Origin: Oculina patagonica
Taxonomy: Eukaryota
Assembly (NCBI RefSeq): GCF_052425735.1
Contig: NC_135764.1
Location: 12,090,001 to 12,154,000 of the forward strand
Reading direction: 5' to 3'
Length of the DNA stretch: 64,000 bases
Each line of letters starts with the position of its first letter. Position 1 is the stretch's first letter. Made by a program: the position numbers and the translations under genes. The notes under the pieces were generated by a model that saw only the letters and a program-made list of their open reading frames with translations, was not told the origin of the DNA and did no database searches. Positions 1 through 64,000 of this stretch are shown in pieces.

Positions 1-215
1 TTTTGACCTGAGTTCGTGTTAAAACGCAGACAAAAGCCATGTCTTACAGACTTTTCTTTCTACTTAATTGGGGTGTAATGCCTGTTGGATTTTGTTCTTT
101 CCCACTTCTCCAATAACAAATATTAAAAATAGAGAAGGGCCCCAAAAAATTAAGCGGATGGGGACGAGAAACATTTTTTTTTTGTATTTGGCCTAATCGA
201 TCACCATGTGAACGG

Positions 216-1280
216 GATTCAACTATGTATATACAAAGGCATAAATTCTCATCCTATACTAGCTTAGCCAGTGTCTATCTTTTGCTGTAACATTCTGTGA
301 AATGGCGTCTGCCGCTTATGACTTTTAATTTTGTAACAGGACAGAATTTTCGAGAATAAGCGATCGAGAACGCTTCTTATATTTCTTCAAAAATATGTTT
401 TTAAGCCGTTAATTGTTGTGCAAAAGTTCGGCTGTTGCATCTCAAAAGCTTCTCGAAGCTTTGGAGGGCCTAACGCTTTCGAAAACCTACAAATTTGAAG
501 TGTTCACGACACTTCAAATTTCGTCCTTGTACCAGGTTGGAATTTAGGAGAGCAGAATATTAAGCGATCGGACCGCAACTTATTTGTTTAAAAATATGAT
601 TTTTTAGCCATTGTTTGTTGTGCCAAACTTTAGCAGTTTCATCTCTTCGGAGGCTTCGGACGGCCTAACGCTTTCGAAAATCGAAAGTCGCGTGTTCACG
701 ACAGCTTTTTGGTGTAAAACAGTATTGCAATGAGAGCTTGTGTTTACAGAAGAGTGTAACCTTAACTTCTACACCTTCGAGATAATTTTCACGAGTTTGA
801 TCTTTCTTACATAAAAACAATTGTGACAGTGTGCGTTAGTGCGTACCGTCTAATTCACTTCATTAAATTGTTACTCAATTACCTTACTGTATTTTCCATG
901 AAATTCATCCTTTCTTCATCAGTAAAACTACTTAAACTGAACGAAATCCAAGCTGAAAATGATTTCTCAGTACTCCGGAAGCCTTTTCCTAGAAATCCTG
1001 TCTTCTCGCGTTGTCACGTGATCTAAAACCGTTTCCCGGAAAGCAATCATTTTACTTCCGTGTCACGACTGGTCACGCCACTGGGAAACCAGCCTCAACA
1101 ATACTTCACGAAGGGCAAAGCGAACGAGGATTTGTACGAAACCATTTAAATTGCATAAATAAAACGTGATCCATAATTATTGCATAAATAAAACGTGATC
1201 CATTATTATTATGTTTTCACTGGCAATATTCACAGATAAGAGTGTTTGTATGACAGTCGAGTATGTTACAATAATCGATC
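216..1280. repeat. ~1-kb upstream module, variant B (second copy at ~32140-33204), with internal ~200-bp tandem repeat
   Basis: Homologous to 30700-31740 and 62775-63750. Internal repeats begin ~330 and ~527. A 29-bp tandem duplication lies at 1150-1207. Confidence 0.85.
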
Positions 1281-2225
1281 ACCATGTAGTCAAATTTCTA
1301 CACACGTTTGTCATGACCAAAAATGATGATATCAGTACCTCATAGACCACTGGTCTACAACATTTTTCTTCCGATCCAAGACTTCCATATCTGCTCGCGG
1401 TGGTCTGCACGCAAGACAAAAATGCGAAAATTGAGACACTTGTCACGCTTGTTATTGAGCCGAGTTTGTATAGCGGAAGAAAGCGCTTTATTTCTAGGAA
1501 TTCTTTTGCAATTTCTGAGAAAACGACTAGCTTGAAAAACAAAACAATCATCATAACAATGATAATGTAACTCTTATTCGGCGGAAATTAACATATGGAT
1601 ACAAGAAATAGAAATACCGTATTTTTTTTATTAAACGCCGGCTTCGTTTAACGCCGGGTCAAAATTGCTAATTTTTAAATAAACGCTGGAGCGTTTATTC
1701 GAGGTCCCGGCGTTTATTTGAGGTCAAGCTAACAAGGAAATATATTCTCTTAAATGGCACTGTTATGTTATACTACACTGCAGTACGGTATGCTGCTTTG
1801 GAAATTTTAATAAACCTTCAAAGGAAAAGTCCAGCGTAACACAGCTAGGATGGACGCTGTAAAACAAAAATAAAACTTAGCAGTGTTTGCCCTCCTGTCT
1901 TCATGACTGACGTATTTGAGAACTAATCTCACAGTCGTTGAAATCGCAAGGACCCCTCCAGCGTTGTTTACAGGTTGGAGGAGGTCCTTTTAAAACGAGG
2001 AGGACGACATTGCCGTTAATGAACTTAAACTTTCTACCCATAACCTTTACTTGCACGCTCCTTTATTGTTCATATACCGTTTGATTGCAACATTAACGTG
2101 TTCAATTCGCAATAATGTAACTTTGGGTAATTATCATTTTTTGGGATCACTCATCGTTTCTGGGAATCGTATGGCTTTAGACTCGATAGAAAACCACTAA
2201 ACACGACATGTGTCCAAAAATTAAC

Positions 2226-2661
2226 CCCCCCCCCGGGGGGGAGGGGGGTACTCGAAAAAGTTTTGTACGGGGAGGCTCCGCCCGGAGATCCAACCCCTTA
2301 GCCTTTTATTTACCATTTTGATAGAAAAGGTACCCCTTTTGTATACCTTTTATTGCAAAAAGGTACCCCTTTCATATACCTACACGACATCACACTTACC
2401 TAAAACGGGAAGTTTTCTTGTCATTTGTATGTAGCGTTTAATAAATTAAGACGATACAGCCAAAAGTTGCGTCTGCTCGAAATATTTATTGTAAAGGCCT
2501 TTTAAATACCATTATGGCAGATTTCCCTACCCTTTCATATACCTAAATTCGTGAAATCCCTACCCTTTTATATACCCGGAGCCTGAAAAAGGTACCCCTT
2601 TCGGGCGGAGCCTCCCCGTATAGGCCATTATAGGGAGTACCCCCCCCCCCCCCTTCCCGGG
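2226..2661. mobile_element. CCCGGG-terminal MITE (copy at ~34150-34582)
   Basis: Termini cccggggg..gggggtact / agtaccccc..cccggg; internal aaaaggtacccctt repeats; approximate 8-bp TSD aaattaac/aaataaac. Confidence 0.7.
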
Positions 2662-2972
2662 AAATAAACGAGTCTCATTGTTTTGGAAAAACGTGTCTCA
2701 TTTTTGAAACGAGACACGTTTCAAAAACGAGACACGAAACGAACACAGCACGAACGAGTCTCGTTTACAAAACGAGTCACAAACTACTGATTTCTTTTTA
2801 TAGACGGGAGAGGGGAGGGGAGGGGGGTTATAGGGGTGAAGAAAATATTCCTTATTCCAAAAATTTGGGGAAGGCAGTTGGGACAAATGAATTTCAGAGC
2901 ACCCTCCTCCCGTATTTCTTACAGCGCTTCCCGCCTTTTTCTCCCGCATTCCGTTCCCATTACCGTCCGTAG

Positions 2973-3087
2973 TAGACTGAGTATCAGGCTTTTCTAAAGA
3001 GGAAGTGAGAAAGGGTAGAAGCGCGAAAGGATCTTCCCTTCCCTACCCTCCCCCTCCTTTCCTTAGGAAGGCCTGATACTCAGGTTA
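2973..3087. mobile_element. Short palindromic MITE
   Basis: Inverted termini tag(a/c)ctgagtatcaggc / gcctgatactcaggtta. Confidence 0.6.
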
Positions 3088-4295
3088 CTTCCGTAGGGAT
3101 TCCTTCCCCTTTTCTCATATCTATTTTACCTGCCCTTCCCTATTCCTAGTATTTTGCTTTTTTCATTTAATTGGCTTTGGATGGAAAGTATAGTAGCAGT
3201 TGTTCTTGCACTTATACGCGCGCTTGGTCGCGCAGAAGAATTGGTCATTAGATCGAGTAATTTTAACCCTAGCGCGCGCCCCAAGCAAGTAACGCCACAC
3301 TCCTCCTTCTGATTGGTTTGTTCCGACTAATGTGCATGCAAGTTGTACTCGACTTTTCTTGTCTTTGTATTGCGTGAATAATTTATATTTGTATTTTTCC
3401 ATTTTGATTTTTATATGACAGGTATATATATATATATATATATTAAGTATATATCATAGGAAATCAGATATTGCCATGTGAGAACATCATTTCAAAAATC
3501 TCAATTTTTAATCCTTTAATAAATAACAATAGTAGCTTGTATCAGGCTAATGATATTTTATCTATTAACAATTTTCGTTATTTAGTGGAATAATTTCAAA
3601 GCTTAACAATAATGTGGCGTCTAATAGGGTGTATTTATTTCACATTTTCAGTAGAACCACTCCAATGCAAGAGCAACAACGAAATGTGTACTATTTTTTG
3701 AAGATCAGTAATGTAATTATCAGATTATTACAATCGCATAAGCAATACTACCTTGCTTATATCATATTGTTTTAAAGTTGAACCTAATTCTTCTCACTTA
3801 AATTGTTTTTAAGGTCTCACGTAAAGATTAGTAAAGTTCTCGTGCCAAATTAGACCCTATTTTAATTCGATTGTATGATGAGTTCAGCTTATGATCACTG
3901 TGAACTTAGGAGTAACAAAACATAACAGGTTCTCCACAAAAAAACAAAAAGTTTGAAAAGGCTGATATGGTATGTCAGGACCTTTTTTTATGCAGCTTAG
4001 ATTTAATTTAGTCAGTTTTATTAATATACCTTGGCAAGTGTGCGTGAGAGATGTGTGGGTAAAAAGGGCTATTAGTATACCGTATACTAAAACGGTGCAC
4101 ATGGATAGCGTTTTTGGCATGCGCCGATTGGCTACCCAAACTTTGAATATCCTTTGTAAGCACCGGTGTATACTAGAATAGTGGATAGCACTTTTGGCAC
4201 GCATTGGAATATCCTTTTCCATTCACCTCAGCAATGAATGCGAGAAAATTGAAATCTTTGAAGGGGAAAAACTAGTCAAAAAAATCACTCTTTCG

Positions 4296-4730
4296 TACAC
4301 GTGCCAACTTTTTCTGGGTCAAAGGTGTGAGATTTTTTTCCTGAGAGTGCCAGGATTTCCGAAGGAGATACGACCATCCCCAAAGATTTCCGAAGCCTTC
4401 CGAAGTATTCCAAAGACGTTCCAAAAGAGTCCTGGTTCCAGTCCCAGGATGGTTTGGCTAAACATGACGTTGTTTTCAATGCATTTCTTGTCAAAACTCT
4501 GAGATTTTCAGAAAAAGTATCGTCATTTACTCATTTTAAACAGAGTTTTCGTTTCTCGCATTGGTTTGAGTTGACATTTTTCTGAAACATGTGTAAGTTA
4601 TAGTTGTAATAACTTACATTTTTCGACTACGCATGAGAAATTGCTTCGTAAGCCTCAGTTGGCATGAGATCATAGTTTTCAACTTGCAGGCGTGAGACTC
4701 ATGCCTAAGGCGTGGGAGTTGGCAGGTATA
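4296..4730. mobile_element. MITE with degenerate (A)TACCTGCCAACT TIRs
   Basis: tacacgtgccaact ... agttggcaggtata; only the right end is retained in unit 2 (~36399-36475). Confidence 0.5.
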
Positions 4731-4874
4731 CTTTCGGGCTATATTTTTCATGGCTCGGTAAATATCCACCACTTGCCACCTCCACTTTGGTGAATAGTCG
4801 TTAATTATTATTCAGCAAATGCATGCACTACCAATATGTGGTCAAAATATTAACATTATCTGGCATCCATAACA

Positions 4875-5172
4875 GGGAGGCACGGTGGCCTAATGGTTAG
4901 CGCGCTCGACTCCGAGTCGAACGGCCCGGGTTCGAGGCCTGGCCGGGGCGCTGCGTTGTGTTCTTGGGAAAGACACTTTACTCTCACAGTGCCTCTCTCC
5001 ACCCAGGTGTATAAATGGGTACCGGCGAATTTACTGCTGGGGGGGTAACCCTGCGATGGACTAGCATCCCATCCAGGGGGGAGTAGCAATACTCCTAGTC
5101 GCTTAATGCTACGGAAACCGGGATAAGCTCCGGCTGTATGGGCCTCATGGCTCGGAGACAGACTTTACCTTA
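4875..5172 (+). mobile_element. tRNA-derived SINE, full length, present in unit 1 only
   Basis: A box TGGCCTAATGG, B box GGTTCGAGGCC, central GTGTTCTTGGGAAAGACACT core, (TTACC) tail, TSD ccataaca at 4867-4874/5173-5180. Empty site at ~36610-36625. Confidence 0.9.
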
Positions 5173-8009
5173 CCATAACAGATATTTACCGGTAATAATC
5201 ATCCTGCGAAATCGTGCCTGCATACATCATCCACATACAGTAAACAAATGGATGACTCATGGATTTCTATACTTTTAATGAATGATTTTTTAAAGGTGCA
5301 ATGCATGACACTTGAAAAAAATGTGAATAAAATGCCATATTGCTTAATTTATTTTAGGTTTATTCTGGTCATGCATTATCAGAGAGGTAGCTCTTGGAGA
5401 ACAAGTCAAGAAGTAACCTAGGAGAAGATTAATTCAAGAATGGTAAGCCAGTAAATTCGAAATAACTGTTTTCATGTATGGAGAAATCAATTGATACAAA
5501 TATCTAAAACACCCAGTCCATCTGAGTAGTTGAATTATTGAAACATCTGGTTTGCCTTGAACTGCTTCTGACCTGTCCTGAAAATAATTCCTGCTCTTTT
5601 TTTACTACTCTTATTTTTAATTTATGTACGGGTAATGCTTGGCTGGGGATTAGTACTAGTAATTCATTTCCAATTCCAATTTGGTAAGCATCCCAGATCT
5701 TCTAAACCCTTGGGAGTTCCTGCAGATTGTTTCCTATGAAGTGAGTAAAAAACTGGGTACAAGATTAGTAATCTTGATGTATAACCAACATCTTACATTT
5801 CAACAATTTGGGCACAACTAGTCTATAACATTATAGTCAGTGATCTAGCAGTCTAGGTTTAATCCCCACCTGCCCTTTATGATATATTAACAGCATTTAC
5901 ATGCGTTATGAAAACTACTTTTATGTACATGTAACAACTCTCAATTTAATTTTCAGCACACTTGTAAAAGAATATATGGTTGAGTGGAAGCCCTTCTGGG
6001 TTGCCAAGGAAGACCTTTCACAAAAATGCAAGTGTGGAATGGAAAAAAAAAAACTAGTAGAATTTTAAGTATGTAAACTGTAGCTTTGTACTTCTGGTTT
6101 GTAAACAGTAATGAACTTGAAGGGAAGTTCCACAAGCTATCCAAAAATATTCATTATTAACTTGTATATGGTGACAGTGAAATCGTAAGGGATATATATA
6201 GTCTTGTTTTATGATTAGTGAGCTTGATGATGACCACTCATCCCTAACATATCCGTGGATGGCCATGAGAACTTTATTTGCAGATGTCACTAGAGTTCAT
6301 ACAGTTTGCAGAGTGTATTGATTGTACATGTATATTACCTCTCTCTTCCTTTGACACACAGTACAAAGATGCAGAGTTTTGATTGAGGGTGGAGGAGGGT
6401 GGATCTGCAGGTTAATGCTAGTTTGTCACACTTAACATTTTGTAATTAACGTTATATCTCAGACCGATTTGCTAGGTCAAAATGCTAACTTTTACATGGG
6501 CTAGCTTTTCACTGGCTAGCTGTAATATCTGCAGGTTTGACAGTGTGTCAGTGGATGAACTAACATTAGTCATGGAATAAATGCATGCAAGTGCTACACA
6601 TGTAGTTAATTGATATATTTTGGTTCATAACATGGACTCAATGTTTAAAGACCATAATGACATGTTGGGAAAACCTTATGGTTGCCCTTAGCAATCAACA
6701 TATTTATAGATAGGATAAGATCAGAAGAGGGGCGGGGTGAATCCCATGCTTAGGCTATAAGGATATTTGCTACTATGAAGGGTAGGGTTTTCAAGCAGTT
6801 AAGTCTAGGATAGGGAAAAACGTCTGAGAGTTTTGGTCTAGAATAGCCTACAATTTCCCAATGAATTGACCAGAGAATAAAAAATCAGTCTACAATAGGA
6901 AAAGAAACTGATAAAATATTGTTTCAGTTAGTGTTAGTGTGAACCATGACAGTGATAAAGTTTTTGAAAAATATTTAGTCTGGGTAAGGGTGGAAAATTT
7001 TGGTCTAGTCTTAATTATGGTTACAAAATCCGGCGGAACTTGGTCTGAAATAGGGTAAGGGCATCAGAGTCTTAGCGGCACTGACCCCCACCTAGGCCAT
7101 TACAGAATGCCCCAACCAGGCAAGCGAGATAGCGAGCATTGGTCGTGCGACGGGTGTGGCCAATGGACCAGTATTGTGTAGAATACTTCTAAAACACTGT
7201 TTTTGTGGGCCAAATGTATACAAAACGTTTGCTTGGAAATGAGCACTTTTTATACCAGTAAGGCTTTTCCCTTTTCCTTATAACATCGCACCGGTAGGCT
7301 AACGTTATTACCTAGATTACAGTTTTTTCACTAGTGACGTTGGCATTAGCACAAATACAAGGATATGTTAGTTATGACATCAGTGACATAAGCATAGGAG
7401 ATATGGGCATAGCATTGTAGCATTGGCTTACTTGGAAGGTGGGGGCCCTAAATTGAGGATTCAAACTTAACGTATTCACGTTTTAAGCCAATTAGCGTAA
7501 AATGGACACTTGGTCTGTGCGCTATCGACATGACATTGTGTCAATATCCGAAGCAAAGATACCTAAAATCCAAGTCGACTTGAAACCTATTAGGACCCAC
7601 ATCTGGCGCTTAGCATTGAGCAATATAGTATCGCTACTCTGTCTGTTTTCTCTTTTTAATGTCACGTGCGCAAATTGTCACTTTCATTGTTAGTACTCTC
7701 CCCAATTTTCTGGGCAGTACAAGTTGATATCAATCTACGTCAAAATTAATGAATGGAAATGAGTTGGGTGAAGAGGAATTTTGAAAGAATGAAATCAGTC
7801 AATTTCCAAAAATGAACTTCTTTTATTCCTACTGGCTTTGATTGTATTAGAACAGATCTTAGTAACAATCCGTTCTAAATGGACAAGCTGCAAATCAAAG
7901 ATATATTATCGCGTCGTGATAAATGCAGCCTTGTTTCCGGGGTGTTACGTGGCATGTTGCGTCAATGCTTCACTTGTGGGTTGTTGCAGGTCTTCTATTC
8001 AGGTCGGAT

Positions 8010-8180
8010 ATGAATTTTGGAATGTTGGTTTTTTAGGAAGTAGGAAAACTGGAGTACCCGGAAAAAATCATCGGAGCGAGGCGAGGACCACCAACAAACC
8101 TAACCCACATATGGCATCGGGTCGGAATCGAACCCTGGCCACATTGGTAGGAGACGAGCGCTCTAACCACTGCTCCATTT
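8010..8180 (-). mobile_element. Degenerate tRNA-derived SINE (copy at ~40715-40885)
   Basis: Minus strand reads ..agtggttagagcgctcgtc.. and GGTTCGATTCC (B box), followed by a GGTACTCC(A)GTTTTCC core typical of V/Meta-type SINEs. Confidence 0.7.
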
Positions 8181-11051
8181 CCACTCTCCCTGCTCCTTAT
8201 TCGGTGTGTGCTGTATATATAGCCTTGCTTTCATTTATATTTATTCAAGTAATACAACTCCGTTAGGTTGACAGCAACGACTGTTGGTTGAAACAATTTG
8301 TCTGTTGTGGGATGCAAAAGAGGCGTCAGAGTGAGTGATAACATTCAATCTTTATTTACCTAATTTCTGTCATTACAGTGGTCATTAACTACAATTGTAC
8401 GGTTAACAAGACAGTTTGAGTAGACACAACGTTTTTCTTATCCACTCCTACTAGCTAAATGCAGAACTTTAACTGCTGAGCTGACCAGTTGGCAAGATCG
8501 ACATCACGTATCAGTGTTCTAGAGCAATTTCCTGCTTGGAATGGGTAAGTTAATCTCAATTCTTTCCCACAAATTAAACTTATGGTGAAACTTTAACTAA
8601 AACTATAACTACATTTGGATTTGGATTTGTCTTCGTGGCATGCCTGGAAATTATCTGGCGCGTTTTATAAAAAACATAGCTAAGCACGTGCTTGTACGTT
8701 TCATGAAGTAATGAGTTACTTCAAAAAGTCTAAGCGATCCGACTTTGTTTTGTTTTTATTTTATGTCATTTTTCGCTATTCACGTAATGCGGCTGCCAGT
8801 AACGTGGGGAAAGAGCCAGAAAAAAAAATATATTATGAAAACGACATTGATTTGCCCAGCTATAATATAACGAATTTAAAGCACCCCTTAAATTTCTGAT
8901 AAAGCAAGGGCAACATAAGCATATAGAAAAAAATGTAAACAGAGAAAACCAACTTACTTTACCATAATCAACTAATCTTTTACTCAGCAATACAAAATTT
9001 AAATATATTTAGGGGCCTATATTAACTAAGGAATAAACTGAAATTCATTCTGCACTTTGAAATCTAAGCTATAGTTCATCGTGATTGCTAGTTTGATTAT
9101 TTTGTTACTTAAGTTGGTTATTTTGAACATACCAGAAACTTCTTTTATCTAAACGTAACTTAGAAGCTCAGTATTTTTTTGTTATCTACTAGTCCTTCAC
9201 CTCATGCAAACTTCACAAAAAGAAAATAGGAAAAAACCTATACGCAACGCTGCAGATTGTTGTTCAGCTAGGCCATTTTGTCAAGAATGGTATTCAAAAT
9301 GCTACAAAGTTCATTACGTTGTAGATTCGCTGCATATCTTAACATATCTAAATCATTTACGATTCTAGTCTACAATAAATGTAACTTCATTCATCATTCA
9401 TTTATTGCTTTCAATCGCATTAATAGCTAGAATAAACCTCGACTAGGAAGACATCTTTGAGTGCATATCATGATGCCATTATTGTCTCTCGCGGTATGGC
9501 AATCCAGGGAACGTTTCCTAAAAACAAATGTGAAGAGTCCATTTAATGCTTTAGATGGAAATCTTTGCAAAAAAAGAATAAAAAACCTTTGTTATTCGCA
9601 TCTTGTTAGAAGTCTGTAAATCTAGGCTTAAGATACTTCATCAACGTGTAACATTGTGGACGGAGATTTCATCATTGCAGTTCGGATGGCAAAATTCGGC
9701 AAGAGATGTATCCATCAGCTAATTTTATTTTAAAATTTATAAGACCTAATTTTCACTGTAGAGCCAGGACGGAAATCAGTGAAGTGGGAGGAACGTTTAC
9801 GGGAAGCGAGAAAAGAGAGGGCGAGAAGCGGTTTTTCCAGGATGGTGGAAACTGGGAGAAAAAGAAAAAATCATAATATTGCATAATATTTTAAAATGAA
9901 CAAGCACAACTAGGCGGGATCCAATTAAGAAGGGGCTGACATGGGGTTTAAAAAGTACGAAGTGGAAAGTTGAGATCCTCCCCACCTCGCCGCCGTCATC
10001 TGAGGAAGCAGCAACATTTTTTAGTTTAGACAATGGAAACTGATTGTGCGGAATTGCTTGTAATACCCTACCTACAACTCGTTATTAAAACTATTACTGT
10101 AATTATCCATTTCGGATCCCTTACACATGAACACCGTTTGCACACAGTGTCAATTGTACCTGTACGCTACGGTCTGATTTACTAATAAAAGCAATTTCCA
10201 GTAATTTTATTGGTCTTCAAAGAACTAAACAAGTACATTTGGAAGCTTTTCCTTACAACTTGTTTTCTCTGGCCTTAGCTGGCAACATGATTTTTGTCAG
10301 TTTTAATTGGCTTGAGAGGAAGAGAGAGAAAAACGAACACAATGAGTCTCAACAAACAACTGTATCTTTTTTGTCTCCCTCTATAGGAAGCGCAATTTAT
10401 TGTTGAAGTACGTACCTTATCTAACTCTGCTTCTGACTTTTTCTAGGATCATCGTGGCTAATTCCAATGCATTGCGGGCCATTTCTCGCGAGTAAACGTC
10501 GTTTGGAATCTGAGGAAAACAAACTTGGTCGGGGTAGCGCATGCGCGTTGAATCGCCCACGCGAGCCTCAAGTTGGCTTGATAACGTGGTCAACTGAGAG
10601 TCGTCCAATGTCAGGGCGTTTTGGACTAAGTTGTGAACATTGGTCTTGTAAGCGTCTACAGAATATTGGGCAGCCTTCAATGCTTTCTCTGCAGCCTGCA
10701 AATCAAACGCCGCTCTCGTTACAAAACCATTCACTTAGAATGAAATGCTTGTATTTCCTACCTTGAAAAACACGATTTTATTCACAGTTCTATTACAGGT
10801 TTGACCAACTGCTACCTGACTGGAAGCTGCACTACGGAGCTACAGGAGACTCGTTGATACTACGTGGTATAACAAACAAGGTTCAAATTTGATAAACCCG
10901 GAATAGAATATCTGTTAATTTCTTTTTTCTAGTACAGTCATACCGGTCTAAGTATTGATTTATTTATGGAAATTTTATTTCATCCCTTGTCTGAATTATA
11001 GTGAAATATTGAAACCGAGTTACACGATGATCTTTTATGTAATATCCTTAC

Positions 11052-14000
11052 CTGGTGGCATTTAAAGCAGGCCCACTCGTAAGACGTTTTCTCAGTACCA
11101 ATGTCGTTTTCAGCAGCCGCCAGGTCGGCCTCAGCTTGTCGAAACCAGCGTCGTGCCTCTCGTGGTTGGGGATTGGTGGTACAGAAGCTTGGGGGAACTT
11201 CCCATGAACGTGTTCTGGACGTTTGTGAACGTGTACTGTGGCCAGTTGACCCATAGTGTTGAACGACGCTGTCTCGGTACTCTCGGCGCTGTGATTTGTA
11301 CCGCCTTACACGCGCTTCCCAGAAACAATAGAAGACACAATAGGACACCCCGTAGTTCTGCAATGTTTCTCTTTCCAGTCGTTCAATTTCATTCTTTAAG
11401 TGTTGAAACACTTGTGTGCAGAACGCCTCGTTTCCTGGGTTCATGTCGGGATGCCACCGTAGAAACAGTCGCTTGATAATTTGTCTTCCTCTGTCTTCCG
11501 GTAGCTTCCAAGCTTCTTCAAGCATTCTTGTAATTTCCTCGAAAATCTTCTGTTTATCCGTCGTGGAGTGAAGCTCTCTTGCATGTCAGACAGTACAACT
11601 TCACCTGATGTTACCTCTTGAAAGCGGTAAAATTTGTACAGGTCGGTAACATGGACAATTTTCGGTTCCTTGTCGTCTCCAATGTTGATCTTGTAGGACT
11701 TCGCAAAGACACTGACACTGTCATTCGGTACTTCTTCGATTATCACGGCGTAGATGTAGGTGGCATCTCCTTCTTGCAGTTCCAAACTTGGATCGTCTAA
11801 CTCGTATCCAACGTATTCTCCGGGAGTTAACACTTCGAATGCCGGATTTAGAAGGTTATGCATTGCAATAGGGATGAAACTACCCGGCGGCGGGATGACC
11901 TCTCCTTCTTCCGCATCATAGGGGTCGTCTTGCCGAATCTTCATTCTATCCAGTAAGGAACATATCTTGCCAGTTTGGCTGAGGAGCATGGCGGGAATGT
12001 ACATAGTTGCTTCTCGCAGCAGTCCTCGACACACCCCCGCAATCACTTGTGTTAACGTTAAGGCTACCGTAGACATGGTTTCTTCCGCGTCCTGGACTGC
12101 GTTAACATATACTCTCCAAATCTCTCCACCGGACTCTGAAACGTTCTCCAAAAAGTATGGTACTTCGAGTTCACTCCCTCGAATCACGATCCCATTATGA
12201 ACCAGATGAGTGACAATTTTACTCATTCCAAGGAAGTCGATACTTTGTAAACTGCTTCTCACAGTAGCGATCACACTTTCGTCTAGCCCACCACCTTGAT
12301 TGGCGTGACGAATGAGTCTGACAATTCCACGGTAGAATTGTTCCGAGTGCAGCTGCTTCTTCAGTGCGCTAGCAGCACCAAAATCAAAACGCTCGGCATT
12401 GTCTTCAGAATCCGCGAATTTTTCTTCGATTACAGAAGACATCATCTGAGGCCGGACAGCTGTGGGAAGAAGCATGATTAAGTCCTGGAAATTTGCACCG
12501 GATTTGCAGCAGACATCGGCCCTCTTTAGACTCACAACAAAAGGAAGGTTGAAGTCCTGAATACGATCCTTGTACTGCGGAGCGTCATTGAAGATAAGCT
12601 CGGTGGCCTTCCTTAACACGACGGGTTGTACATTGTCATCCGGACTGCTACTGAATGGAGATGTGGCTGGTAGGTACAAGGTAGATATATCCCACGTTGC
12701 GGCGGGAGTGTGTTGCAAGGTTTCGAGAAGACCTTTAACCGCTCTCAAAGCACTGTCAACTTCATTTGGATGCAATTGGTTTGCCTTGCACCGTCCGTGT
12801 AACATGTCTAGGACCATGGCATAGTGTGAAGGTGTGACAGAAGGGGAACAGCCCAGGTATTTAAATAGTGTCGTAAACTCACTGAGCTCGGCAGGCATTC
12901 TGTAAAGAAACGGCTTGATCTCAAGGTTCTCGTTCAATTCAATTACTACCTGTTTAGCATAAGCAAAACGTCTACCTTCCTCGACCAAAAGGCAAGGCGT
13001 ATGCTCAAGTCTGTCCTTTCTGAATGTGTTTGATCTGGCTTTTCCTTGAAGAAACCTGTAGATATTCCTCATCACTGACATCCTCGTGTCTTTCTGAAAA
13101 GGCGTCACATCGATCTCCAAATGACAGGATAAATTTTGGCAGTGAAGAGCAACCAGTTCCACAGTTGGCGTTCTAAAAACCTGAAGTTGGGTGAGAATAG
13201 AATCGCAGTAACCACTTTTATTTATACTTTCTGGAAGTTTCATCAGGTACTGATAATTCTCTGGATGTGCCCAATGTGGAAGGATACCTGCAGTCGTCCA
13301 AACAATCTCAGTGTGTTCTGCTACCACAGAGCGTTTGAATGCAATGTATGGAGTATTGTCATCACGTCCTTCACCAAACTGTGGATAGAGGGCTTGAAGT
13401 TCTTGGTTTACAGGATTAGTGGCAACAAAGCGGATATCAGAAACGGCTTGTAGAAGCTCTTCTTCCAAAACATTTTCTCGAAGAAAAAGGTGCTTCACAA
13501 GTTCTTTAGACTTTTCGTCAGTTTTCTTATTCCGTTGTGTTGCGCCCTCACGTGCAACTTCCGTAGCAAACTTCTTGAAAAGATCTGGGGAAACTTCACA
13601 GATAAGCCCGATTTTTTTCAAAAATGACAGCCATTCGTGTGTCTTCAAAGATTCTGGAGGAAACATCTCTTCAGAAAGCATTATTTTGAAAACCTCATTG
13701 TGGGGATCGTAGTAGGAAGATGCTCTCTTTAAAGTCCCATCATTGGAGGTAACAATCGCTGCGTTTCTCAAACAAGCCAACAGCTTCTGTTTGTCGTCAC
13801 TGTCGTCGGTTGATAGTTTTGCTAAAATAGATGCACGGATGTGTGTTAGATGAGCCAGCCTTGCTTCTGCGCTAAAAGTGCTAAAGTATTCCAAAATGAA
13901 ATTACAATACATGTCGACGGCCGAGACACATTTGAATCCCAGAAATTCGAACAACGGAGATAGTCGTGACAAGCCTTCCAAAAACACTACATGTAGTCGA

Positions 14001-17000
14001 AGTCCCAACTCTTCCATTTCTTTTCGTGGAATGCCAATAGGAAGGGCGCACACTCTTTTACTGTATACACTGACGAGTGCACCATTCGTTGCTTGATAAA
14101 AAGGAAGTCTACTTAGTATGTTCTTGTCCCTTTCTTGCAAACCAGCCACATTGTCACTGAAGTATTGCAAAATGGTCTTGCATTCCAAAGTCCGCAATTG
14201 CCCTACAAGCGCTTGTGGGTTTGTCGTCAACTTCTGCTCCAACGATGTCAGTAAAGATGCTGGATACTTAAGGGTCGCAACTAGCAGGCGTGCAAGGCGA
14301 CAGGAATCCAGCGAGGTGTAAACAAAGGGGCCCGTAGTGGACATCACAACATAGTTAACTTCTGCCAGAGTGAGCTTTTTTAAAGCCTGCACAAGTGGCC
14401 GACTTGAAGCATCATGAATTGACAAATCAAGGACAGATCCTGCTAATCGTAAGGGCACTAGGAAGTGTTCCGTTTTCACACCAGAAGTTTTTCCATTGTG
14501 TGATCTTAGCACACAGGTCGTCTCTGTGGCAGGGAGTATGCTCCAGTTTGAAAGAGGTTCGAGTATTGCTTGAATTCTTCTTTTCTTCTCTTCTTCACAT
14601 ACCTTTTCTTCCTGTAATACATTCTTTGTTTCTTCATTCAGGAAAGCCCAAACGCTATATATCCAAGTACGATTTGGCACTGATACATCTGTTGGACACC
14701 ACTGGACGTACCTTTCTCTGCTGACAAACTCGCGTGGCAACGTTCGATGTAAATTATTTGCAAACTCCTTCACTCCAAAACGCTTAAACACAGGTGACTC
14801 TAGACTCGATGCATCGTCAAAGATTTCCTTCCTAATTTCGTCGTGGACAAACAGCTCTTCGCATTGCGGTAGGATTCCGTAATGACGTGAGAGAAACTTA
14901 GGATAAGCACTGCTAAATTGGTGTAAGGAGTTGTCTTGTGTCATAAGTAATGGTAGGCCAGACAGGTTTGCTAAGAAGTGTTCATCATCCTTGCAGTACT
15001 TAAGCACGAGTATGACCCCGTCAGCGTTTTTAAATGGGGTCTCGCTGACATCAACTGACATTGATCCAATGCAGCAAAGGGGATCTTCATTATTGCAGGT
15101 CTTGTAGAACTCCATTACAGCAGAAGGAGACACGCAAGGAGAATTCACACCGGATTTCTGCAATGCTTCAAATACAGATAAAGAGAATTTTACAAGGTTG
15201 AAACCTGTTTGCAGCAAAATTTCTTCAAATGTTGTTTTCTGTTGAATTCGTCTGTTTTCTCTGTCCATCTCGCTTTCAAGATAACGCTTTGGTTCACGGG
15301 AAAAACAATCACTTTTTCCAAGGTTGTTGAAGAATGCTTTGCTTTTTCCTTCGCCTGTTGGAGGAAGCCACGATAGCTGAACTGTAGCGGAGTTACGTTC
15401 TGATGGGTTGCCACGCACAACTGGAAGGAGTCTCGTTCCCTTGTTGTCCATTCCTTGGTACACAGATTTTACCAAGGTCTCCCAGTAAGATTTGTCTAAG
15501 ACAACCAATGGAAATAACTTCTCGTAGTTTGCGAGCTTTTCCACCAAAGCATCTTTACTGTAGTTAACGGTAACTTGTTCAGTGCTGTGTGTGATTGGCA
15601 AATCAAGGTAACTCCTCACCTCATCCAAAAGTGTTAAATAGCATGAGGCTATTACATCCGTCAGCAAAGCGTTGTTCCAGTCACTACGATAGCCACTAGC
15701 TTCGTCTCTCCGCAGATTTCTTCGGCCTTCATGGTCCAGTGCAAAGTGACCATTGATATGGACCGGAAGGTCTGTTTCTAAAGGAAGAGGAAGAAAGCAG
15801 TAAGCTTTTTTCCTCTTAATCTCAGACTCCCCTTGCTTTGATTTTTTCTCCAAAAGACAAGCAACACCACCTCGAGGAAGCATTCCCAGATCGCCTTTGT
15901 TATAAGAATCCACTATGCTTCTTTGCACTTCATTTTCGAAGCCAGCTTGCTGGACAATCATCCACTTTTCGTTGTTTCCAAGGCTGTCTCGTAAGTTCAA
16001 AACATAGGAACACTTTTTCACTTCGATGTTGTTGGGGAACAAGTCGCTTCTTTGATCATCCGTCTTTCCGATCTGTTTGACGTAGGTGGCAAACTCTTTT
16101 CTTTTGGCTGCGTCCTCCTCTGACATTTCTGCCTCGACAAAATAAGAGTTGACCACTTTTCCACTTTCTTCGTCGATGTCACACAAAGTGATTTTTCTTA
16201 CGTTATTCACAAAAAGTAGAACTTCAAAGAGCTCTCCTTTCAAGGCTTTCATCATGTCATCCAACGCTGCCAGTGTTACTGGTGATTCAGAAATCTTGGA
16301 GTGATCTGCCATCGCTTGGGTTCTCAACGGCAAACGAAACATTGTTGAGTTATGTATGGGGAACGCATCTTCGTTGTAGCAAGAAAAAACATGTGGAAAC
16401 ATGCTTTTCAATCGCGTTGATTCTTTAAACATTCTTCCTGGTTCTGACGCAGTTGCACCGGGCACGTACTTGTGGTGTGGATCCAACACACACAAAACAT
16501 CTCCAATCTCTTCACCACTCGAGACAAATGTTGGAACATCAGTCAAATGATACACCGCATTGAAGCCGACACCATACTGGCCAGTCTTGTTTGGATCATC
16601 TCCCTTACTGCCTTCACCGAGGTTCTGTATTCCCACAATATCAGCTTTAGTGAAGGGTTTGTTGTTGTACACGCACAATGCAGGGCCCTGGAGTGACTTC
16701 CACGAGTCTCCAAACACTTTCTCGTCTGGATGCTGTCGAGGGTCTTTAATAAAAGAAATCTCTGTTGCTTGAGCATCATCTGCATTCTGAAGAAGTTCTT
16801 TCAAGATTTCTTTTTCACATGGGTAAGCTGTTAAAATACGTTTCAAACGATTGGTGAGTTTTTCTTTTTGACCAAAGGGAATACCAGACGAAAAATGCTG
16901 CAATGCTTTTTCACGGCGTGTTTTGACCCCTAGTTGGCCACTCGTTTTATGAGGAATCATGTCATTCACAAAATGAACCCCAATTTCGTCAGGCATCCAC

Positions 17001-20000
17001 GGGCAGTCTCTCATACAAAGCTCACCAACAGATCGCATTATTCCTTGCGAATCAGGAAGATAAAATAATTCCTGATTTTCCTGAAGTTTGGCGACGTCGT
17101 CCTCTGGAACTATCAGACAGTTACCGAGTTGAACTGCCACATTAACTGCGACCTGAAGATTCTTCTCATCGAGCTCTGTGTCACCAAACGTCTCCTTTAT
17201 TTTCTTCAAGCAAGTGATGTAATCTCTCTCTTCAAAAGCATGTTTTACACCGGCTCTTTTCATTAAATCTTCAAATGATCTGGCTAAATCATGTGGGAGC
17301 TGATAAAGATATGGAGAGCAATCAACGTCCAACCTGAAAGCCACTTGTTCTGTATAAACAAATTCTTCCCCAGAGAGAATGAACTTCTTTCCACAAAACA
17401 TCCCTTTCACGTCCCCCATCTCCATTTCTTTGTTTTCAATGGCTTTTTGAAGATATTTGTAAGCTGCCAAGCACACTTTGTTTAGCTGTCGGATTTCATC
17501 TATACCAAGACTGTTAGCAGCGTTTATCGACGAGGCAACATCAAGTTGGGTTCTAACATGGTCTGGAGTGGCCTTCTTTTTGTCTAAATGTAGGAACTTT
17601 TGAACAGCTGTTGGGATAAATTGATCTACCACTGGCTCAGTGCAACAGACCAGGTACTTTTCGCTTTCTAAAAAGGACTCCATAGGTGACAGCAATACTC
17701 TTTGGGTATCGTTTTGTACCTTATCTCCTTTCCAGGGAAGAGGAAACTTCTTTGGTTTCCGAAGCACTGGAAGAAATTTGGCTTGTAAGAATTTGTTATG
17801 GATATCATCGGAAAGAGAGCTTCCATCCTCATTCTTAAGCTTTCTTTCTAGGCGATCCACCAATGCTTGTACGCGCATTAAAGCTGCTTCACTACTACAT
17901 CTGTTTAACATGCTGATACTCTGTGCCCTTTCTGCAAGTTCAGGCCACGGAAGATCATCTGTCAACATCCCAAGTTGTTCAAGTTTGGCAAGTCGCATGC
18001 TGTTCAAGAACGTTTCCTCCGTACCAAAAGGGAACCTTTTATCCTCAGGGCTAAACAGTGACGCCGCGGTTTTGTATGGGTTGATTTGTTGGCCAGGACT
18101 CTTCAGCTCTTGACCGTCTGGGGAGGCTGGAATGCAATCATGTACTTTTATTAGGTCGTCGAATTTTCCAGTTTTGTCGTCTAGGACGTACAATACCAAT
18201 TCATTCCTCAGATGGGATGGTACCGAAGCAACATTTGGAAAGAATAGCTCGCGGAAGAACCTTTCCTTGTCGTAGCATTTAGCCTGGATTGCTGCTCCCA
18301 GATCATATTCTACAAAAGACTGGTACACATCAGCTGGCATATCAATGATGACTCCACTCCCTTTGTTCAACAACTGGAAAACCTCAAACGACATGTCTCC
18401 TACTTGTGACTCGTGCCGAAAGTTTGGCTCCAAAAAGACCATTTGAGAGATGTCCACCCATCGATTTCCATCTGAAAAGAGAGCATAGCCTCCACAGGAA
18501 AGTTGTTGGTAAAACGAGCGAGAAAGAGGCTCACAGTGAAGCTGTACTTCGCAAGCTTTGGGCCACAGTGAATGAAACTGGTATGTGACAGGTGCCGACT
18601 TCTTTACGTCCTCAAGTAGGTCCAGATATGCTGCACAGATAGAGTCTTGCATAAGAATATTGTTCCATTTTACTTCAAAGCAGTCTTTGTCGTCAGCTGT
18701 TTTCTCCTTCAAACCTCGTCTGCTGGCGGCTACTGCAAATGCACCATTTACATGCACTGGAAAACCACTGTAGATTGGAAGCGGGAGGTAGCAGAAGAGG
18801 CTTCCCTTGTGATGTGGCTCTTTCGTTGTGATCTGATCGACAACAGGTACAGGCAGGAGCTTTTCACTTTCGTCAGACAGCAACTGAACAGCAACTCCAG
18901 CTGATGGAAGTAGAGACTTGTCGTCTTTAGCAAATTGCATTGCGTTTCCTTTGCCCATGGAAGATGCGACAAGCCAACTTTCAGATTCATCCTGAAGGTG
19001 ACCATTGTCCTTAAGGAACGATCTTCCGCATTGTGTAATGGTGCTCTTTATGCTGACTGTTAGTGCAGAGCTGAGCAGAACAGTATTAGAGCTGGTGGAA
19101 TCTCCTAGACGCTTAGCTACTTCAGATGATGCTCGTAGAACATTGCACTGTTTTACTAAGTACTGGTCTTCAGTGCTTAGGTTCTTAACAGCTGGTGAAA
19201 GTGTGACTGGAACTGTCAATTCTCTTAAGATTCCACCTTGATGCAATGATTTGCTGACCTCAAACAACAGAATTGGTTGTTGGGAAGAAGCTGATTCTCT
19301 CGGCAAATGAAACACACTTATGCGGCGGACATTTTGTGTGAAGAGTAGCAAGGTTTTAGCACCACGAGTGAAAAGATCCAAAAGTTCCTCCACTTGTTTG
19401 TTGTCGTAATGAAGTTGCTTGATTTCGCTTTTAATAGCTTGCTCTTTAGTTCGTAAAGGAAAGCGAAAGAGTGTTCCATGGTACGAGTTGTCCTCTTTTT
19501 CCAGGCGAAGATCACAATCAAATATGCCGTTGAATGGTTTGAACTGGTTGCTAAAATTTCTCAGTCTCTTCGTGTTCTTGTTGATGTCTATCTTCATTCC
19601 TGGTTTGTTCTTGTTCCTGATTGCTTTTCCCAGATAGAAAGTGTTGGGGTCAAAAATCACAAAGTAATTTGTACTCACGAACATTGGAACATCCGTCAGG
19701 TTGTATACTGCATTGAAGCCGAGACCAAACTTTCCAATTTTCTCAGTGTCGCCTTCTTTTGTTGCACCGTTCAGTTTTGTTATGTTTGCAAAATCCTCGT
19801 CTCGAAACTCTGCATCGTTGTAAACCCACAGTGCAGGACCCTGGCAGTGTCTCATTTCTTCATCAATCAGACAGGTCATGGCATCTTCGTTTGTTCTTTC
19901 ATCGTAAAGAAATCTAATTTCAGTAGCTCCGGCGTCGTCTGCGTTTTGAACAAGCTCTTTCGGTACTGCAAATCCATCGGTGTAATCTTCCAAAAGTCTG

Positions 20001-22191
20001 CTAAGTCTGCGAGTTAGTTTTTCTTCTTGCCCAAATTCCTCTCCTATTTTTTCCTCTCCTATTTCCAGCTCGTCAGGATCCAGCATTCGATTCATAAGCG
20101 TTGGAACAAGCAAAAGTTCAGCTGTGCTGTTTGGAATGTTTGGATGTACGTACAAAAAATCCATTTCTTCATCACGATTGCTTCTTTCCAACCACTCGTG
20201 CTCACAGTACATGCAATCTTCAACTAGTGCAAGCTTGAGTTAAGCATCTCCTTCTACGTGAGTGGGAACCAGAACCTTTTCCTGAAGCGTCGAAGGCAAC
20301 TGTTCACCAACCTTTGGCTTAACCTCATTCAGGATGTCCACAGATAACTGCAGGTCTTTCTTCACTTCTGTAGTCGGAAACTGAGAGCGGCTGTCATACT
20401 TTTGCTTTATCAAATGAAGAACTTGGAGCAGGATTGCGTCATCGCATTTTTCCAGCAAGCCAAGACTGGCAAAAAACGCAGAGAAATGTAGCACCTCTGA
20501 AGGGAGGGCGCAGATGTATGGTGATAGGTCAATAGGAGGCTTCTCAGATAGCAGAACGCTAGGTGAAGAAAATCCATCTCCACTCCAGATCCAGGCTGGA
20601 TTGTCAAGGTCCCGTAAAGCCATCATTACGTCGGCGTGATCTGCACGGCTTAAAAATGCATAGATTTCTTTAACTATCAGGATGTAACGCGGCTTTTCAT
20701 CTGGGTTGTAACAACTGACTACGTTGTTCAGGTGCTGTGTGACATCAAATACAGTTGGCTCTGTGTTCCAGGAAAAATAATGGGCTAACTGACTGGATGG
20801 CTCTGTTTTAACGACTGGCTTTACGGATCCAACGAGATTTACCAGTTGATTGCTCTTGACTTCTGAGGGTTTGTGGAAATTGGACTCTTTGCTTGTTTCT
20901 CCCAAAAACGTAAGACTTTGTGGAAAATCACTGGGTTTTCTTCTTATCCTGGGTACCCATGAGATGTCTTGAAGAAGTAATCCCAGCTTTGTTCCACAAG
21001 CGGTCTCTTGAAGTTTTGAAGGATTTCGTGTCAAGTATTCCACGATTGCTTCTGACTTTATTTCCGCTGCTGAAAGGCTTGAAATGCCACTGACCGCTTT
21101 CGCACTTTGGTAAAGGTCTTGCCCAGTGATCCTTTCCTCGCCTTTCATTCCGAGATCTTCCAAAATCACAAGGGCTGCAGGATCGTTGTATTGCTCTCCA
21201 GCAGGAAAAACATCTTCATCAGTGAAAATTCTCCTCAACGAGTCTCCTCTGGGGTCGAATATTTCAATTGGCCGAACTCGTCTATTTTTGGTTGAGACAA
21301 ATGGCAAAGCTTTTAATTTCTCTTTAAATCTCCCATTGGCACCAGCGTAAACTTTATAGCGCTCCATCACAAAGGCCATAAGTCTGTCAATCTCTTCAAC
21401 AGTATAACAACCCTCTTCTACACCGGGGAATATTTCTTCGAGTAAAAATTCAGGCGGCGTCAGGATCCTGATGTCCAGTAAAACTGCCAAATGCTTCGAG
21501 TCGTCTTCCTTAACGTCAATGAGATCTCGGCGAGGAGTCACTGGGAACGACTGTTCGGGTGCGGCACAAAGATCCTCTTTCTTCGAAACAAAAGCCTTGG
21601 ATAGAGTCTCAAACAAAGGAAGGCAATGGAGAACCTTCTTCTCTTCTGGTTCCAGTGATGAAGCTTTAGCAACAAACTTCCTCAAAGAGCGCTTCCCCTC
21701 GTCTGGTACTTTTTGCATTCCAGCCGTCATCACGGGCAGGGAAGCCGCCAAAGCTCTTAAAACACCTTGAGTTGACGGTGGTTGGACGAACGTACTCGTG
21801 ACAGCGGGATGGAGGCTTATGAAATTTGGATATTCCTGTAATACTGTCACACCGAGCTCTTTCAAAACGCCAGTGAGGGTGTCATCAAGGCAATCGCCAT
21901 GAAGGCTTCTTACTACTATTTTAGATGGCTGAGTGAGTCTTGCCAAGGTTACCGAGGCTTGGGACATGTCGATTGGAAGCAGTGGAAGGTTCTCAAGCAT
22001 TTTAAGCTCATTTTCTGTGGCAAAGTTCTTGCCAAGGTAGTCCCACACGAGCCCCAGCCAGTCCTTTGGAGGATGATTTTCGACTCCAGGATACCACAGA
22101 ACGTTTTCTCCCACTGACCACTCAGGAGGCAGTGATTTTGAAAGAAGTGTACCTACGTTGTCTTTGCAGAGATGTCGTAGCTGCGTGCATC
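11052..22191 (-). pseudogene. SACS: Giant exon of disrupted copy
   Basis: Split into ORFs 20240-22342, 11441-20212 and 10980-11525, which together reproduce the 3787-aa ORF of the other copy. Confidence 0.85.
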
Positions 22192-25100
22192 CTATGTAAA
22201 ATGAACAAAACTGTTTTGGATTATTTCTCTTAACAAAATTTATGTAATGGCCTTTTTGAGTCAGGAAGACTTTACAGATACTCTCTGTCCTTCGAGATGC
22301 TTTGCCATGGAAAAAAAACATATCATCTGTAGTAACATGCATTCAAGAACAATAAATTTCCGAAGTGTACTACTAAATAGCTAAGCTACTGCGAAGATAG
22401 CCGTACTTTTAAGATCTCCATGATACAACATACTACTATAGCTTGGCGGTGCAGAGTTTTGCTGCAAATACAGGACGTCGTATTCCTACCAACAACAAGT
22501 TTTGTTAAATTCGATCTTCTACTCTAGATCTGAAAGTGAATGTTTATTCAATTCAAACCTCTGTATTAATTATATAATTATATGGAATTAATTTTGGTTG
22601 CTTCGTAATAAAGTCTAGAACATGCTTCGTACCTTGGTCAGCAGCTGCTTGCAGGCTTCTTAAGAGGTTCTCGTCAATGCTCTGCTCCAGAAATCGATCC
22701 TGTAGACACGGAAGAAGTTCACGCGGGTGCTCAGGCGAACTGATGTAAATAGCTTCACCAGAGTTGGAAAACGAAGTGAACAATCCATTGGAAACGGGCA
22801 ATAGCTCTAATCCTAGGAGTTCTGAAAACTTGCCGTCTTTGAGGACAAATTTTAGAAGCAGCAACTTCTCTGAGTGACTGATGCTTCTGTAACACGAAGG
22901 CGTTTCCTTGAGTACTTTCCGTGCTAGTAGGGGCGTGATTTCTGTACTCAAGTTTGTGTACATGCCCAACGCTTTTAACACGTGGCCGGGCAAAGAGGCA
23001 ACATTTTGATCAGCCTTGAGGAAAACTCGCTCAAGCAGCTCTTTAGGATCATCCTCTTGGACTCTGTTAAAGATCACATCTTCCACGTTTAGCCAGTTTC
23101 CTCCGAGGGCTGGAGTGTAAACAACGTTTTCGGTACACAGCAGCTCAAACAAGGGGTTCTGCAGTCTTTTCCACTTTTGGTCAATACTGTTGATGTCTGG
23201 CCACGCTCTAATTGACAAAGAACATTACAGTAAAGTAATCAGTAAAAACAAACCTTTCACGGTCAACGAGGCAATCTGAGAATTAATTAACATGCATATA
23301 TATTCTTCTTGTTTGCCTCTGTATCTTTAAGGACCTCTTCTGTGGGCGTCCAATTCTGTTATACTCGACAGTCCGGTAAACTGTTCGCGAAATTAACCTC
23401 ATGAAAAGGACGGTATTTGTTTGGAAAATCTTCAGGACATACAGATCAACAGACATGAAAATTTAGACATTTTAATCTTACTTGTAAATTGCCTCTGCTT
23501 GTACACTATAACACTTCTCGTTAATGGCTTCCCTCAGCATCGTGGCATACGCGCGGGGGATTGCTTCTTCTAGCAGACACTGGTTCCACAACAAGGACTT
23601 GTCAGTCAGCTGTCGGCCTTCCTTCTCAGCCAGATCTTCTTGCTCAGCATTCGGTGTCTTAATGTAACGTCTGTTCTGGTTCAAAGCAAAGAAGCCGTTA
23701 ACATGCACTGGCAAACCTGTCAAGCTCGTCTTTTGCACCGGCAATGGTAAGAAACAAAATACGTGTCCTTGAATGTCAGGCGTTTGATTTCCGGGACTAT
23801 CTGGTAATGCCATGGCGACACCAACTAAGGGTAGGTAGCTCAGGTCTCCATCTGTAGCCAGGCTTTCAAATTGCGACGAGACCTTTCCACCACAAAAATA
23901 AATTGTGACAAGAAATGAATGGCGTTGGGTGCCACTCTCTTTCCCTTCTGAGAAACCTAGTGTCTCAATCGTGATTGGATACGTTACTTTAACAGGTTGT
24001 GGCATTATTTTATCTATTTGGCCTGTCGTGATCTCGCTGTGAAACTCTTGCCTCTTTTCTCGAACCAACTGAAGGCTATCATCGCTGATTCGTACTTGAA
24101 ACGTTTTCCTGGCTTCAGTGTCTGACTCTTCCCGGACGTAAAGCTCTATGGATTCCAGATGTTGTAGAAAAAGGAGAATCAAGTGCGCATCAGACATGAA
24201 ACTCTCAAACAGCGTGTGCACCTTTTCTGCAGAGTACAGCGTCTGTGACAGCTTGGATGGGGTGGTTCGCAGGGGGAAGCGAAACAACGTGCCATTGTAA
24301 GATCCTTCAGAGAAAACATCATCTGTACAGTCGAATATTCCTTTGTAAGGGAGAAACTGGTCCGGTATACTGTCCATGGCTGCACGATCTTCTATCATTC
24401 GCCATCTGTGTCCCGTTCTTCTTTCTCTTCCGTCGCCAAAGTACTCCTCGTGCGGATCAATCACGCCAATTTGTGAACTGCTCACGATGCTTGGGAGATC
24501 TGAGATCAACAGAGCATGAAATGAGCACAATTGTAATTTTGGCGGTAAAAGAACGGTTCTTGGCAGTTCTGAGACGTTTCGGCCACATTTCGCGCAGTCG
24601 TATTGGATGAGACGTTATTTAAAATAATGGAAACAAGATTTGAAACAATTTTCCCGTAGCAATCGGAAATATAGACTCACCTGTAACATGAAATACAGAC
24701 TTAAAGCCAAGGCCAAAACGGCCGACTTTCATCGGGTCTTTGACTTTAATACTGTCGCACAACATCCGTATGCCTTTCCAGTCGTCTTTAGTAAACTGAG
24801 CGTCGTTGTAGGCATAAAGTGCTGGGCCCTGTTTGACAAGCGTACAAACATTTTTTTTTTATAAAAAATACACAACAGAGCATTAATTCAAGCATTTGTT
24901 GTGTTATTAGTAGTGCAACGAAGTACCAACAGGATTCAAATACTGTGTAGAAAACTCCGAGTGTTTTGCCACTCACTTCGTTTAAAAAACGTACCTGAAA
25001 CTGGGCGAGGCCTTCGCTATGTAGTTTCTCTGTTCCATAGCTGTGTTTGTCGTGAAGTAATTTCACTTTGCTTGCCCCTGCATCTTCGGCATTTTGAATG

Positions 25101-25589
25101 AGCTCCTAATATATGGGAGAAATATTGTTCACATTTGGAAGAAATAAAATCATAACAGAAATATAGAGTAACGATAGACTAGTATCAATGAAAGGACTTT
25201 TTAGTTAGGTGAGAATTTGTCTTTGACACAATCGCCATCCGGACATTCAACTTTGAGTTCTTCTTGGTTTTATAGATATGATAAGCATAAAGTATGTTCT
25301 GCTGAAGACTGTGGTGCACAATATAGCTGTCTTTTGTCAAGGTCTTTACCTTGACTATCTGTCCGTCATCTGGATACTGATCTAGTATGGTCCTCAGCTG
25401 TTGGATAAGCGATGGCTGAATCAAATCAAACCCATCGTCATCATTATCCACTAGCACGAAAAAACAAAACAAAAAAATATCAGACTATTTGCGCCAATTT
25501 CAGTACCTATTCAATAGCTGGAGCCTATCGCTTCTGACAATGACTGATCCGAAAAAACTTACATGAAAAGACTGGTGGAAGCAAGCAAG

Positions 25590-25637
25590 AATGAACGAAG
25601 GAAAGAAAAAAGAAAGAACGAACGAACGAACGAACGA

Positions 25638-25668
<31 letters not shown>

Positions 25669-27404
25669 CAAAAAAGGGAATGGAAGGAAAGGAAACAGGT
25701 AAGTAGGGAGGAAAATATCCAGGCAGTAGCTAGGTAGGTAGGTAGTGGGTAGGTAGGTTAGTAGGGAGGTATAGGAAAGTAAATATACAGGCAAGCAGGT
25801 AGGCAGGTGTAAAGTAGGCTCGGCAGACAGGCATGCAGGGACATAGGTTTTAAGGTAGGTAGAACTTAGGTAGGTAGGTAGGTAGGTAGGTAGGTATGAA
25901 GGCAGGTAGGCAAAAGAAAGGCATGTAAGCAGGTAGGTAGGTAAGTGTGTAAAGGCACACAGGCAATCTGGCAGGCTGGCAGGGCAGGCAGGCAGGCAGG
26001 CAGGTAGCTGGGTAGGTTGGTAGGTAGTCAGTCAGTTAATTAGTTAGTTAGGTAGGCAGGTAGGTAGGTATGGAGGAAGGTAGGAAAGGCAGAAAGGCGA
26101 CAGGTTGGTAGGTGGGTAGGTAGATAGGTAGGTAGGTAGGTAGCTAAGAAGGCAGGCAAGCAGGCAGGCAGGTAGGTAAGTAGGAAGGTAGGTAGGAAGG
26201 TAGGTAGGTAAGTTGGCAGGTAGGTAGGAAGGTTGGCAGTTACGTAGGTAGGTTAGTAGGTAGGTAGGTAGCTAAGAAGGCAGGCAAGCAGGCAGGCAGG
26301 TAGGTAAGTAGGTAGGTAGGTAGGAAGGTAGGTAGGTAAGTTGGCAGGTAGGTAGGCAGGTTGGCAGGTACGTAGGTAGGTTAGTAGGTAGGTAGGTAGG
26401 TAGGTAGGTAGCTAAGAAGGTAGGCAAGCATGCAGGTAGGTAAGTAAGTTGGCAGGTAGGTAAGTAAGAAGGCAGGCAGGTAGGTAGGCAAGCAGGTTGG
26501 TGGNNNNNNNNNNNNNNNNNNNNNNNNNNNNNNNNNNNNNNNNNNNNNNNNNNNNNNNNNNNNNNNNNNNNNNNNNNNNNNNNNNNNNNNNNNNNNNNNN
26601 NNNNNNNNNNNNNNNNNNNNNNNNNNNNNNNNNNNNNNNNNNNNNNNNNNNNNNNNNNNNNNNNNNNNNNNNNNNNNNNNNNNNNNNNNNNNNNNNNNNN
26701 NNNNNTGGGTAGGTAGGTAAGTAAGGAGGTAAGAAAGTAAATATACAGGCAAGCAGGTAGGCAGGTGTAAAGTGGGCTTGGCAGACAGGCATACATACAT
26801 ACATACATACATACTTTATTTAACGTGGAAAAAGTACACACTTAGCTGTTAGCTAGTTTACAGGTGCTCCACGATTAAAAGTTTAGTATTTACAAAAGTA
26901 TTTACATCAAAACAAAGGGTATAAAAGTATTACATCAGACTATTTTAAAATGATTAAAAAAAAAAAAAAAAAAAAAAAACAACAACACCATCTAGCTAAA
27001 TTAAGATTCCTAAAAATATATATATATAAATATAAAAATCCTATCTAAAAGCGATAAAATATAATTATTAAACATTGAAATCAGTTTGTCTAATCTTTTT
27101 CAAAAAGTCCTTTGAGCCTGCCATGGAACGAATATCACGAGGTAGCATGTTCCAGTGCTTTGCTGCAGCATAACGCCACGACTTAAGACCATATCTGGTA
27201 GTGTTCACTTAGGGACGTAGGTTTTAAGGTAGGTAGAACTTAGGTAGGTAGGTAGATAGGTAGGCAGGTAGGTTGGTTGGTTGGTAGGTAGTAAGGTAGG
27301 TATAATAGGTAGACAGGTAGGTAGGTATGAAGGCAGGTAGGCAAAAGAAAGGCATGTAAGCAGGTAATCAGGTAGGTGGGTAGGTAGGTAAGTGTGTAAA
27401 GGCA

Positions 27405-27442
<38 letters not shown>

Positions 27443-28360
27443 TAGGCAGGCAGGCAGGCAGGTAGGTAGGTAGTCAGTCAGTTAATTAGTTAGGTAGGTA
27501 GGCAGGTAGGTAGGAATGGAGGAAGGTAGGAAAGGCAGAAAGGCGACAGGTTGGTAGGTAGGTAGGTAGGTAGGTAGGTAGGTAGGTAAGTTGGCAAGTA
27601 GGTAGGCAGGTTGGCAGGTATGTAGGTAGGTAGGTAGGTAAGTGCTAAGAAGGCAGGCAAGCTGGCAGGTAGGTAAGTAAGTAGTAAGGTAGGTAGGCAA
27701 GTAAGCAGGCAGGTTGGTGGGCAGGTAGGTAGATAGGTTGGNNNNNNNNNNNNNNNNNNNNNNNNNNNNNNNNNNNNNNNNNNNNNNNNNNNNNNNNNNN
27801 NNNNNNNNNNNNNNNNNNNNNNNNNNNNNNNNNNNNNNNNNNNNNNNNNNNNNNNNNNNNNNNNNNNNNNNNNNNNNNNNNNNNNNNNNNNNNNNNNNNN
27901 NNNNNNNNNNNNNNNNNNNNNNNNNNNNNNNNNNNNNNNNNNNNNNNNNNNNNNNNNNNNNNNNNNNNNNNNNNNNNNNNNNNNNNNGCAGGTAGGCAGG
28001 CAGGTAGGTAGGTAGGCCGGTAGGTAGAAAGGCAGGTAGGTAAGTAGGCAGGCAGGCAGGCAGGCAAGTAGGTAGGTANNNNNNNNNNNNNNNNNNNNNN
28101 NNNNNNNNNNNNNNNNNNNNNNNNNNNNNNNNNNNNNNNNNNNNNNNNNNNNNNNNNNNNNNNNNNNNNNNNNNNNNNNNNNNNNNNNNNNNNNNNNNNN
28201 NNNNNNNNNNNNNNNNNNNNNNNNNNNNNNNNNNNNNNNNNNNNNNNNNNNNNNNNNNNNNNNNNNNNNNNNNNNNNNNNNNNNNNNNNGGAAGGAAGGT
28301 AGACATGCACTGCACTCAGGCAGGCTGACAGGCTGGCAGGCAAGGGTGGGCAGGTGGCCT
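25590..28360. repeat. Compound (AGGT/AGGC/GAAA)n microsatellite tract in intron 1, with assembly gaps
   Basis: Direct reading. N runs at 26504-26705, 27742-27987 and 28079-28289. Confidence 0.95.
26791..27210 (-). mobile_element. 5'-truncated CR1/L2-type LINE fragment
   Basis: Minus strand 27068-27208 translates VNTTRYGLKSWRYAAAKHWNMLPRDIRSMAGSKDFLKKIRQTDFNV*, typical of an ORF2 C-terminus. It is followed by a 3'UTR, AATAAA and a (GTAT)n tail. The uninterrupted homologous site is seen at ~25826-25850. Confidence 0.8.
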
Positions 28361-29189
28361 TTCTACTACCTTTATAGGTAAGTTGAACAATACGTTTATT
28401 GAGTCATTGTATTTCCACTCAAGGTTCCAATAAAAGACTTTTGCTCTGCCAATTTGAAGTTTAGAGTTTTTAATTAACAAAAGTAAATAGAATTACCTAA
28501 AATACCGTGACCCTTTAGTTGGTTAGTACACATACACCCTTCTCTCCCCCCCCCCCCCCCCACTTCCAGTCTGTCATCTCCAAGTAAAGAGTACGTTGGT
28601 TTTTTATGCCAGTGCTAGCTCACTAAAAATCTGATTGAATTAGCATTCGTCTGCTTGACTGTCTGAATTTTTTTTATTTTGTTTTGTGACAAGTTTGGGA
28701 TTAAAATAACGGCATCACAAAGAGATGTACGATTAAATAAAGTTGACTTGCAGAAAAAGGGAATATACAAGATATTCATTTGATACTCACTCATTTTCTG
28801 GAAGGATCACTCTTCTGCTATCACATACAGATCATCTGGAAGAGAACGGTGGTACCGAATATTTATTTCACTACAAACCAGAACAGCATTTCGCAAATTT
28901 GCGAAACACTGTGGCTAAATTACAGCCAGCCAGTTAAGTTTCTCATAAAACGCCAAATTAAATGACTAGAATTTTTGAGAAATTCGAAGAAACTATGCCA
29001 TCTTCATAAGATGAACTATGTGATTTTGAAGGGCTCTAGCTATAGATCTCAAATCGGCTTGTTTAATCATTTCAAAAGAATTGAGAGCAAACTGTTTGCA
29101 TGCAGGCTAACCGGAGCGTTTAAACCGAAGTACAGGCTAAAGGGACGTTTGGAACTTGGGATTTTCTGACTGCCGATCACTTTATGGTC

Positions 29190-29197
29190 TATATATA
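29190..29197 (-). promoter_or_regulatory. Putative TATA box ~400 bp upstream of the ATG exon
   Basis: TATATATA in a block conserved between the diverged 5' regions (also 62629-62636), next to a CRE-like cgtcacgt. Confidence 0.35.
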
Positions 29198-29261
29198 GTC
29201 TATTTAAAACCTCGATGAGCCGTCACGTTGCCGGTACGTCCTAGAAACACTTCGTAAAAAG

Positions 29262-30619
29262 GGCATATACTAAAACCCGAAACAACGAAACGAAACCACC
29301 GAAAACGCCGAAACAATCAAAACTTTAAGATTTCCGCCACTTGCAATACTATACACCCCGTTTAACCTACTTTTTAAAATTATCAAACCTCGGATATTGC
29401 ATTTCTAGCTTTCTGATTGGTTCACTGAATCCCGGTTATCAGCTCTTATACCTATGTTTGACCTTATATGGGAAATGAGTGTGGCAAGTGCCGCTCAGCG
29501 TAAAATGTTTCTGCGGGAAGCGACAGTTCCATCAGAAAAATGGTTGAAAACAGCAAATTTGGCAAACTTTATGAAGAAGAAATAATCAGCGGTGCCTACA
29601 AAAACCACAGAAATGCCATACTAAAATCAACTACGCAAAACAAAAGGATTGATGCGAAAAGTTTAATTAATAATGCTTGTAAACGCACAACAAGAGCGAG
29701 TGAATAAAGTAATAAAGCAGCAAATAATTTACGAAAGAACGGAAAACTGACACAGTTTCATTCATTGTACATCATAAAATTAAGCTCAGTGCTTCTGTAA
29801 AGTTTGTTACCTTTTAATCATGGTCTTGTTCTTTTATACTTAAATAAACCTGTTCCACTTTGAGCTTAATTTCGCTTCAAATAATATAGCAGTCCTGACA
29901 GCCGTGGAGCCGTATAAAACAAGTACAATGTAAACACTTGCTTCGTTCGACTTGCACAAGACGTGTAGTTTCCAGAAAATCTTTTGCTTCGGATCATCCC
30001 GTAAATCTTAACTATTGTCACAATTTCCAGGATATATAGACGACTTTAGAGGAGATTATTGAATGAAAATCCTGGGAAGAAAACTCTCTTGCTCGCTTTT
30101 CTCGTGTGTTTCATTCAACTCAAGAAGTGAACACCACGCCACAAATTTCCCCGCCTCCTTGTACTATCATTTCGTTTTCATCAAACTGAAATGTCCAGTC
30201 GATTTAAACTTAAAGAAGAATTTAATAAAACAATTATTCTATTCGCCCTTGTTGGATACGAGTCGTTATAGCCAACTCGGCGCTTCGCGCCTTGTTGGCC
30301 ATTTACCACCTCGTATCCAAAGCGGGCTAATAGAATAATTGTTAAAAATACACTCCGATTAGCCTACTATAAACCCCGGTTAGCCTACTATACACTCCGG
30401 TTAGCCTACTACACAATCCGGTTAGCCTACGTTTCACTTAGGTTAGCCTACTATGCACTCCGGTTGGCCTGTTTACGGTTATCTCTCAATCATTGTAATG
30501 GGTTTTACTCGTTTCGGTGATTTCGTCTCGTTTCGCTCGTTTCGGCCGTTTCGGTGGTTTCGTTTCGGTCGTTTCGTTTCGGTGGTTTCGTTTTGTTGTT
30601 TCGGGTTTTAGTACATGCC
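29262..30619. mobile_element. 1.36-kb non-autonomous DNA transposon with 9-bp TSD, unit 1 only
   Basis: TIR ggcat(a/g)tactaaaacccgaaacaac; TSD cgtaaaaag at 29253-29261/30620-30628; empty site at ~62693-62703. Contains a nested hairpin-ended repeat and a 21-bp minisatellite (30350-30475). Confidence 0.85.
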
Positions 30620-31142
30620 CGTAAAAAGTAATAAGAAAGGCCGTGAAAAGCAGAAAATATGTTAAAACAGAAAAGTTTCGGGTTACAGCTTTGAGTAAGG
30701 AATTCAACTATGTAAATATATGCAAGGCATCAATTCTCATCCTTTACTAGCTGGAGAGTCTGTCGGTGTATCTTTTGCTGTAACATTCTGTGAAATGGCG
30801 TCTCTCAATAAAACCTTTTGTACCGAACGGAATTTAGGAGACCAGAATAAGCGATCGAGGAACGCAACTTATAATTTGTTTAAAAATATGATTTTTTTAG
30901 CCGTTAATTGTCTAGCAAAAGTTCAGCTGTTGCATCTCAAGAGCTTCTCGAAGCCTTGGAGGGCCTAACGCTTTCGAAAATCTAAAACTTTGAAGTGTTC
31001 ACGACACTTCAAGTTTCGTCCTTGTAACAGGATGGAATTTAGGAGAGCAGAATAAGCGATCGAGACCGCAAGTTATTTGTTCAAAAATGTGATTTTTAGC
31101 CATTGATTGTTGTGCAAAACTTTAGCTGTTGCACATCAAAAG

Positions 31143-31157
31143 CTTCTGGAATCTTCG
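31143..31157. promoter_or_regulatory. Candidate heat-shock element (nTTCnnGAAnnTTCn)
   Basis: cTTCtgGAAtcTTCg. The paralog at 63214-63228 is cTTCtgGAAgcTTCg. Further perfect HSEs (aGAAttTTCgaGAAt) at 343-357 and 32267-32281. Confidence 0.45.
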
Positions 31158-31469
31158 GAAGGCCCAACGCTTTCGAAAATCGAAAATTTGTGTGTTCACG
31201 ACAGCTTTTTGGTGCAAAACAGTATCGCAATGAGAGCTTGTGTTTACATAAGAGTGGAACCTTAACTCAGTCTACACCTTCGAGATAATTTTCGCGAGTT
31301 TGATTCCTCTTAAGAAACAACCGTGGCAGTGTGCGTAAGTGCGTTCCGTCTATCTTTCACTTCATTAGCATTGTTTCTCGTTTACCTTACTGTACTTTCC
31401 ATGAAATCCATCCTTTCTTCATTAGTAAAACTACTAAAACTGAATCAAATCCAAGACGCTGGAAGCCTT

Positions 31470-31560
31470 TTCCGAGAAATCCCGTCCTAAACTCGTTGTC
31501 ACGTGATCTATTAACGTTTCCCGGAAAGCAATCATTTTATTCCGTGTCACGACGGTCACG
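31470..31560. promoter_or_regulatory. Candidate STAT/GAS - E-box - GAS cluster
   Basis: TTCCGAGAA 31470-31478, CACGTG 31500-31505, TTCCCGGAA 31518-31526. Same arrangement at 986-1041, 32910-32965 and 63541-63597. Confidence 0.45.
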
Positions 31561-31755
31561 CAAGAGTCACGCCACTAAGCAACCAGCCTCAACAATACTA
31601 CACGAAGCGAAAATGATAGAGGGTCTGTAGAAATTAAACCATTTTAATTGTATAAATAAAACGTAAAACATCTGATGTTTTCACTGGCAATATTCGCAGA
31701 CAATAGTGTTTGTATGACAGTTAACTACAGTTGAGCATGCTGGTCGATGATACCC

Positions 31756-32120
31756 TTAATGCCAAGTAAAACAAAAACAAATGTTTTTCGTCCGGGTTTC
31801 CATTAGAAAGAGAGCGGGCGGGTGCTTTTTTTGTTATTTGTTATTTCCTTCATCGTCAAATTCTTCGGAAGCGAACTTGCAAAATAAATCCTGACCTCTC
31901 CAGTACGGACCTATCGTTTTAAAATTTTGACCTGAGTTCGTGTTAAAACGCAGACAAAAGCCATGTCTTACAGACTTTTCTTTCTACTTAATTGGGGTGT
32001 AATGCCTGTTGGATTTTGTTCTTTCCCACTTCTCCAATAACAAATATTAAAAATAGAGAAGGGCCCCAAAAAATTAAGCGGATGGGGACGAGAAACATTT
32101 TTTTTTTGTATTTGGCCTAA
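31756..32120. mobile_element. MITE with imperfect ~35-bp TIRs (right half repeated at 1-196)
   Basis: ttaatgccaagtaaaacaaaaacaaatgtttttcgtcc vs reverse complement of ggacgagaaacatttttttttttgtatttggcctaa. Confidence 0.6.
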
Positions 32121-35100
32121 TCGATCACCATGTGAACGGGATTCAACTATGTATATACAAAGGCATAAATTCTCATCCTATACTAGCTTAGCCAGTGTCT
32201 ATCTTTTGCTGTAACATTCTGTGAAATGGCGTCTGCCGCTTATGACTTTTAATTTTGTAACAGGACAGAATTTTCGAGAATAAGCGATCGAGAACGCTTC
32301 TTATATTTCTTCAAAAATATGTTTTTAAGCCGTTAATTGTTGTGCAAAAGTTCGGCTGTTGCATCTCAAAAGCTTCTCGAAGCTTTGGAGGGCCTAACGC
32401 TTTCGAAAACCTACAAATTTGAAGTGTTCACGACACTTCAAATTTCGTCCTTGTACCAGGTTGGAATTTAGGAGAGCAGAATATTAAGCGATCGGACCGC
32501 AACTTATTTGTTTAAAAATATGATTTTTTAGCCATTGTTTGTTGTGCCAAACTTTAGCAGTTTCATCTCTTCGGAGGCTTCGGACGGCCTAACGCTTTCG
32601 AAAATCGAAAGTCGCGTGTTCACGACAGCTTTTTGGTGTAAAACAGTATTGCAATGAGAGCTTGTGTTTACAGAAGAGTGCAACCTTAACTTCTACACCT
32701 TCGAGATAATTTTCACGAGTTTGATCTTTCTTACATAAAAACAATTGTGACAGTGTGCGTTAGTGCGTACCGTCTAATTCACTTCATTAAATTGTTACTC
32801 AATTACCTTACTGTATTTTCCATGAAATTCATCCTTTCTTCATCAGTAAAACTACTTAAACTGAACGAAATCCAAGCTGAAAATGATTTCTCAGTACTCC
32901 GGAAGCCTTTTCCTAGAAATCCTGTCTTCTCGCGTTGTCACGTGATCTAAAAGCGTTTCCCGGAAAGCAATCATTTTACTTCCGTGTCACGACTGGTCAC
33001 GCCACTGGGAAACCAGCCTCAACAATACTTCACGAAGGGCAAAGCGAACGAGGATTTGTACGAAACCATTTAAATTGCATAAATAAAACGTGATCCATAA
33101 TTATTGCATAAATAAAACGTGATCCATTATTATTATGTTTTCACTGGCAATATTCACAGATAAGAGTGTTTGTATGACAGTCGAGTATGTTACAATAATC
33201 GATCACCATGTAGTCAAATTTCTACACACGTTTGTCATGACCAAAAATGATGATATCAGTACCTCATAGACCACTGGTCTACAACATTTTTCTTCCGATC
33301 CAAGACTTCCATATCTGCTCGCGGTGGTCTGCACGCAAGACAAAAATGCGAAAATTGAGACACTTGTCACGCTTGTTATTGAGCCGAGTTTGTATAGCGG
33401 AAGAAAGCGCTTTATTTCTAGGAATTCTTTTGCAATTTCTGAGAAAACGACTAGCTTGAAAAACAAAACAATCATCATAACAATGATAATGTAACTCTTA
33501 TTCGGCGGAAATTAACATATGGATACAAGAAATAGAAATACCGTATTTTTTTTATTAAACGCCGGCTTCGTTTAACGCCGGGTCAAAATTGCTAATTTTT
33601 AAATAAACGCTGGAGCGTTTATTCGAGGTCCCGGCGTTTATTTGAGGTCAAGCTAACAAGGAAATATATTCTCTTAAATGGCACTGTTATGTTATACTAC
33701 ACTGCAGTACGGTATGCTGCTTTGGAAATTTTAATAAACCTTCAAAGGAAAAGTCCAGCGTAACACAGCTAGGATGGACGCTGTAAAACAAAAATAAAAC
33801 TTAGCAGTGTTTGCCCTCCTGTCTTCATGACTGACGTATTTGAGAACTAATCTCACAGTCGTTGAAATCGCGAGGACCCCTCCAGCGTTGTTTACAGGTT
33901 GGAGGAGGTCCTTTTAAAACGAGGAGGACGACATTGCCGTTAATGAACTTAAACTTTCTACCCATAACCTTTACTTGCACGCTCCTTTATTGTTCATATA
34001 CCGTTTGATTGCAACATTAACGTGTTCAATTCGCAATAATGTAACTTTGGGTAATTATCATTTTTTGGGATCACTCATCGTTTCTGGGAATCGTATGGCT
34101 TTAGACTCGATAGAAAACCACTAAACACGACATGTGTCCAAAAATTAACCCCCCCCCGGGGGGGAGGGGGGTACTCGAAAAAGTTTTGTACGGGGAGGCT
34201 CCGCCCGGAGATCCAACCCCTTAGCCTTTTATTTACCATTTTGATAGAAAAGGTACCCCTTTTGTATACCTTTTATTGCAAAAAGGTACCCCTTTCATAT
34301 ACCTACACGACATCACACTTACCTAAAACGGGAAGTTTTCTTGTCATTTGTATGTAGCGTTTAATAAATTAAGACGATACAGCCAAAAGTTGCGTCTGCT
34401 CGAAATATTTATTGTAAAGGCCTTTTAAATACCATTATGGCAGATTTCCCTACCCTTTCATATACCTAAATTCGTGAAATCCCTACCCTTTTATATACCC
34501 GGAGCCTGAAAAAGGTACCCCTTTCGGGCGGAGCCTCCCCGTATAGGCCATTATAGGGAGTACCCCCCCCCCCCTTCCCGGGAAATAAACGAGTCTCATT
34601 GTTTTGGAAAAACGTGTCTCGTTTTTGAAACGAGACACGTTTCAAAAACGAGACACGAAACGAACACAGCACGAACGAGTCTCGTTTACAAAACGAGTCA
34701 CAAACTACTGATTTCTTTTTATAGACGGGAGAGGGGAGGGGAGGGGGGGTTATAGGGGTGAAGAAAATATTCCTTATTCCAAAAATTTGGGGAAGGCAGT
34801 TGGGACAAATGAATTTCAGAGCACCCTCCTCCCGTATTTCTTACAGCGCTTCCCGCCTTTTTCTCCCGCATTCCGTTCCCATTACCGTCCGTAGTAGCCT
34901 GAGTATCAGGCTTTTCTAAAGGGGAAGTGAGAAAGAGTAGAAGCGCGAAAGGATCTTCCCTTCCCTACCCTCCCCCTCCTTTCCTTAGGAAGGCCTGATA
35001 CTCAGGTTACTTCCGTAGGGATTCCTTCCCCTTTTCTCATATCTATTTTACCTGCCCTTCCCCTATACCTAGTATTTTGCTTTTTTCATTTAATTGGCTT

Positions 35101-35717
35101 TGGATGGAAAGTATAGTAGCAGTTGTTCTTGCACTTATACGCGCGCTTGGTCGCGCAGAAGAATTGGTCATTAGATCATCATTTCAAAAATCTCAATTTT
35201 TAATCCTTTAATAAATAACAATAGTAGCTTGTATCAGGCTAATGATATTTTATCTATTAACAATTTTCGTTATTTAGTGGAATAATTTCAAAGCTTAACA
35301 ATGATGTGGCATCTAATAGGGTGTATTTATTTCACATTTTCAGTAGAACCAATCCAATGCAAGAGCAACAACGAAATGTGTACTATTTTTTGAAGATCAG
35401 TAATGTAATTATCAGATTATTACAATCGCATAAGCAATACTACCTTGCTTATATCATATTGTTTTAAAGTTGAACCTAATTCTTCTCACTTAAATTGTTT
35501 TTAAGGTCTCACGTAAAGATTAGTAAAGTTCTCGTGCCAAATTAGACCCTATTTTAATTCGATTGTATGATGAGTTCAGCTTATGATCACTGTGAACTTA
35601 GGAGTAACAAAACATAACAGGTTCTCCACAAAAAAACAAAAAGTTTGAAAAGGCTGATATGGTATGTCAGGACCTTTTTTATGCAGCTTAGATTTAATTT
35701 AGTCAGTTTTATTAATA

Positions 35718-36080
35718 CTGTATTTATTCGATTGAGCGCCCTGGGCGCTTATTAAATTTTCACCATTTTTATCAAGTAGTACGTTTATTTTACAGCAATA
35801 CAATAAACGTGAAGATGTACCAATTAATCAAATTAAAGCAGAATTTGAAGTGTTCATTGAAAGTTTCTGGGTAAAATAACGAGGAAACTCGGTCGTTAGG
35901 TAGTATCTTATATTAGTAGTACCTAGTTAATTTCAATCTTCTCTTGTGCACTTCATTTGTTGGAAGGGGGTGGGCGCTTATTCGAGGCTGGGCGCATATT
36001 AACTTTTCCTACATTTAGGGTGGGCGCTTATTTGAGGAGGGCGCTTATTCGAGGTTGGGCGCTTAATCGAATAAATGCGG
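35718..36080. mobile_element. Tc1/mariner-pogo-type MITE with TA TSD, unit 2 only
   Basis: TIRs ctgtatttattcgattgagcgccc / gggcgcttaatcgaataaatgcgg flanked by TA; empty site at ~4025. Confidence 0.88.
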
Positions 36081-36685
36081 TACACCTTGGCAAGTGTGTG
36101 TGAGAGATGTGTGGGTAAAAAGGGCTATTAGTATACCGTATACTAAAACGGTGCACATGGATAGCGTTTTTGGCATGCGCCGATTGGCTACCCAAACTTT
36201 GAATATCCTTTGTAAGTACCGGTGTATACTAAAATAGTGGATAGCACTTTTGGCACGCATTGATTGGCCTGCCTCGTCCCCAGGCGCCGATTGGCCGGAC
36301 GTTGAGGCGGTAAGGCGGGAAAACAGGGAGCGCGGGGATTGATTATTGCTGCAAAAATAAACATACTACTTGATAAAAATGGTGAAAATTTAATAAAACT
36401 CAGTTGGCATGAGATCATAGTTTTCAACTTGCAGGCGTGAGACTCATGCCTAAGGCGTGGGAGTTGGCAGGTATACTTTCGGGCTATATTTTTCATGGCT
36501 CGGTAAATATCCACCACTTGCCACCTCCACTTTGGTGAATAGTTGTTAATTTTTATTCAGCAAATGCATGCACTATCAATATGTGGTCAAAATATTAACA
36601 TTATCTGTCATCCATACATAACAGATATTTACCGGTAACAATCATCCTGCGAAATCGTGCCTGCATACATCATCCACATACAGTA

Positions 36686-37987
36686 GAGGGTCCTGAAGGG
36701 GTAAAATGGGAACTGGGATTTGCCTATTTTGACTGGGATTTGCGTTTATTTTCACTGGGAAAATGGGATTTAGGTAACTGGGTTTGGGAATTGGAAACAA
36801 AAAATGGGAATGGGAAGCATGTCAGTACATGACTAAACCTGCATATTTTACGCTCTATAATATTCTTAAAGTCCGGCATAGACAGTTAAAACGCTGAAAA
36901 TTAACTCTGAAACGAAACCACTACACTGCACGAGTGTCCATCAAGCGTCGATCAATTTTCGTGTAAGTGATTAAGTTACTCAGCGGAACTGCTATGACTG
37001 AGCATGGGCACAAATGGAATATTTAAAAGAAGTGATAGTAAGTTTTGCAGGGTAGTGGTAAGTAAGGGATAAAAACTTGATAGCTTTAGTTAAAGCTACT
37101 GAAAATTTCTATCATCCTCTACAAGACAAACGAACAAATGAAAAGTGATGTTCTCAACAGTATTGGTGATAATATAACTAGCAGAACATGATTTTGGATA
37201 GTCCATTCCCTGAACTATTCCTTCTGCGACCCAGGTGCGAGACGGGGACAGTCTAGGATAACTTGGATGTGCATGCTTAAAATAAACCAATGAAAAACCA
37301 CAGAGACGTGTGGCGTTTCTTACATGCAACGTGTGCGCTAGGGTAAAAATAGTCTGCTAAAATGAAAAATTCAACTACGCAACAAATTAGCGCGACATCT
37401 ACAAGAAAAATTGTCATAACCTTTGTCTAAAGCCGTAATACTTACTTATTTACTTATCCTCATCGGGCCCATGAGGACTCTTGAGGCCTGCCAGAAAACT
37501 AATACTGCGCCATCCATCCCGGTCCGCCGTCGATGCGACAGCAGCCCCCCACGAACACCAATCCAGCCGGTTTCTTTCTGTCTCCACGGTAATGAATCTC
37601 CGTAATGAATAGGTATTAAACCCACAAGTACTAAATTTTTTGAATTTAACATTTGTGCGTGCGTTTCCAAAGGTGCTGTCGATTATGGTTTGGTTTCTTC
37701 AGCTTCCCCCCTTTTTGGGGGGAGGGGGGTGGGGCTGACAGATTTCTGAGAATGCGCATGCAGGTCAATATTTCTGGACTCGCTCAACGACGCCTGTGCC
37801 TGGGTTCACCGAAGGGAGAGTTAAGGGAGTGGACTACATTTAGGACAATCAAAACAACAAATATATTATGCTTAAGTCCGGTTTTCCATACACTGGGAAT
37901 TTTACTACTGGGAATGGGATTTGGACAAAAAATAGGCTGGGAAATGGGATTTGGTACCCCCCCCCCCCCCCCCCCTTCAGGACCCTC
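36686..37987. mobile_element. 1.3-kb non-autonomous DNA transposon, 16-bp TIR, 6-bp TSD, unit 2 only
   Basis: gagggtcctgaagggg / ccccttcaggaccctc; TSD acagta at 36680-36685/37988-37993; empty site at ~5237-5242. Confidence 0.9.
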
Positions 37988-40900
37988 ACAGTAAACAAAT
38001 GGATGACTCATGGATTTCTATACTTTTAACGAATGATTTTTTTAAGGTGCAATGCATGACACTTGAAAAATATGTGAATAAAATGCCATATTGCTTAATT
38101 TATTTTAGGTTTATTCTGGTCATGCAATATCAGAGAGGTAGCTGTTGGAGAACAAGTCAAGAAGTAACCTAGGAGAAGATTAATTCAAGAATGGTAAGCC
38201 TCTAAATTCGAAATTTTTAAACTGTTTTCATGTATGGAGAAATCAATTGATACAAATATCTAAAACACCCAGTCCACCTGAGTAGTTGAATTATTGAAAC
38301 ATCTGGTTTGCCTTGAACTGCTTCTGACCTGTCCTGAAAATAATTCCTGCTCTTTTTTTACTACTCTTTTTTTTAATTTATGTACGGGTAATGCTTGGCT
38401 GGGGATTAGTACTAATAATTCATTTCCAATTCCAATTTGGTAAGCATCCCAGACCTTCTTAACCCTTGGGAGTTCCTGCAGATTGTTTCCTATGAAGTGA
38501 GTAAACAACTGGGTACAAGATTAGTAATCTTGATGTATAACCAACATCTTACATTTCAACAATTTAGGCACAACTATAACATTATAGTCAGTGATCTAGC
38601 AGTCTAGGTTTAATCCCCACATGCCCTTTATGATATATTAACAGCATTTACATGCGTTATGAAAACTACTTTAATGTACATGTAACAACTCTCAATTTAA
38701 TTTTCAGCACACTTGTAAAAGAATGAATATCTGGTTGAGTGGAAGCCCTTCTGGGTTGCCAAGGAAGACCTTTCACAAAAATGCAAGTGTGGAATGGAAA
38801 AAAAAAAACTAGTAGAATTTTAAGTATGTAAACTGTAACTTTGTACTTCTGATTTGTAAACAGTAATGAACTTGAAGGGAAGTTCCACAAGCTATCCAAA
38901 AATATTCATTATTAACTTGTATATGGTGACAGTGAAATCGTAAGGGATATAATCTTGTTTTATGATTAGTGAGCTTGATGATGACCACTCATCCCTAACA
39001 TATCCGTGGATGGCCATGAGAACTTTATTTGCAGATGTCACTAGAGTTCATACAGTTTGCAGAGTGTATTGATTGTACATGTATATTACCTCTCTCTTCC
39101 TTTGACACACAGTACAAAGATGCAGAGTTTTGATTGAGGGTGGAGGAGGGTGGATCTGCAGGTTAATGCTAGTTTGTCACACTTAACATTTTGTAATTAA
39201 CGTTATATCTCAGACCGATTTGCTAGGTCAAAATGCTAACTTTTATATGGGCTAGCTTTTCACTGGCTAGCTGTAATATCTGCAGGTTTGACAGTGTGTC
39301 AGTGGATGAACTAACATTAGTCATGGAATAAATGCATGCAAGTGCTACACATGTAGTTAATTGATATATTTTGGTTCATAACATGGACTCAATGTATAAG
39401 ACCATAATGACATGTTTGGAAAACCTTATGGTTGCCCTTAGCAATCAACATATTTATAGATAGGATAAGATCAGAAGAGGGGCGGGGTGAATCCCATGTT
39501 TAGGCTATAAGGATATTTGCTACTATGAAGGGTAGGGTTTTCAAGCAGTTAAGTCTAGGATAGGGAAAAACGTCTGAGAGTTTTGGTCTAGAATAGCCTA
39601 CAATTTCCCAATGAATTGACCAGAGAATAAAAAATCAGTCTACAATAGGAAAAGAAACTGATAAAATATTGTTTCAGTTAGTTTTAGTGTAAACCATGAC
39701 AGTGATAAAGTCTTAATTATGGTTACAAAATCCAGCTGAACTTGGTCTGAAATAGGGTAAGGGCATCAGAGTCTTAGCGGCACTGACCCCCACCTAGGCA
39801 ACTACAGAATGCCCCAACCAGGCAAGCGAGATAGCGAGCATTGGTCGTGCGACGGGTGTGGCCAATGGACCAGTATTGTGTAGAATACTTCTAAAACACT
39901 GTTTTTGTGGGCCAAATGTATACAAAACGTTCGCTTGAAAATGAGCACTTTTTGTACTAGTAAGGCTTTTCCCTTTTCCTTATAACATCGCACCGGTAGG
40001 CTAACGTTATTACCTAGATTACAGTTTTTTCACTAGTGACGTTGGCATTAGCACAAATACAAGGATATGTTAGTTATGACATCAGTGACATAAGCATAGG
40101 AGATATGGGCATAGCATTGTAGCATTGGCTTACTTGGAAGGTGGGGGCCCTAAATTGAGGATTCAAACTTAACGTATTCACGTTTTAAGCCAATTTGCGT
40201 AAAATGCACACTTGGTCTGTGCGCTATCGACATGACATTGTGTCAATATCCGAAGCAAAGATACCTAAAATCCAAGTCGACTTGAAACCTATTAGGACCC
40301 ACATCTGGCGCTTAGCATTGAGCAATATAGTATCGCTACTCTGTCTGTTTTCTCTTTTTAATCAGGTCACGTGCGCAAATTGTCACTTTCATTGTTAGTA
40401 CTCTCCCCAATTTTCTGGGCAGTACAAGTTGATATCAATCTACGTCAAAATTAATGAATGGAAATGAGATGGGTGAAGAGGAATTTTGAAAGAATGAAAT
40501 CAGTTAATTTCCAAAAATGAACTTCTTTTATTCCTACTGGCTTTGATTGTATTAGAACAGATCTTAGTAACAATCCGTTCTAAATGGACAAGCTGCAAAT
40601 CAAAGATATATTATCGCGTCGTGATAAATGCAGCCTTGTTTCCGGGGTGTTACGTGGCATGTTGCGTCAATGCTTCACTTGTGGGTTGTTGCAGGTCTTC
40701 TATTCAGGTCGGATATGAATTTTGGAATGTTGGTTTTTTAGGAAGTAGGAAAACTGGAGTACCCGGAAAAAATCATCGGAGCGAGGCGAGGACCACCAAC
40801 AAACCTAACCCACATATGGCATCGGGTCGGAATCGAACCCTGGCCACATTGGTAGGAGACGAGCGCTCTAACCACTGCTCCATTTCCACTCTCCCTGCTC

Positions 40901-42901
40901 CTTATTCGGTGTGTGCTGTATATATAGCCTTGCTTTCATTTATATTTATTCAAGTAATACAACTCCGTTAGGTTGACAGCAACGACTGTTGGTTGAAACA
41001 ATTTGTCTGTTGTGGGATGCAAAAGAGGCGTCAGAGTGAGTGATAACATTCAATCTTTATTTACCTAATTTCTGTCATTACAGTGGTCATTAACTACAAT
41101 TGTACGGTTAACAAGACAGTTTGAGTAGACACAACGTTTTTCTTATCCACTCCTACTAGCTAAATGCAGTACTTTAACTGCTGAGCTGACCAGTTGGCAA
41201 GATCGACATTACGTATCAGTGTTCTAGGGCAATTTCCTGCTTGGAATGGGTAAGTTAATCTCAATTCTTTCCCACAAATTAAACTTATGGTGAAACTTTA
41301 ACTAAAACTATAACTACATTTGGATTTGGATTTGTCTTCGTGGCATGCCTGGAAATTATCTGGCGCGTATTATAAAAAACATAGCTAAGCACGTACTTGT
41401 ACGTTTCATGAAGTAATGAGTTACTTCAAAAAGTCTAAGCGATCCGACTTTGTTTTGTTTTTATTTTATGTCATTTTTCGCTATTCACGTAATGCGGCTG
41501 CCAGTAACGTGGGGAAACAGCCAGAAAAAAAATATATTATGAAAACGACATTGATTTGCCCAGCTATAATATAACGAATTTAAAGCACCCCTTAAATTTC
41601 TGATAAAGCAAGGGCAACATAAGCATATAGAAAAAAATGTTAACAGAGAAAACCAACTTACTTTACCATAATCAACTAATCTTTTACTCAGCAATACAAA
41701 ATTTTTATATATTTAGGGGCCTATATTAACTAAGGAATAAACTGAAATTCATTCTGCACTTTGAAATCTAAGCTATAGTTCATCGTGATTGCTAGTTTGA
41801 TTATTTTGTTACTAAAGTTGGTTATTTTGAACATACCAGAAACTTCTTTTATCTAAACGTAACTTAGAAGCTCAGTATTTTTTTGTTATATACTAGTCCT
41901 TCACCTCATGCAAACTTCACAAAAAGAAAATAGGAAAAAAACTATACGCAACGCTGCAGATTGTTGTTCAGCTAGGCCATTTTGTCAAGAATGGTATTCA
42001 AAATGCTACAAAGTTCATTACGTTGTAGATTCGCTGCATATCTTAACATATCTAAATCATTTACGATTCTAGTCTACTATAAAGGTAACTTCATTCATCA
42101 TTCATTTATTGCTTTCAATCGCATTAATAGCTAGAATAAACCTCGACTAGGAAGACATCTTTGAGTGCATATCATGATGCCATTATTGTCTCTCGCGGTA
42201 TGGCAATCCAGGGAACGTTTCCTAAAAACAAATGTGAAGAGTCCATTTAATGCTTTAGATGGAAATCTTTGCAAAAAAAAGAATAAAAAACCTTTGTTAT
42301 TCGCATCTTGTTAGAAGTCTGTAAATCTAGGCTTAAGATACTTCACCAACGTGTAACATTGTGGACGGAGATTTCATCATTGCAGTTCGGATGGCAAAAT
42401 TCGGCAAGAATTGTATCCATCAGCTAATTTTATTTTAAAATTTATAAGACCTAATTTTCACTGTAGAGCCAGGACGGAAATCAGTGAAGTGGGAGGAACG
42501 TTTACGGGAAGCGAGAAAAGAGAGGGCGAGAAGCGGTTTTTCCAGGATGGTGGAAACTGGGAGAAAAAGAAAAAATCGCAATATTGCAAAATATTTTAAA
42601 ATGAACAAGCACAACTAGGCGGGATCCAATTAAGAAGGGGCTGACATGGGGTTTAAAAAGTACGAAGTGGAAAGTTGAGATCCTCCCCACCTTGCCGCCG
42701 TCATCTGAGGAAGCAGCAACATTTTTTAGTTTAGACAATGGAAACTGATTGTGCAGAATTGCTTGTAATACCCTACCTACAACTCGTTATGAAAACTATT
42801 ACTGTAATTATCCATTTCGGATCCCTTACACATGAACACCGTTTGCACACAGTGTCAATTTGTACCTGTACGCTACGGTCTGATTTACTAATAAAAGCAA
42901 T

Positions 42902-43055
42902 AGCCCAATTTCGATATTTTAAAATTCAGTCAAAAACAATAGACATCACTACGAGGCTCCGGGGAATAAACCCCACAAACTCTATAGTTTAGTCCCGGAG
43001 CCTCGTCCTGAGGTCTATTGTTTTAGGCTGAATTTTAATATATCGAAATTGGGCT
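42902..43055. mobile_element. 154-bp fold-back MITE with AT TSD, unit 2 only
   Basis: Nearly the whole element is an inverted repeat (agcccaatttcgatat...atatcgaaattgggct); empty site gcaatttcc at ~10191-10199. Confidence 0.88.
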
Positions 43056-43067
43056 ATTTCCAGTAAT

Positions 43068-43073
43068 TTTATT
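43068..43073 (-). terminator. Candidate polyadenylation signal AATAAA (another at 43258-43263; left copy 10206-10211 and 10396-10401)
   Basis: tttatt on the + strand, downstream of the stop codon. Confidence 0.35.
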
Positions 43074-43278
43074 GGTCTTCAAAGAACTAAACAAGTACAT
43101 TTGGAAGCTTTCCCTTACAACTTGTTTTCTCTGGCCTTAGCTGGCAACATGATTTTTGTCAGTTTTAATTGGCTGGAGAGGAAGAGAGAGAAAAACGAAC
43201 ACAATGAGTCTCAACAAACAACTGTATCTTTTTTGTCTCCCTCTATAGGAAGCGCAATTTATTGTTGAAGTACGTACC

Positions 43279-43557
43279 TTATCTAACTCTGCTTCTGACT
43301 TTTTCTAGGATCATCGTGGCTAATTCCAATGCATTGCGGGCCATTTCTCGCGAGTAAACGTCGTTTGGAATCTGAGGAAAACAAACTTGGTCGGGGTAGC
43401 GCATGCGCGTTGAATCGCCCACGCGAGCCTCAAGTTGGCTTGATAACGTGGTCAACTGAGAGTCGTCCAATGTCAGGGCGTTTTGGACTAAGTTGTGAAC
43501 ATTGGTCTTGTAAGCGTCTACAGAATATTGGGCAGCCTTCAATGCTTTCTCTGCAGC
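43279..43557 (-). CDS. SACS: Terminal exon 8, remainder of HEPN domain
   Basis: Acceptor tttgcAG|GCT GCA GAG AAA continues [11 protein letters not shown]; ends RYPD...VRSRVR-stop. Confidence 0.9.
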   Translation of the reverse strand, partial: AAEKALKAAQYSVDAYKTNVHNLVQNALTLDDSQLTTLSSQLEARVGDSTRMRYPDQVCFPQIPNDVYSREMARNALELATMILEKVRSRVR

Positions 43558-46500
43558 CTGCAAATCAAACGCCGCTCTCGTTACAAAACCATTCACTTAG
43601 AATGAAATGCTTGTATTTCTTACCTTGAAAAATACGATTTTATTCACAGTTCTATTACAGGTTTGACCAACTGCTACCTGACTGGAAGCTGCACTACGGA
43701 GCTACAGGAGACTCGTTGATACTACGTGGTATAACAAACAAGGTTCAAATTTGATAAACCCGGAATAGAATATCTGTTAATTTCTTTTTTCTAGTACAGT
43801 CATACCGGTCTAAGTATTGATTTATTTATGGAAATTTTATTTCATCCCTTGTCTGAATTATAGTGAAATATTGAAACCAAGTTACACGATGATCTTTTAT
43901 GTAATATCCTTACCTGGTGGCATTTAAAGCAGGCCCACTCGTAAGATGTTTTCTCAGTACCAATGTCGTTTTCAGCAGCCGCCAGGTCGGCCTCAGCTTG
44001 TCGAAACCAGCGTCGTGCCTCTCGTGGTTGGGGATTGGTGGTACAGAAGCTTGGGGGAACTTCCCATGAACGTGTTCTGGACGTTTGTGAACGTGTACTG
44101 TGGCCAGTTGACCCATAGTGTTGAACGACGCTGTCTCGGTACTCTCGGCGCTGTGATTTGTACCGCCTTACACGCGCTTCCCAGAAACAATAGAAGACAC
44201 AATAGGACACCCCGTAGTTCTGCAATGTTTCTCTTTCCAGTCGTTCAATTTCATTCTTTAAGTGTTGAAACACTTGTGTGCAGAACGCCTCGTTTCCTGG
44301 GTTCATGTCGGGATGCCACCGTAGAAACAGTCGCTTGATAATTTGTCTTCCTCTGTCTTCCGGTAGCTTCCAAGCTTCTTCAAGCATTCTTGTAATTTCC
44401 TCGAAAATCTTCTGTTTATCCGTCGTGGAGTGAGAGCTCTCTTGCATGTCAGACATTACAACTTCACCTGATGTTACCTCTTGAAAGCGGTAAAATTTGT
44501 ACAGGTCGGTAACATGGACAATTTTCGGTTCCTTGTCGTCCCCAATGTTGATCTTGTAGGACTTCGCAAAGACACTGACACTGTCATTCGGTACTTCTTC
44601 GATTATCACGGCGTAGATGTAGGTGGCATCTCCTTCTTGCAGTTCCAAACTTGGATCGTCTAACTCGTATCCAACGTATTCTCCGGGAGTTAACACTTCG
44701 AATGCCGGATTTAGAAGGTTATGCATTGCAATAGGGATGAAACTACCCGGCGGCGGGATGACCTCTCCTTCTTCCGCATCATAGGGGTCGTCTTGCCGAA
44801 TCTTCATTCTATCCAGTAAGGAACATATCTTGCCAGTTTGGCTGAGGAGCATGGCGGGAATGTACATAGTTGCTTCTCGCAGCAGTCCTCGACACACCCC
44901 CGCAATCACTTGTGTTAACGTTAAGGCTACCGTAGACATGGTTTCTTCCGCGTCCTGGACTGCGTTAACATATACTCTCCAAATCTCTCCACCGGACTCT
45001 GAAACGTTCTCCAAAAAGTATGGTACTTCGAGTTCACTCCCTCGAATCACGATCCCATTATGAACCAGATGAGTGACAATTTTACTCATTCCAAGGAAGT
45101 CGATACTTTGTAAACTGCTTCTCACAGTAGCGATCACACTTTCGTCTAGCCCACCACCTTGATTGGCGTGACGAATGAGTCTGACAATTCCACGGTAGAA
45201 TTGTTCCGAGTGCAGCTGCTTCTTCAGTGCGCTAGCAGCACCAAAATCAAAACGCTCGGCATTGTCTTCAGAATCCGCGAATTTTTCTTCGATTACAGAA
45301 GACATCATCTGAGGCCGGACAGCTGTGGGAAGAAGCATGATTAAGTCCTGGAAATTTGCACCGGATTTGCAGCAGACATCGGCCCTCTTTAGACTCACAA
45401 CAAAAGGAAGGTTGAAGTCCTGAATACGATCCTTGTACTGCGGAGCGTCATTGAAGATAAGCTCGGTGGCCTTCCTTAACACGACGGGTTGTACATTGTC
45501 ATCCGGACTGCTACTGAATGGAGATGTGGCTGGTAGGTACAAGGTAGATATATCCCACGTTGCGGCGGGAGTGTGTTGCAAGGTTTCGAGAAGACCTTTA
45601 ACCGCTCTCAAAGCACTGTCAACTTCATTTGGATGCAATTGGTTTGCCTTGCACCGTCCGTGTAACATGTCTAGGACCATGGCATAGTGTGAAGGTGTGA
45701 CAGAAGGGGAACAGCCCAGGTATTTAAATAGTGTCGTAAACTCACTGAGCTCGGCAGGCATTCTGTAAAGAAACGGCTTGATCTCAAGGTTCTCGTTCAA
45801 TTCAATTACTACCTGTTTAGCATAAGCAAAACGTCCACCTTCCTCGACCAAAAGGCAAGGCGTATGCTCAAGTCTGTCCTTTTTGAATGTGTTTGATCTG
45901 GCTTTTCCTTGAAGAAACCTGTAGATATTCCTCATCACTGACATCCTCGTGTCTTTCTGAAAAGGCGTCACATCGATCTCCAAATGACAGGATAAATTTT
46001 GGCAGTGAAGAGCAACCAGTTCCACAGTTGGCGTTCTAAAAACCTGAAGTTGGGTGAGAATAGAATCGCAGTAACCACTTTTATTTATACTTTCTGGAAG
46101 TTTCATCAGGTACTGATAATTCTCTGGATGTGCCCAATGTGGAAGGATACCTGCAGTCGTCCAAACAATCTCAGTGTGTTCTGCTACCACAGAGCGTTTG
46201 AATGCAATGTATGGAGTATTGTCATCACGTCCTTCACCAAACTGTGGATAGAGGGCTTGAAGTTCTTGGTTTACAGGATTAGTGGCAACAAAGCGGATAT
46301 CAGAAACGGCTTGTAGAAGCTCTTCTTCCAAAACATTTTCTCGAAGAAAAAGGTGCTTCACAAGTTCTTTAGACTTTTCGTCAGTTTTCTTATTCCGTTG
46401 TGTTGCGCCCTCACGTGCAACTTCCGTAGCAAACTTCTTGAAAAGATCTGGGGAAACTTCACAGATAAGCCCGATTTTTTTCAAAAATGACAGCCATTCG

Positions 46501-49500
46501 TGTGTCTTCAAAGATTCTGGAGGAAACATCTCTTCAGAAAGCATTATTTTGAAAACCTCATTGTGGGGATCGTAGTAGGAAGATGCTCTCTTTAAAGTCC
46601 CATCATTGGAGGTAACAATCGCTGCGTTTCTCAAACAAGCCAACAGCTTCTGTTTGTCGTCACTGTCGTCGGTTGATAGTTTTGCTAAAATAGATGCACG
46701 GATGTGTGTTAGATGAGCCAGCCTTGCTTCTGCGCTAAAAGTGCTAAAGTATTCCAAAATGAAATTACAATACATGTCGACGGCCGAGACACATTTGAAT
46801 CCCAGAAATTCGAACAACGGAGATAGTCGTGACAAGCCTTCCAAAAACACTACATGTAGTCGAAGTCCCAACTCTTCCATTTCTTTTCGTGGAATGCCAA
46901 TAGGAAAGGCGCACACTCTTTTACTGTATACACTGACGAGTGCACCATGCGTTGCTTGATAAAAAGGAAGTCTACTTAGTATGTTCTTGTCCCTTTCTTG
47001 CAAACCAGCCACATTGTCACTGAAGTATTGCAAAATGGTCTTGCATTCCAAAGTCCGCAATTGCCCTACAAGCGCTTGTGGGTTTGTCGTCAACTTCTGC
47101 TCCAACGATGTCAGTAAAGATGCTGGATACTTAAGGGTCGCAACTAGCAGGCGTGCAAGGCGACAGGAATCCAGCGAGGTGTAAACAAAGGGGCCCGTAG
47201 TGGACATCACAACATAGTTAACTTCTGCCAGAGTGAGCTTTTTTAAAGCCTGCACAAGTGGCCGACTTGAAGCATCATGAATTGACAAATCAAGGACAGA
47301 TCCTGCTAATCGTAAGGGCACTAGGAAGTGTTCCGTTTTCACACCAGAAGTTTTTCCATTGTGTGATCTTAGCACACAGGTCGTCTCTGTGGCAGGGAGT
47401 ATGCTCCAGTTTGAAAGAGGTTCGAGTATTGCTTGAATTCTTCTTTTCTTCTCTTCTTCACATACCTTTTCTTCCTGTAATACATTCTTTGTTTCTTCAT
47501 TCAGGAAAGCCCAAACGCTATATATCCAAGTACGATTTGGCACTGATACATCTGTTGGACACCACTGGACGTACCTTTCTCTGCTGACAAACTCGCGTGG
47601 CAACGTTCGATGTAAATTATTTGCAAACTCCTTCACTCCAAAACGCTTAAACACAGGTGACTCTAGACTCGATGCATCGTCAAAGATTTCCTTCCTAATT
47701 TCGTCGTGGACAAACAGCTCTTCGCATTGCGGTAGGATTCCGTAATGACGTGAGAGAAACTTAGGATAAGCACTGCTAAATTGGTGTAAGGAGTTGTCTT
47801 GTGTCATAAGTAATGGTAGGCCAGACAGGTTTGCTAAGAAGTGTTCATCATCCTTGCAGTACTTAAGCACGAGTATGACCCCGTCAGCGTTTTTAAATGG
47901 GGTCTCGCTGACATCAACTGACATTGATCCAATGCAGCAAAGGGGATCTTCATTATTGCAGGTCTTGTAGAACTCCATTACAGCAGAAGGAGACACGCAA
48001 GGAGAATTCACACCGGATTTCTGCAATGCTTCAAATACAGATAAAGAGAATTTTACAAGGTTGAAACCTGTTTGCAGCAAAATTTCTTCAAATGTTGTTT
48101 TCTGTTGAATTCGTCTGTTTTCTCTGTCCATCTCGCTTTCAAGATAACGCTTTGGTTCACGGGAAAAACAATCACTTTTTCCAAGGTTGTTGAAGAATGC
48201 TTTGCTTTTTCCTTCGCCTGTTGGAGGAAGCCACGATAGCTGAACTGTAGCGGAGTTACGTTCTGATGGGTTGCCACGCACAACTGGAAGGAGTCTCGTT
48301 CCCTTGTTGTCCATTCCTTGGTACACAGATTTTACCAAGGTCTCCCAGTAAGATTTGTCTAAGACAACCAATGGAAATAACTTCTCGTAGTTTGCGAGCT
48401 TTTCCACCAAAGCATCTTTACTGTAGTTAACGGTAACTTGTTCAGTGCTGTGTGTGATTGGCAAATCAAGGTAACTCCTCACCTCATCCAAAAGTGTTAA
48501 ATAGCATGAGGCTATTACATCCGTCAGCAAAGCGTTGTTCCAGTCACTACGATAGCCACTAGCTTCGTCTCTCCGCAGATTTCTTCGGCCTTCATGGTCC
48601 AGTGCAAAGTGACCATTGATATGGACCGGAAGGTCTGTTTCTAAAGGAAGAGGAAGAAAGCAGTAAGCTTTTTTCCTCTTAATCTCAGACTCCCCTTGCT
48701 TTGATTTTTTCTCCAAAAGACAAGCAACACCACCTCGAGGAAGCATTCCCAGATCGCCTTTGTTATAAGCATCCACTATGCTTCTTTGCACTTCATTTTC
48801 GAAGCCAGCTTGCTGGACAATCATCCACTTTTCGTTGTTTCCAAGGCTGTCTCGTAAGTTCAAAACATAGGAACACTTTTTCACTTCGATGTTGTTGGGG
48901 AACAAGTCGCTTCTTTGATCATCCGTCTTTCCGATCTGTTTGACGTAGGTGGCAAACTCTTTTCTTTTGGCTGCGTCCTCCTCTGACATTTCTGCCTCGA
49001 CAAAATAAGAGTTGACCACTTTTCCACTTTCTTCGTCGATGTCACACAAAGTGATTTTTCTTACGTTATTCACAAAAAGTAGAACTTCAAAGAGCTCTCC
49101 TTTCAAGGCTTTCATCATGTCATCCAACGCTGCCAGTGTTACTGGTGATTCAGAAATCTTGGAGTGATCTGCCATCGCTTGGGTTCTCAACGGCAAACGA
49201 AACATTGTTGAGTTATGTATGGGGAACGCATCTTCGTTGTAGCAAGAAAAAACATGTGGAAACATGCTTTTCAATCGCGTTGATTCTTTAAACATTCTTC
49301 CTGGTTCTGACGCAGTTGCACCGGGCACGTACTTGTGGTGTGGATCCAACACACACAAAACATCTCCAATCTCTTCACCACTCGAGACAAATGTTGGAAC
49401 ATCAGTCAAATGATACACCGCATTGAAGCCGACACCATACTGGCCAGTCTTGTTTGGATCATCTCCCTTACTGCCTTCACCGAGGTTCTGTATTCCCACA

Positions 49501-52500
49501 ATATCAGCTTTAGTGAAGGGTTTGTTGTTGTACACGCACAATGCAGGGCCCTGGAGTGACTTCCACGAGTCTCCAAACACTTTCTCGTCTGGATGCTGTC
49601 GAGGGTCTTTAATAAAAGAAATCTCTGTTGCTTGAGCATCATCTGCATTCTGAAGAAGTTCTTTCAAGATTTCTTTTTCACATGGGTAAGCTGTTAAAAT
49701 ACGTTTCAAACGATTGGTGAGTTTTTCTTTTTGACCAAAGGGAATACCAGACGAAAAATGCTGCAATGCTTTTTCACGGCGTGTTTTGACCCCCAGTTGG
49801 CCACTCGTTTTATGAGGAATCATGTCATTCACAAAATGAACCCCAATTTCGTCAGGCATCCACGGGCAGTCTCTCATACAAAGCTCACCAACAGATCGCA
49901 TTATTCCTTGCGAATCAGGAAGATAAAATAATTCCTGATTTTCCTGAAGTTTGGCGACGTCGTCCTCTGGAACTATCAGACAGTTACCGAGTTGAACTGC
50001 CACATTAACTGCGACCTGAAGATTCTTCTCATCGAGCTCTGTGTCACCAAACGTCTCCTTTATTTTCTTCAAGCAAGTGATGTAATCTCTCTCTTCAAAA
50101 GCATGTTTTACACCGGCTCTTTTCATTAAATCTTCAAATGATCTGGCTAAATCATGTGGGAGCTGATAAAGATATGGAGAGCAATCAACGTCCAACCTGA
50201 AAGCCACTTGTTCTGTATAAACAAATTCTTCCCCAGAGAGAATGAACTTCTTTCCACAAAACATCCCTTTCACGTCCCCCATCTCCATTTCTTTGTTTTC
50301 AATGGCTTTTTGAAGATATTTGTAAGCTGCCAAGCACACTTTGTTTAGCTGTCGGATTTCATCTATACCAAGACTGTTAGCAGCGTTTATCGACGAGGCA
50401 ACATCAAGTTGGGTTCTAACATGGTCTGGAGTGGCCTTCTTTTTGTCTAAATGTAGGAACTTTTGAACAGCTGTTGGGATAAATTGATCTACCACTGGCT
50501 CAGTGCAACAGACCAGGTACTTTTCGCTTTCTAAAAAGGACTCCATAGGTGACAGCAATACTCTTTGGGTATCGTTTTGTACCTTATCTCCTTTCCAGGG
50601 AAGAGGAAACTTCTTTGGTTTCCGAAGCACTGGAAGAAATTTGGCTTGTAAGAATTTGTTATGGATATCATCGGAAAGAGAGCTTCCATCCTCATTCTTA
50701 AGCTTTCTTTCTAGGCGATCCACCAATGCTTGTACGCGCATTAAAGCTGCTTCACTACTACATCTGTTTAACATGCTGATACTCTGTGCCCTTTCTGCAA
50801 GTTCAGGCCACGGAAGATCATCTGTCAACATCCCAAGTTGTTCAAGTTTGGCAAGTCGCATGCTGTTCAAGAACGTTTCCTCCGTACCAAAAGGGAACCT
50901 TTTATCCTCAGGGCTAAACAGTGACGCCGCGGTTTTGTATGGGTTGATTTGTTGGCCAGGACTCTTCAGCTCTTGACCGTCTGGGGAGGCTGGAATGCAA
51001 TCATGTACTTTTATTAGGTCGTCGAATTTTCCAGTTTTGTCGTCTAGGACGTACAATACCAATTCATTCCTCAGATGGGATGGTACCGAAGCAACATTTG
51101 GAAAGAATAGCTCGCGGAAGAACCTTTCCTTGTCGTAGCATTTAGCCTGGATTGCTGCTCCCAGATCATATTCTACAAAAGACTGGTACACATCAGCTGG
51201 CATATCAATGATGACTCCACTCCCTTTGTTCAACAACTGGAAAACCTCAAACGACATGTCTCCTACTTGTGACTCGTGCCGAAAGTTTGGCTCCAAAAAG
51301 ACCATTTGAGAGATGTCCACCCATCGATTTCCATCTGAAAAGAGAGCATAGCCTCCACAGGAAAGTTGTTGATAAAACGAGCGAGAAAGAGGCTCACAGT
51401 GAAGCTGTACTTCGCAAGCTTTGGGCCACAGTGAATGAAACTGGTATGTGACAGGTGCCGACTTCTTTACGTCCTCAAGTAGGTCCAGATATGCTGCACA
51501 GATAGAGTCTTGCATAAGAATATTGTTCCATTTTACTTCAAAGCAGTCTTTGTCGTCAGCTGTTTTCTCCTTCAAACCTCGTCTGCTGGCGGCTACTGCA
51601 AATGCACCATTTACATGCACTGGAAAACCACTGTAGATTGGAAGCGGGAGGTAGCAGAAGAGGCTTCCCTTGTGATGTGGCTCTTTCGTTGTGATCTGAT
51701 CGACAACAGGTACAGGCAGGAGCTTTTCACTTTCGTCAGACAGCAACTGAACAGCAACTCCAGCTGATGGAAGTAGAGTCTTGTCGTCTTTAGCAAATTG
51801 CATTGCGTTTCCTTTGCCCATGGAAGATGCGACAAGCCAACTTTCAGATTCATCCTGAAGGTGACCATTGTCCTTAAGGAACGATCTTCCGCATTGCGTA
51901 ATTATGCTCTTTATGCTGACTGTTAGTGCAGAGCTGAGCAGAACAGTATTAGAGCTGGTGGAATCTCCTAGACGCTTAGCTACTTCAGATGATGCTCGTA
52001 GAACATTGCACTGTTTTACTAAGTACTGGTCTTCAGTGCTTAGGTTCTTAACAGCTGGTGAAAGTGTGACTGGAACTGTCAATTCTCTTAAGATTCCACC
52101 TTGATGCAATGATTTGCTGACCTCAAACAACAGAATTGGTTGTTGGGAAGAAGCTGATTCTCTCGGCAAATGAAACACACTTATGCGGCGGACATTTTGT
52201 GTGAAGAGTAGCAAGGTTTTAGCACCACGAGTGAAAAGATCCAAAAGTTCCTCCACTTGTTTGTTGTCGTAATGAAGTTGCTTGATTTCGCTTTTAATAG
52301 CTTGCTCTTTAGTTCGTAAAGGAAAGCGAAAGAGTGTTCCATGGTACGAGTTGTCCTCTTTTTCCAGGCGAAGATCACAATCAAATATGCCGTTGAATGG
52401 TTTGAACTGGTTGCTAAAATTTCTCAGTCTCTTCGTGTTCTTGTTGATGTCTATCTTCATTCCTGGTTTGTTCTTGTTCCTGATTGCTTTTCCCAGATAG

Positions 52501-55500
52501 AAAGTGTTGGGGTCAAAAATCACAAAGTAATTTGTACTCACGAACATTGGAACATCCGTCAGGTTGTATACTGCATTGAAGCCGAGACCAAACTTTCCAA
52601 TTTTCTCAGTGTCGCCTTCTTTTGTTGCACCGTTCAGTTTTGTTATGTTTGCAAAATCCTCGTCTCGAAACTCTGCATCGTTGTAAACCCACAGTGCAGG
52701 ACCCTGGCAGTGTCTCATTTCTTCATCAATCAGACAGGTCATGGCATCTTCGTTTGTTCTTTCATCGTAAAGAAATCTAATTTCAGTAGCTCCGGCGTCG
52801 TCTGCGTTTTGAACAAGCTCTTTCGGTACTGCAAATCCATCGGTGTAATCTTCCAAAAGTCTGCTAAGTCTGCGAGTTAGTTTTTCTTCTTGCCCAAATT
52901 CCTCTCCTATTTTTTCCTCTCCTATTTCCAGCTCGTCAGGATCCAGCATTCGATTCATAAGCGTTGGAACAAGCAAAAGTTCAGCTGTGCTGTTTGGAAT
53001 GTTTGGATGTACGTACAAAAAATCCATTTCTTCATCACGATTGCTTCTTTCCAACCACTCGTGCTCACAGTACATGCAATCTTCAACTAGTGCAAGCTTG
53101 AGATAAGCATCTCCTTCTACGTGAGTGGGAACCAGAACCTTTTCCTGAAGCGTCGAAGGCAACTGTTCACCAACCTTTGGCTTAACCTCATTCAGGATGT
53201 CCACAGATAACTGCAGGTCTTTCTTCACTTCTGTAGTCGGAAACTGAGAGCGGCTGTCATACTTTTGCTTTATCAAATGAAGAACTTGGAGCAGGATTGC
53301 GTCATCGCATTTTTCCAGCAAGCCAAGACTGGCAAAAAACGCAGAGAAATGTAGCACCTCTGAAGGGAGGGCGCAGATGTATGGTGATAGGTCAATAGGA
53401 GGCTTCTCAGATAGCAGAACGCTAGGTGAAGAAAATCCATCTCCACTCCAGATCCAGGCTGGATTGTCAAGGTCCCGTAAAGCCATCATTACGTCGGCGT
53501 GATCTGCACGGCTTAAAAATGCATAGATTTCTTTAACTATCAGGATGTAACGCGGCTTTTCATCTGGGTTGTAACAACTGACTACGTTGTTCAGGTGCTG
53601 TGTGACATCAAATACAGTTGGCTCTGTGTTCCAGGAAAAATAATGGGCTAACTGACTGGATGGCTCTGTTTTAACGACTGGCTTTACGGATCCAACGAGA
53701 TTTACCAGTTGATTGCTCTTGACTTCTGAGGGTTTGTGGAAATTGGACTCTTTGCTTGTTTCTCCCAAAAACGTAAGACTTTGTGGAAAATCACTGGGTT
53801 TTCTTCTTATCCTGGGTACCCATGAGATGTCTTGAAGAAGTAATCCCAGCTTTGTTCCACAAGCGGTCTCTTGAAGTTTTGAAGGATTTCGTGTCAAGTA
53901 TTCCATGATTGCTTCTGACTTTATTTCCGCTGCTGAAAGGCTTGAAATGCCACTGACCGCTTTCGCACTTTGGTAAAGGTCTTGCCCAGTGATCCTTTCC
54001 TCGCCTTTCATTCCGAGATCTTCCAAAATCACAAGGGCTGCAGGATCGTTGTATTGCTCTACAGCAGGAAAAACATCTTCATCAGTGAAAATTCTCCTCA
54101 ACGAGTCTCCTCTGGGGTCGAATATTTCAATTGGCCGAACTCGTCTATTTTTGGTTGAGACAAATGGCAAAGCTTTTAATTTCTCTTTAAATCTCCCATT
54201 GGCACCAGCGTAAACTTTATAGCGCTCCATCACAAAGGCCATAAGTCTGTCAATCTCTTCAACAGTATAACAACCCTCTTCTACACCGGGGAATATTTCT
54301 TCGAGTAAAAATTCAGGCGGCGTCAGGATCCTGATGTCCAGTAAAACTGCCAAATGCTTCGAGTCGTCTTCCTTAACGTCAATGAGATCTCGGCGAGGAG
54401 TCACTGGGAACGACTGTTCGGGTGCGGCACAAAGATCCTCTTTCTTCGAAACAAAAGCCTTGGATAGAGTCTCAAACAAAGGAAGGCAATGGAGAACCTT
54501 CTTCTCTTCTGGTTCCAGTGATGAAGCTTTAGCAACAAACTTCCTCAAAGAGCGCTTCCCCTCGTCTGGTACTTTTTGCATTCCAGCCGTCATCACGGGC
54601 AGGGAAGCCGCCAAAGCTCTTAAAACACCTTGAGTTGACGGTGGTTGGACGAACGTACTCGTGACAGCGGGATGGAGGCTTATGAAATTTGGATATTCCT
54701 GTAATACTGTCACACCGAGCTCTTTCAAAACGCCAGTGAGGGTGTCATCAAGGCAATCGCCATGAAGGCTTCTTACTACTATTTTAGATGGCTGAGTGAG
54801 TCTTGCCAAGGTTACCGAGGCTTGGGACATGTCGATTGGAAGCAGTGGAAGGTTCTCAAGCATTTTAAGCTCATTTTCTGTGGCAAAGTTCTTGCCAAGG
54901 TAGTCCCACACGAGCCCCAGCCAGTCCTTTGGAGGATGATTTTCGACTCCAGGATACCACAGAACGTTTTCTCCCACTGACCACTCAGGAGGCAGTGATT
55001 TTGAAAGAAGTGTACCTACGTTGTCTTTGCAGAGATGTCGTAGCTGCGTGCATCCTATGTAAAATGAACAAAACTGTTTTGGATTATTTCTCTTAACAAA
55101 ATTTATGTAATGGCCTTTTTGAGTCAGGAAGACTTTACAGATACTCTCTGTCCTTCGAGATGCTTTGCCATGGAAAAAAAACATATCATCTGTAGTAACA
55201 TGCATTCAAGAACAATAAATTTCCGAAGTGTACTACTAAATAGCTAAGCTACTGCGAAGATAGCCGTACTTTTAAGATCTCCATGATACAACATACTACT
55301 ATAGCTTGGCGGTGCAGAGTTTTGCTGCAAATACAGGACGTCGTATTCCTACCAACAACAAGTTTTGTTAAATTCGATCTTCTACTCTAGATCTGAAAGT
55401 GAATGTTTATTCAATTCAAACCTCTGTATTAATTATATAATTATATGGAATTAATTTTGGTTGCTTCGTAATAAAGTCTAGAACATGCTTCGTACCTTGG

Positions 55501-58500
55501 TCAGCAGCTGCTTGCAGGCTTCTTAAGAGGTTCTCGTCAATGCTCTGGTCCAGAAATCGATCCTGTAGACACGGAAGAAGTTCACGCGGGTGCTCAGGCG
55601 AACTGATGTAAATAGCTTCACCAGAGTTGGAAAACGAAGTGAACAATCCATTGGAAACGGGCAATAGCTCTAATCCTAGGAGTTCTGAAAACTTGCCGTC
55701 TTTGAGGACAAATTTTAGAAGCAGCAACTTCTCTGAGTGACTGATGCTTCTGTAACACGAAGGCGTTTCCTTGAGTACTTTCCGTGCTAGTAGGGGCGTG
55801 ATTTCTGTACTCAAGTTTGTGTACATGCCCAACGCTTTTAACACGTGGCCGGGCAAAGAGGCAACATTTTGATCAGCCTTGAGGAAAACTCGCTCAAGCA
55901 GCTCTTTAGGATCATCCTCTTGGACTCTGTTAAAGATCACATCTTCCACGTTTAGCCAGTTTCCTCCGAGGGCTGGAGTGTAAACAACGTTTTCGGTACA
56001 CAGCAGCTCAAACAAGGGGTTCTGCAGTCTTTTCCACTTTTGGTCAATACTGTTGATGTCTGGCCACGCTCTAATTGACAAAGAACATTACAGTAAAGTA
56101 ATCAGTAAAAACAAACCTTTCACGGTCAACGAGGGAATCTGAGAATTAATTAACATGCATATTCTTCTTGTTTGCCTCTGTATCTTTAAGGACCTCTTCT
56201 GTGGGCGTCCAATTCTGTTATCCTTGACAGTCCGGTAAACTGTTCGCGAAATTAACCTCATAAAAAGGACGGTATTTGTTTGGAATATCATCAGGACATA
56301 CAGATCAACGGACATGAAAATTTAGACATTTTAATCTTACTTGTAAATTGCCTCTGCTTGTACACTATAACACTTCTCGTTAATGGCTTCCATCAGCATC
56401 GTGGCATACGCGCGGGGGATTGCTTCTTCTAGCAGACACCGGTTCCACAACAAGGACTTGTCAGTCAGCTGTCGGCCTTCCTTCTCAGCCAGATCTTCTT
56501 GCTCAGCATTCGGTGTCTTAATGTAACGTCTGTTCTGGTTCAATGCAAAGAAGCCGTTAACATGCACTGGCAAACCTGTCAAGCTCGTCTTTTGCATGGG
56601 CAATGGTAGGAAACAAAACACGTGTCCTCGAATATCAGGCGTTTGATTTCCAGAGCTATCTGGTAATGCCATGGCGACACCAACTAAAGGTAGATAGCTC
56701 AGGTCTCCATCTGTAGCCAGGCTTTCAAATTGTGACGAGACCTTTCCACCACAAAAATAGTTTGTGACAAGGAATGAATGCCTTTCGGTACTGCTTCCTT
56801 CCCCTTCGGAGAAATTCAGTGTCTCAATCGTGATTGGATACGTTACTTTAACAGGTTGTGGCATTAGCTGGCCATGGCCGGTCTTGATCTCGTTCCGAAA
56901 CTCCCGTCTCTTTTCTCGAACTAACTGGAGGCTATCATCGCTTATTCGTACTTGAAACGTTTTCCTGGCTTCACTATTTGACTCTTCCCGGACGTAAAGC
57001 TCTATGGATTCGAGATACTGGAGAAATAGAAGAATCAAGTGTGCATCGGCCATGAAACTCTCAAACAGCATGTTCACCTTTTCTGCAGAGTACAGCGTCT
57101 GTGACAGCTTTGAGGGGGTGTTTCGCAGGGGGAAGCGAAACAACGTCCCATTGTAAGATCCTTCAGAGAAAACATTATCTGTACAGTCGAATATTCCTTT
57201 GTAAGGGAGAAACTGGTCCGGTATACTGTCCATGGCTGCACGGTCTTCTTTCATTCTCCATCTGTGTCCCGTTCGTCGGTCTCTTCCGTCGCCAAAGTAC
57301 TCCTCGTGCGGATCAATCACGCCAATTTGTGAACTGCTCACGATGCTCGGGAGATCTGAAATGAACAGAGCATGTAATGAGCAAAATTGTTGCTTCGGCG
57401 ATGAAAGAATGGTTCTTGGCAGTTTTGTTACGTTTCGGCCACATTTCGCATGGTCGTATTGGATGGGAAGTTGTTTTGGATAATGGAAACAAGATTAAGA
57501 TCCTACGTTACTCTTCTCGCTTTAATTTGATATACAAGATAGAAAACGGTCACCTAATGTATACAATTTTGAGTTTAAAAGGCCGCGGGCATGGAACTGG
57601 CGCGGCTGAGGTTCTTAGAAAGTCAATTGACACTGCATCCGACACGCCAGACGATCCACCACCAGGATTTTGCTATACGATATCTTGAAGTTGTTTTGAT
57701 TTTTTGCAATTCGTCTTATTTGAAACGTTATAAGGGTTAATAGGTGGTTGTTGCCGTCACTTCTGCTAGTTTACCGGAGTTCATTTTAAGGTAGGCTGAA
57801 GTCGCATTTTATGCTCATATTTTCCGACATTCTCTAAGTCGCGTTGTCTTTCACTTCAAGAACCTTATCTTTGGGCCCGGGGGGGGGGGGGGGGGGGGGC
57901 CGCTGGATAGGGTATGGTTTTTTACTACTCCCATCCTGAACAGGGTATATAATTTCAAGCTCCTCTGTCTTAAACAGGGCCTGAACCTGTCCTAGACAGG
58001 GTATGGCTGCAAGACTGTCCTCAAGTATTTGTATTGTTTTCGCTTTCGCTTCAATGAAAAGCATTATTTTATTTGCTGGGATCGGTGTTCGCAGTTCAAT
58101 GCGTCGAACATCGCGTCTGGGACGTAATCACAATAAAGCGTAAGTTATTGTTGATGTTGTCCTTTGTCCTAAATAGGGTCTTAAAATAGGGCGTGTTGTC
58201 TTACACAGGGTAGGTATTTTAAGTTTTCACTGTCCTAAACAAGGTTAGGGTTTCAAACCTCCAGCGGTACCCCTATACCTAAACAAAGGTCAAGTACCCT
58301 CCCCCCCGCGGGTCTTTGGGCAAACGCGACTTCACGAAAGTCTATCATTGATTCTTCATTCAATTACTCTCTATTCCTGATTGACCTAAAATAAAAGGGG
58401 CGATGAGACTATTTGAAACAATTTACCCATAACAATCGGAGACTAACCTGTAACATGAAATACAGACTTGAAGCCAAGGCCAAAACGGCCGACTTTCATT

Positions 58501-61500
58501 GGGTCTTTGACTTTAATACTGTCGCACAACATTCGTATGCCTTTCCAGTCGTCTTTAGTAAACTGAGCGTCGTTGTAGGCATAAAGTGCTGGGCCCTGTT
58601 TGACAAGCGTACAAACATTATTAAAAATACACAACAGAGCATAAATTCAAGCATTTGTTCTGTTATTAGTAGTGCGACAAAGTACCAATAGGATTCAAAT
58701 ACTGTGCAGAAAACTGCGAGTGTTTTACCACTCACTTCGTTTAAAAAATCTACCTGAAACTGGGCGAGGCCTTTGCTATGTAGTTTTTCTGTTCCATAGC
58801 TGTGTTTGTCGTGAAGTAATTTCACTTTGCTTGCCCCTGCATCTTCGGCATTTTGAATGAGCTCCTAATATATGGGAGAAATATTGTTCACTTTTAGAAG
58901 AAATAAAATCATTACAGAAATATAGAGTAACGATAGACTTTTTAGTTGGGTGAGAATTTGTCTTTGACACAATCGCCATCCGGACATGCAACTTGAGTTC
59001 TTCTTAGTTTTATAGATAGGGTAAGCATAAAGTTTGTTCTGCTGAAGACTGTGGTGCACAATCTAGCGGTCTTTTTTCACCGTCTTTACCTTCAGTATCT
59101 GCCCATCGTCTGGATACTGATCTAGGATGGTCCTCAGCTGTTGGATAAGCGATGGCTGAATCAAATCAAACCCATCGTCATCATTATCCGCTAGCACGAA
59201 AAAACAAAAAAAAATTATCAGCTAGACTTACTGCGCCCATTTTCAGTATCTAATCAGTAGCTGCTATAGCTACTGACAATGACTGATCCGAAAAACTTAC
59301 ATGTAAAGACAGGTGGAAGTAAGCAAGAATGCACGAAGGAAAGAAAGAAGAAAGATAGGGAGAGGAAGAGAAGGAAGCAGGTAAGTAAGAAGGTAAACAT
59401 CCAGGAAGGAGGGCAGGCAGGCGGGCAGGCAGGCAGGTAGGAGGCAGGCAGGTAAGTAGGAGGTAGAGAGGTAGGAAGATAAATATGCAGGCATGCAGTA
59501 AGGCAGGTGTAAAGCAGGATTGACTAACAGGCAGGTAAGGTAGGCAAGAACGTAGTTCAAAATGTGAAAAGGAAAGGTGGGTCAATAGGCAGGCAGGTAG
59601 GTAGGTAAGTATTGGTGTAAAACAGTATTGCAATGAGAGCTTGTGTTTACAGAAGAGTGTAACCTTAACTTCGAGATAATTTTCACGAGTTTGATCTCTC
59701 TTACATAAAAACAATTGTGGCAGTGTGCGTTAGTGCGTACCGACTGTCATTCACTTCATTAAATTGTTTCTCAATTACCTTATTGTATTTTCCATGAAAT
59801 CCATCCTTTCTTCATCAGTAAAACTACTTAAACTGAGCAAAATCCAAGCTTAGAATGATTTCTCAGTACTCTGGAAGCCTTTTCCGAGNNNNNNNNNNNN
59901 NNNNNNNNNNNNNNNNNNNNNNNNNNNNNNNNNNNNNNNNNNNNNNNNNNNNNNNNNNNNNNNNNNNNNNNNNNNNNNNNNNNNNNNNNNNNNNNNNNNN
60001 NNNNNNNNNNNNNNNNNNNNNNNNNNNNNNNNNNNNNNNNNNNNNNNNNNNNNNNNNNNNNNNNNNNNNNNNNNNNNNNNNNNNNNNNNNNNNNNNNNNN
60101 NNNNNNNNNNNNNNNNNNNNNNNNNNNNNNNNNNNNNNNNNNNNNNNNNNNNNNNNNNNNNNNNNNNNNNNNNNNNNNNNNNNNNNNNNNNNNNNNNNNN
60201 NNNNNNNNNNNNNNNNNNNNNNNNNNNNNNNNNNNNNNNNNNNNNNNNNNNNNNNNNNNNNNNNNNNNNNNNNNNNNNNNNNNNNNNNNNNNNNNNNNNN
60301 NNNNNNNNNNNNNNNNNNNNNNNNNNNNNNNNNNNNNNNNNNNNNNNNNNNNNNNNNNNNNNNNNNNNNNNNNNNNNNNNNNNNNNNNNNNNNNNNNNNN
60401 NNNNNNNNNNNNNNNNNNNNNNNNNNNNNNNNNGCAGGAAGGTAGGGAGGTAGGAAGGAAAATATGCAGGCAGGCAGGTAGGCAGGTGTAAAAAAGTATT
60501 GACAGACAGGCAGGTAAGGTAGGCAAGAACGTAGTTCAATAGGTAAAAAGGTAAGGAGGCAGGTAGGCAGGTAGGTAGGCAGGTAGTTAGGTAGGTAGAT
60601 AGGAAGGAAGGTAGGAGGCAGGAAAGAAGGTAAGTAGGCAGGCAGGTAGGTAGTAAGGTAGGTAGGCAGGTAGGTAGGTTCCTTGGAAGGTAGGTAGGTA
60701 GACAGGTGTGAAGGTATGGAGGCAGGTAGGCAAGCCGAAAGGCAGGCAGTAAAGTAGAAAGGTAAATATGAGGCAGGCAGGTAGGTGGTAGGTCGGTGAG
60801 TAGGGAGGTAGGAAGGTAAATATGCAGGCAGGCATGCAAGCAGGTAGGTAGGCAGGCGAAAGTTAGGCTTGAAAGACAGACAGGCAGGTAAGCTAGGCAA
60901 GAACGTATTTGGAGATAGGTAAAAAGGTTAGAAAGTGGATATGTAGGTGGGCAGGCAGGCAGGCTTGATNNNNNNNNNNNNNNNNNNNNNNNNNNNNNNN
61001 NNNNNNNNNNNNNNNNNNNNNNNNNNNNNNNNNNNNNNNNNNNNNNNNNNNNNNNNNNNNNNNNNNNNNNNNNNNNNNNNNNNNNNNNNNNNNNNNNNNN
61101 NNNNNNNNNNNNNNNNNNNNNNNNNNNNNNNNNNCAGATAGGAATGTAGGTAAGTGATAGGTCGAATCAGTCAGTCAGTCAGTCAGTCAGTTAGTCAGTT
61201 AGTCAGTTAGTTAGTTAGTTAGTTAGTTAGTTAATTAGGTAGGTACAGAGGCAGGTAGGAAAGGCAGAAAGGGAGTCAGGTTAAGTTAGGTAGGCAGGTA
61301 GGTAGGCAGGCAGGTAGGCAGGCAGCTAGATAGGCAGGTAGGTAGGTAAGTAGGTAGGTAGGTAGGTACCTAGGTAGGTAGGTAGGTAGGTAGGTAGTAG
61401 GTTGGAAGGTAGGAGGAAAGTAGGTAGGTAGGTAGAAAGGCAGGCGGGCAGGCGGGCAGGCAGGTTGGTAGGTATAGGTAGGTAGGTAGGTAGGTAGGTA

Positions 61501-61906
61501 GGTAGGTAGGTAGGTAGGTAGGCAAGTAGATAGGTGTGTAGGTAGGCAGGCACTGCCTAGCCCCTTTAATTGGTTAGTACTAACATACACCCCCCCCTCT
61601 TTCTCTACCCCCCCCCCCCACCTCCCATTCCAGGTCTGTAATCTCCAAGTTAAGAGTATGTTTTTTTATGCCAATACTAGTCCACTAAGAATATGATTGA
61701 ATAAACATTCGTCTGCTTGTCTGTATGAATTTTTTGTTATTTTGTTTTGAGACAAGTTTGGGATTAAAATAACCGCTTGCACGGTCGACTATACACACAT
61801 GTGGGAGACGTGGGTGGGGGGGGGGGATCACAAAGAGTCGACGATCAAATAAAGTTGACTTGCAGAAAAAGCTAATATACTAGACACTCATTTGATACTC
61901 ACCCAT
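43279..61906 (-). CDS. SACS: Sacsin-like protein, intact copy (~4457 aa, 8 coding exons): three sacsin repeat regions with Hsp90-like ATPase motifs, J-domain, HEPN
   Basis: Exons read by hand, all GT..AG and phase-compatible: 61903-61906, 59090-59190, 58754-58864, 58448-58595, 56341-57355, 55496-56070, 43914-55054, 43279-43557. Total 13374 nt = 4457 aa + stop. Motifs: [93 protein letters not shown]. Confidence 0.92.
43914..55054 (-). CDS. SACS: Giant exon 7 (11,141 nt) of intact sacsin-like gene: end of repeat 1, repeats 2-3, J-domain, start of HEPN
   Basis: Lies within the 3787-aa ORF 43842-55205. Acceptor ttttacatAG|GA TGC ACG CAG; donor CAC CAG|gtaagg. Confidence 0.92.
55496..56070 (-). 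CDS. SACS: Sacsin-like exon 6
   Basis: Phase-2 acceptor (AA|A GCG TGG CCA) and phase-1 donor (CAA G|gtacg); inside ORF 55416-56081. Confidence 0.88.
56341..57355 (-). CDS. SACS: Sacsin-like exon 5 (repeat 1: [25 protein letters not shown])
   Basis: Phase-1 acceptor G|AT CTC CCG; donor TAC AA|gtaag; overlaps ORF 56337-57341. Confidence 0.9.
57496..58410. mobile_element. ~0.9-kb insertion in intron 4 of unit 2, containing a nested CCCGGG-terminal MITE (57876-58312)
   Basis: Absent at ~24638-24642 of unit 1. The nested MITE has a perfect 8-bp TSD tctttggg (57868-57875/58313-58320). Confidence 0.85.
58448..58595 (-). CDS. SACS: Sacsin-like exon 4 (GPALYAYND...[14 protein letters not shown])
   Basis: 148-nt exon bounded by AG/GT; carries the Hsp90-like glycine motif. 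Confidence 0.88.
58754..58864 (-). CDS. SACS: Sacsin-like exon 3 ([11 protein letters not shown]...AQFQ)
   Basis: 111-nt phase 0/0 exon containing the ExxxNxxDA motif. Confidence 0.88.
59090..59190 (-). CDS. SACS: Sacsin-like exon 2 ([33 protein letters not shown])
   Basis: 101-nt exon; gctAG acceptor and AAG|gtaaag donor; resembles the start of a sacsin repeat. Confidence 0.85.
59330..61550. repeat. (AGGT/AGGC)n microsatellite tract in intron 1 of unit 2, with gaps
   Basis: Direct reading. N runs at 59889-60433 and 60970-61134. Confidence 0.95.
61903..61906 (-). CDS. SACS: Putative first coding exon segment (ATG G)
   Basis: aaaATGG|gtgagt here and aaaATGA|gtgagt in the other copy (28791-28794). 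The phase-1 donor exactly complements exon 2 in both copies (M-A-D-N / M-M-D-N). Confidence 0.65.
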
Positions 61907-62153
61907 TTTCTGGAAGGATCACTCTTCTGCTCTTACATTGTGTTCATCTGGAAGGGAACGATGGTCCGAATATTTATTTCACTATACAAACCAGAACAGC
62001 ATTTCGCAAATTTGCAAAACACTGCGGCTAAATTACAGCCAGCCAGTAAGTTGTCCATAAAACGCCAAATTAAATGACTAGAATTTTTGAGAAATTCGAA
62101 GAGACTATGTTTTCTTCTTTAAGATGAACTATGTGATTTTGAAGGGCTTTAGC

Positions 62154-62473
62154 CCCGGGGGGGGGGGGGGAATCCCATATGAGAGTGACGGGGATGCTCG
62201 TCGTCTCGCTTAGGGGTATAAATTTCGGACTTTGGGTCTCGCTTAGGGTGTTCTGGGGAAAATGCAAGAAAATGACAATATTTTTAGCCGTCAGGGTCTC
62301 GTTTAGGGTTACACACGAAGAAATATACCAATATAAGTTTTTTTCTCAGTCTTTTGGTATCTTTTAGGGGTCTAAAATAGCTTGAGCCACGCCCAGATTG
62401 GTCTCTTTTAGGGGTTCTTTTCAAAATTTCCGACGAGCATCCCCGTCCCTTTAATATGGGAGTCCCCCCCGGG
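62154..62473. mobile_element. CCCGGG-terminal MITE with 8-bp TSD (hAT-like), unit 2 only
   Basis: TSD gctttagc at 62146-62153/62474-62481; termini cccggggg..gaatcccatat / atatgggagtccccccggg; empty site gctctagc at ~29033-29040. Confidence 0.88.
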
Positions 62474-64000
62474 GCTTTAGCTATAGATCTCAAATCGGCT
62501 TGTTTAATTATTTCAAATGAATTGAGAGCAAACTGTTTGCATGCAGGCTAACCGGAGCGTTAGTACAGTAAAGGCTAAAAGGACGTTTGGAACTTGGGTT
62601 TAGTCTCACTGCCGATCACTTTATGGTCTATATATAGTCTATTTAAAACCTTGATGAACCGTCACGTTGCCGGTACGTCCTTAAGAAACACTTCGTAAAA
62701 CGTAATAACAAAAGCCGTGAAAAGCAGAAAATATGTTAAAACAGAGAAGTTTGGGGTTACAGCTTTTAGTACGGAATTCAACTATGTATATATATGCAAG
62801 GCATTAATTCTCATCCTTCACTAGCTTCAGAGTCTGTGTGTATCTTTTGCTGTAACATTCTGTGAAATGGCGTCTCTCAATAAAACATTTTGTACCGAAC
62901 GGAATTTAGGAGACCAGAATAAGCGATCGAGACCGCAACTTATAATTTGTTTAAAAATATGATTTTTTTTAGCCGTTAATTGTCGAGCAAAAGTTCAGCT
63001 GTTGCATCTCAAGAGCTTTTCGAAGCCTTGGAGGGCCTAACGCTTTTGAAATCTAAAACTTTGAAGTTTTCACGACACTTCAAATTTCGTCCTTGTATCA
63101 GGATGGAATTTAGGAGAGCAGAATAGGCGATCGAGACCGCAAGTTATTTGTTCAAAAATGTGATTTTTAGCCATTGATTGTTGTGCAAAACTTCCGCTGT
63201 TGCACATCAAAAGCTTCTGGAAGCTTCGGAGGGCCCAACGCTTTCGAAAATCGAAAATTTGTGTGTTCACGACAGCTTTTTGGTGCAAAACAGTATTGCA
63301 ATGAGAGCTTGTGTTTACATAAGAGTGGAACCTTAACTCAGTCTACGCCTTCGAGATAATTTTCGCGAGTTTGTTTCCTCTTAAGAAACAACCGTGGCAG
63401 TGTGCGTAAGTGCGTACCGTCTACCTTTCACTTCATTAACATTGTTTCTCGTTTACCTTACTGTACTTTCCATGAAATCCATCCTTTCTTCGTTAGTAAA
63501 ACTACTAAAACTGAATCAAATCCAAGACTCTGGAAGCCTTTTCCGAGAAATCCTGTCCTAAACTCGTTGTCACGTGACCTATTAACGTTTCCCGGAAAGC
63601 AATCATTTTACTTCCGTGTCACGACGGTCACGCAAGAGTCACGCCACTACGAAGCGAAATTGATCGAGGGTCTGTAGAAATTAAACCATTTTAATTGTAT
63701 AAATAAAACGTGAACCATCTGATGTTTTCACTGGCAATATTCGCAGACAATAGTAAAATAACGTAGTATCGATGTTTATTAACGACAAAGATATCAGATC
63801 ATACCAATTGTTGTTAATAAAACAAGATCGTGTGCTTGTAAAATGAAGTACTTGCTTCTTTGATTTATAGTGAATCTGGAATTTTTTTTTTTTACATTTC
63901 GAAAAAATGGGTCGGTCGGGCAATGGGAAACGAAACATTTTATTGGGATGGCCATAACAATATTAAAAACAGAGAAGGGCCCCAGAAAATTAAAGCGGGT

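Follow-up and report, generated by a model that had tools for sequence, protein, structure and literature searches.

INTRODUCTION

In Acropora, a sacsin gene that was reported as single-copy carries two ancient allelic haplogroups more than 5% apart and shows long-term balancing selection, and the coral sacsin-like gene is reported to be upregulated by heat in both Acropora and Pocillopora (Fuller et al., bioRxiv 10.1101/867754; PMC8626496). Sacsin is also listed among the families that have diversified in corals (PMC6208414), and sacsin paralogs with HEPN and Death domains have been discussed as conflict systems (PMC3710099). For the Tiamat-like type XI-A class, which has a similar domain composition (see Discussion), no defence phenotype is known (bioRxiv 10.64898/2026.09.30.754977).

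Here, we analyzed a 64,000-nt stretch of Oculina patagonica chromosome C7 (12,090,001-12,154,000; hereafter, the window), in which two giant sacsin-like genes lie head to tail. O. patagonica is a classical bleaching model, and sacsin is one of the few named heat-tolerance candidate loci in reef corals (balancing selection in Acropora, upregulation in heat). We conclude that the sacsin-like genes of the window, which have no ubiquitin-like (UBL) domain, are probably the young end of a genuine tandem array.

RESULTS

Two head-to-tail units within a larger cluster

The window consists of two units of ~32.9 kb each, with the sacsin-like gene on the (−) strand in both. Self-BLAST revealed that positions 1-25617 recur at 31925-59355 with a period of ~32.86 kb, and each unit gave three Pfam SACS matches and HEPN along with PDB matches to the sacsin repeat, the J domain, and HEPN, which confirms the tandem pair proposed in the initial annotation. 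The ends assigned there to the pair were exact, 10417 being the last base of the gene 1 stop codon and 61906 the A of the gene 2 ATG. Each ~33-kb unit comprises two upstream R modules, a 45-nt ATG exon, an intron 1 filled with microsatellites, five small or medium-sized exons, a giant exon of 11.1 kb, and a final exon with the remainder of the HEPN domain (Table 1). Six indels (45-1,371 bp) separate intergenic block I2 from I1, and no ORF of ≥90 aa in I2 has a Pfam match. The further copy predicted to the left was found: its 5′ exons occupy L018 1037-4695, the upstream region that comes next is homologous to 28435-31924, and the ungapped contig carrying this copy runs on into gene 1. Truncated exon duplicates are present in this left-hand locus, and just ~2.6 kb of intergenic-like sequence lies beyond the right end of the array.

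Table 1. Features of the two units and their flanks (window positions unless a flanking locus is named)
Feature	Position	Strand	Basis or remark
Gene 1, eight-exon structure as in gene 2, frame broken twice	10417-28794	−	exon-by-exon BLAST vs gene 2
Gene 1 exons 1-4	28791-28794, 25350-25450, 24995-25105, 24681-24828	−	
Gene 1 exons 5-8	23482-24499, 22633-23207, 11052-22191, 10417-10695	−	
Gene 1 premature stop (TAT>TAA)	20240-20242	−	changed base 20240; gene 2 has TAT (Tyr), base 53103
Gene 1 1-bp deletion	11571-11572	−	missing vs G at 44434 in gene 2
Intron 1, gene 1	25451-28790	−	TRF; exon 1 and exon 2 homology to gene 2
Gaps in gene 1 intron 1	26504-26705, 27742-27987, 28079-28289		
(TAGG)n arrays in gene 1 intron 1	25867-26488, 27241-27738, 27990-28078		TRF
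Proximal (X-type) R module, upstream of gene 1	30699-31664	−	
GAS-like sites, X-type R (n = 4)	30786, 31397, 31470, 31518		positions homologous to I-type
Perfect HSE, X-type R	31144-31156; gene 2 copy 63215-63227		
Intergenic block I2	31925-42901	.	97.5-99.6% identical to 1-10195
Distal (I-type) R module, upstream of gene 1	32138-33091	−	
GAS-like TTCNNNGAA sites, I-type R (n = 4)	32217, 32818, 32910, 32957		
Perfect 3-unit HSE, I-type R	32268-32280		
Conserved donor of non-coding exon 0, I-type R	~32807		RNA joint 61938>59779
I-type R copy upstream of left-hand copy	214-1167		
Gene 2, intact sacsin-like gene, ATG to stop	43279-61906	−	tblastn with paralog P0002, GT-AG enumeration, open frame
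Gene 2 coding exons 1-4	61903-61906, 59090-59190, 58754-58864, 58448-58595	−	
Gene 2 coding exons 5-8	56341-57355, 55496-56070, 43914-55054, 43279-43557	−	homology and GT-AG rules
Breakpoint zone, intron 5 and start of exon 5	56135-56600	.	difference map, three-way comparison with left-hand copy
Intron 1, gene 2	59191-61902	−	TRF; RNA joint 59190>61903, runs X1 and X6
R-module fragment in gene 2 intron 1	59612-59885		
Gaps in gene 2 intron 1	59889-60433, 60970-61134		
(AGGT)n/(TAGG)n arrays in gene 2 intron 1	60549-60856, 61287-61550		TRF
Exon 1, gene 2 (45 nt)	61903-61947	−	three-copy alignment, motif search, frame check, RNA joints
X-type R copy upstream of gene 2	62694-63754		
I-type R copy upstream of gene 2	L019 1-934, just right of window		

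Scoring of all 52 candidates genome-wide gave 10 sacsin loci, and seven of these lie on C7 within 400 kb (mapped from search coordinates plus 30 kb stitched from loci); this census bears out the suggested copy expansion. A separate, deep-branching sacsin locus on C13 shows 34% identity. The protein tree contains lineage-specific tandem expansions in species-specific clades, and another coral carries four copies on one 1-Mb contig. Features of birth-and-death evolution are thus present in the form of a tandem cluster, lineage-specific duplicates, partial duplicates, and a pseudogene (see below).

Within the family, the giant exons of copies D and E are open, and the stops near them fall outside those exons. 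The annotation of paralog D includes a HEPN_DZIP3 domain at the N-terminus; neither the window nor its flanks encode the N-terminal 508 residues of paralog D, which comprise this domain and more, and no second HEPN_DZIP3-sacsin fusion was found among giant proteins. Since no other giant protein shares these 508 residues, the apparent fusion may stem from two merged gene models. In another coral, a sacsin-like gene is followed by a HEPN_DZIP3 ORF. Paralog D was also suspected of having a TRADD-N-like region, an idea dropped for want of Pfam support.

Gene 2 is intact and transcribed

The coding sequence of gene 2 spans 13,374 nt (4,457 aa) in eight coding exons, of which the giant exon accounts for 11,141 nt. 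Its first four introns are represented by RNA joints in assembled contigs of public runs, which show transcription and not expression level; gene 2 is both intact and transcribed. In exon 1, a short uORF and, four codons before the start, an in-frame TGA precede the ATG, one further G, and a GTGAGT donor; the gene 1 counterpart of this exon lies at 28791-28835.

All five N runs fall inside intron 1 of the two genes, embedded in a (TAGG)n/(AGGT)n microsatellite. Contigs from two RNA-type runs (X1 and X6) join 59190 to 61903 with GT..AG ends and span both gene 2 gaps, while the DNA run has no such joint, and the exons so joined read in frame. Because RNA contigs splice 61903 to 59190 over both gaps, the coding sequence of gene 2 is continuous. 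The three gaps of gene 1 appear to be intronic as well, judging by alignment to the homologous intron of gene 2. Open frames at 26272-28343 and 59828-60900 were rejected as coding exons, as they represent minus-strand stop-free repeat and N runs.

The gene 2 protein combines three GHKL ATPase repeats with a J domain and a HEPN domain. PF25794 has two matches in the giant ORF and one in exon 5, and N-boxes (QNAxDA) at residues 39, 1400, and 2453 are each followed by a GxxGxG-type box. The sacsin repeat matches PDB 5v45 (E = 1e-41), and the J domain, with its HPD at residue 4232, matches PDB 1iur (E = 1.5e-18). The HEPN domain (PF05168) is split between the end of the giant exon, where it begins, and the last exon, which supplies the rest. 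It has an RYP motif at residue 4418 and no obvious Rx4-6H with histidine; the motif resembles that of the human form, which is possibly non-catalytic, and paralog D aligns with human sacsin HEPN (3o10) over 127 residues (E = 1e-19). An N-terminal UBL domain is absent, given the in-frame TGA of the RNA-supported exon 1 and an ATPase N-box as early as residue 39. In a search for an XPC-binding domain, residues 3400-4200 gave no Pfam match at E ≤ 1 except a chance-level COMM_HN.

Gene 1 carries two lesions

All splice sites of gene 1 are canonical, and its frame is interrupted by exactly two lesions, one nonsense mutation and one frameshift. The TAA is codon 1302 in gene 2 numbering, and translation of gene 1 gives the stop at codon 1303; the 1-bp deletion affects codon 4192, upstream of the J domain and outside any long homopolymer, and in translation the frame is lost from ~codon 4193. 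An exact-product look-up of the truncated ORF in other assemblies found none. Since gene 1 has both lesions despite 99.8% identity to gene 2 over ~25 kb, it is a newborn pseudogene, or null copy, in agreement with the pseudogenisation first suspected.

Identity between the genes is mosaic

The 99.8% identity between the two genes extends from the intergenic DNA to intron 5, a block of ~25 kb in which the giant exons are 99.84% identical (dS 0.0018, or ~0.002). In comparison, exons 2-5 are ~90% identical (exon 2, 94%; exon 5, 92.5%), and divergence jumps from 0.19% to ~8-10% within the breakpoint zone. This pattern points to recent duplication or gene conversion. Gene 2 exon 5 has a dS of 0.055 to the left-hand copy vs 0.218 to gene 1, and because it matches the left-hand copy, the 5′ exons of gene 2 are of different ancestry, nearest to that neighbour. 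The locally diverged N-terminal part noted initially is therefore real, but diversifying selection is not its cause, given an omega of 0.19 (purifying selection) and the left-copy ancestry.

Paralog ages are graded, from a dS of 0.002 to saturation, and among older paralogs dS varies 10-fold along the length. Nei-Gojobori omega among paralogs is 0.25-0.31 overall, 0.14-0.26 in exon 5, and 0.07-0.68 in 200-codon windows, so that the per-region dN/dS comparison called for at the outset indicates purifying selection, with no signal of positive selection at 200-codon resolution (no window above 0.68).

Upstream R modules contain GAS-like sites and HSEs

The R module is a locus-specific upstream element of ~1 kb with a non-coding exon 0, and a genome search found it at the C7 sacsin locus only. 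The two types present in each unit are 82% identical, and their GAS-like sites are conserved between both. Such sites number 49 in the window vs 26.8 expected, with four per ~950-bp R module, and perfect HSEs number three independent sites per unit vs ~0.6 expected. The perfect 3-unit HSEs are kept in 3/3 copies of each R type. The non-coding HSEs lie ~230 and ~530 bp downstream of the RNA-supported exon-0 donor, and for this reason the perfect HSEs are intronic for the exon-0 transcript. Hence, the motifs attributed to HSE/GAS-bearing upstream modules do exist in the R modules, but the perfect HSEs lie inside an intron of the RNA-supported transcript.

DISCUSSION

The tandem array and its rival explanations

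The reading that we favor, and hold to be probable, is that the window is the young end of a C7 array that would evolve by unequal crossing-over and gene conversion, with copies dying now and then, i.e., by birth-and-death combined with concerted evolution, purifying selection being moderate. Intact copies may act as ATP-driven co-chaperones that recruit Hsp70, a role suggested by Bergerat N-boxes and G-boxes that are intact in all three repeats, an HPD motif in the J domain, and a sacsin-type HEPN. They might serve the coral stress response, with the R module (conserved STAT-type palindromes and one HSE) conferring inducibility; a stress or immune role of the array is plausible from the literature.

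Could the 99.8% identical units be two haplotypes of one locus that the assembler set in tandem? In that case, contig 28290-59888 would represent a haplotig with microsatellites at its borders. Gene 1 would be a null allele of gene 2, and the diverged 5′ exons would correspond to ancient allelic haplogroups of the kind known from Acropora. Typical coral heterozygosity exceeds the giant-exon dS of 0.0018, every contig break falls inside (TAGG)n arrays, and no separate haplotig of the gene 2 5′ region occurs elsewhere in the assembly, all of which would suit such an arrangement, and coral sacsin haplogroups more than 5% apart are documented (10.1101/867754; PMC8626496). However, an allele is expected at half the flank depth, unless the animal is homozygous, and in DNA run X2 the depths were equal for gene 2-specific contigs (40.7-48.8), the left-hand copy (42.2), and the gene 2 promoter (40.3), with contigs common to two or three copies near 74 and 107; the copy number of the pair is read from assembly order together with these contig k-mer depths, which are not equivalent to copy number. 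In addition, the gaps are irregular in size (165-545), which suggests joins based on reads and not on Hi-C, there are seven indels between the units as well as 3-9% divergence upstream, and the other six C7 loci would remain an array even if this pair were allelic. We therefore consider two haplotypes unlikely. That both gene 1 lesions are assembly consensus errors, leaving both genes intact, is very improbable: the 1-bp deletion does sit in a short GA-rich context and hard-to-assemble repeats adjoin the region, but one lesion is a base substitution, which is seldom an assembly error, and this assembly shows uninterrupted frames of 2,840-3,333 codons in seven further giant exons of the family, so frame errors are uncommon there.

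Apart from the structure of the array, its members might be primarily innate-immune (antiviral) effectors and not chaperones. In that view, they would be GHKL ATPase clamps with kinship to Tiamat, a defence protein of prokaryotes, and HEPN would serve as the RNase effector; STAT-like sites would mediate induction, and some members would be coupled to HEPN modules of the DZIP3 type. The discussion of HEPN/Death-domain sacsin paralogs as conflict systems (PMC3710099), the HEPN_DZIP3 domain on paralog D and the corresponding ORF after a sacsin-like gene in another coral, the clustering and conservation of GAS-like sites in the R module, and tandem expansion with a pseudogene are consistent with this idea. 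We find it doubtful, as omega exceeds 1 nowhere at 200-codon resolution, the J-domain HPD and all ATPase motifs are retained as in chaperone-type sacsin, HEPN has no obvious Rx4-6H histidine, and the DZIP3-HEPN fusion has no second giant-protein example and is absent from the window genes. A wider proposal, to which we assign a low probability, would make the array a set of coral innate-immune and stress effectors derived from Tiamat-type GHKL defence ATPases and switched by the R module (STAT-type palindromes plus HSE), with copy number and 5′ exons varying among individuals through ongoing gene conversion. If true, the "ancient balanced haplogroups" of coral sacsin and the exchange between paralogs would be one diversity-generating process.

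Implications and comparison with known systems

The array is real and still changing; coral gene expansion of this kind is already known, and it does not constitute a new kind of system. In O. patagonica, the tandem array has seven members, includes a newborn pseudogene and chimeric copies, and possesses an upstream module of its own. Exons 2-5, in which paralogs differ by 2-8%, provide paralog-specific markers for expression studies, short-read diversity scans at sacsin may confound paralogs with alleles, and R is a compact regulatory element testable for HSF or STAT control.

Compared with vertebrate sacsin (SACS; the ARSACS protein), the coral gene shares three repeat regions that each open with an Hsp90-like GHKL ATPase (PF25794; PDB 5v44-47), a J domain (PDB 1iur) with HPD, a C-terminal HEPN (PDB 3o10), and one giant exon that encodes most of the protein. 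It differs in that the vertebrate UBL and XPC-binding domains were not detected in gene 2 and in being multi-copy and tandemly arrayed, whereas the vertebrate gene is single-copy. The Tiamat-like type XI-A class (bioRxiv 10.64898/2026.09.30.754977) likewise has three ATPases, J, and HEPN without UBL and XPCB, but it was described from aquatic chordates, and the coral genes have no nuclease domain. The Acropora sacsin-like gene (Amillepora11972) is also a heat-shock co-chaperone candidate with locally very high within-gene divergence; there, the divergent versions are allelic haplogroups, whereas in Oculina the likeliest reading is that they are adjacent paralogs with sequence exchange between them. 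With birth-and-death immune or stress families, the array shares tandem clusters, graded ages, partial duplicates, a pseudogene, and lineage-specific clades, and it differs from them in the lack of detected positive selection and in its strong signs of concerted evolution, i.e., gene conversion mosaics.

Organization of the sacsin-like array

Self-comparison of the window (C7:12,090,001-12,154,000 of the stony coral Oculina patagonica) revealed a tandem unit of ~32.9 kb that carries one sacsin-like gene per copy (gene 1, then gene 2), each encoded by the minus strand, which bears out the two head-to-tail genes of the initial annotation; its end points were exact, 10417 closing the gene 1 stop codon and 61906 being the A of the gene 2 ATG. 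To the right of gene 2 there is only ~2.6 kb of intergenic-like sequence. The left flank, ungapped and continuous with the window, holds the 5′ exons, microsatellite intron and exon 1 of the further copy expected there (copy E), with an upstream region homologous to 28435-31924. Because copy E runs ungapped into the window on a single contig, the tandem arrangement is proven independently of how the youngest pair is interpreted, as had been argued for the case that the two units are haplotypes.

A SACS profile scan of the 529-Mb assembly, in which all 52 candidates were scored, identified ten sacsin loci genome-wide, seven of them on C7, in line with the proposed copy expansion. The two C13 loci comprise a deep-branching one (34% identity) and one containing many stops. 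Paralog D (P0002), a C7 relative farther left, is 75% identical to the window gene and annotated as 'hypothetical protein ACROYT_G025008 [Oculina patagonica]', a protein encoded 100% identically at C7:12.03 Mb. Besides its full giant exon, copy E has two shortened versions that span the first 1,342 codons (period 4,759 bp; 98.2% identical mutually, 91-92% to the full exon), each starting at the giant-exon acceptor site and open for ~1,460-1,500 codons; they may serve as alternative terminal exons or be non-functional partial duplicates. In a tree of the O. patagonica copies with 38 coral homologs, the former fell into species-specific groups, i.e., (gene 2, E) with D nearby, (A,B) and (C,H), and in another coral four copies located on a single 1-Mb contig grouped in a clade of their own, indicating that tandem expansion is recurrent among corals.

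Features of the array and its relatives (window positions unless prefixed)
Feature	Position	Strand	Identity	Basis
Loci A, B, C	C7 11.75-11.88 Mb	+		SACS profile scan
Loci D, E (left-hand copy), gene 1, gene 2	C7 12.03-12.15 Mb	−		SACS profile scan
Other loci	one on C1, two on C13			SACS profile scan
Truncated copies of copy E exon	C7:12070363-12079880 (L009, L010)			
Gene 2 coding exons 1-4	61903-61906, 59090-59190, 58754-58864, 58448-58595	−		guide, GT-AG, RNA joints
Gene 2 coding exons 5-8	56341-57355, 55496-56070, 43914-55054, 43279-43557	−		guide, GT-AG
Exon 1 uORF	gene 2 61916-61947; gene 1 28804-28835	−		
Intron 1 microsatellite	25867-28078; 60549-61550; L018 5000-6820			
Repeat block	1-10195 vs 31925-42901		97.5-99.6%	self-comparison
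Repeat block	10191-24640 vs 43053-57496		99.07%	self-comparison
Repeat block	24638-25617 vs 58411-59355		only 90%	self-comparison
Repeat block	28511-31707 vs 61562-63754		84-93%	self-comparison
tRNA-Arg(CCG)-derived SINE	4875-5180	+		Rfam tRNA 30.1 bits; ARAGORN
Dispersed repeat, gene 2 intron 4	57891-58312		89-96%	
MITE-like insertion	62016-62400			
DZIP3-type HEPN, paralog D	P0002 residues 46-193; C7:12.03-12.045 Mb			
HEPN_DZIP3 ORF, other coral	L020 30592-31007			

Gene structure, splicing and lesions

Gene models combined paralog P0002 as guide, enumeration of GT-AG sites and RNA joints. The gene 2 CDS comprises 13,374 nt (4,457 codons) without an internal stop. Its protein begins ~30 residues ahead of the first ATPase N-box. 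The N-box and G-box motifs are intact in its three PF25794 sacsin domains; a J domain, whose HPD motif lies at residue 4232, and a HEPN domain divided by the last intron are also present, and no XPC-binding domain was detectable. Because an in-frame TGA lies four codons 5′ of the ATG, the protein cannot have a ubiquitin-like N-terminus. The main ATG is preceded in exon 1 by a four-codon uORF (ATG...ATG TAA/TGA), which is kept in both copies and may be a translational control element.

All five N runs (the assembly gaps) lie inside (TAGG)n/(AGGT)n arrays of intron 1, which separates exon 2 from the 45-nt exon bearing the ATG, and are caused by this microsatellite. In every young array member it occupies intron 1 over ~1-2.5 kb; because the array is stop-free on the minus strand, ORFs of 190-345 aa within it were rejected as spurious. 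The GT..AG joints 57355>58448, 58594>58753 and 58863>59089 were found in contigs of three RNA-type runs, each from a different study, and the joint 59190>61903 (exon 2 to exon 1, across both gene 2 gaps) in two of the three; contigs of the DNA run contained none of these four joints. Since the RNA joints cross the gaps and the joined exons stay in frame, the gene 2 gaps break an intron and not coding sequence. Judged by homology only, those of gene 1 would likewise be intronic. RNA-type run X1 displayed a second junction form, with two other letters at the exon joint, that fits the ATGA|TG junction found in both gene 1 and the left-hand copy; transcription therefore extends to at least one further array member.

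Gene 1, with canonical splice sites throughout, is broken by a nonsense mutation in codon 1302 (TAT>TAA at 20240) and by the loss of 1 bp at 11571/2 (codon 4192), which shifts the frame ahead of the J domain; no other lesions were found in it. Random frame errors are rare in this assembly, given that seven further giant exons from the family stay open over 2,840-3,333 codons. The two lesions are probably real, and they agree with the pseudogenisation proposed earlier.

Mosaic ancestry and selection

Between the units, 135 alignment columns of the 14.4-kb block differ, with a very uneven distribution: 25 (0.19%) in the first 13 kb versus 110 in the last 1.4 kb. The giant exons of gene 1 and gene 2 show 4 synonymous and 9 non-synonymous differences (dS 0.0018), compared with a dS of 0.218 for exon 5; for the latter, gene 2 and the copy left of the window have a dS of 0.055. 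The local divergence of the N-terminal repeat was confirmed but does not reflect diversifying selection, exon 5 having an omega of 0.19 between gene 1 and gene 2. The near-identical block extends over ~25 kb, from inside the proximal R element (see below) through intergenic DNA to intron 5, and bears the signature of a very recent duplication or of long-tract conversion over older units. At 57542, 57569, 57581 and 56544-56815, the only contigs of DNA run X2 carry left-hand-copy or gene 1 letters rather than those of gene 2, which suggests that individuals differ in conversion-tract borders, or local assembly errors.

Paralog pairs had omega values of 0.25-0.31, ranging in 200-codon windows from 0.07 (ATPase cores) to 0.68 (residues ~3450-3750), and no such window exceeded 1. 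Tenfold variation of dS along the gene indicates conversion mosaics.

The very low dS between the units, the confinement of all contig breaks to microsatellite and the documented ancient allelic haplogroups of Acropora sacsin (10.1101/867754) would also fit a haplotig, with gene 1 and gene 2 not being two loci. However, in X2 the contigs unique to gene 2, copy E or the gene 2 promoter all have depths of 40-49, those common to two or three copies reach ~74 and ~107, gap sizes are irregular, and seven indels separate the units, including a young tRNA-Arg SINE in unit 1 only. We therefore regard a haplotig as unlikely, though not negligibly so; were it correct, the count would shift by one and the pseudogene would become a null allele, nothing more. 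Two separate loci remain our preferred reading.

Since unit 2 lacks the SINE at the corresponding site, the insertion postdates the separation of the units. This ~300-bp family has >3,300 genome candidates (the 40 scored are 96-99% identical) and is probably young and active. Two further high-copy repeats, one of ~420 bp present on most chromosomes and a dispersed MITE-like insertion specific to the gene 2 upstream region, have DNA-run contig depths of thousands to tens of thousands.

Upstream elements

Two copies of a ~1-kb element (R), one distal and one proximal, lie upstream of each of copy E, gene 1 and gene 2, with a fragment in gene 2 intron 1; a genome search found none elsewhere, so R is not a dispersed transposon. 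The HSE/GAS-bearing modules described previously correspond to R: each contains four TTCNNNGAA palindromes, at homologous positions in both 82%-identical types and including TTCCCGGAA, and one perfect three-unit heat-shock element (HSE) that all three copies of each type retain. The window holds 49 TTCNNNGAA sites (26.8 expected). An RNA contig extends upstream of exon 1 into R-matching sequence up to a conserved AAG|GTAA donor, showing that a non-coding exon 0 exists. Two GAS-like (STAT-type) sites lie ~100-150 bp upstream of this donor and HSEs ~230 and ~530 bp downstream.

Putative function and known sacsin families

Retention of the ATPase motifs, of the HPD in the J domain and of a sacsin-type HEPN speaks for a putative chaperone-like, Hsp70-recruiting ATPase. 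An immune role would draw solely on comparative arguments (PMC3710099; 10.64898/2026.09.30.754977); locally, the one hint is a HEPN_DZIP3 module that adjoins, or is a candidate fusion with, some paralogs. In the annotation of paralog D, a DZIP3-type HEPN at the N-terminus precedes the sacsin body; no other giant protein has this N-terminus. On the 1-Mb contig of the other coral, a HEPN_DZIP3 ORF follows a sacsin-like gene in the same orientation, ~9.6 kb beyond its end.

The array is real and accurately located, its kind is already known, and its defence interpretation is putative. Sacsin is among the families listed as diversified in corals (PMC6208414), and Acropora sacsin is heat-upregulated and under balancing selection (10.1101/867754; PMC8626496), which together support a stress role in corals.

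Follow-up and report, generated by a model that had tools for sequence, protein, structure and literature searches.

Unequal crossover is known to create hybrid genes, among them the delta-beta globin of haemoglobin Lepore, the red/green opsin hybrids and the CYP21A2/CYP21A1P chimeras. Sacsin-like genes, for their part, are recurrent candidates in heat-stress and immune studies of corals. In Acropora, deep sacsin haplogroups have been described (PMC8626496; bioRxiv 10.1101/867754), and sacsin forms the most extreme diversity peak of the genome, which has been interpreted as long-term balancing selection. We analysed a stretch of 64,000 nucleotides from the coral Oculina patagonica (the window, C7:12.09-12.154 Mb), whose positions are used throughout, negative ones lying to its left. 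Judging from the assembled sequence, the left-hand of the two sacsin-like genes in the window, copy A, is a chimera. Its 3' body is of B type and its 5' end of Z type, B and Z being its right-hand and left-hand neighbours, and the exon-5 island between them is an orphan.

On C7, four sacsin-like genes, each on the minus strand, follow one another in the order Y, Z, A, B; the window holds A and B, paralogs Y and Z lie to its left, and sacsin-like hits occur at roughly ten places in this genome. Self-BLAST of the window revealed a collinear tandem duplication of ~32 kb. Unit A (1..31924) comprises a 10-kb non-coding spacer, the sacsin-like gene A and its upstream region; unit B (31925..63860) contains the intact gene B. 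The blocks shared by the two units are 99.6% identical over 1-3254, 97.5-98.7% over 5237-10195 and 99.07% overall over 10191-24640, and no ORF longer than 142 aa was found in the spacer (1-10190). The gene is sacsin-like, as it combines repeated SACS domains with a C-terminal HEPN domain. The giant ORF of gene B (43842-55205, 3787 aa) matches the Pfam SACS profile PF25794 in 2 stretches (E 1.1e-159), and the HEPN profile of B is split between the end of the giant exon (positions 1-34) and the last exon (33-115). A DnaJ match (PF00226; E 0.037) sits at the expected place ahead of HEPN, with 14.6 bits, below the cut-off of 27.8. In both A and B, the ATG at the end of exon 1 is directly followed by the first ATPase repeat, apparently leaving no room for an N-terminal ubiquitin-like domain, which is not defining for cnidarian sacsin-like genes (PMC8626496).

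The gene has eight exons. Read evidence comes from Logan contigs of four runs from four studies; two of the runs are RNA-like and contain GT..AG splice joints belonging to the sacsin-like gene, and the borders of exons 5 and 6 are backed by RNA contigs. In gene A (minus strand), the last exon (10420..10698; 43282-43560 in B) encodes the C-terminal part of the HEPN domain, as located by tblastn with P0002. It is preceded by the giant exon 7 (11049..22190, the 3' border being approximate), joined to exon 6 (22632..23207) by the splice joint 22190/22632 of the RNA contigs, and by exon 5 (23482..24499), joined to exon 6 by the splice joint 23207/23482. Exon 5, also delimited by splice joints, encodes ~200 residues besides the C-terminal half of the first SACS domain, an Hsp90-like ATPase domain; in A and in B it corresponds to PF25794 profile positions 112-245, while exons 2-4 supply the N-terminal part. 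Intron 1 (25451..28790) holds (TAGG)n arrays (TRF) and three N runs, whose lengths are irregular and of which one pair encloses only 91 bases, so that they look like masks rather than scaffold gaps. Exon 1, carrying the start codon, ends at 28791, and loose RNA-contig ends at 25449/25450 match 28792-28817 and 61904-61929.

We aligned 10191-25700 (A) with 43053-59450 (B) using MAFFT and found that the sharp identity switch announced by the original prediction is real. Differences per 500 bp number 0-3 up to 23,000 and then rise to 11, 31 and 46; divergence is 0.19% from 10.2 to 23.36 kb, 2.4% over 23,363-23,737 and 10.5% over 23,738-24,637. The maximum chi-square method placed the main breakpoint at 23,738 (B 56,597), with 34 differing sites out of 13,543 on the left and 94 out of 897 on the right; its chi2 of 1002, compared with 17.9 for the largest of 200 permutations, excludes uniform identity. 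A second step is found at 23,363 (25/13,168, or 0.19%, vs 9/375, or 2.4%; chi2 71), the first difference of this cluster being at 23,272. Both breakpoints, 23,272/23,363 and 23,738, fall in the interval where the switch had been expected (23250-23750 / 56110-56610), and the switch probably consists of two adjoining tract edges, at 23,272 and 23,738. The amino-acid counts given beforehand were also about right: 10 replacements in the giant exon (for which 21 substitutions and 1 indel are listed), one in exon 6, and 35 differing alignment columns in exon 5, codon indel included. In addition, dS between A and B is 0.0021 in the giant exon (dN 0.0012; omega 0.56, based on only 15 changes) and about 100 times higher, 0.22, in exon 5 (omega 0.18), so that constraint does not account for the switch; intron 4 is diverged between the copies too. 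That first reading had overlooked the two-step nature of the switch, a 914-bp loss in intron 4, and a TAA and a 1-bp deletion in copy A, which are described below.

Adding Z and Y to the comparison, we established that a span of 4 kb contains three conflicting tree shapes in succession: A groups with B up to 23.27 kb, B with Z over 23.74-24.68 kb, where A stands alone, and A with Z from 24.9 kb through exon 1, B being left on its own there. In Block I (10191..23271), A and B hardly differ (0.19% over 10191-23362), and Z differs by 2-26% per kb; the spacer, giant exon and exon 6 of A are of B type. In Block II (23272..23737), which takes in the 3' end of exon 5 and the greater part of intron 5, every pair among A, B and Z differs by ~2.4%, A=Z, B=Z and A=B sites are interleaved, and the ML tree is unresolved. 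Block III (23738..24680) is an orphan island, made up of most of exon 5 and the short intron 4, where A differs by 10.5% from B and Z, themselves only 2.5% apart. In Block V (24900..29260; exons 3, 2, 1 and intron 1), A resembles Z (95-99% in the alignable parts) and B stands apart. The site patterns change in step, with 89 Z-unique, 0 B-unique and 1 A-unique sites over 21450-23250, 11, 13 and 87, respectively, over 23700-24750, and 21, 85 and 9 over 24750-25700. Quartet-informative sites with Y (39:0:0, 32:3:3 and 15:2:0) favour another grouping in each stretch, and ML trees support (A,B) at 100 in the giant exon, ((A,B),Z) at 100 in exon 6, where Z stands at dS 0.07, and (B,Z) at 100/99 in Block III.

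The B counterpart of Blocks II and III (56135..57590) is 96-100% identical to Z (window -8300..-6845). This level of Z/B identity extends over B ~54800-57590; it drops to 88-92% on the 3' side (left), and its 5' edge (right) is where the introns of Z and B become unalignable. Z and B thus share a short high-identity block between lower-identity flanks, as is characteristic of a gene-conversion tract. On the right part of the unit, A is nearer to Z than to B in the 5' exons, exon 1 and the unit end: Z is 93.8% identical to A over 24.64-25.77 kb, 94.8% over 28.4-29.3 kb and 94-97% over 30.97-31.41 kb, with 97-99% in 24.75-25.5 kb, 95-99% around exon 1 and 100% in the last 315 bp, while 29.3-30.6 kb is not alignable. 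The left flank had been expected to match ~23.5-31.9 kb almost perfectly, which proved wrong in exon 5, where Z is only 90% identical to A and is the near-twin of B at 97.5%; upstream the match is loose (94-100%, with the unalignable segment), and just the last 0.5 kb reaches 99.5-100%. That the left flank is closer to A than B is therefore holds from 24.9 kb on and fails in exon 5, where Z pairs with B.

Exon 5 of A belongs to an old, constrained lineage, and we established that it occurs on another body. Among the A-unique sites of the island, which is bounded on both sides, 32 are ancestral (A=Y) and 43 derived, and contigs at least 95% like the A exon-5 core are present in 4/4 runs. Intron 4 of A carries the 914-bp deletion, with its junction at 24637..24638 (B 57494-58410) and ATT microhomology. 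The same junction is present in L023, a contig of a second coral assembly (GCA_044670265.1) that has an A-type exon 5 and the same short intron 4: it is 96.9% identical to A over 23378-24819, straight across the deletion, vs 91% to Z and B, reaches 99-100% over 23998-24720, and groups with A at 100/99 in the ML tree of Block III. In contrast, L023 is only 87% identical to A in exon 6 (dS 0.34) and 92.5% in the giant exon (dS 0.18 to B and 0.19 to Z), B being used as a proxy for A in the giant-exon dS values because of the internal stop of A. This independently indicates that the present body of A is a replacement, L023 being a short-read contig that may itself be chimeric. Since the L023 body is at least as far from Z (dS 0.19) as from B (dS 0.18), Z is unsupported as the original owner of the A-type exon 5. 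No donor of the A exon 5 was found in the O. patagonica genome, where, besides A itself, Z and B reach 90%, Y 86% and the rest at most 69%. The L023 body had no match above 92% in G000. A search of other assemblies for an A/B-type exon 6 (exon 6 ORF as query) returned only that of L023 (88%) and hence gives no calibration of the species distance. In an X2 contig, from another individual, an apparent 37-bp B/Z-type patch lies inside A (24387-24423); it is only suggestive, because a 68-bp shared stretch follows it, in which a de Bruijn contig may pass from one paralog to another.

Two further ideas were discarded. Conversion of A by Y is ruled out by their identity of only 88-91% in Block III, and the intron-4 deletion is not a recombination joint, as A-unique sites go on rightward to ~24680. 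The excess of differences in exon 5 could also be ascribed to fast recent divergence of A, under relaxed constraint or positive selection and with no exchange, a history that the stop and frameshift of the assembled A would fit. Such divergence conflicts with an exon 5 omega of 0.18 and a dS of 0.22 vs 0.002 in the giant exon, with the ~40% of A-unique sites that keep the state of the outgroup Y, with the divergence of intron 4, and with the A states found in L023; moreover, no contig backs the stop. We consider this explanation barely credible, the omega, the polarised sites and L023 ruling it out.

We analysed the boundaries of the duplicated unit. The end of unit A (31411..31924) matches the 513 bp that immediately precede the window, and form the end of unit Z, at 99.5-100% identity. 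The high identity runs on into 1-3254, which corresponds to 31925-35177, and is at least 99.5% over the whole of -513..3254 vs 31411..35177. The duplicated unit starts inside one gene and ends inside the next, -513..23271 being repeated as 31411..56134; a repeat running from inside Z to inside A is predicted by unequal crossover. Likewise, the paralogs are direct tandem copies on one strand, and A equals B left of 23.27 kb and is close to Z right of 24.9 kb, as an unequal crossover requires. A single junction between only two parental lineages, in contrast, was not found, as Block III matches neither neighbour of A.

Copy A is probably a recombinant produced by non-allelic homologous recombination within the array, followed by later exchange and homogenisation. 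We infer the order of the events and the assignment of each to crossover or conversion. An unequal crossover, most likely within the conserved segment that spans exon 6 up to the 3' end of exon 5, would have fused the 5' part of the left-hand copy with a spacer and 3' body of B type, creating the new 32-kb unit. A tract of ~2-3 kb would later have been exchanged between Z and B, which would have made their exons 5 alike and left the older exon-5 lineage in this genome to A alone. A and B would have been re-homogenised over the 13-kb body, the right edge of this tract being the step at ~23.27 kb. The extra Z-B exchange must be assumed because Z carries a B-type and not an A-type exon 5, which a single crossover does not fit; at least one further Z/B exchange and a later A/B re-homogenisation are thus needed. 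The core of the original prediction, a left copy that unites the 3' part of one paralog with the 5' part of another, stands with the B-type body and Z-like 5' end, but one crossover is insufficient to produce it.

The occurrence of the A-type exon 5 in L023 bears on a different history, in which A would be an old array member of the alpha lineage, as in L023, whose spacer, giant exon and exon 6 were overwritten from B by long-tract conversion or break-induced replication, further exchange giving the Z-like 5' end, so that only the island of exon 5 and intron 4 survived. L023 indeed combines the A-type exon 5 and short intron 4 with an exon 6 and a body of its own (dS 0.34 and 0.18), the closest match to this body in G000 is 92%, and both borders of the A-unique island are present. 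However, the copied segment would measure at least 24 kb, including the 10-kb spacer, well beyond usual conversion tracts, while the identity of at least 99.5% across the unit boundary and the Z-like 5' side follow from a crossover without extra assumptions. We regard this old-member history as possible but unlikely.

Under the recombinant origin that we favour, divergence is uneven between the unit copies (0%-2.5% for A/B, 1%-6% for A/Z), so that several events or allelic variation must be invoked. Taken to its extreme, allelic variation would make A and B two haplotypes of one locus, misplaced in tandem and joined in the (TAGG)n of intron 1, with exon 5 as a deep allelic haplogroup. The divergence of spacer and body (0.1-2.5%) is within the allelic range that we estimate for corals, the possible joint falls in a microsatellite with N runs, and deep haplogroups exist in Acropora sacsin (PMC8626496; bioRxiv 10.1101/867754). 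Yet the N runs resemble masks and not scaffold gaps, and A is Z-like on both sides of them (at 24.9-25.8 kb as well as at 28.4-29.3 kb), a pattern accounted for by one crossover but not by allelism; a misplaced haplotype is therefore improbable.

Copy A, as assembled, carries two disabling changes (both on the minus strand). An in-frame TAA (20240..20242) replaces the TAT of B, a sense codon being present in B, Z and all contigs: the base at 20240 is A, not T, in all contigs of the four runs, and no read contig has the stop. Compared with Z, Y and B (which has G at 44434), A as assembled also lacks 1 bp at 11571..11572, and the resulting frameshift precedes the weak DnaJ match and the HEPN domain. 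The test of A as a pseudogene relies on the contigs at 20240, on the omega of 0.56 in the giant exon (15 changes) and on the derived states (9 in A, 11 in B). If intact, copy A would encode a protein with the body of B and a first Hsp90-like ATPase repeat whose C-terminal half is a variant, under a Z-type promoter and with a Z-type 5' end, the first ATPase repeat and the promoter having been shuffled onto a common body. The locus indicates that, in a stony coral other than Acropora, the members of a tandem sacsin-like array swap kilobase blocks, which puts a 10%-diverged exon beside 13 kb of near-identity. Expression counts, and population scans based on short reads, should be read with care at loci of this kind.

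Mechanistically this is textbook material, and the locus is a clean but ordinary case of concerted evolution. As in the crossover hybrids of globins, opsins and CYP21A2, the genes are tandem direct repeats and the intergenic spacer is part of the duplicated unit, the middle copy resembles its right neighbour on the 3' side and its left one on the 5' side, and the junction lies where the paralogs are most alike; here, in contrast, there are three tree shapes and not two, the exon-5 island matches neither neighbour, and the halves of the unit are of unequal age. The Z/B tract resembles short-tract gene conversion, with ~2-3 kb at 97.5% between flanks diverged by 10-25% and one edge where the introns become unalignable, whereas the A/B tract, at 13 kb (24 kb if the spacer is counted), exceeds what is usual in classical conversion. 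With vertebrate sacsin (SACS, the ARSACS protein), the gene shares three SACS repeats, a giant exon and a C-terminal HEPN domain; it differs in seemingly having no room for the ubiquitin-like domain, in a DnaJ match below threshold and in being multi-copy, with roughly ten loci in the genome. Acropora sacsin likewise concerns a stony coral and the same family, and shows a sharply bounded old block, diverged by several per cent and with many replacements. In Acropora, however, the gene is reported to be single-copy and to have three exons, its two forms are allelic, read depth argues against a paralog, and the block is situated between the Hsp90-like and J domains, whereas here the forms are tandem paralogs with eight exons and the block is exon 5. 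We offer as a speculation, and a rather unlikely one, that exchange between sacsin paralogs could yield the sharply bounded, seemingly ancient haplogroups of corals: the forms of A and L023, whose bodies are 7.5-13% diverged, would be alternatives of one locus in Oculina or its closest relatives and, on a collapsed reference, would mimic the balancing-selection signal of Acropora.

A collinear tandem duplication of ~32 kb fills the window in self-BLAST, with a left unit A (1-31924) and a right unit B (31925-63860), each composed of a 10-kb spacer without long ORFs and one minus-strand gene. This gene is sacsin-like, from its SACS (Hsp90-like ATPase) repeats and its HEPN domain, one part of which lies in the giant exon and the other in the last exon; a J domain match fell below threshold and the N-terminus is too short for a ubiquitin-like domain. 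We searched the 529-Mb assembly, in which the window occupies 12090001-12154000 of a 33,308,145-bp contig (C7), and found SACS-domain matches at about 10 places. Two further paralogs precede A on the same contig (negative positions are left of the window): Z, at -31.3 to -5.1 kb, and, left of Z, Y, at -61.4 to -41.6 kb, whose protein P0002 is annotated as Oculina patagonica sacsin-like. No additional copy lies within 50 kb on the right side of the window.

The first 510 residues of the 4966-aa annotated Y protein, in two exons (-43400 to -41613), have no counterpart by tblastn in the other three copies; the Z, A and B proteins begin directly at the first ATPase repeat. Copy Z contains a tandem triplication of ~4.7-kb units (C7:12070690-12080146, window -19310 to -9854, loci L016-L017), made of the 3' part of intron 6 and the first ~1340 giant-exon codons; open frames are kept in all three copies (3721, 1462 and 1499 aa), and the ML tree joins Z2 and Z3 as sisters (99/99). 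A module of ~0.9-1.1 kb (82-93% identity) is found at both ends of each unit, at 212-1078, 30620-31707, 32136-33002 and 62771-63633; hence two copies are adjacent at every unit boundary. Right of unit B, there is another module copy, at 63954-64934 and extending beyond the window, and a degenerate spacer start. About 1.4 kb of the unit B spacer (36616-37988) is absent from unit A (between 4871 and 5237), and smaller spacer indels occur at 3254-3481 and 4206-4654.

The exon borders of A were set by GT..AG joints in contigs of two RNA-like runs, which place exons 6, 5, 4, 3 and 2 on the minus strand at 22632-23207, 23482-24499, 24681-24827, 24994-25104 and 25349-25450, respectively, and agree with the exon numbering of the original prediction. 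Loose RNA-contig ends match 28792-28817 and 61904-61929, so exon 1 of A stops at 28791. The ATG start codon is at the extreme end of this exon, in its final four bases (28788-28791 in A, 61900-61903 in B). Intron 1 of A (25451-28790; 3.3 kb) is made of (TAGG)n arrays (25867-26488, 27241-27738).

Firstly, we aligned A with B. Differences number 0-3 per 500 bp over 10.2-23.0 kb, then rise to 11, 31 and 46. Maximum chi-square analysis places the main break at 23,738 (0.25% versus 10.5%; chi2 1002, permutation maximum 17.9) and a second step at 23,363 (0.19% versus 2.4%; chi2 71), the first difference of that stretch being at 23,272. The sharp identity switch originally reported from the sequence thus holds, refined into two steps. 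Since dS jumps from 0.0021 in the giant exon (5/2335 sites) to 0.22 in exon 5 while intron 6 is free of differences, the switch is not due to constraint.

Secondly, we built a four-way alignment of A, B, Z and Y and counted unique and quartet-informative sites per segment. Three tree shapes occur within 4 kb. Over 21450-23250, Z is the outlier by unique sites (Z 89, B 0, A 1) and 39/39 quartets pair A with B. Over 23272-23737, A, B and Z are mutually ~2.4% apart, with A=Z, B=Z and A=B sites interleaved; two letters private to A, at 23533 and 23403, are absent from read contigs, the B/Z letter being read at 23533 in all four runs and at 23403 in X2. Over 23700-24750, A is the outlier (A 87, Z 11, B 13; quartets 32:3:3 for B+Z), and over 24750-25700 it is B (B 85, Z 21, A 9; quartets 15:2:0 for A+Z). 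ML trees concur with these site patterns (support 98-100). Around exon 1, A is 95-99% identical to Z and B 66-93%, and 29.3-30.6 kb is unalignable in every pair of copies. The left flank had been expected to match ~23.5-31.9 kb almost perfectly; instead, in exon 5 Z shares 90% identity with A, against 97.5% with B, and upstream of exon 5 the flank reaches 93.8%, 94.8% and 94-97%, with only the final 0.5 kb at 99.5-100%. The left flank is therefore not closer to A than B is in exon 5, but it is the closer of the two upstream of 24.9 kb, as far as and including exon 1.

Thirdly, we assessed the age of exon 5 of A. Against B, it has a dS of 0.22, a dN of 0.041 and an omega of 0.18, whereas dS is 0.055 for Z versus B and ~0.4 for Y versus any copy. 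A-unique sites split into 32 ancestral (A=Y) and 43 derived, so both branches are long, and the divergence accrued under purifying selection; exon 5 of A is an old lineage. Fast divergence of exon 5 was considered and rejected. No other location in the 529-Mb assembly exceeds 90% identity to this exon. A protein search with it retrieved P0121 (96.4% to A, 92.4% to B, 93.7% to Z), encoded on L023, a 6,270-bp contig of a second coral assembly (GCA_044670265.1). Intron 4 of A lacks 914 bp present in B (57494-58410; junction 24637/24638, ATT microhomology), and L023 has the same short intron: it matches A over 23378-24819 at 96.9%, unbroken across the deletion (Z and B, 91%), and at 99-100% over 23998-24720. 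Between Z and B, the middle 600-700 bp of this intron are unalignable. Identity to A and B drops to just 87% in L023 exon 6 and 92.5% at the start of its giant exon; the dS values of L023 are 0.089 (exon 5) and 0.34 (exon 6) against A, and 0.18 (giant exon) against B. In ML trees, A groups with L023 (100/99) and B with Z (100/99) over 23738-24680, L023 being separate in other segments. The L023 intron 6 is ~1.5 kb long and contains repeat insertions (L023:2690-3560 and 2384-2678, plus-strand coordinates) of families with many Oculina genome copies (74-80% and 86-93% identity), the shorter, of ~295 bp, having inverted ends. An A-type exon 5 with short intron 4 thus exists on another body, though the short L023 contig may be chimeric, and this indicates that the B-identical body of A is a replacement.

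The mosaic nature of A, which non-allelic exchange assembled from three lineages, is robust. As to its origin, we lean towards unequal crossover, because one repeat of the unit starts within Z and finishes within A, the next starts within A and finishes within B, and the unit takes in the 10-kb spacer and, at ≥99.5% identity, the unit boundary: the final 513 bp of unit A match the 513 bp preceding the window at 99.5-100%, and this block runs on into 1-3254, which equals 31925-35177 at 99.6%. The main rival, which we consider rather unlikely, makes A an old array member whose 3' 24 kb were overwritten from B. Under unequal crossover, the region of greatest Z-B similarity, from exon 6 to the 3' end of exon 5, would contain the exchange point. 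Two extra events would be required: a Z-B exchange of ~2-3 kb (97.5% identity), ending where their introns turn unalignable, and a later A-B re-homogenisation (0.19% versus 1.3-2.5% in the spacer). Another option would be that an exchange between homologues introduced allelic variation, which would make up some of the ~2% level.

Contigs at least 95% like A on the exon-5 core are present in 4/4 runs (three organism labels), and one RNA contig over 23655-23847 spans 12 A/B-separating sites with zero differences from A. At 24320, the A letter and the B/Z letter are both present in both DNA runs. An X2 DNA contig is B/Z-type at 24387-24423 (six letters) and A-type at 24424-24708 across the deletion junction, which is suggestive of a short, polymorphic patch of conversion, although the contig may instead have switched paralogs during assembly. 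A false haplotypic duplication would place its joint inside a (TAGG)n array, and all five N runs of the window, of irregular lengths, fall within such arrays; however, A is Z-like on either side of the N runs, which resemble masks, making this explanation improbable.

The original prediction overlooked, besides the intron-4 deletion, a stop and a frameshift in assembled A: an in-frame TAA at 20240-20242 (TAT in B) and the loss of 1 bp at 11571, which precedes both the weak DnaJ match and the HEPN domain; neither change lies in a homopolymer. Since every contig of four runs has a sense base at 20240 (contigs may lose rare variants), the stop is either a private variant or an error of assembly. 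The giant exon has 9 derived states in A versus 11 in B, so A shows no visible decay.

A follows the pattern of the classic hybrid genes known from tandem arrays, overlaid by conversion patches. The nearest published parallel to its exon-5 block is in Acropora, where a pair of deep sacsin haplogroups was ascribed to balancing selection and the gene reported as single-copy (bioRxiv 10.1101/867754; PMC8626496). Exchange within the Oculina array can yield a sharply bounded block similar to that of Acropora.
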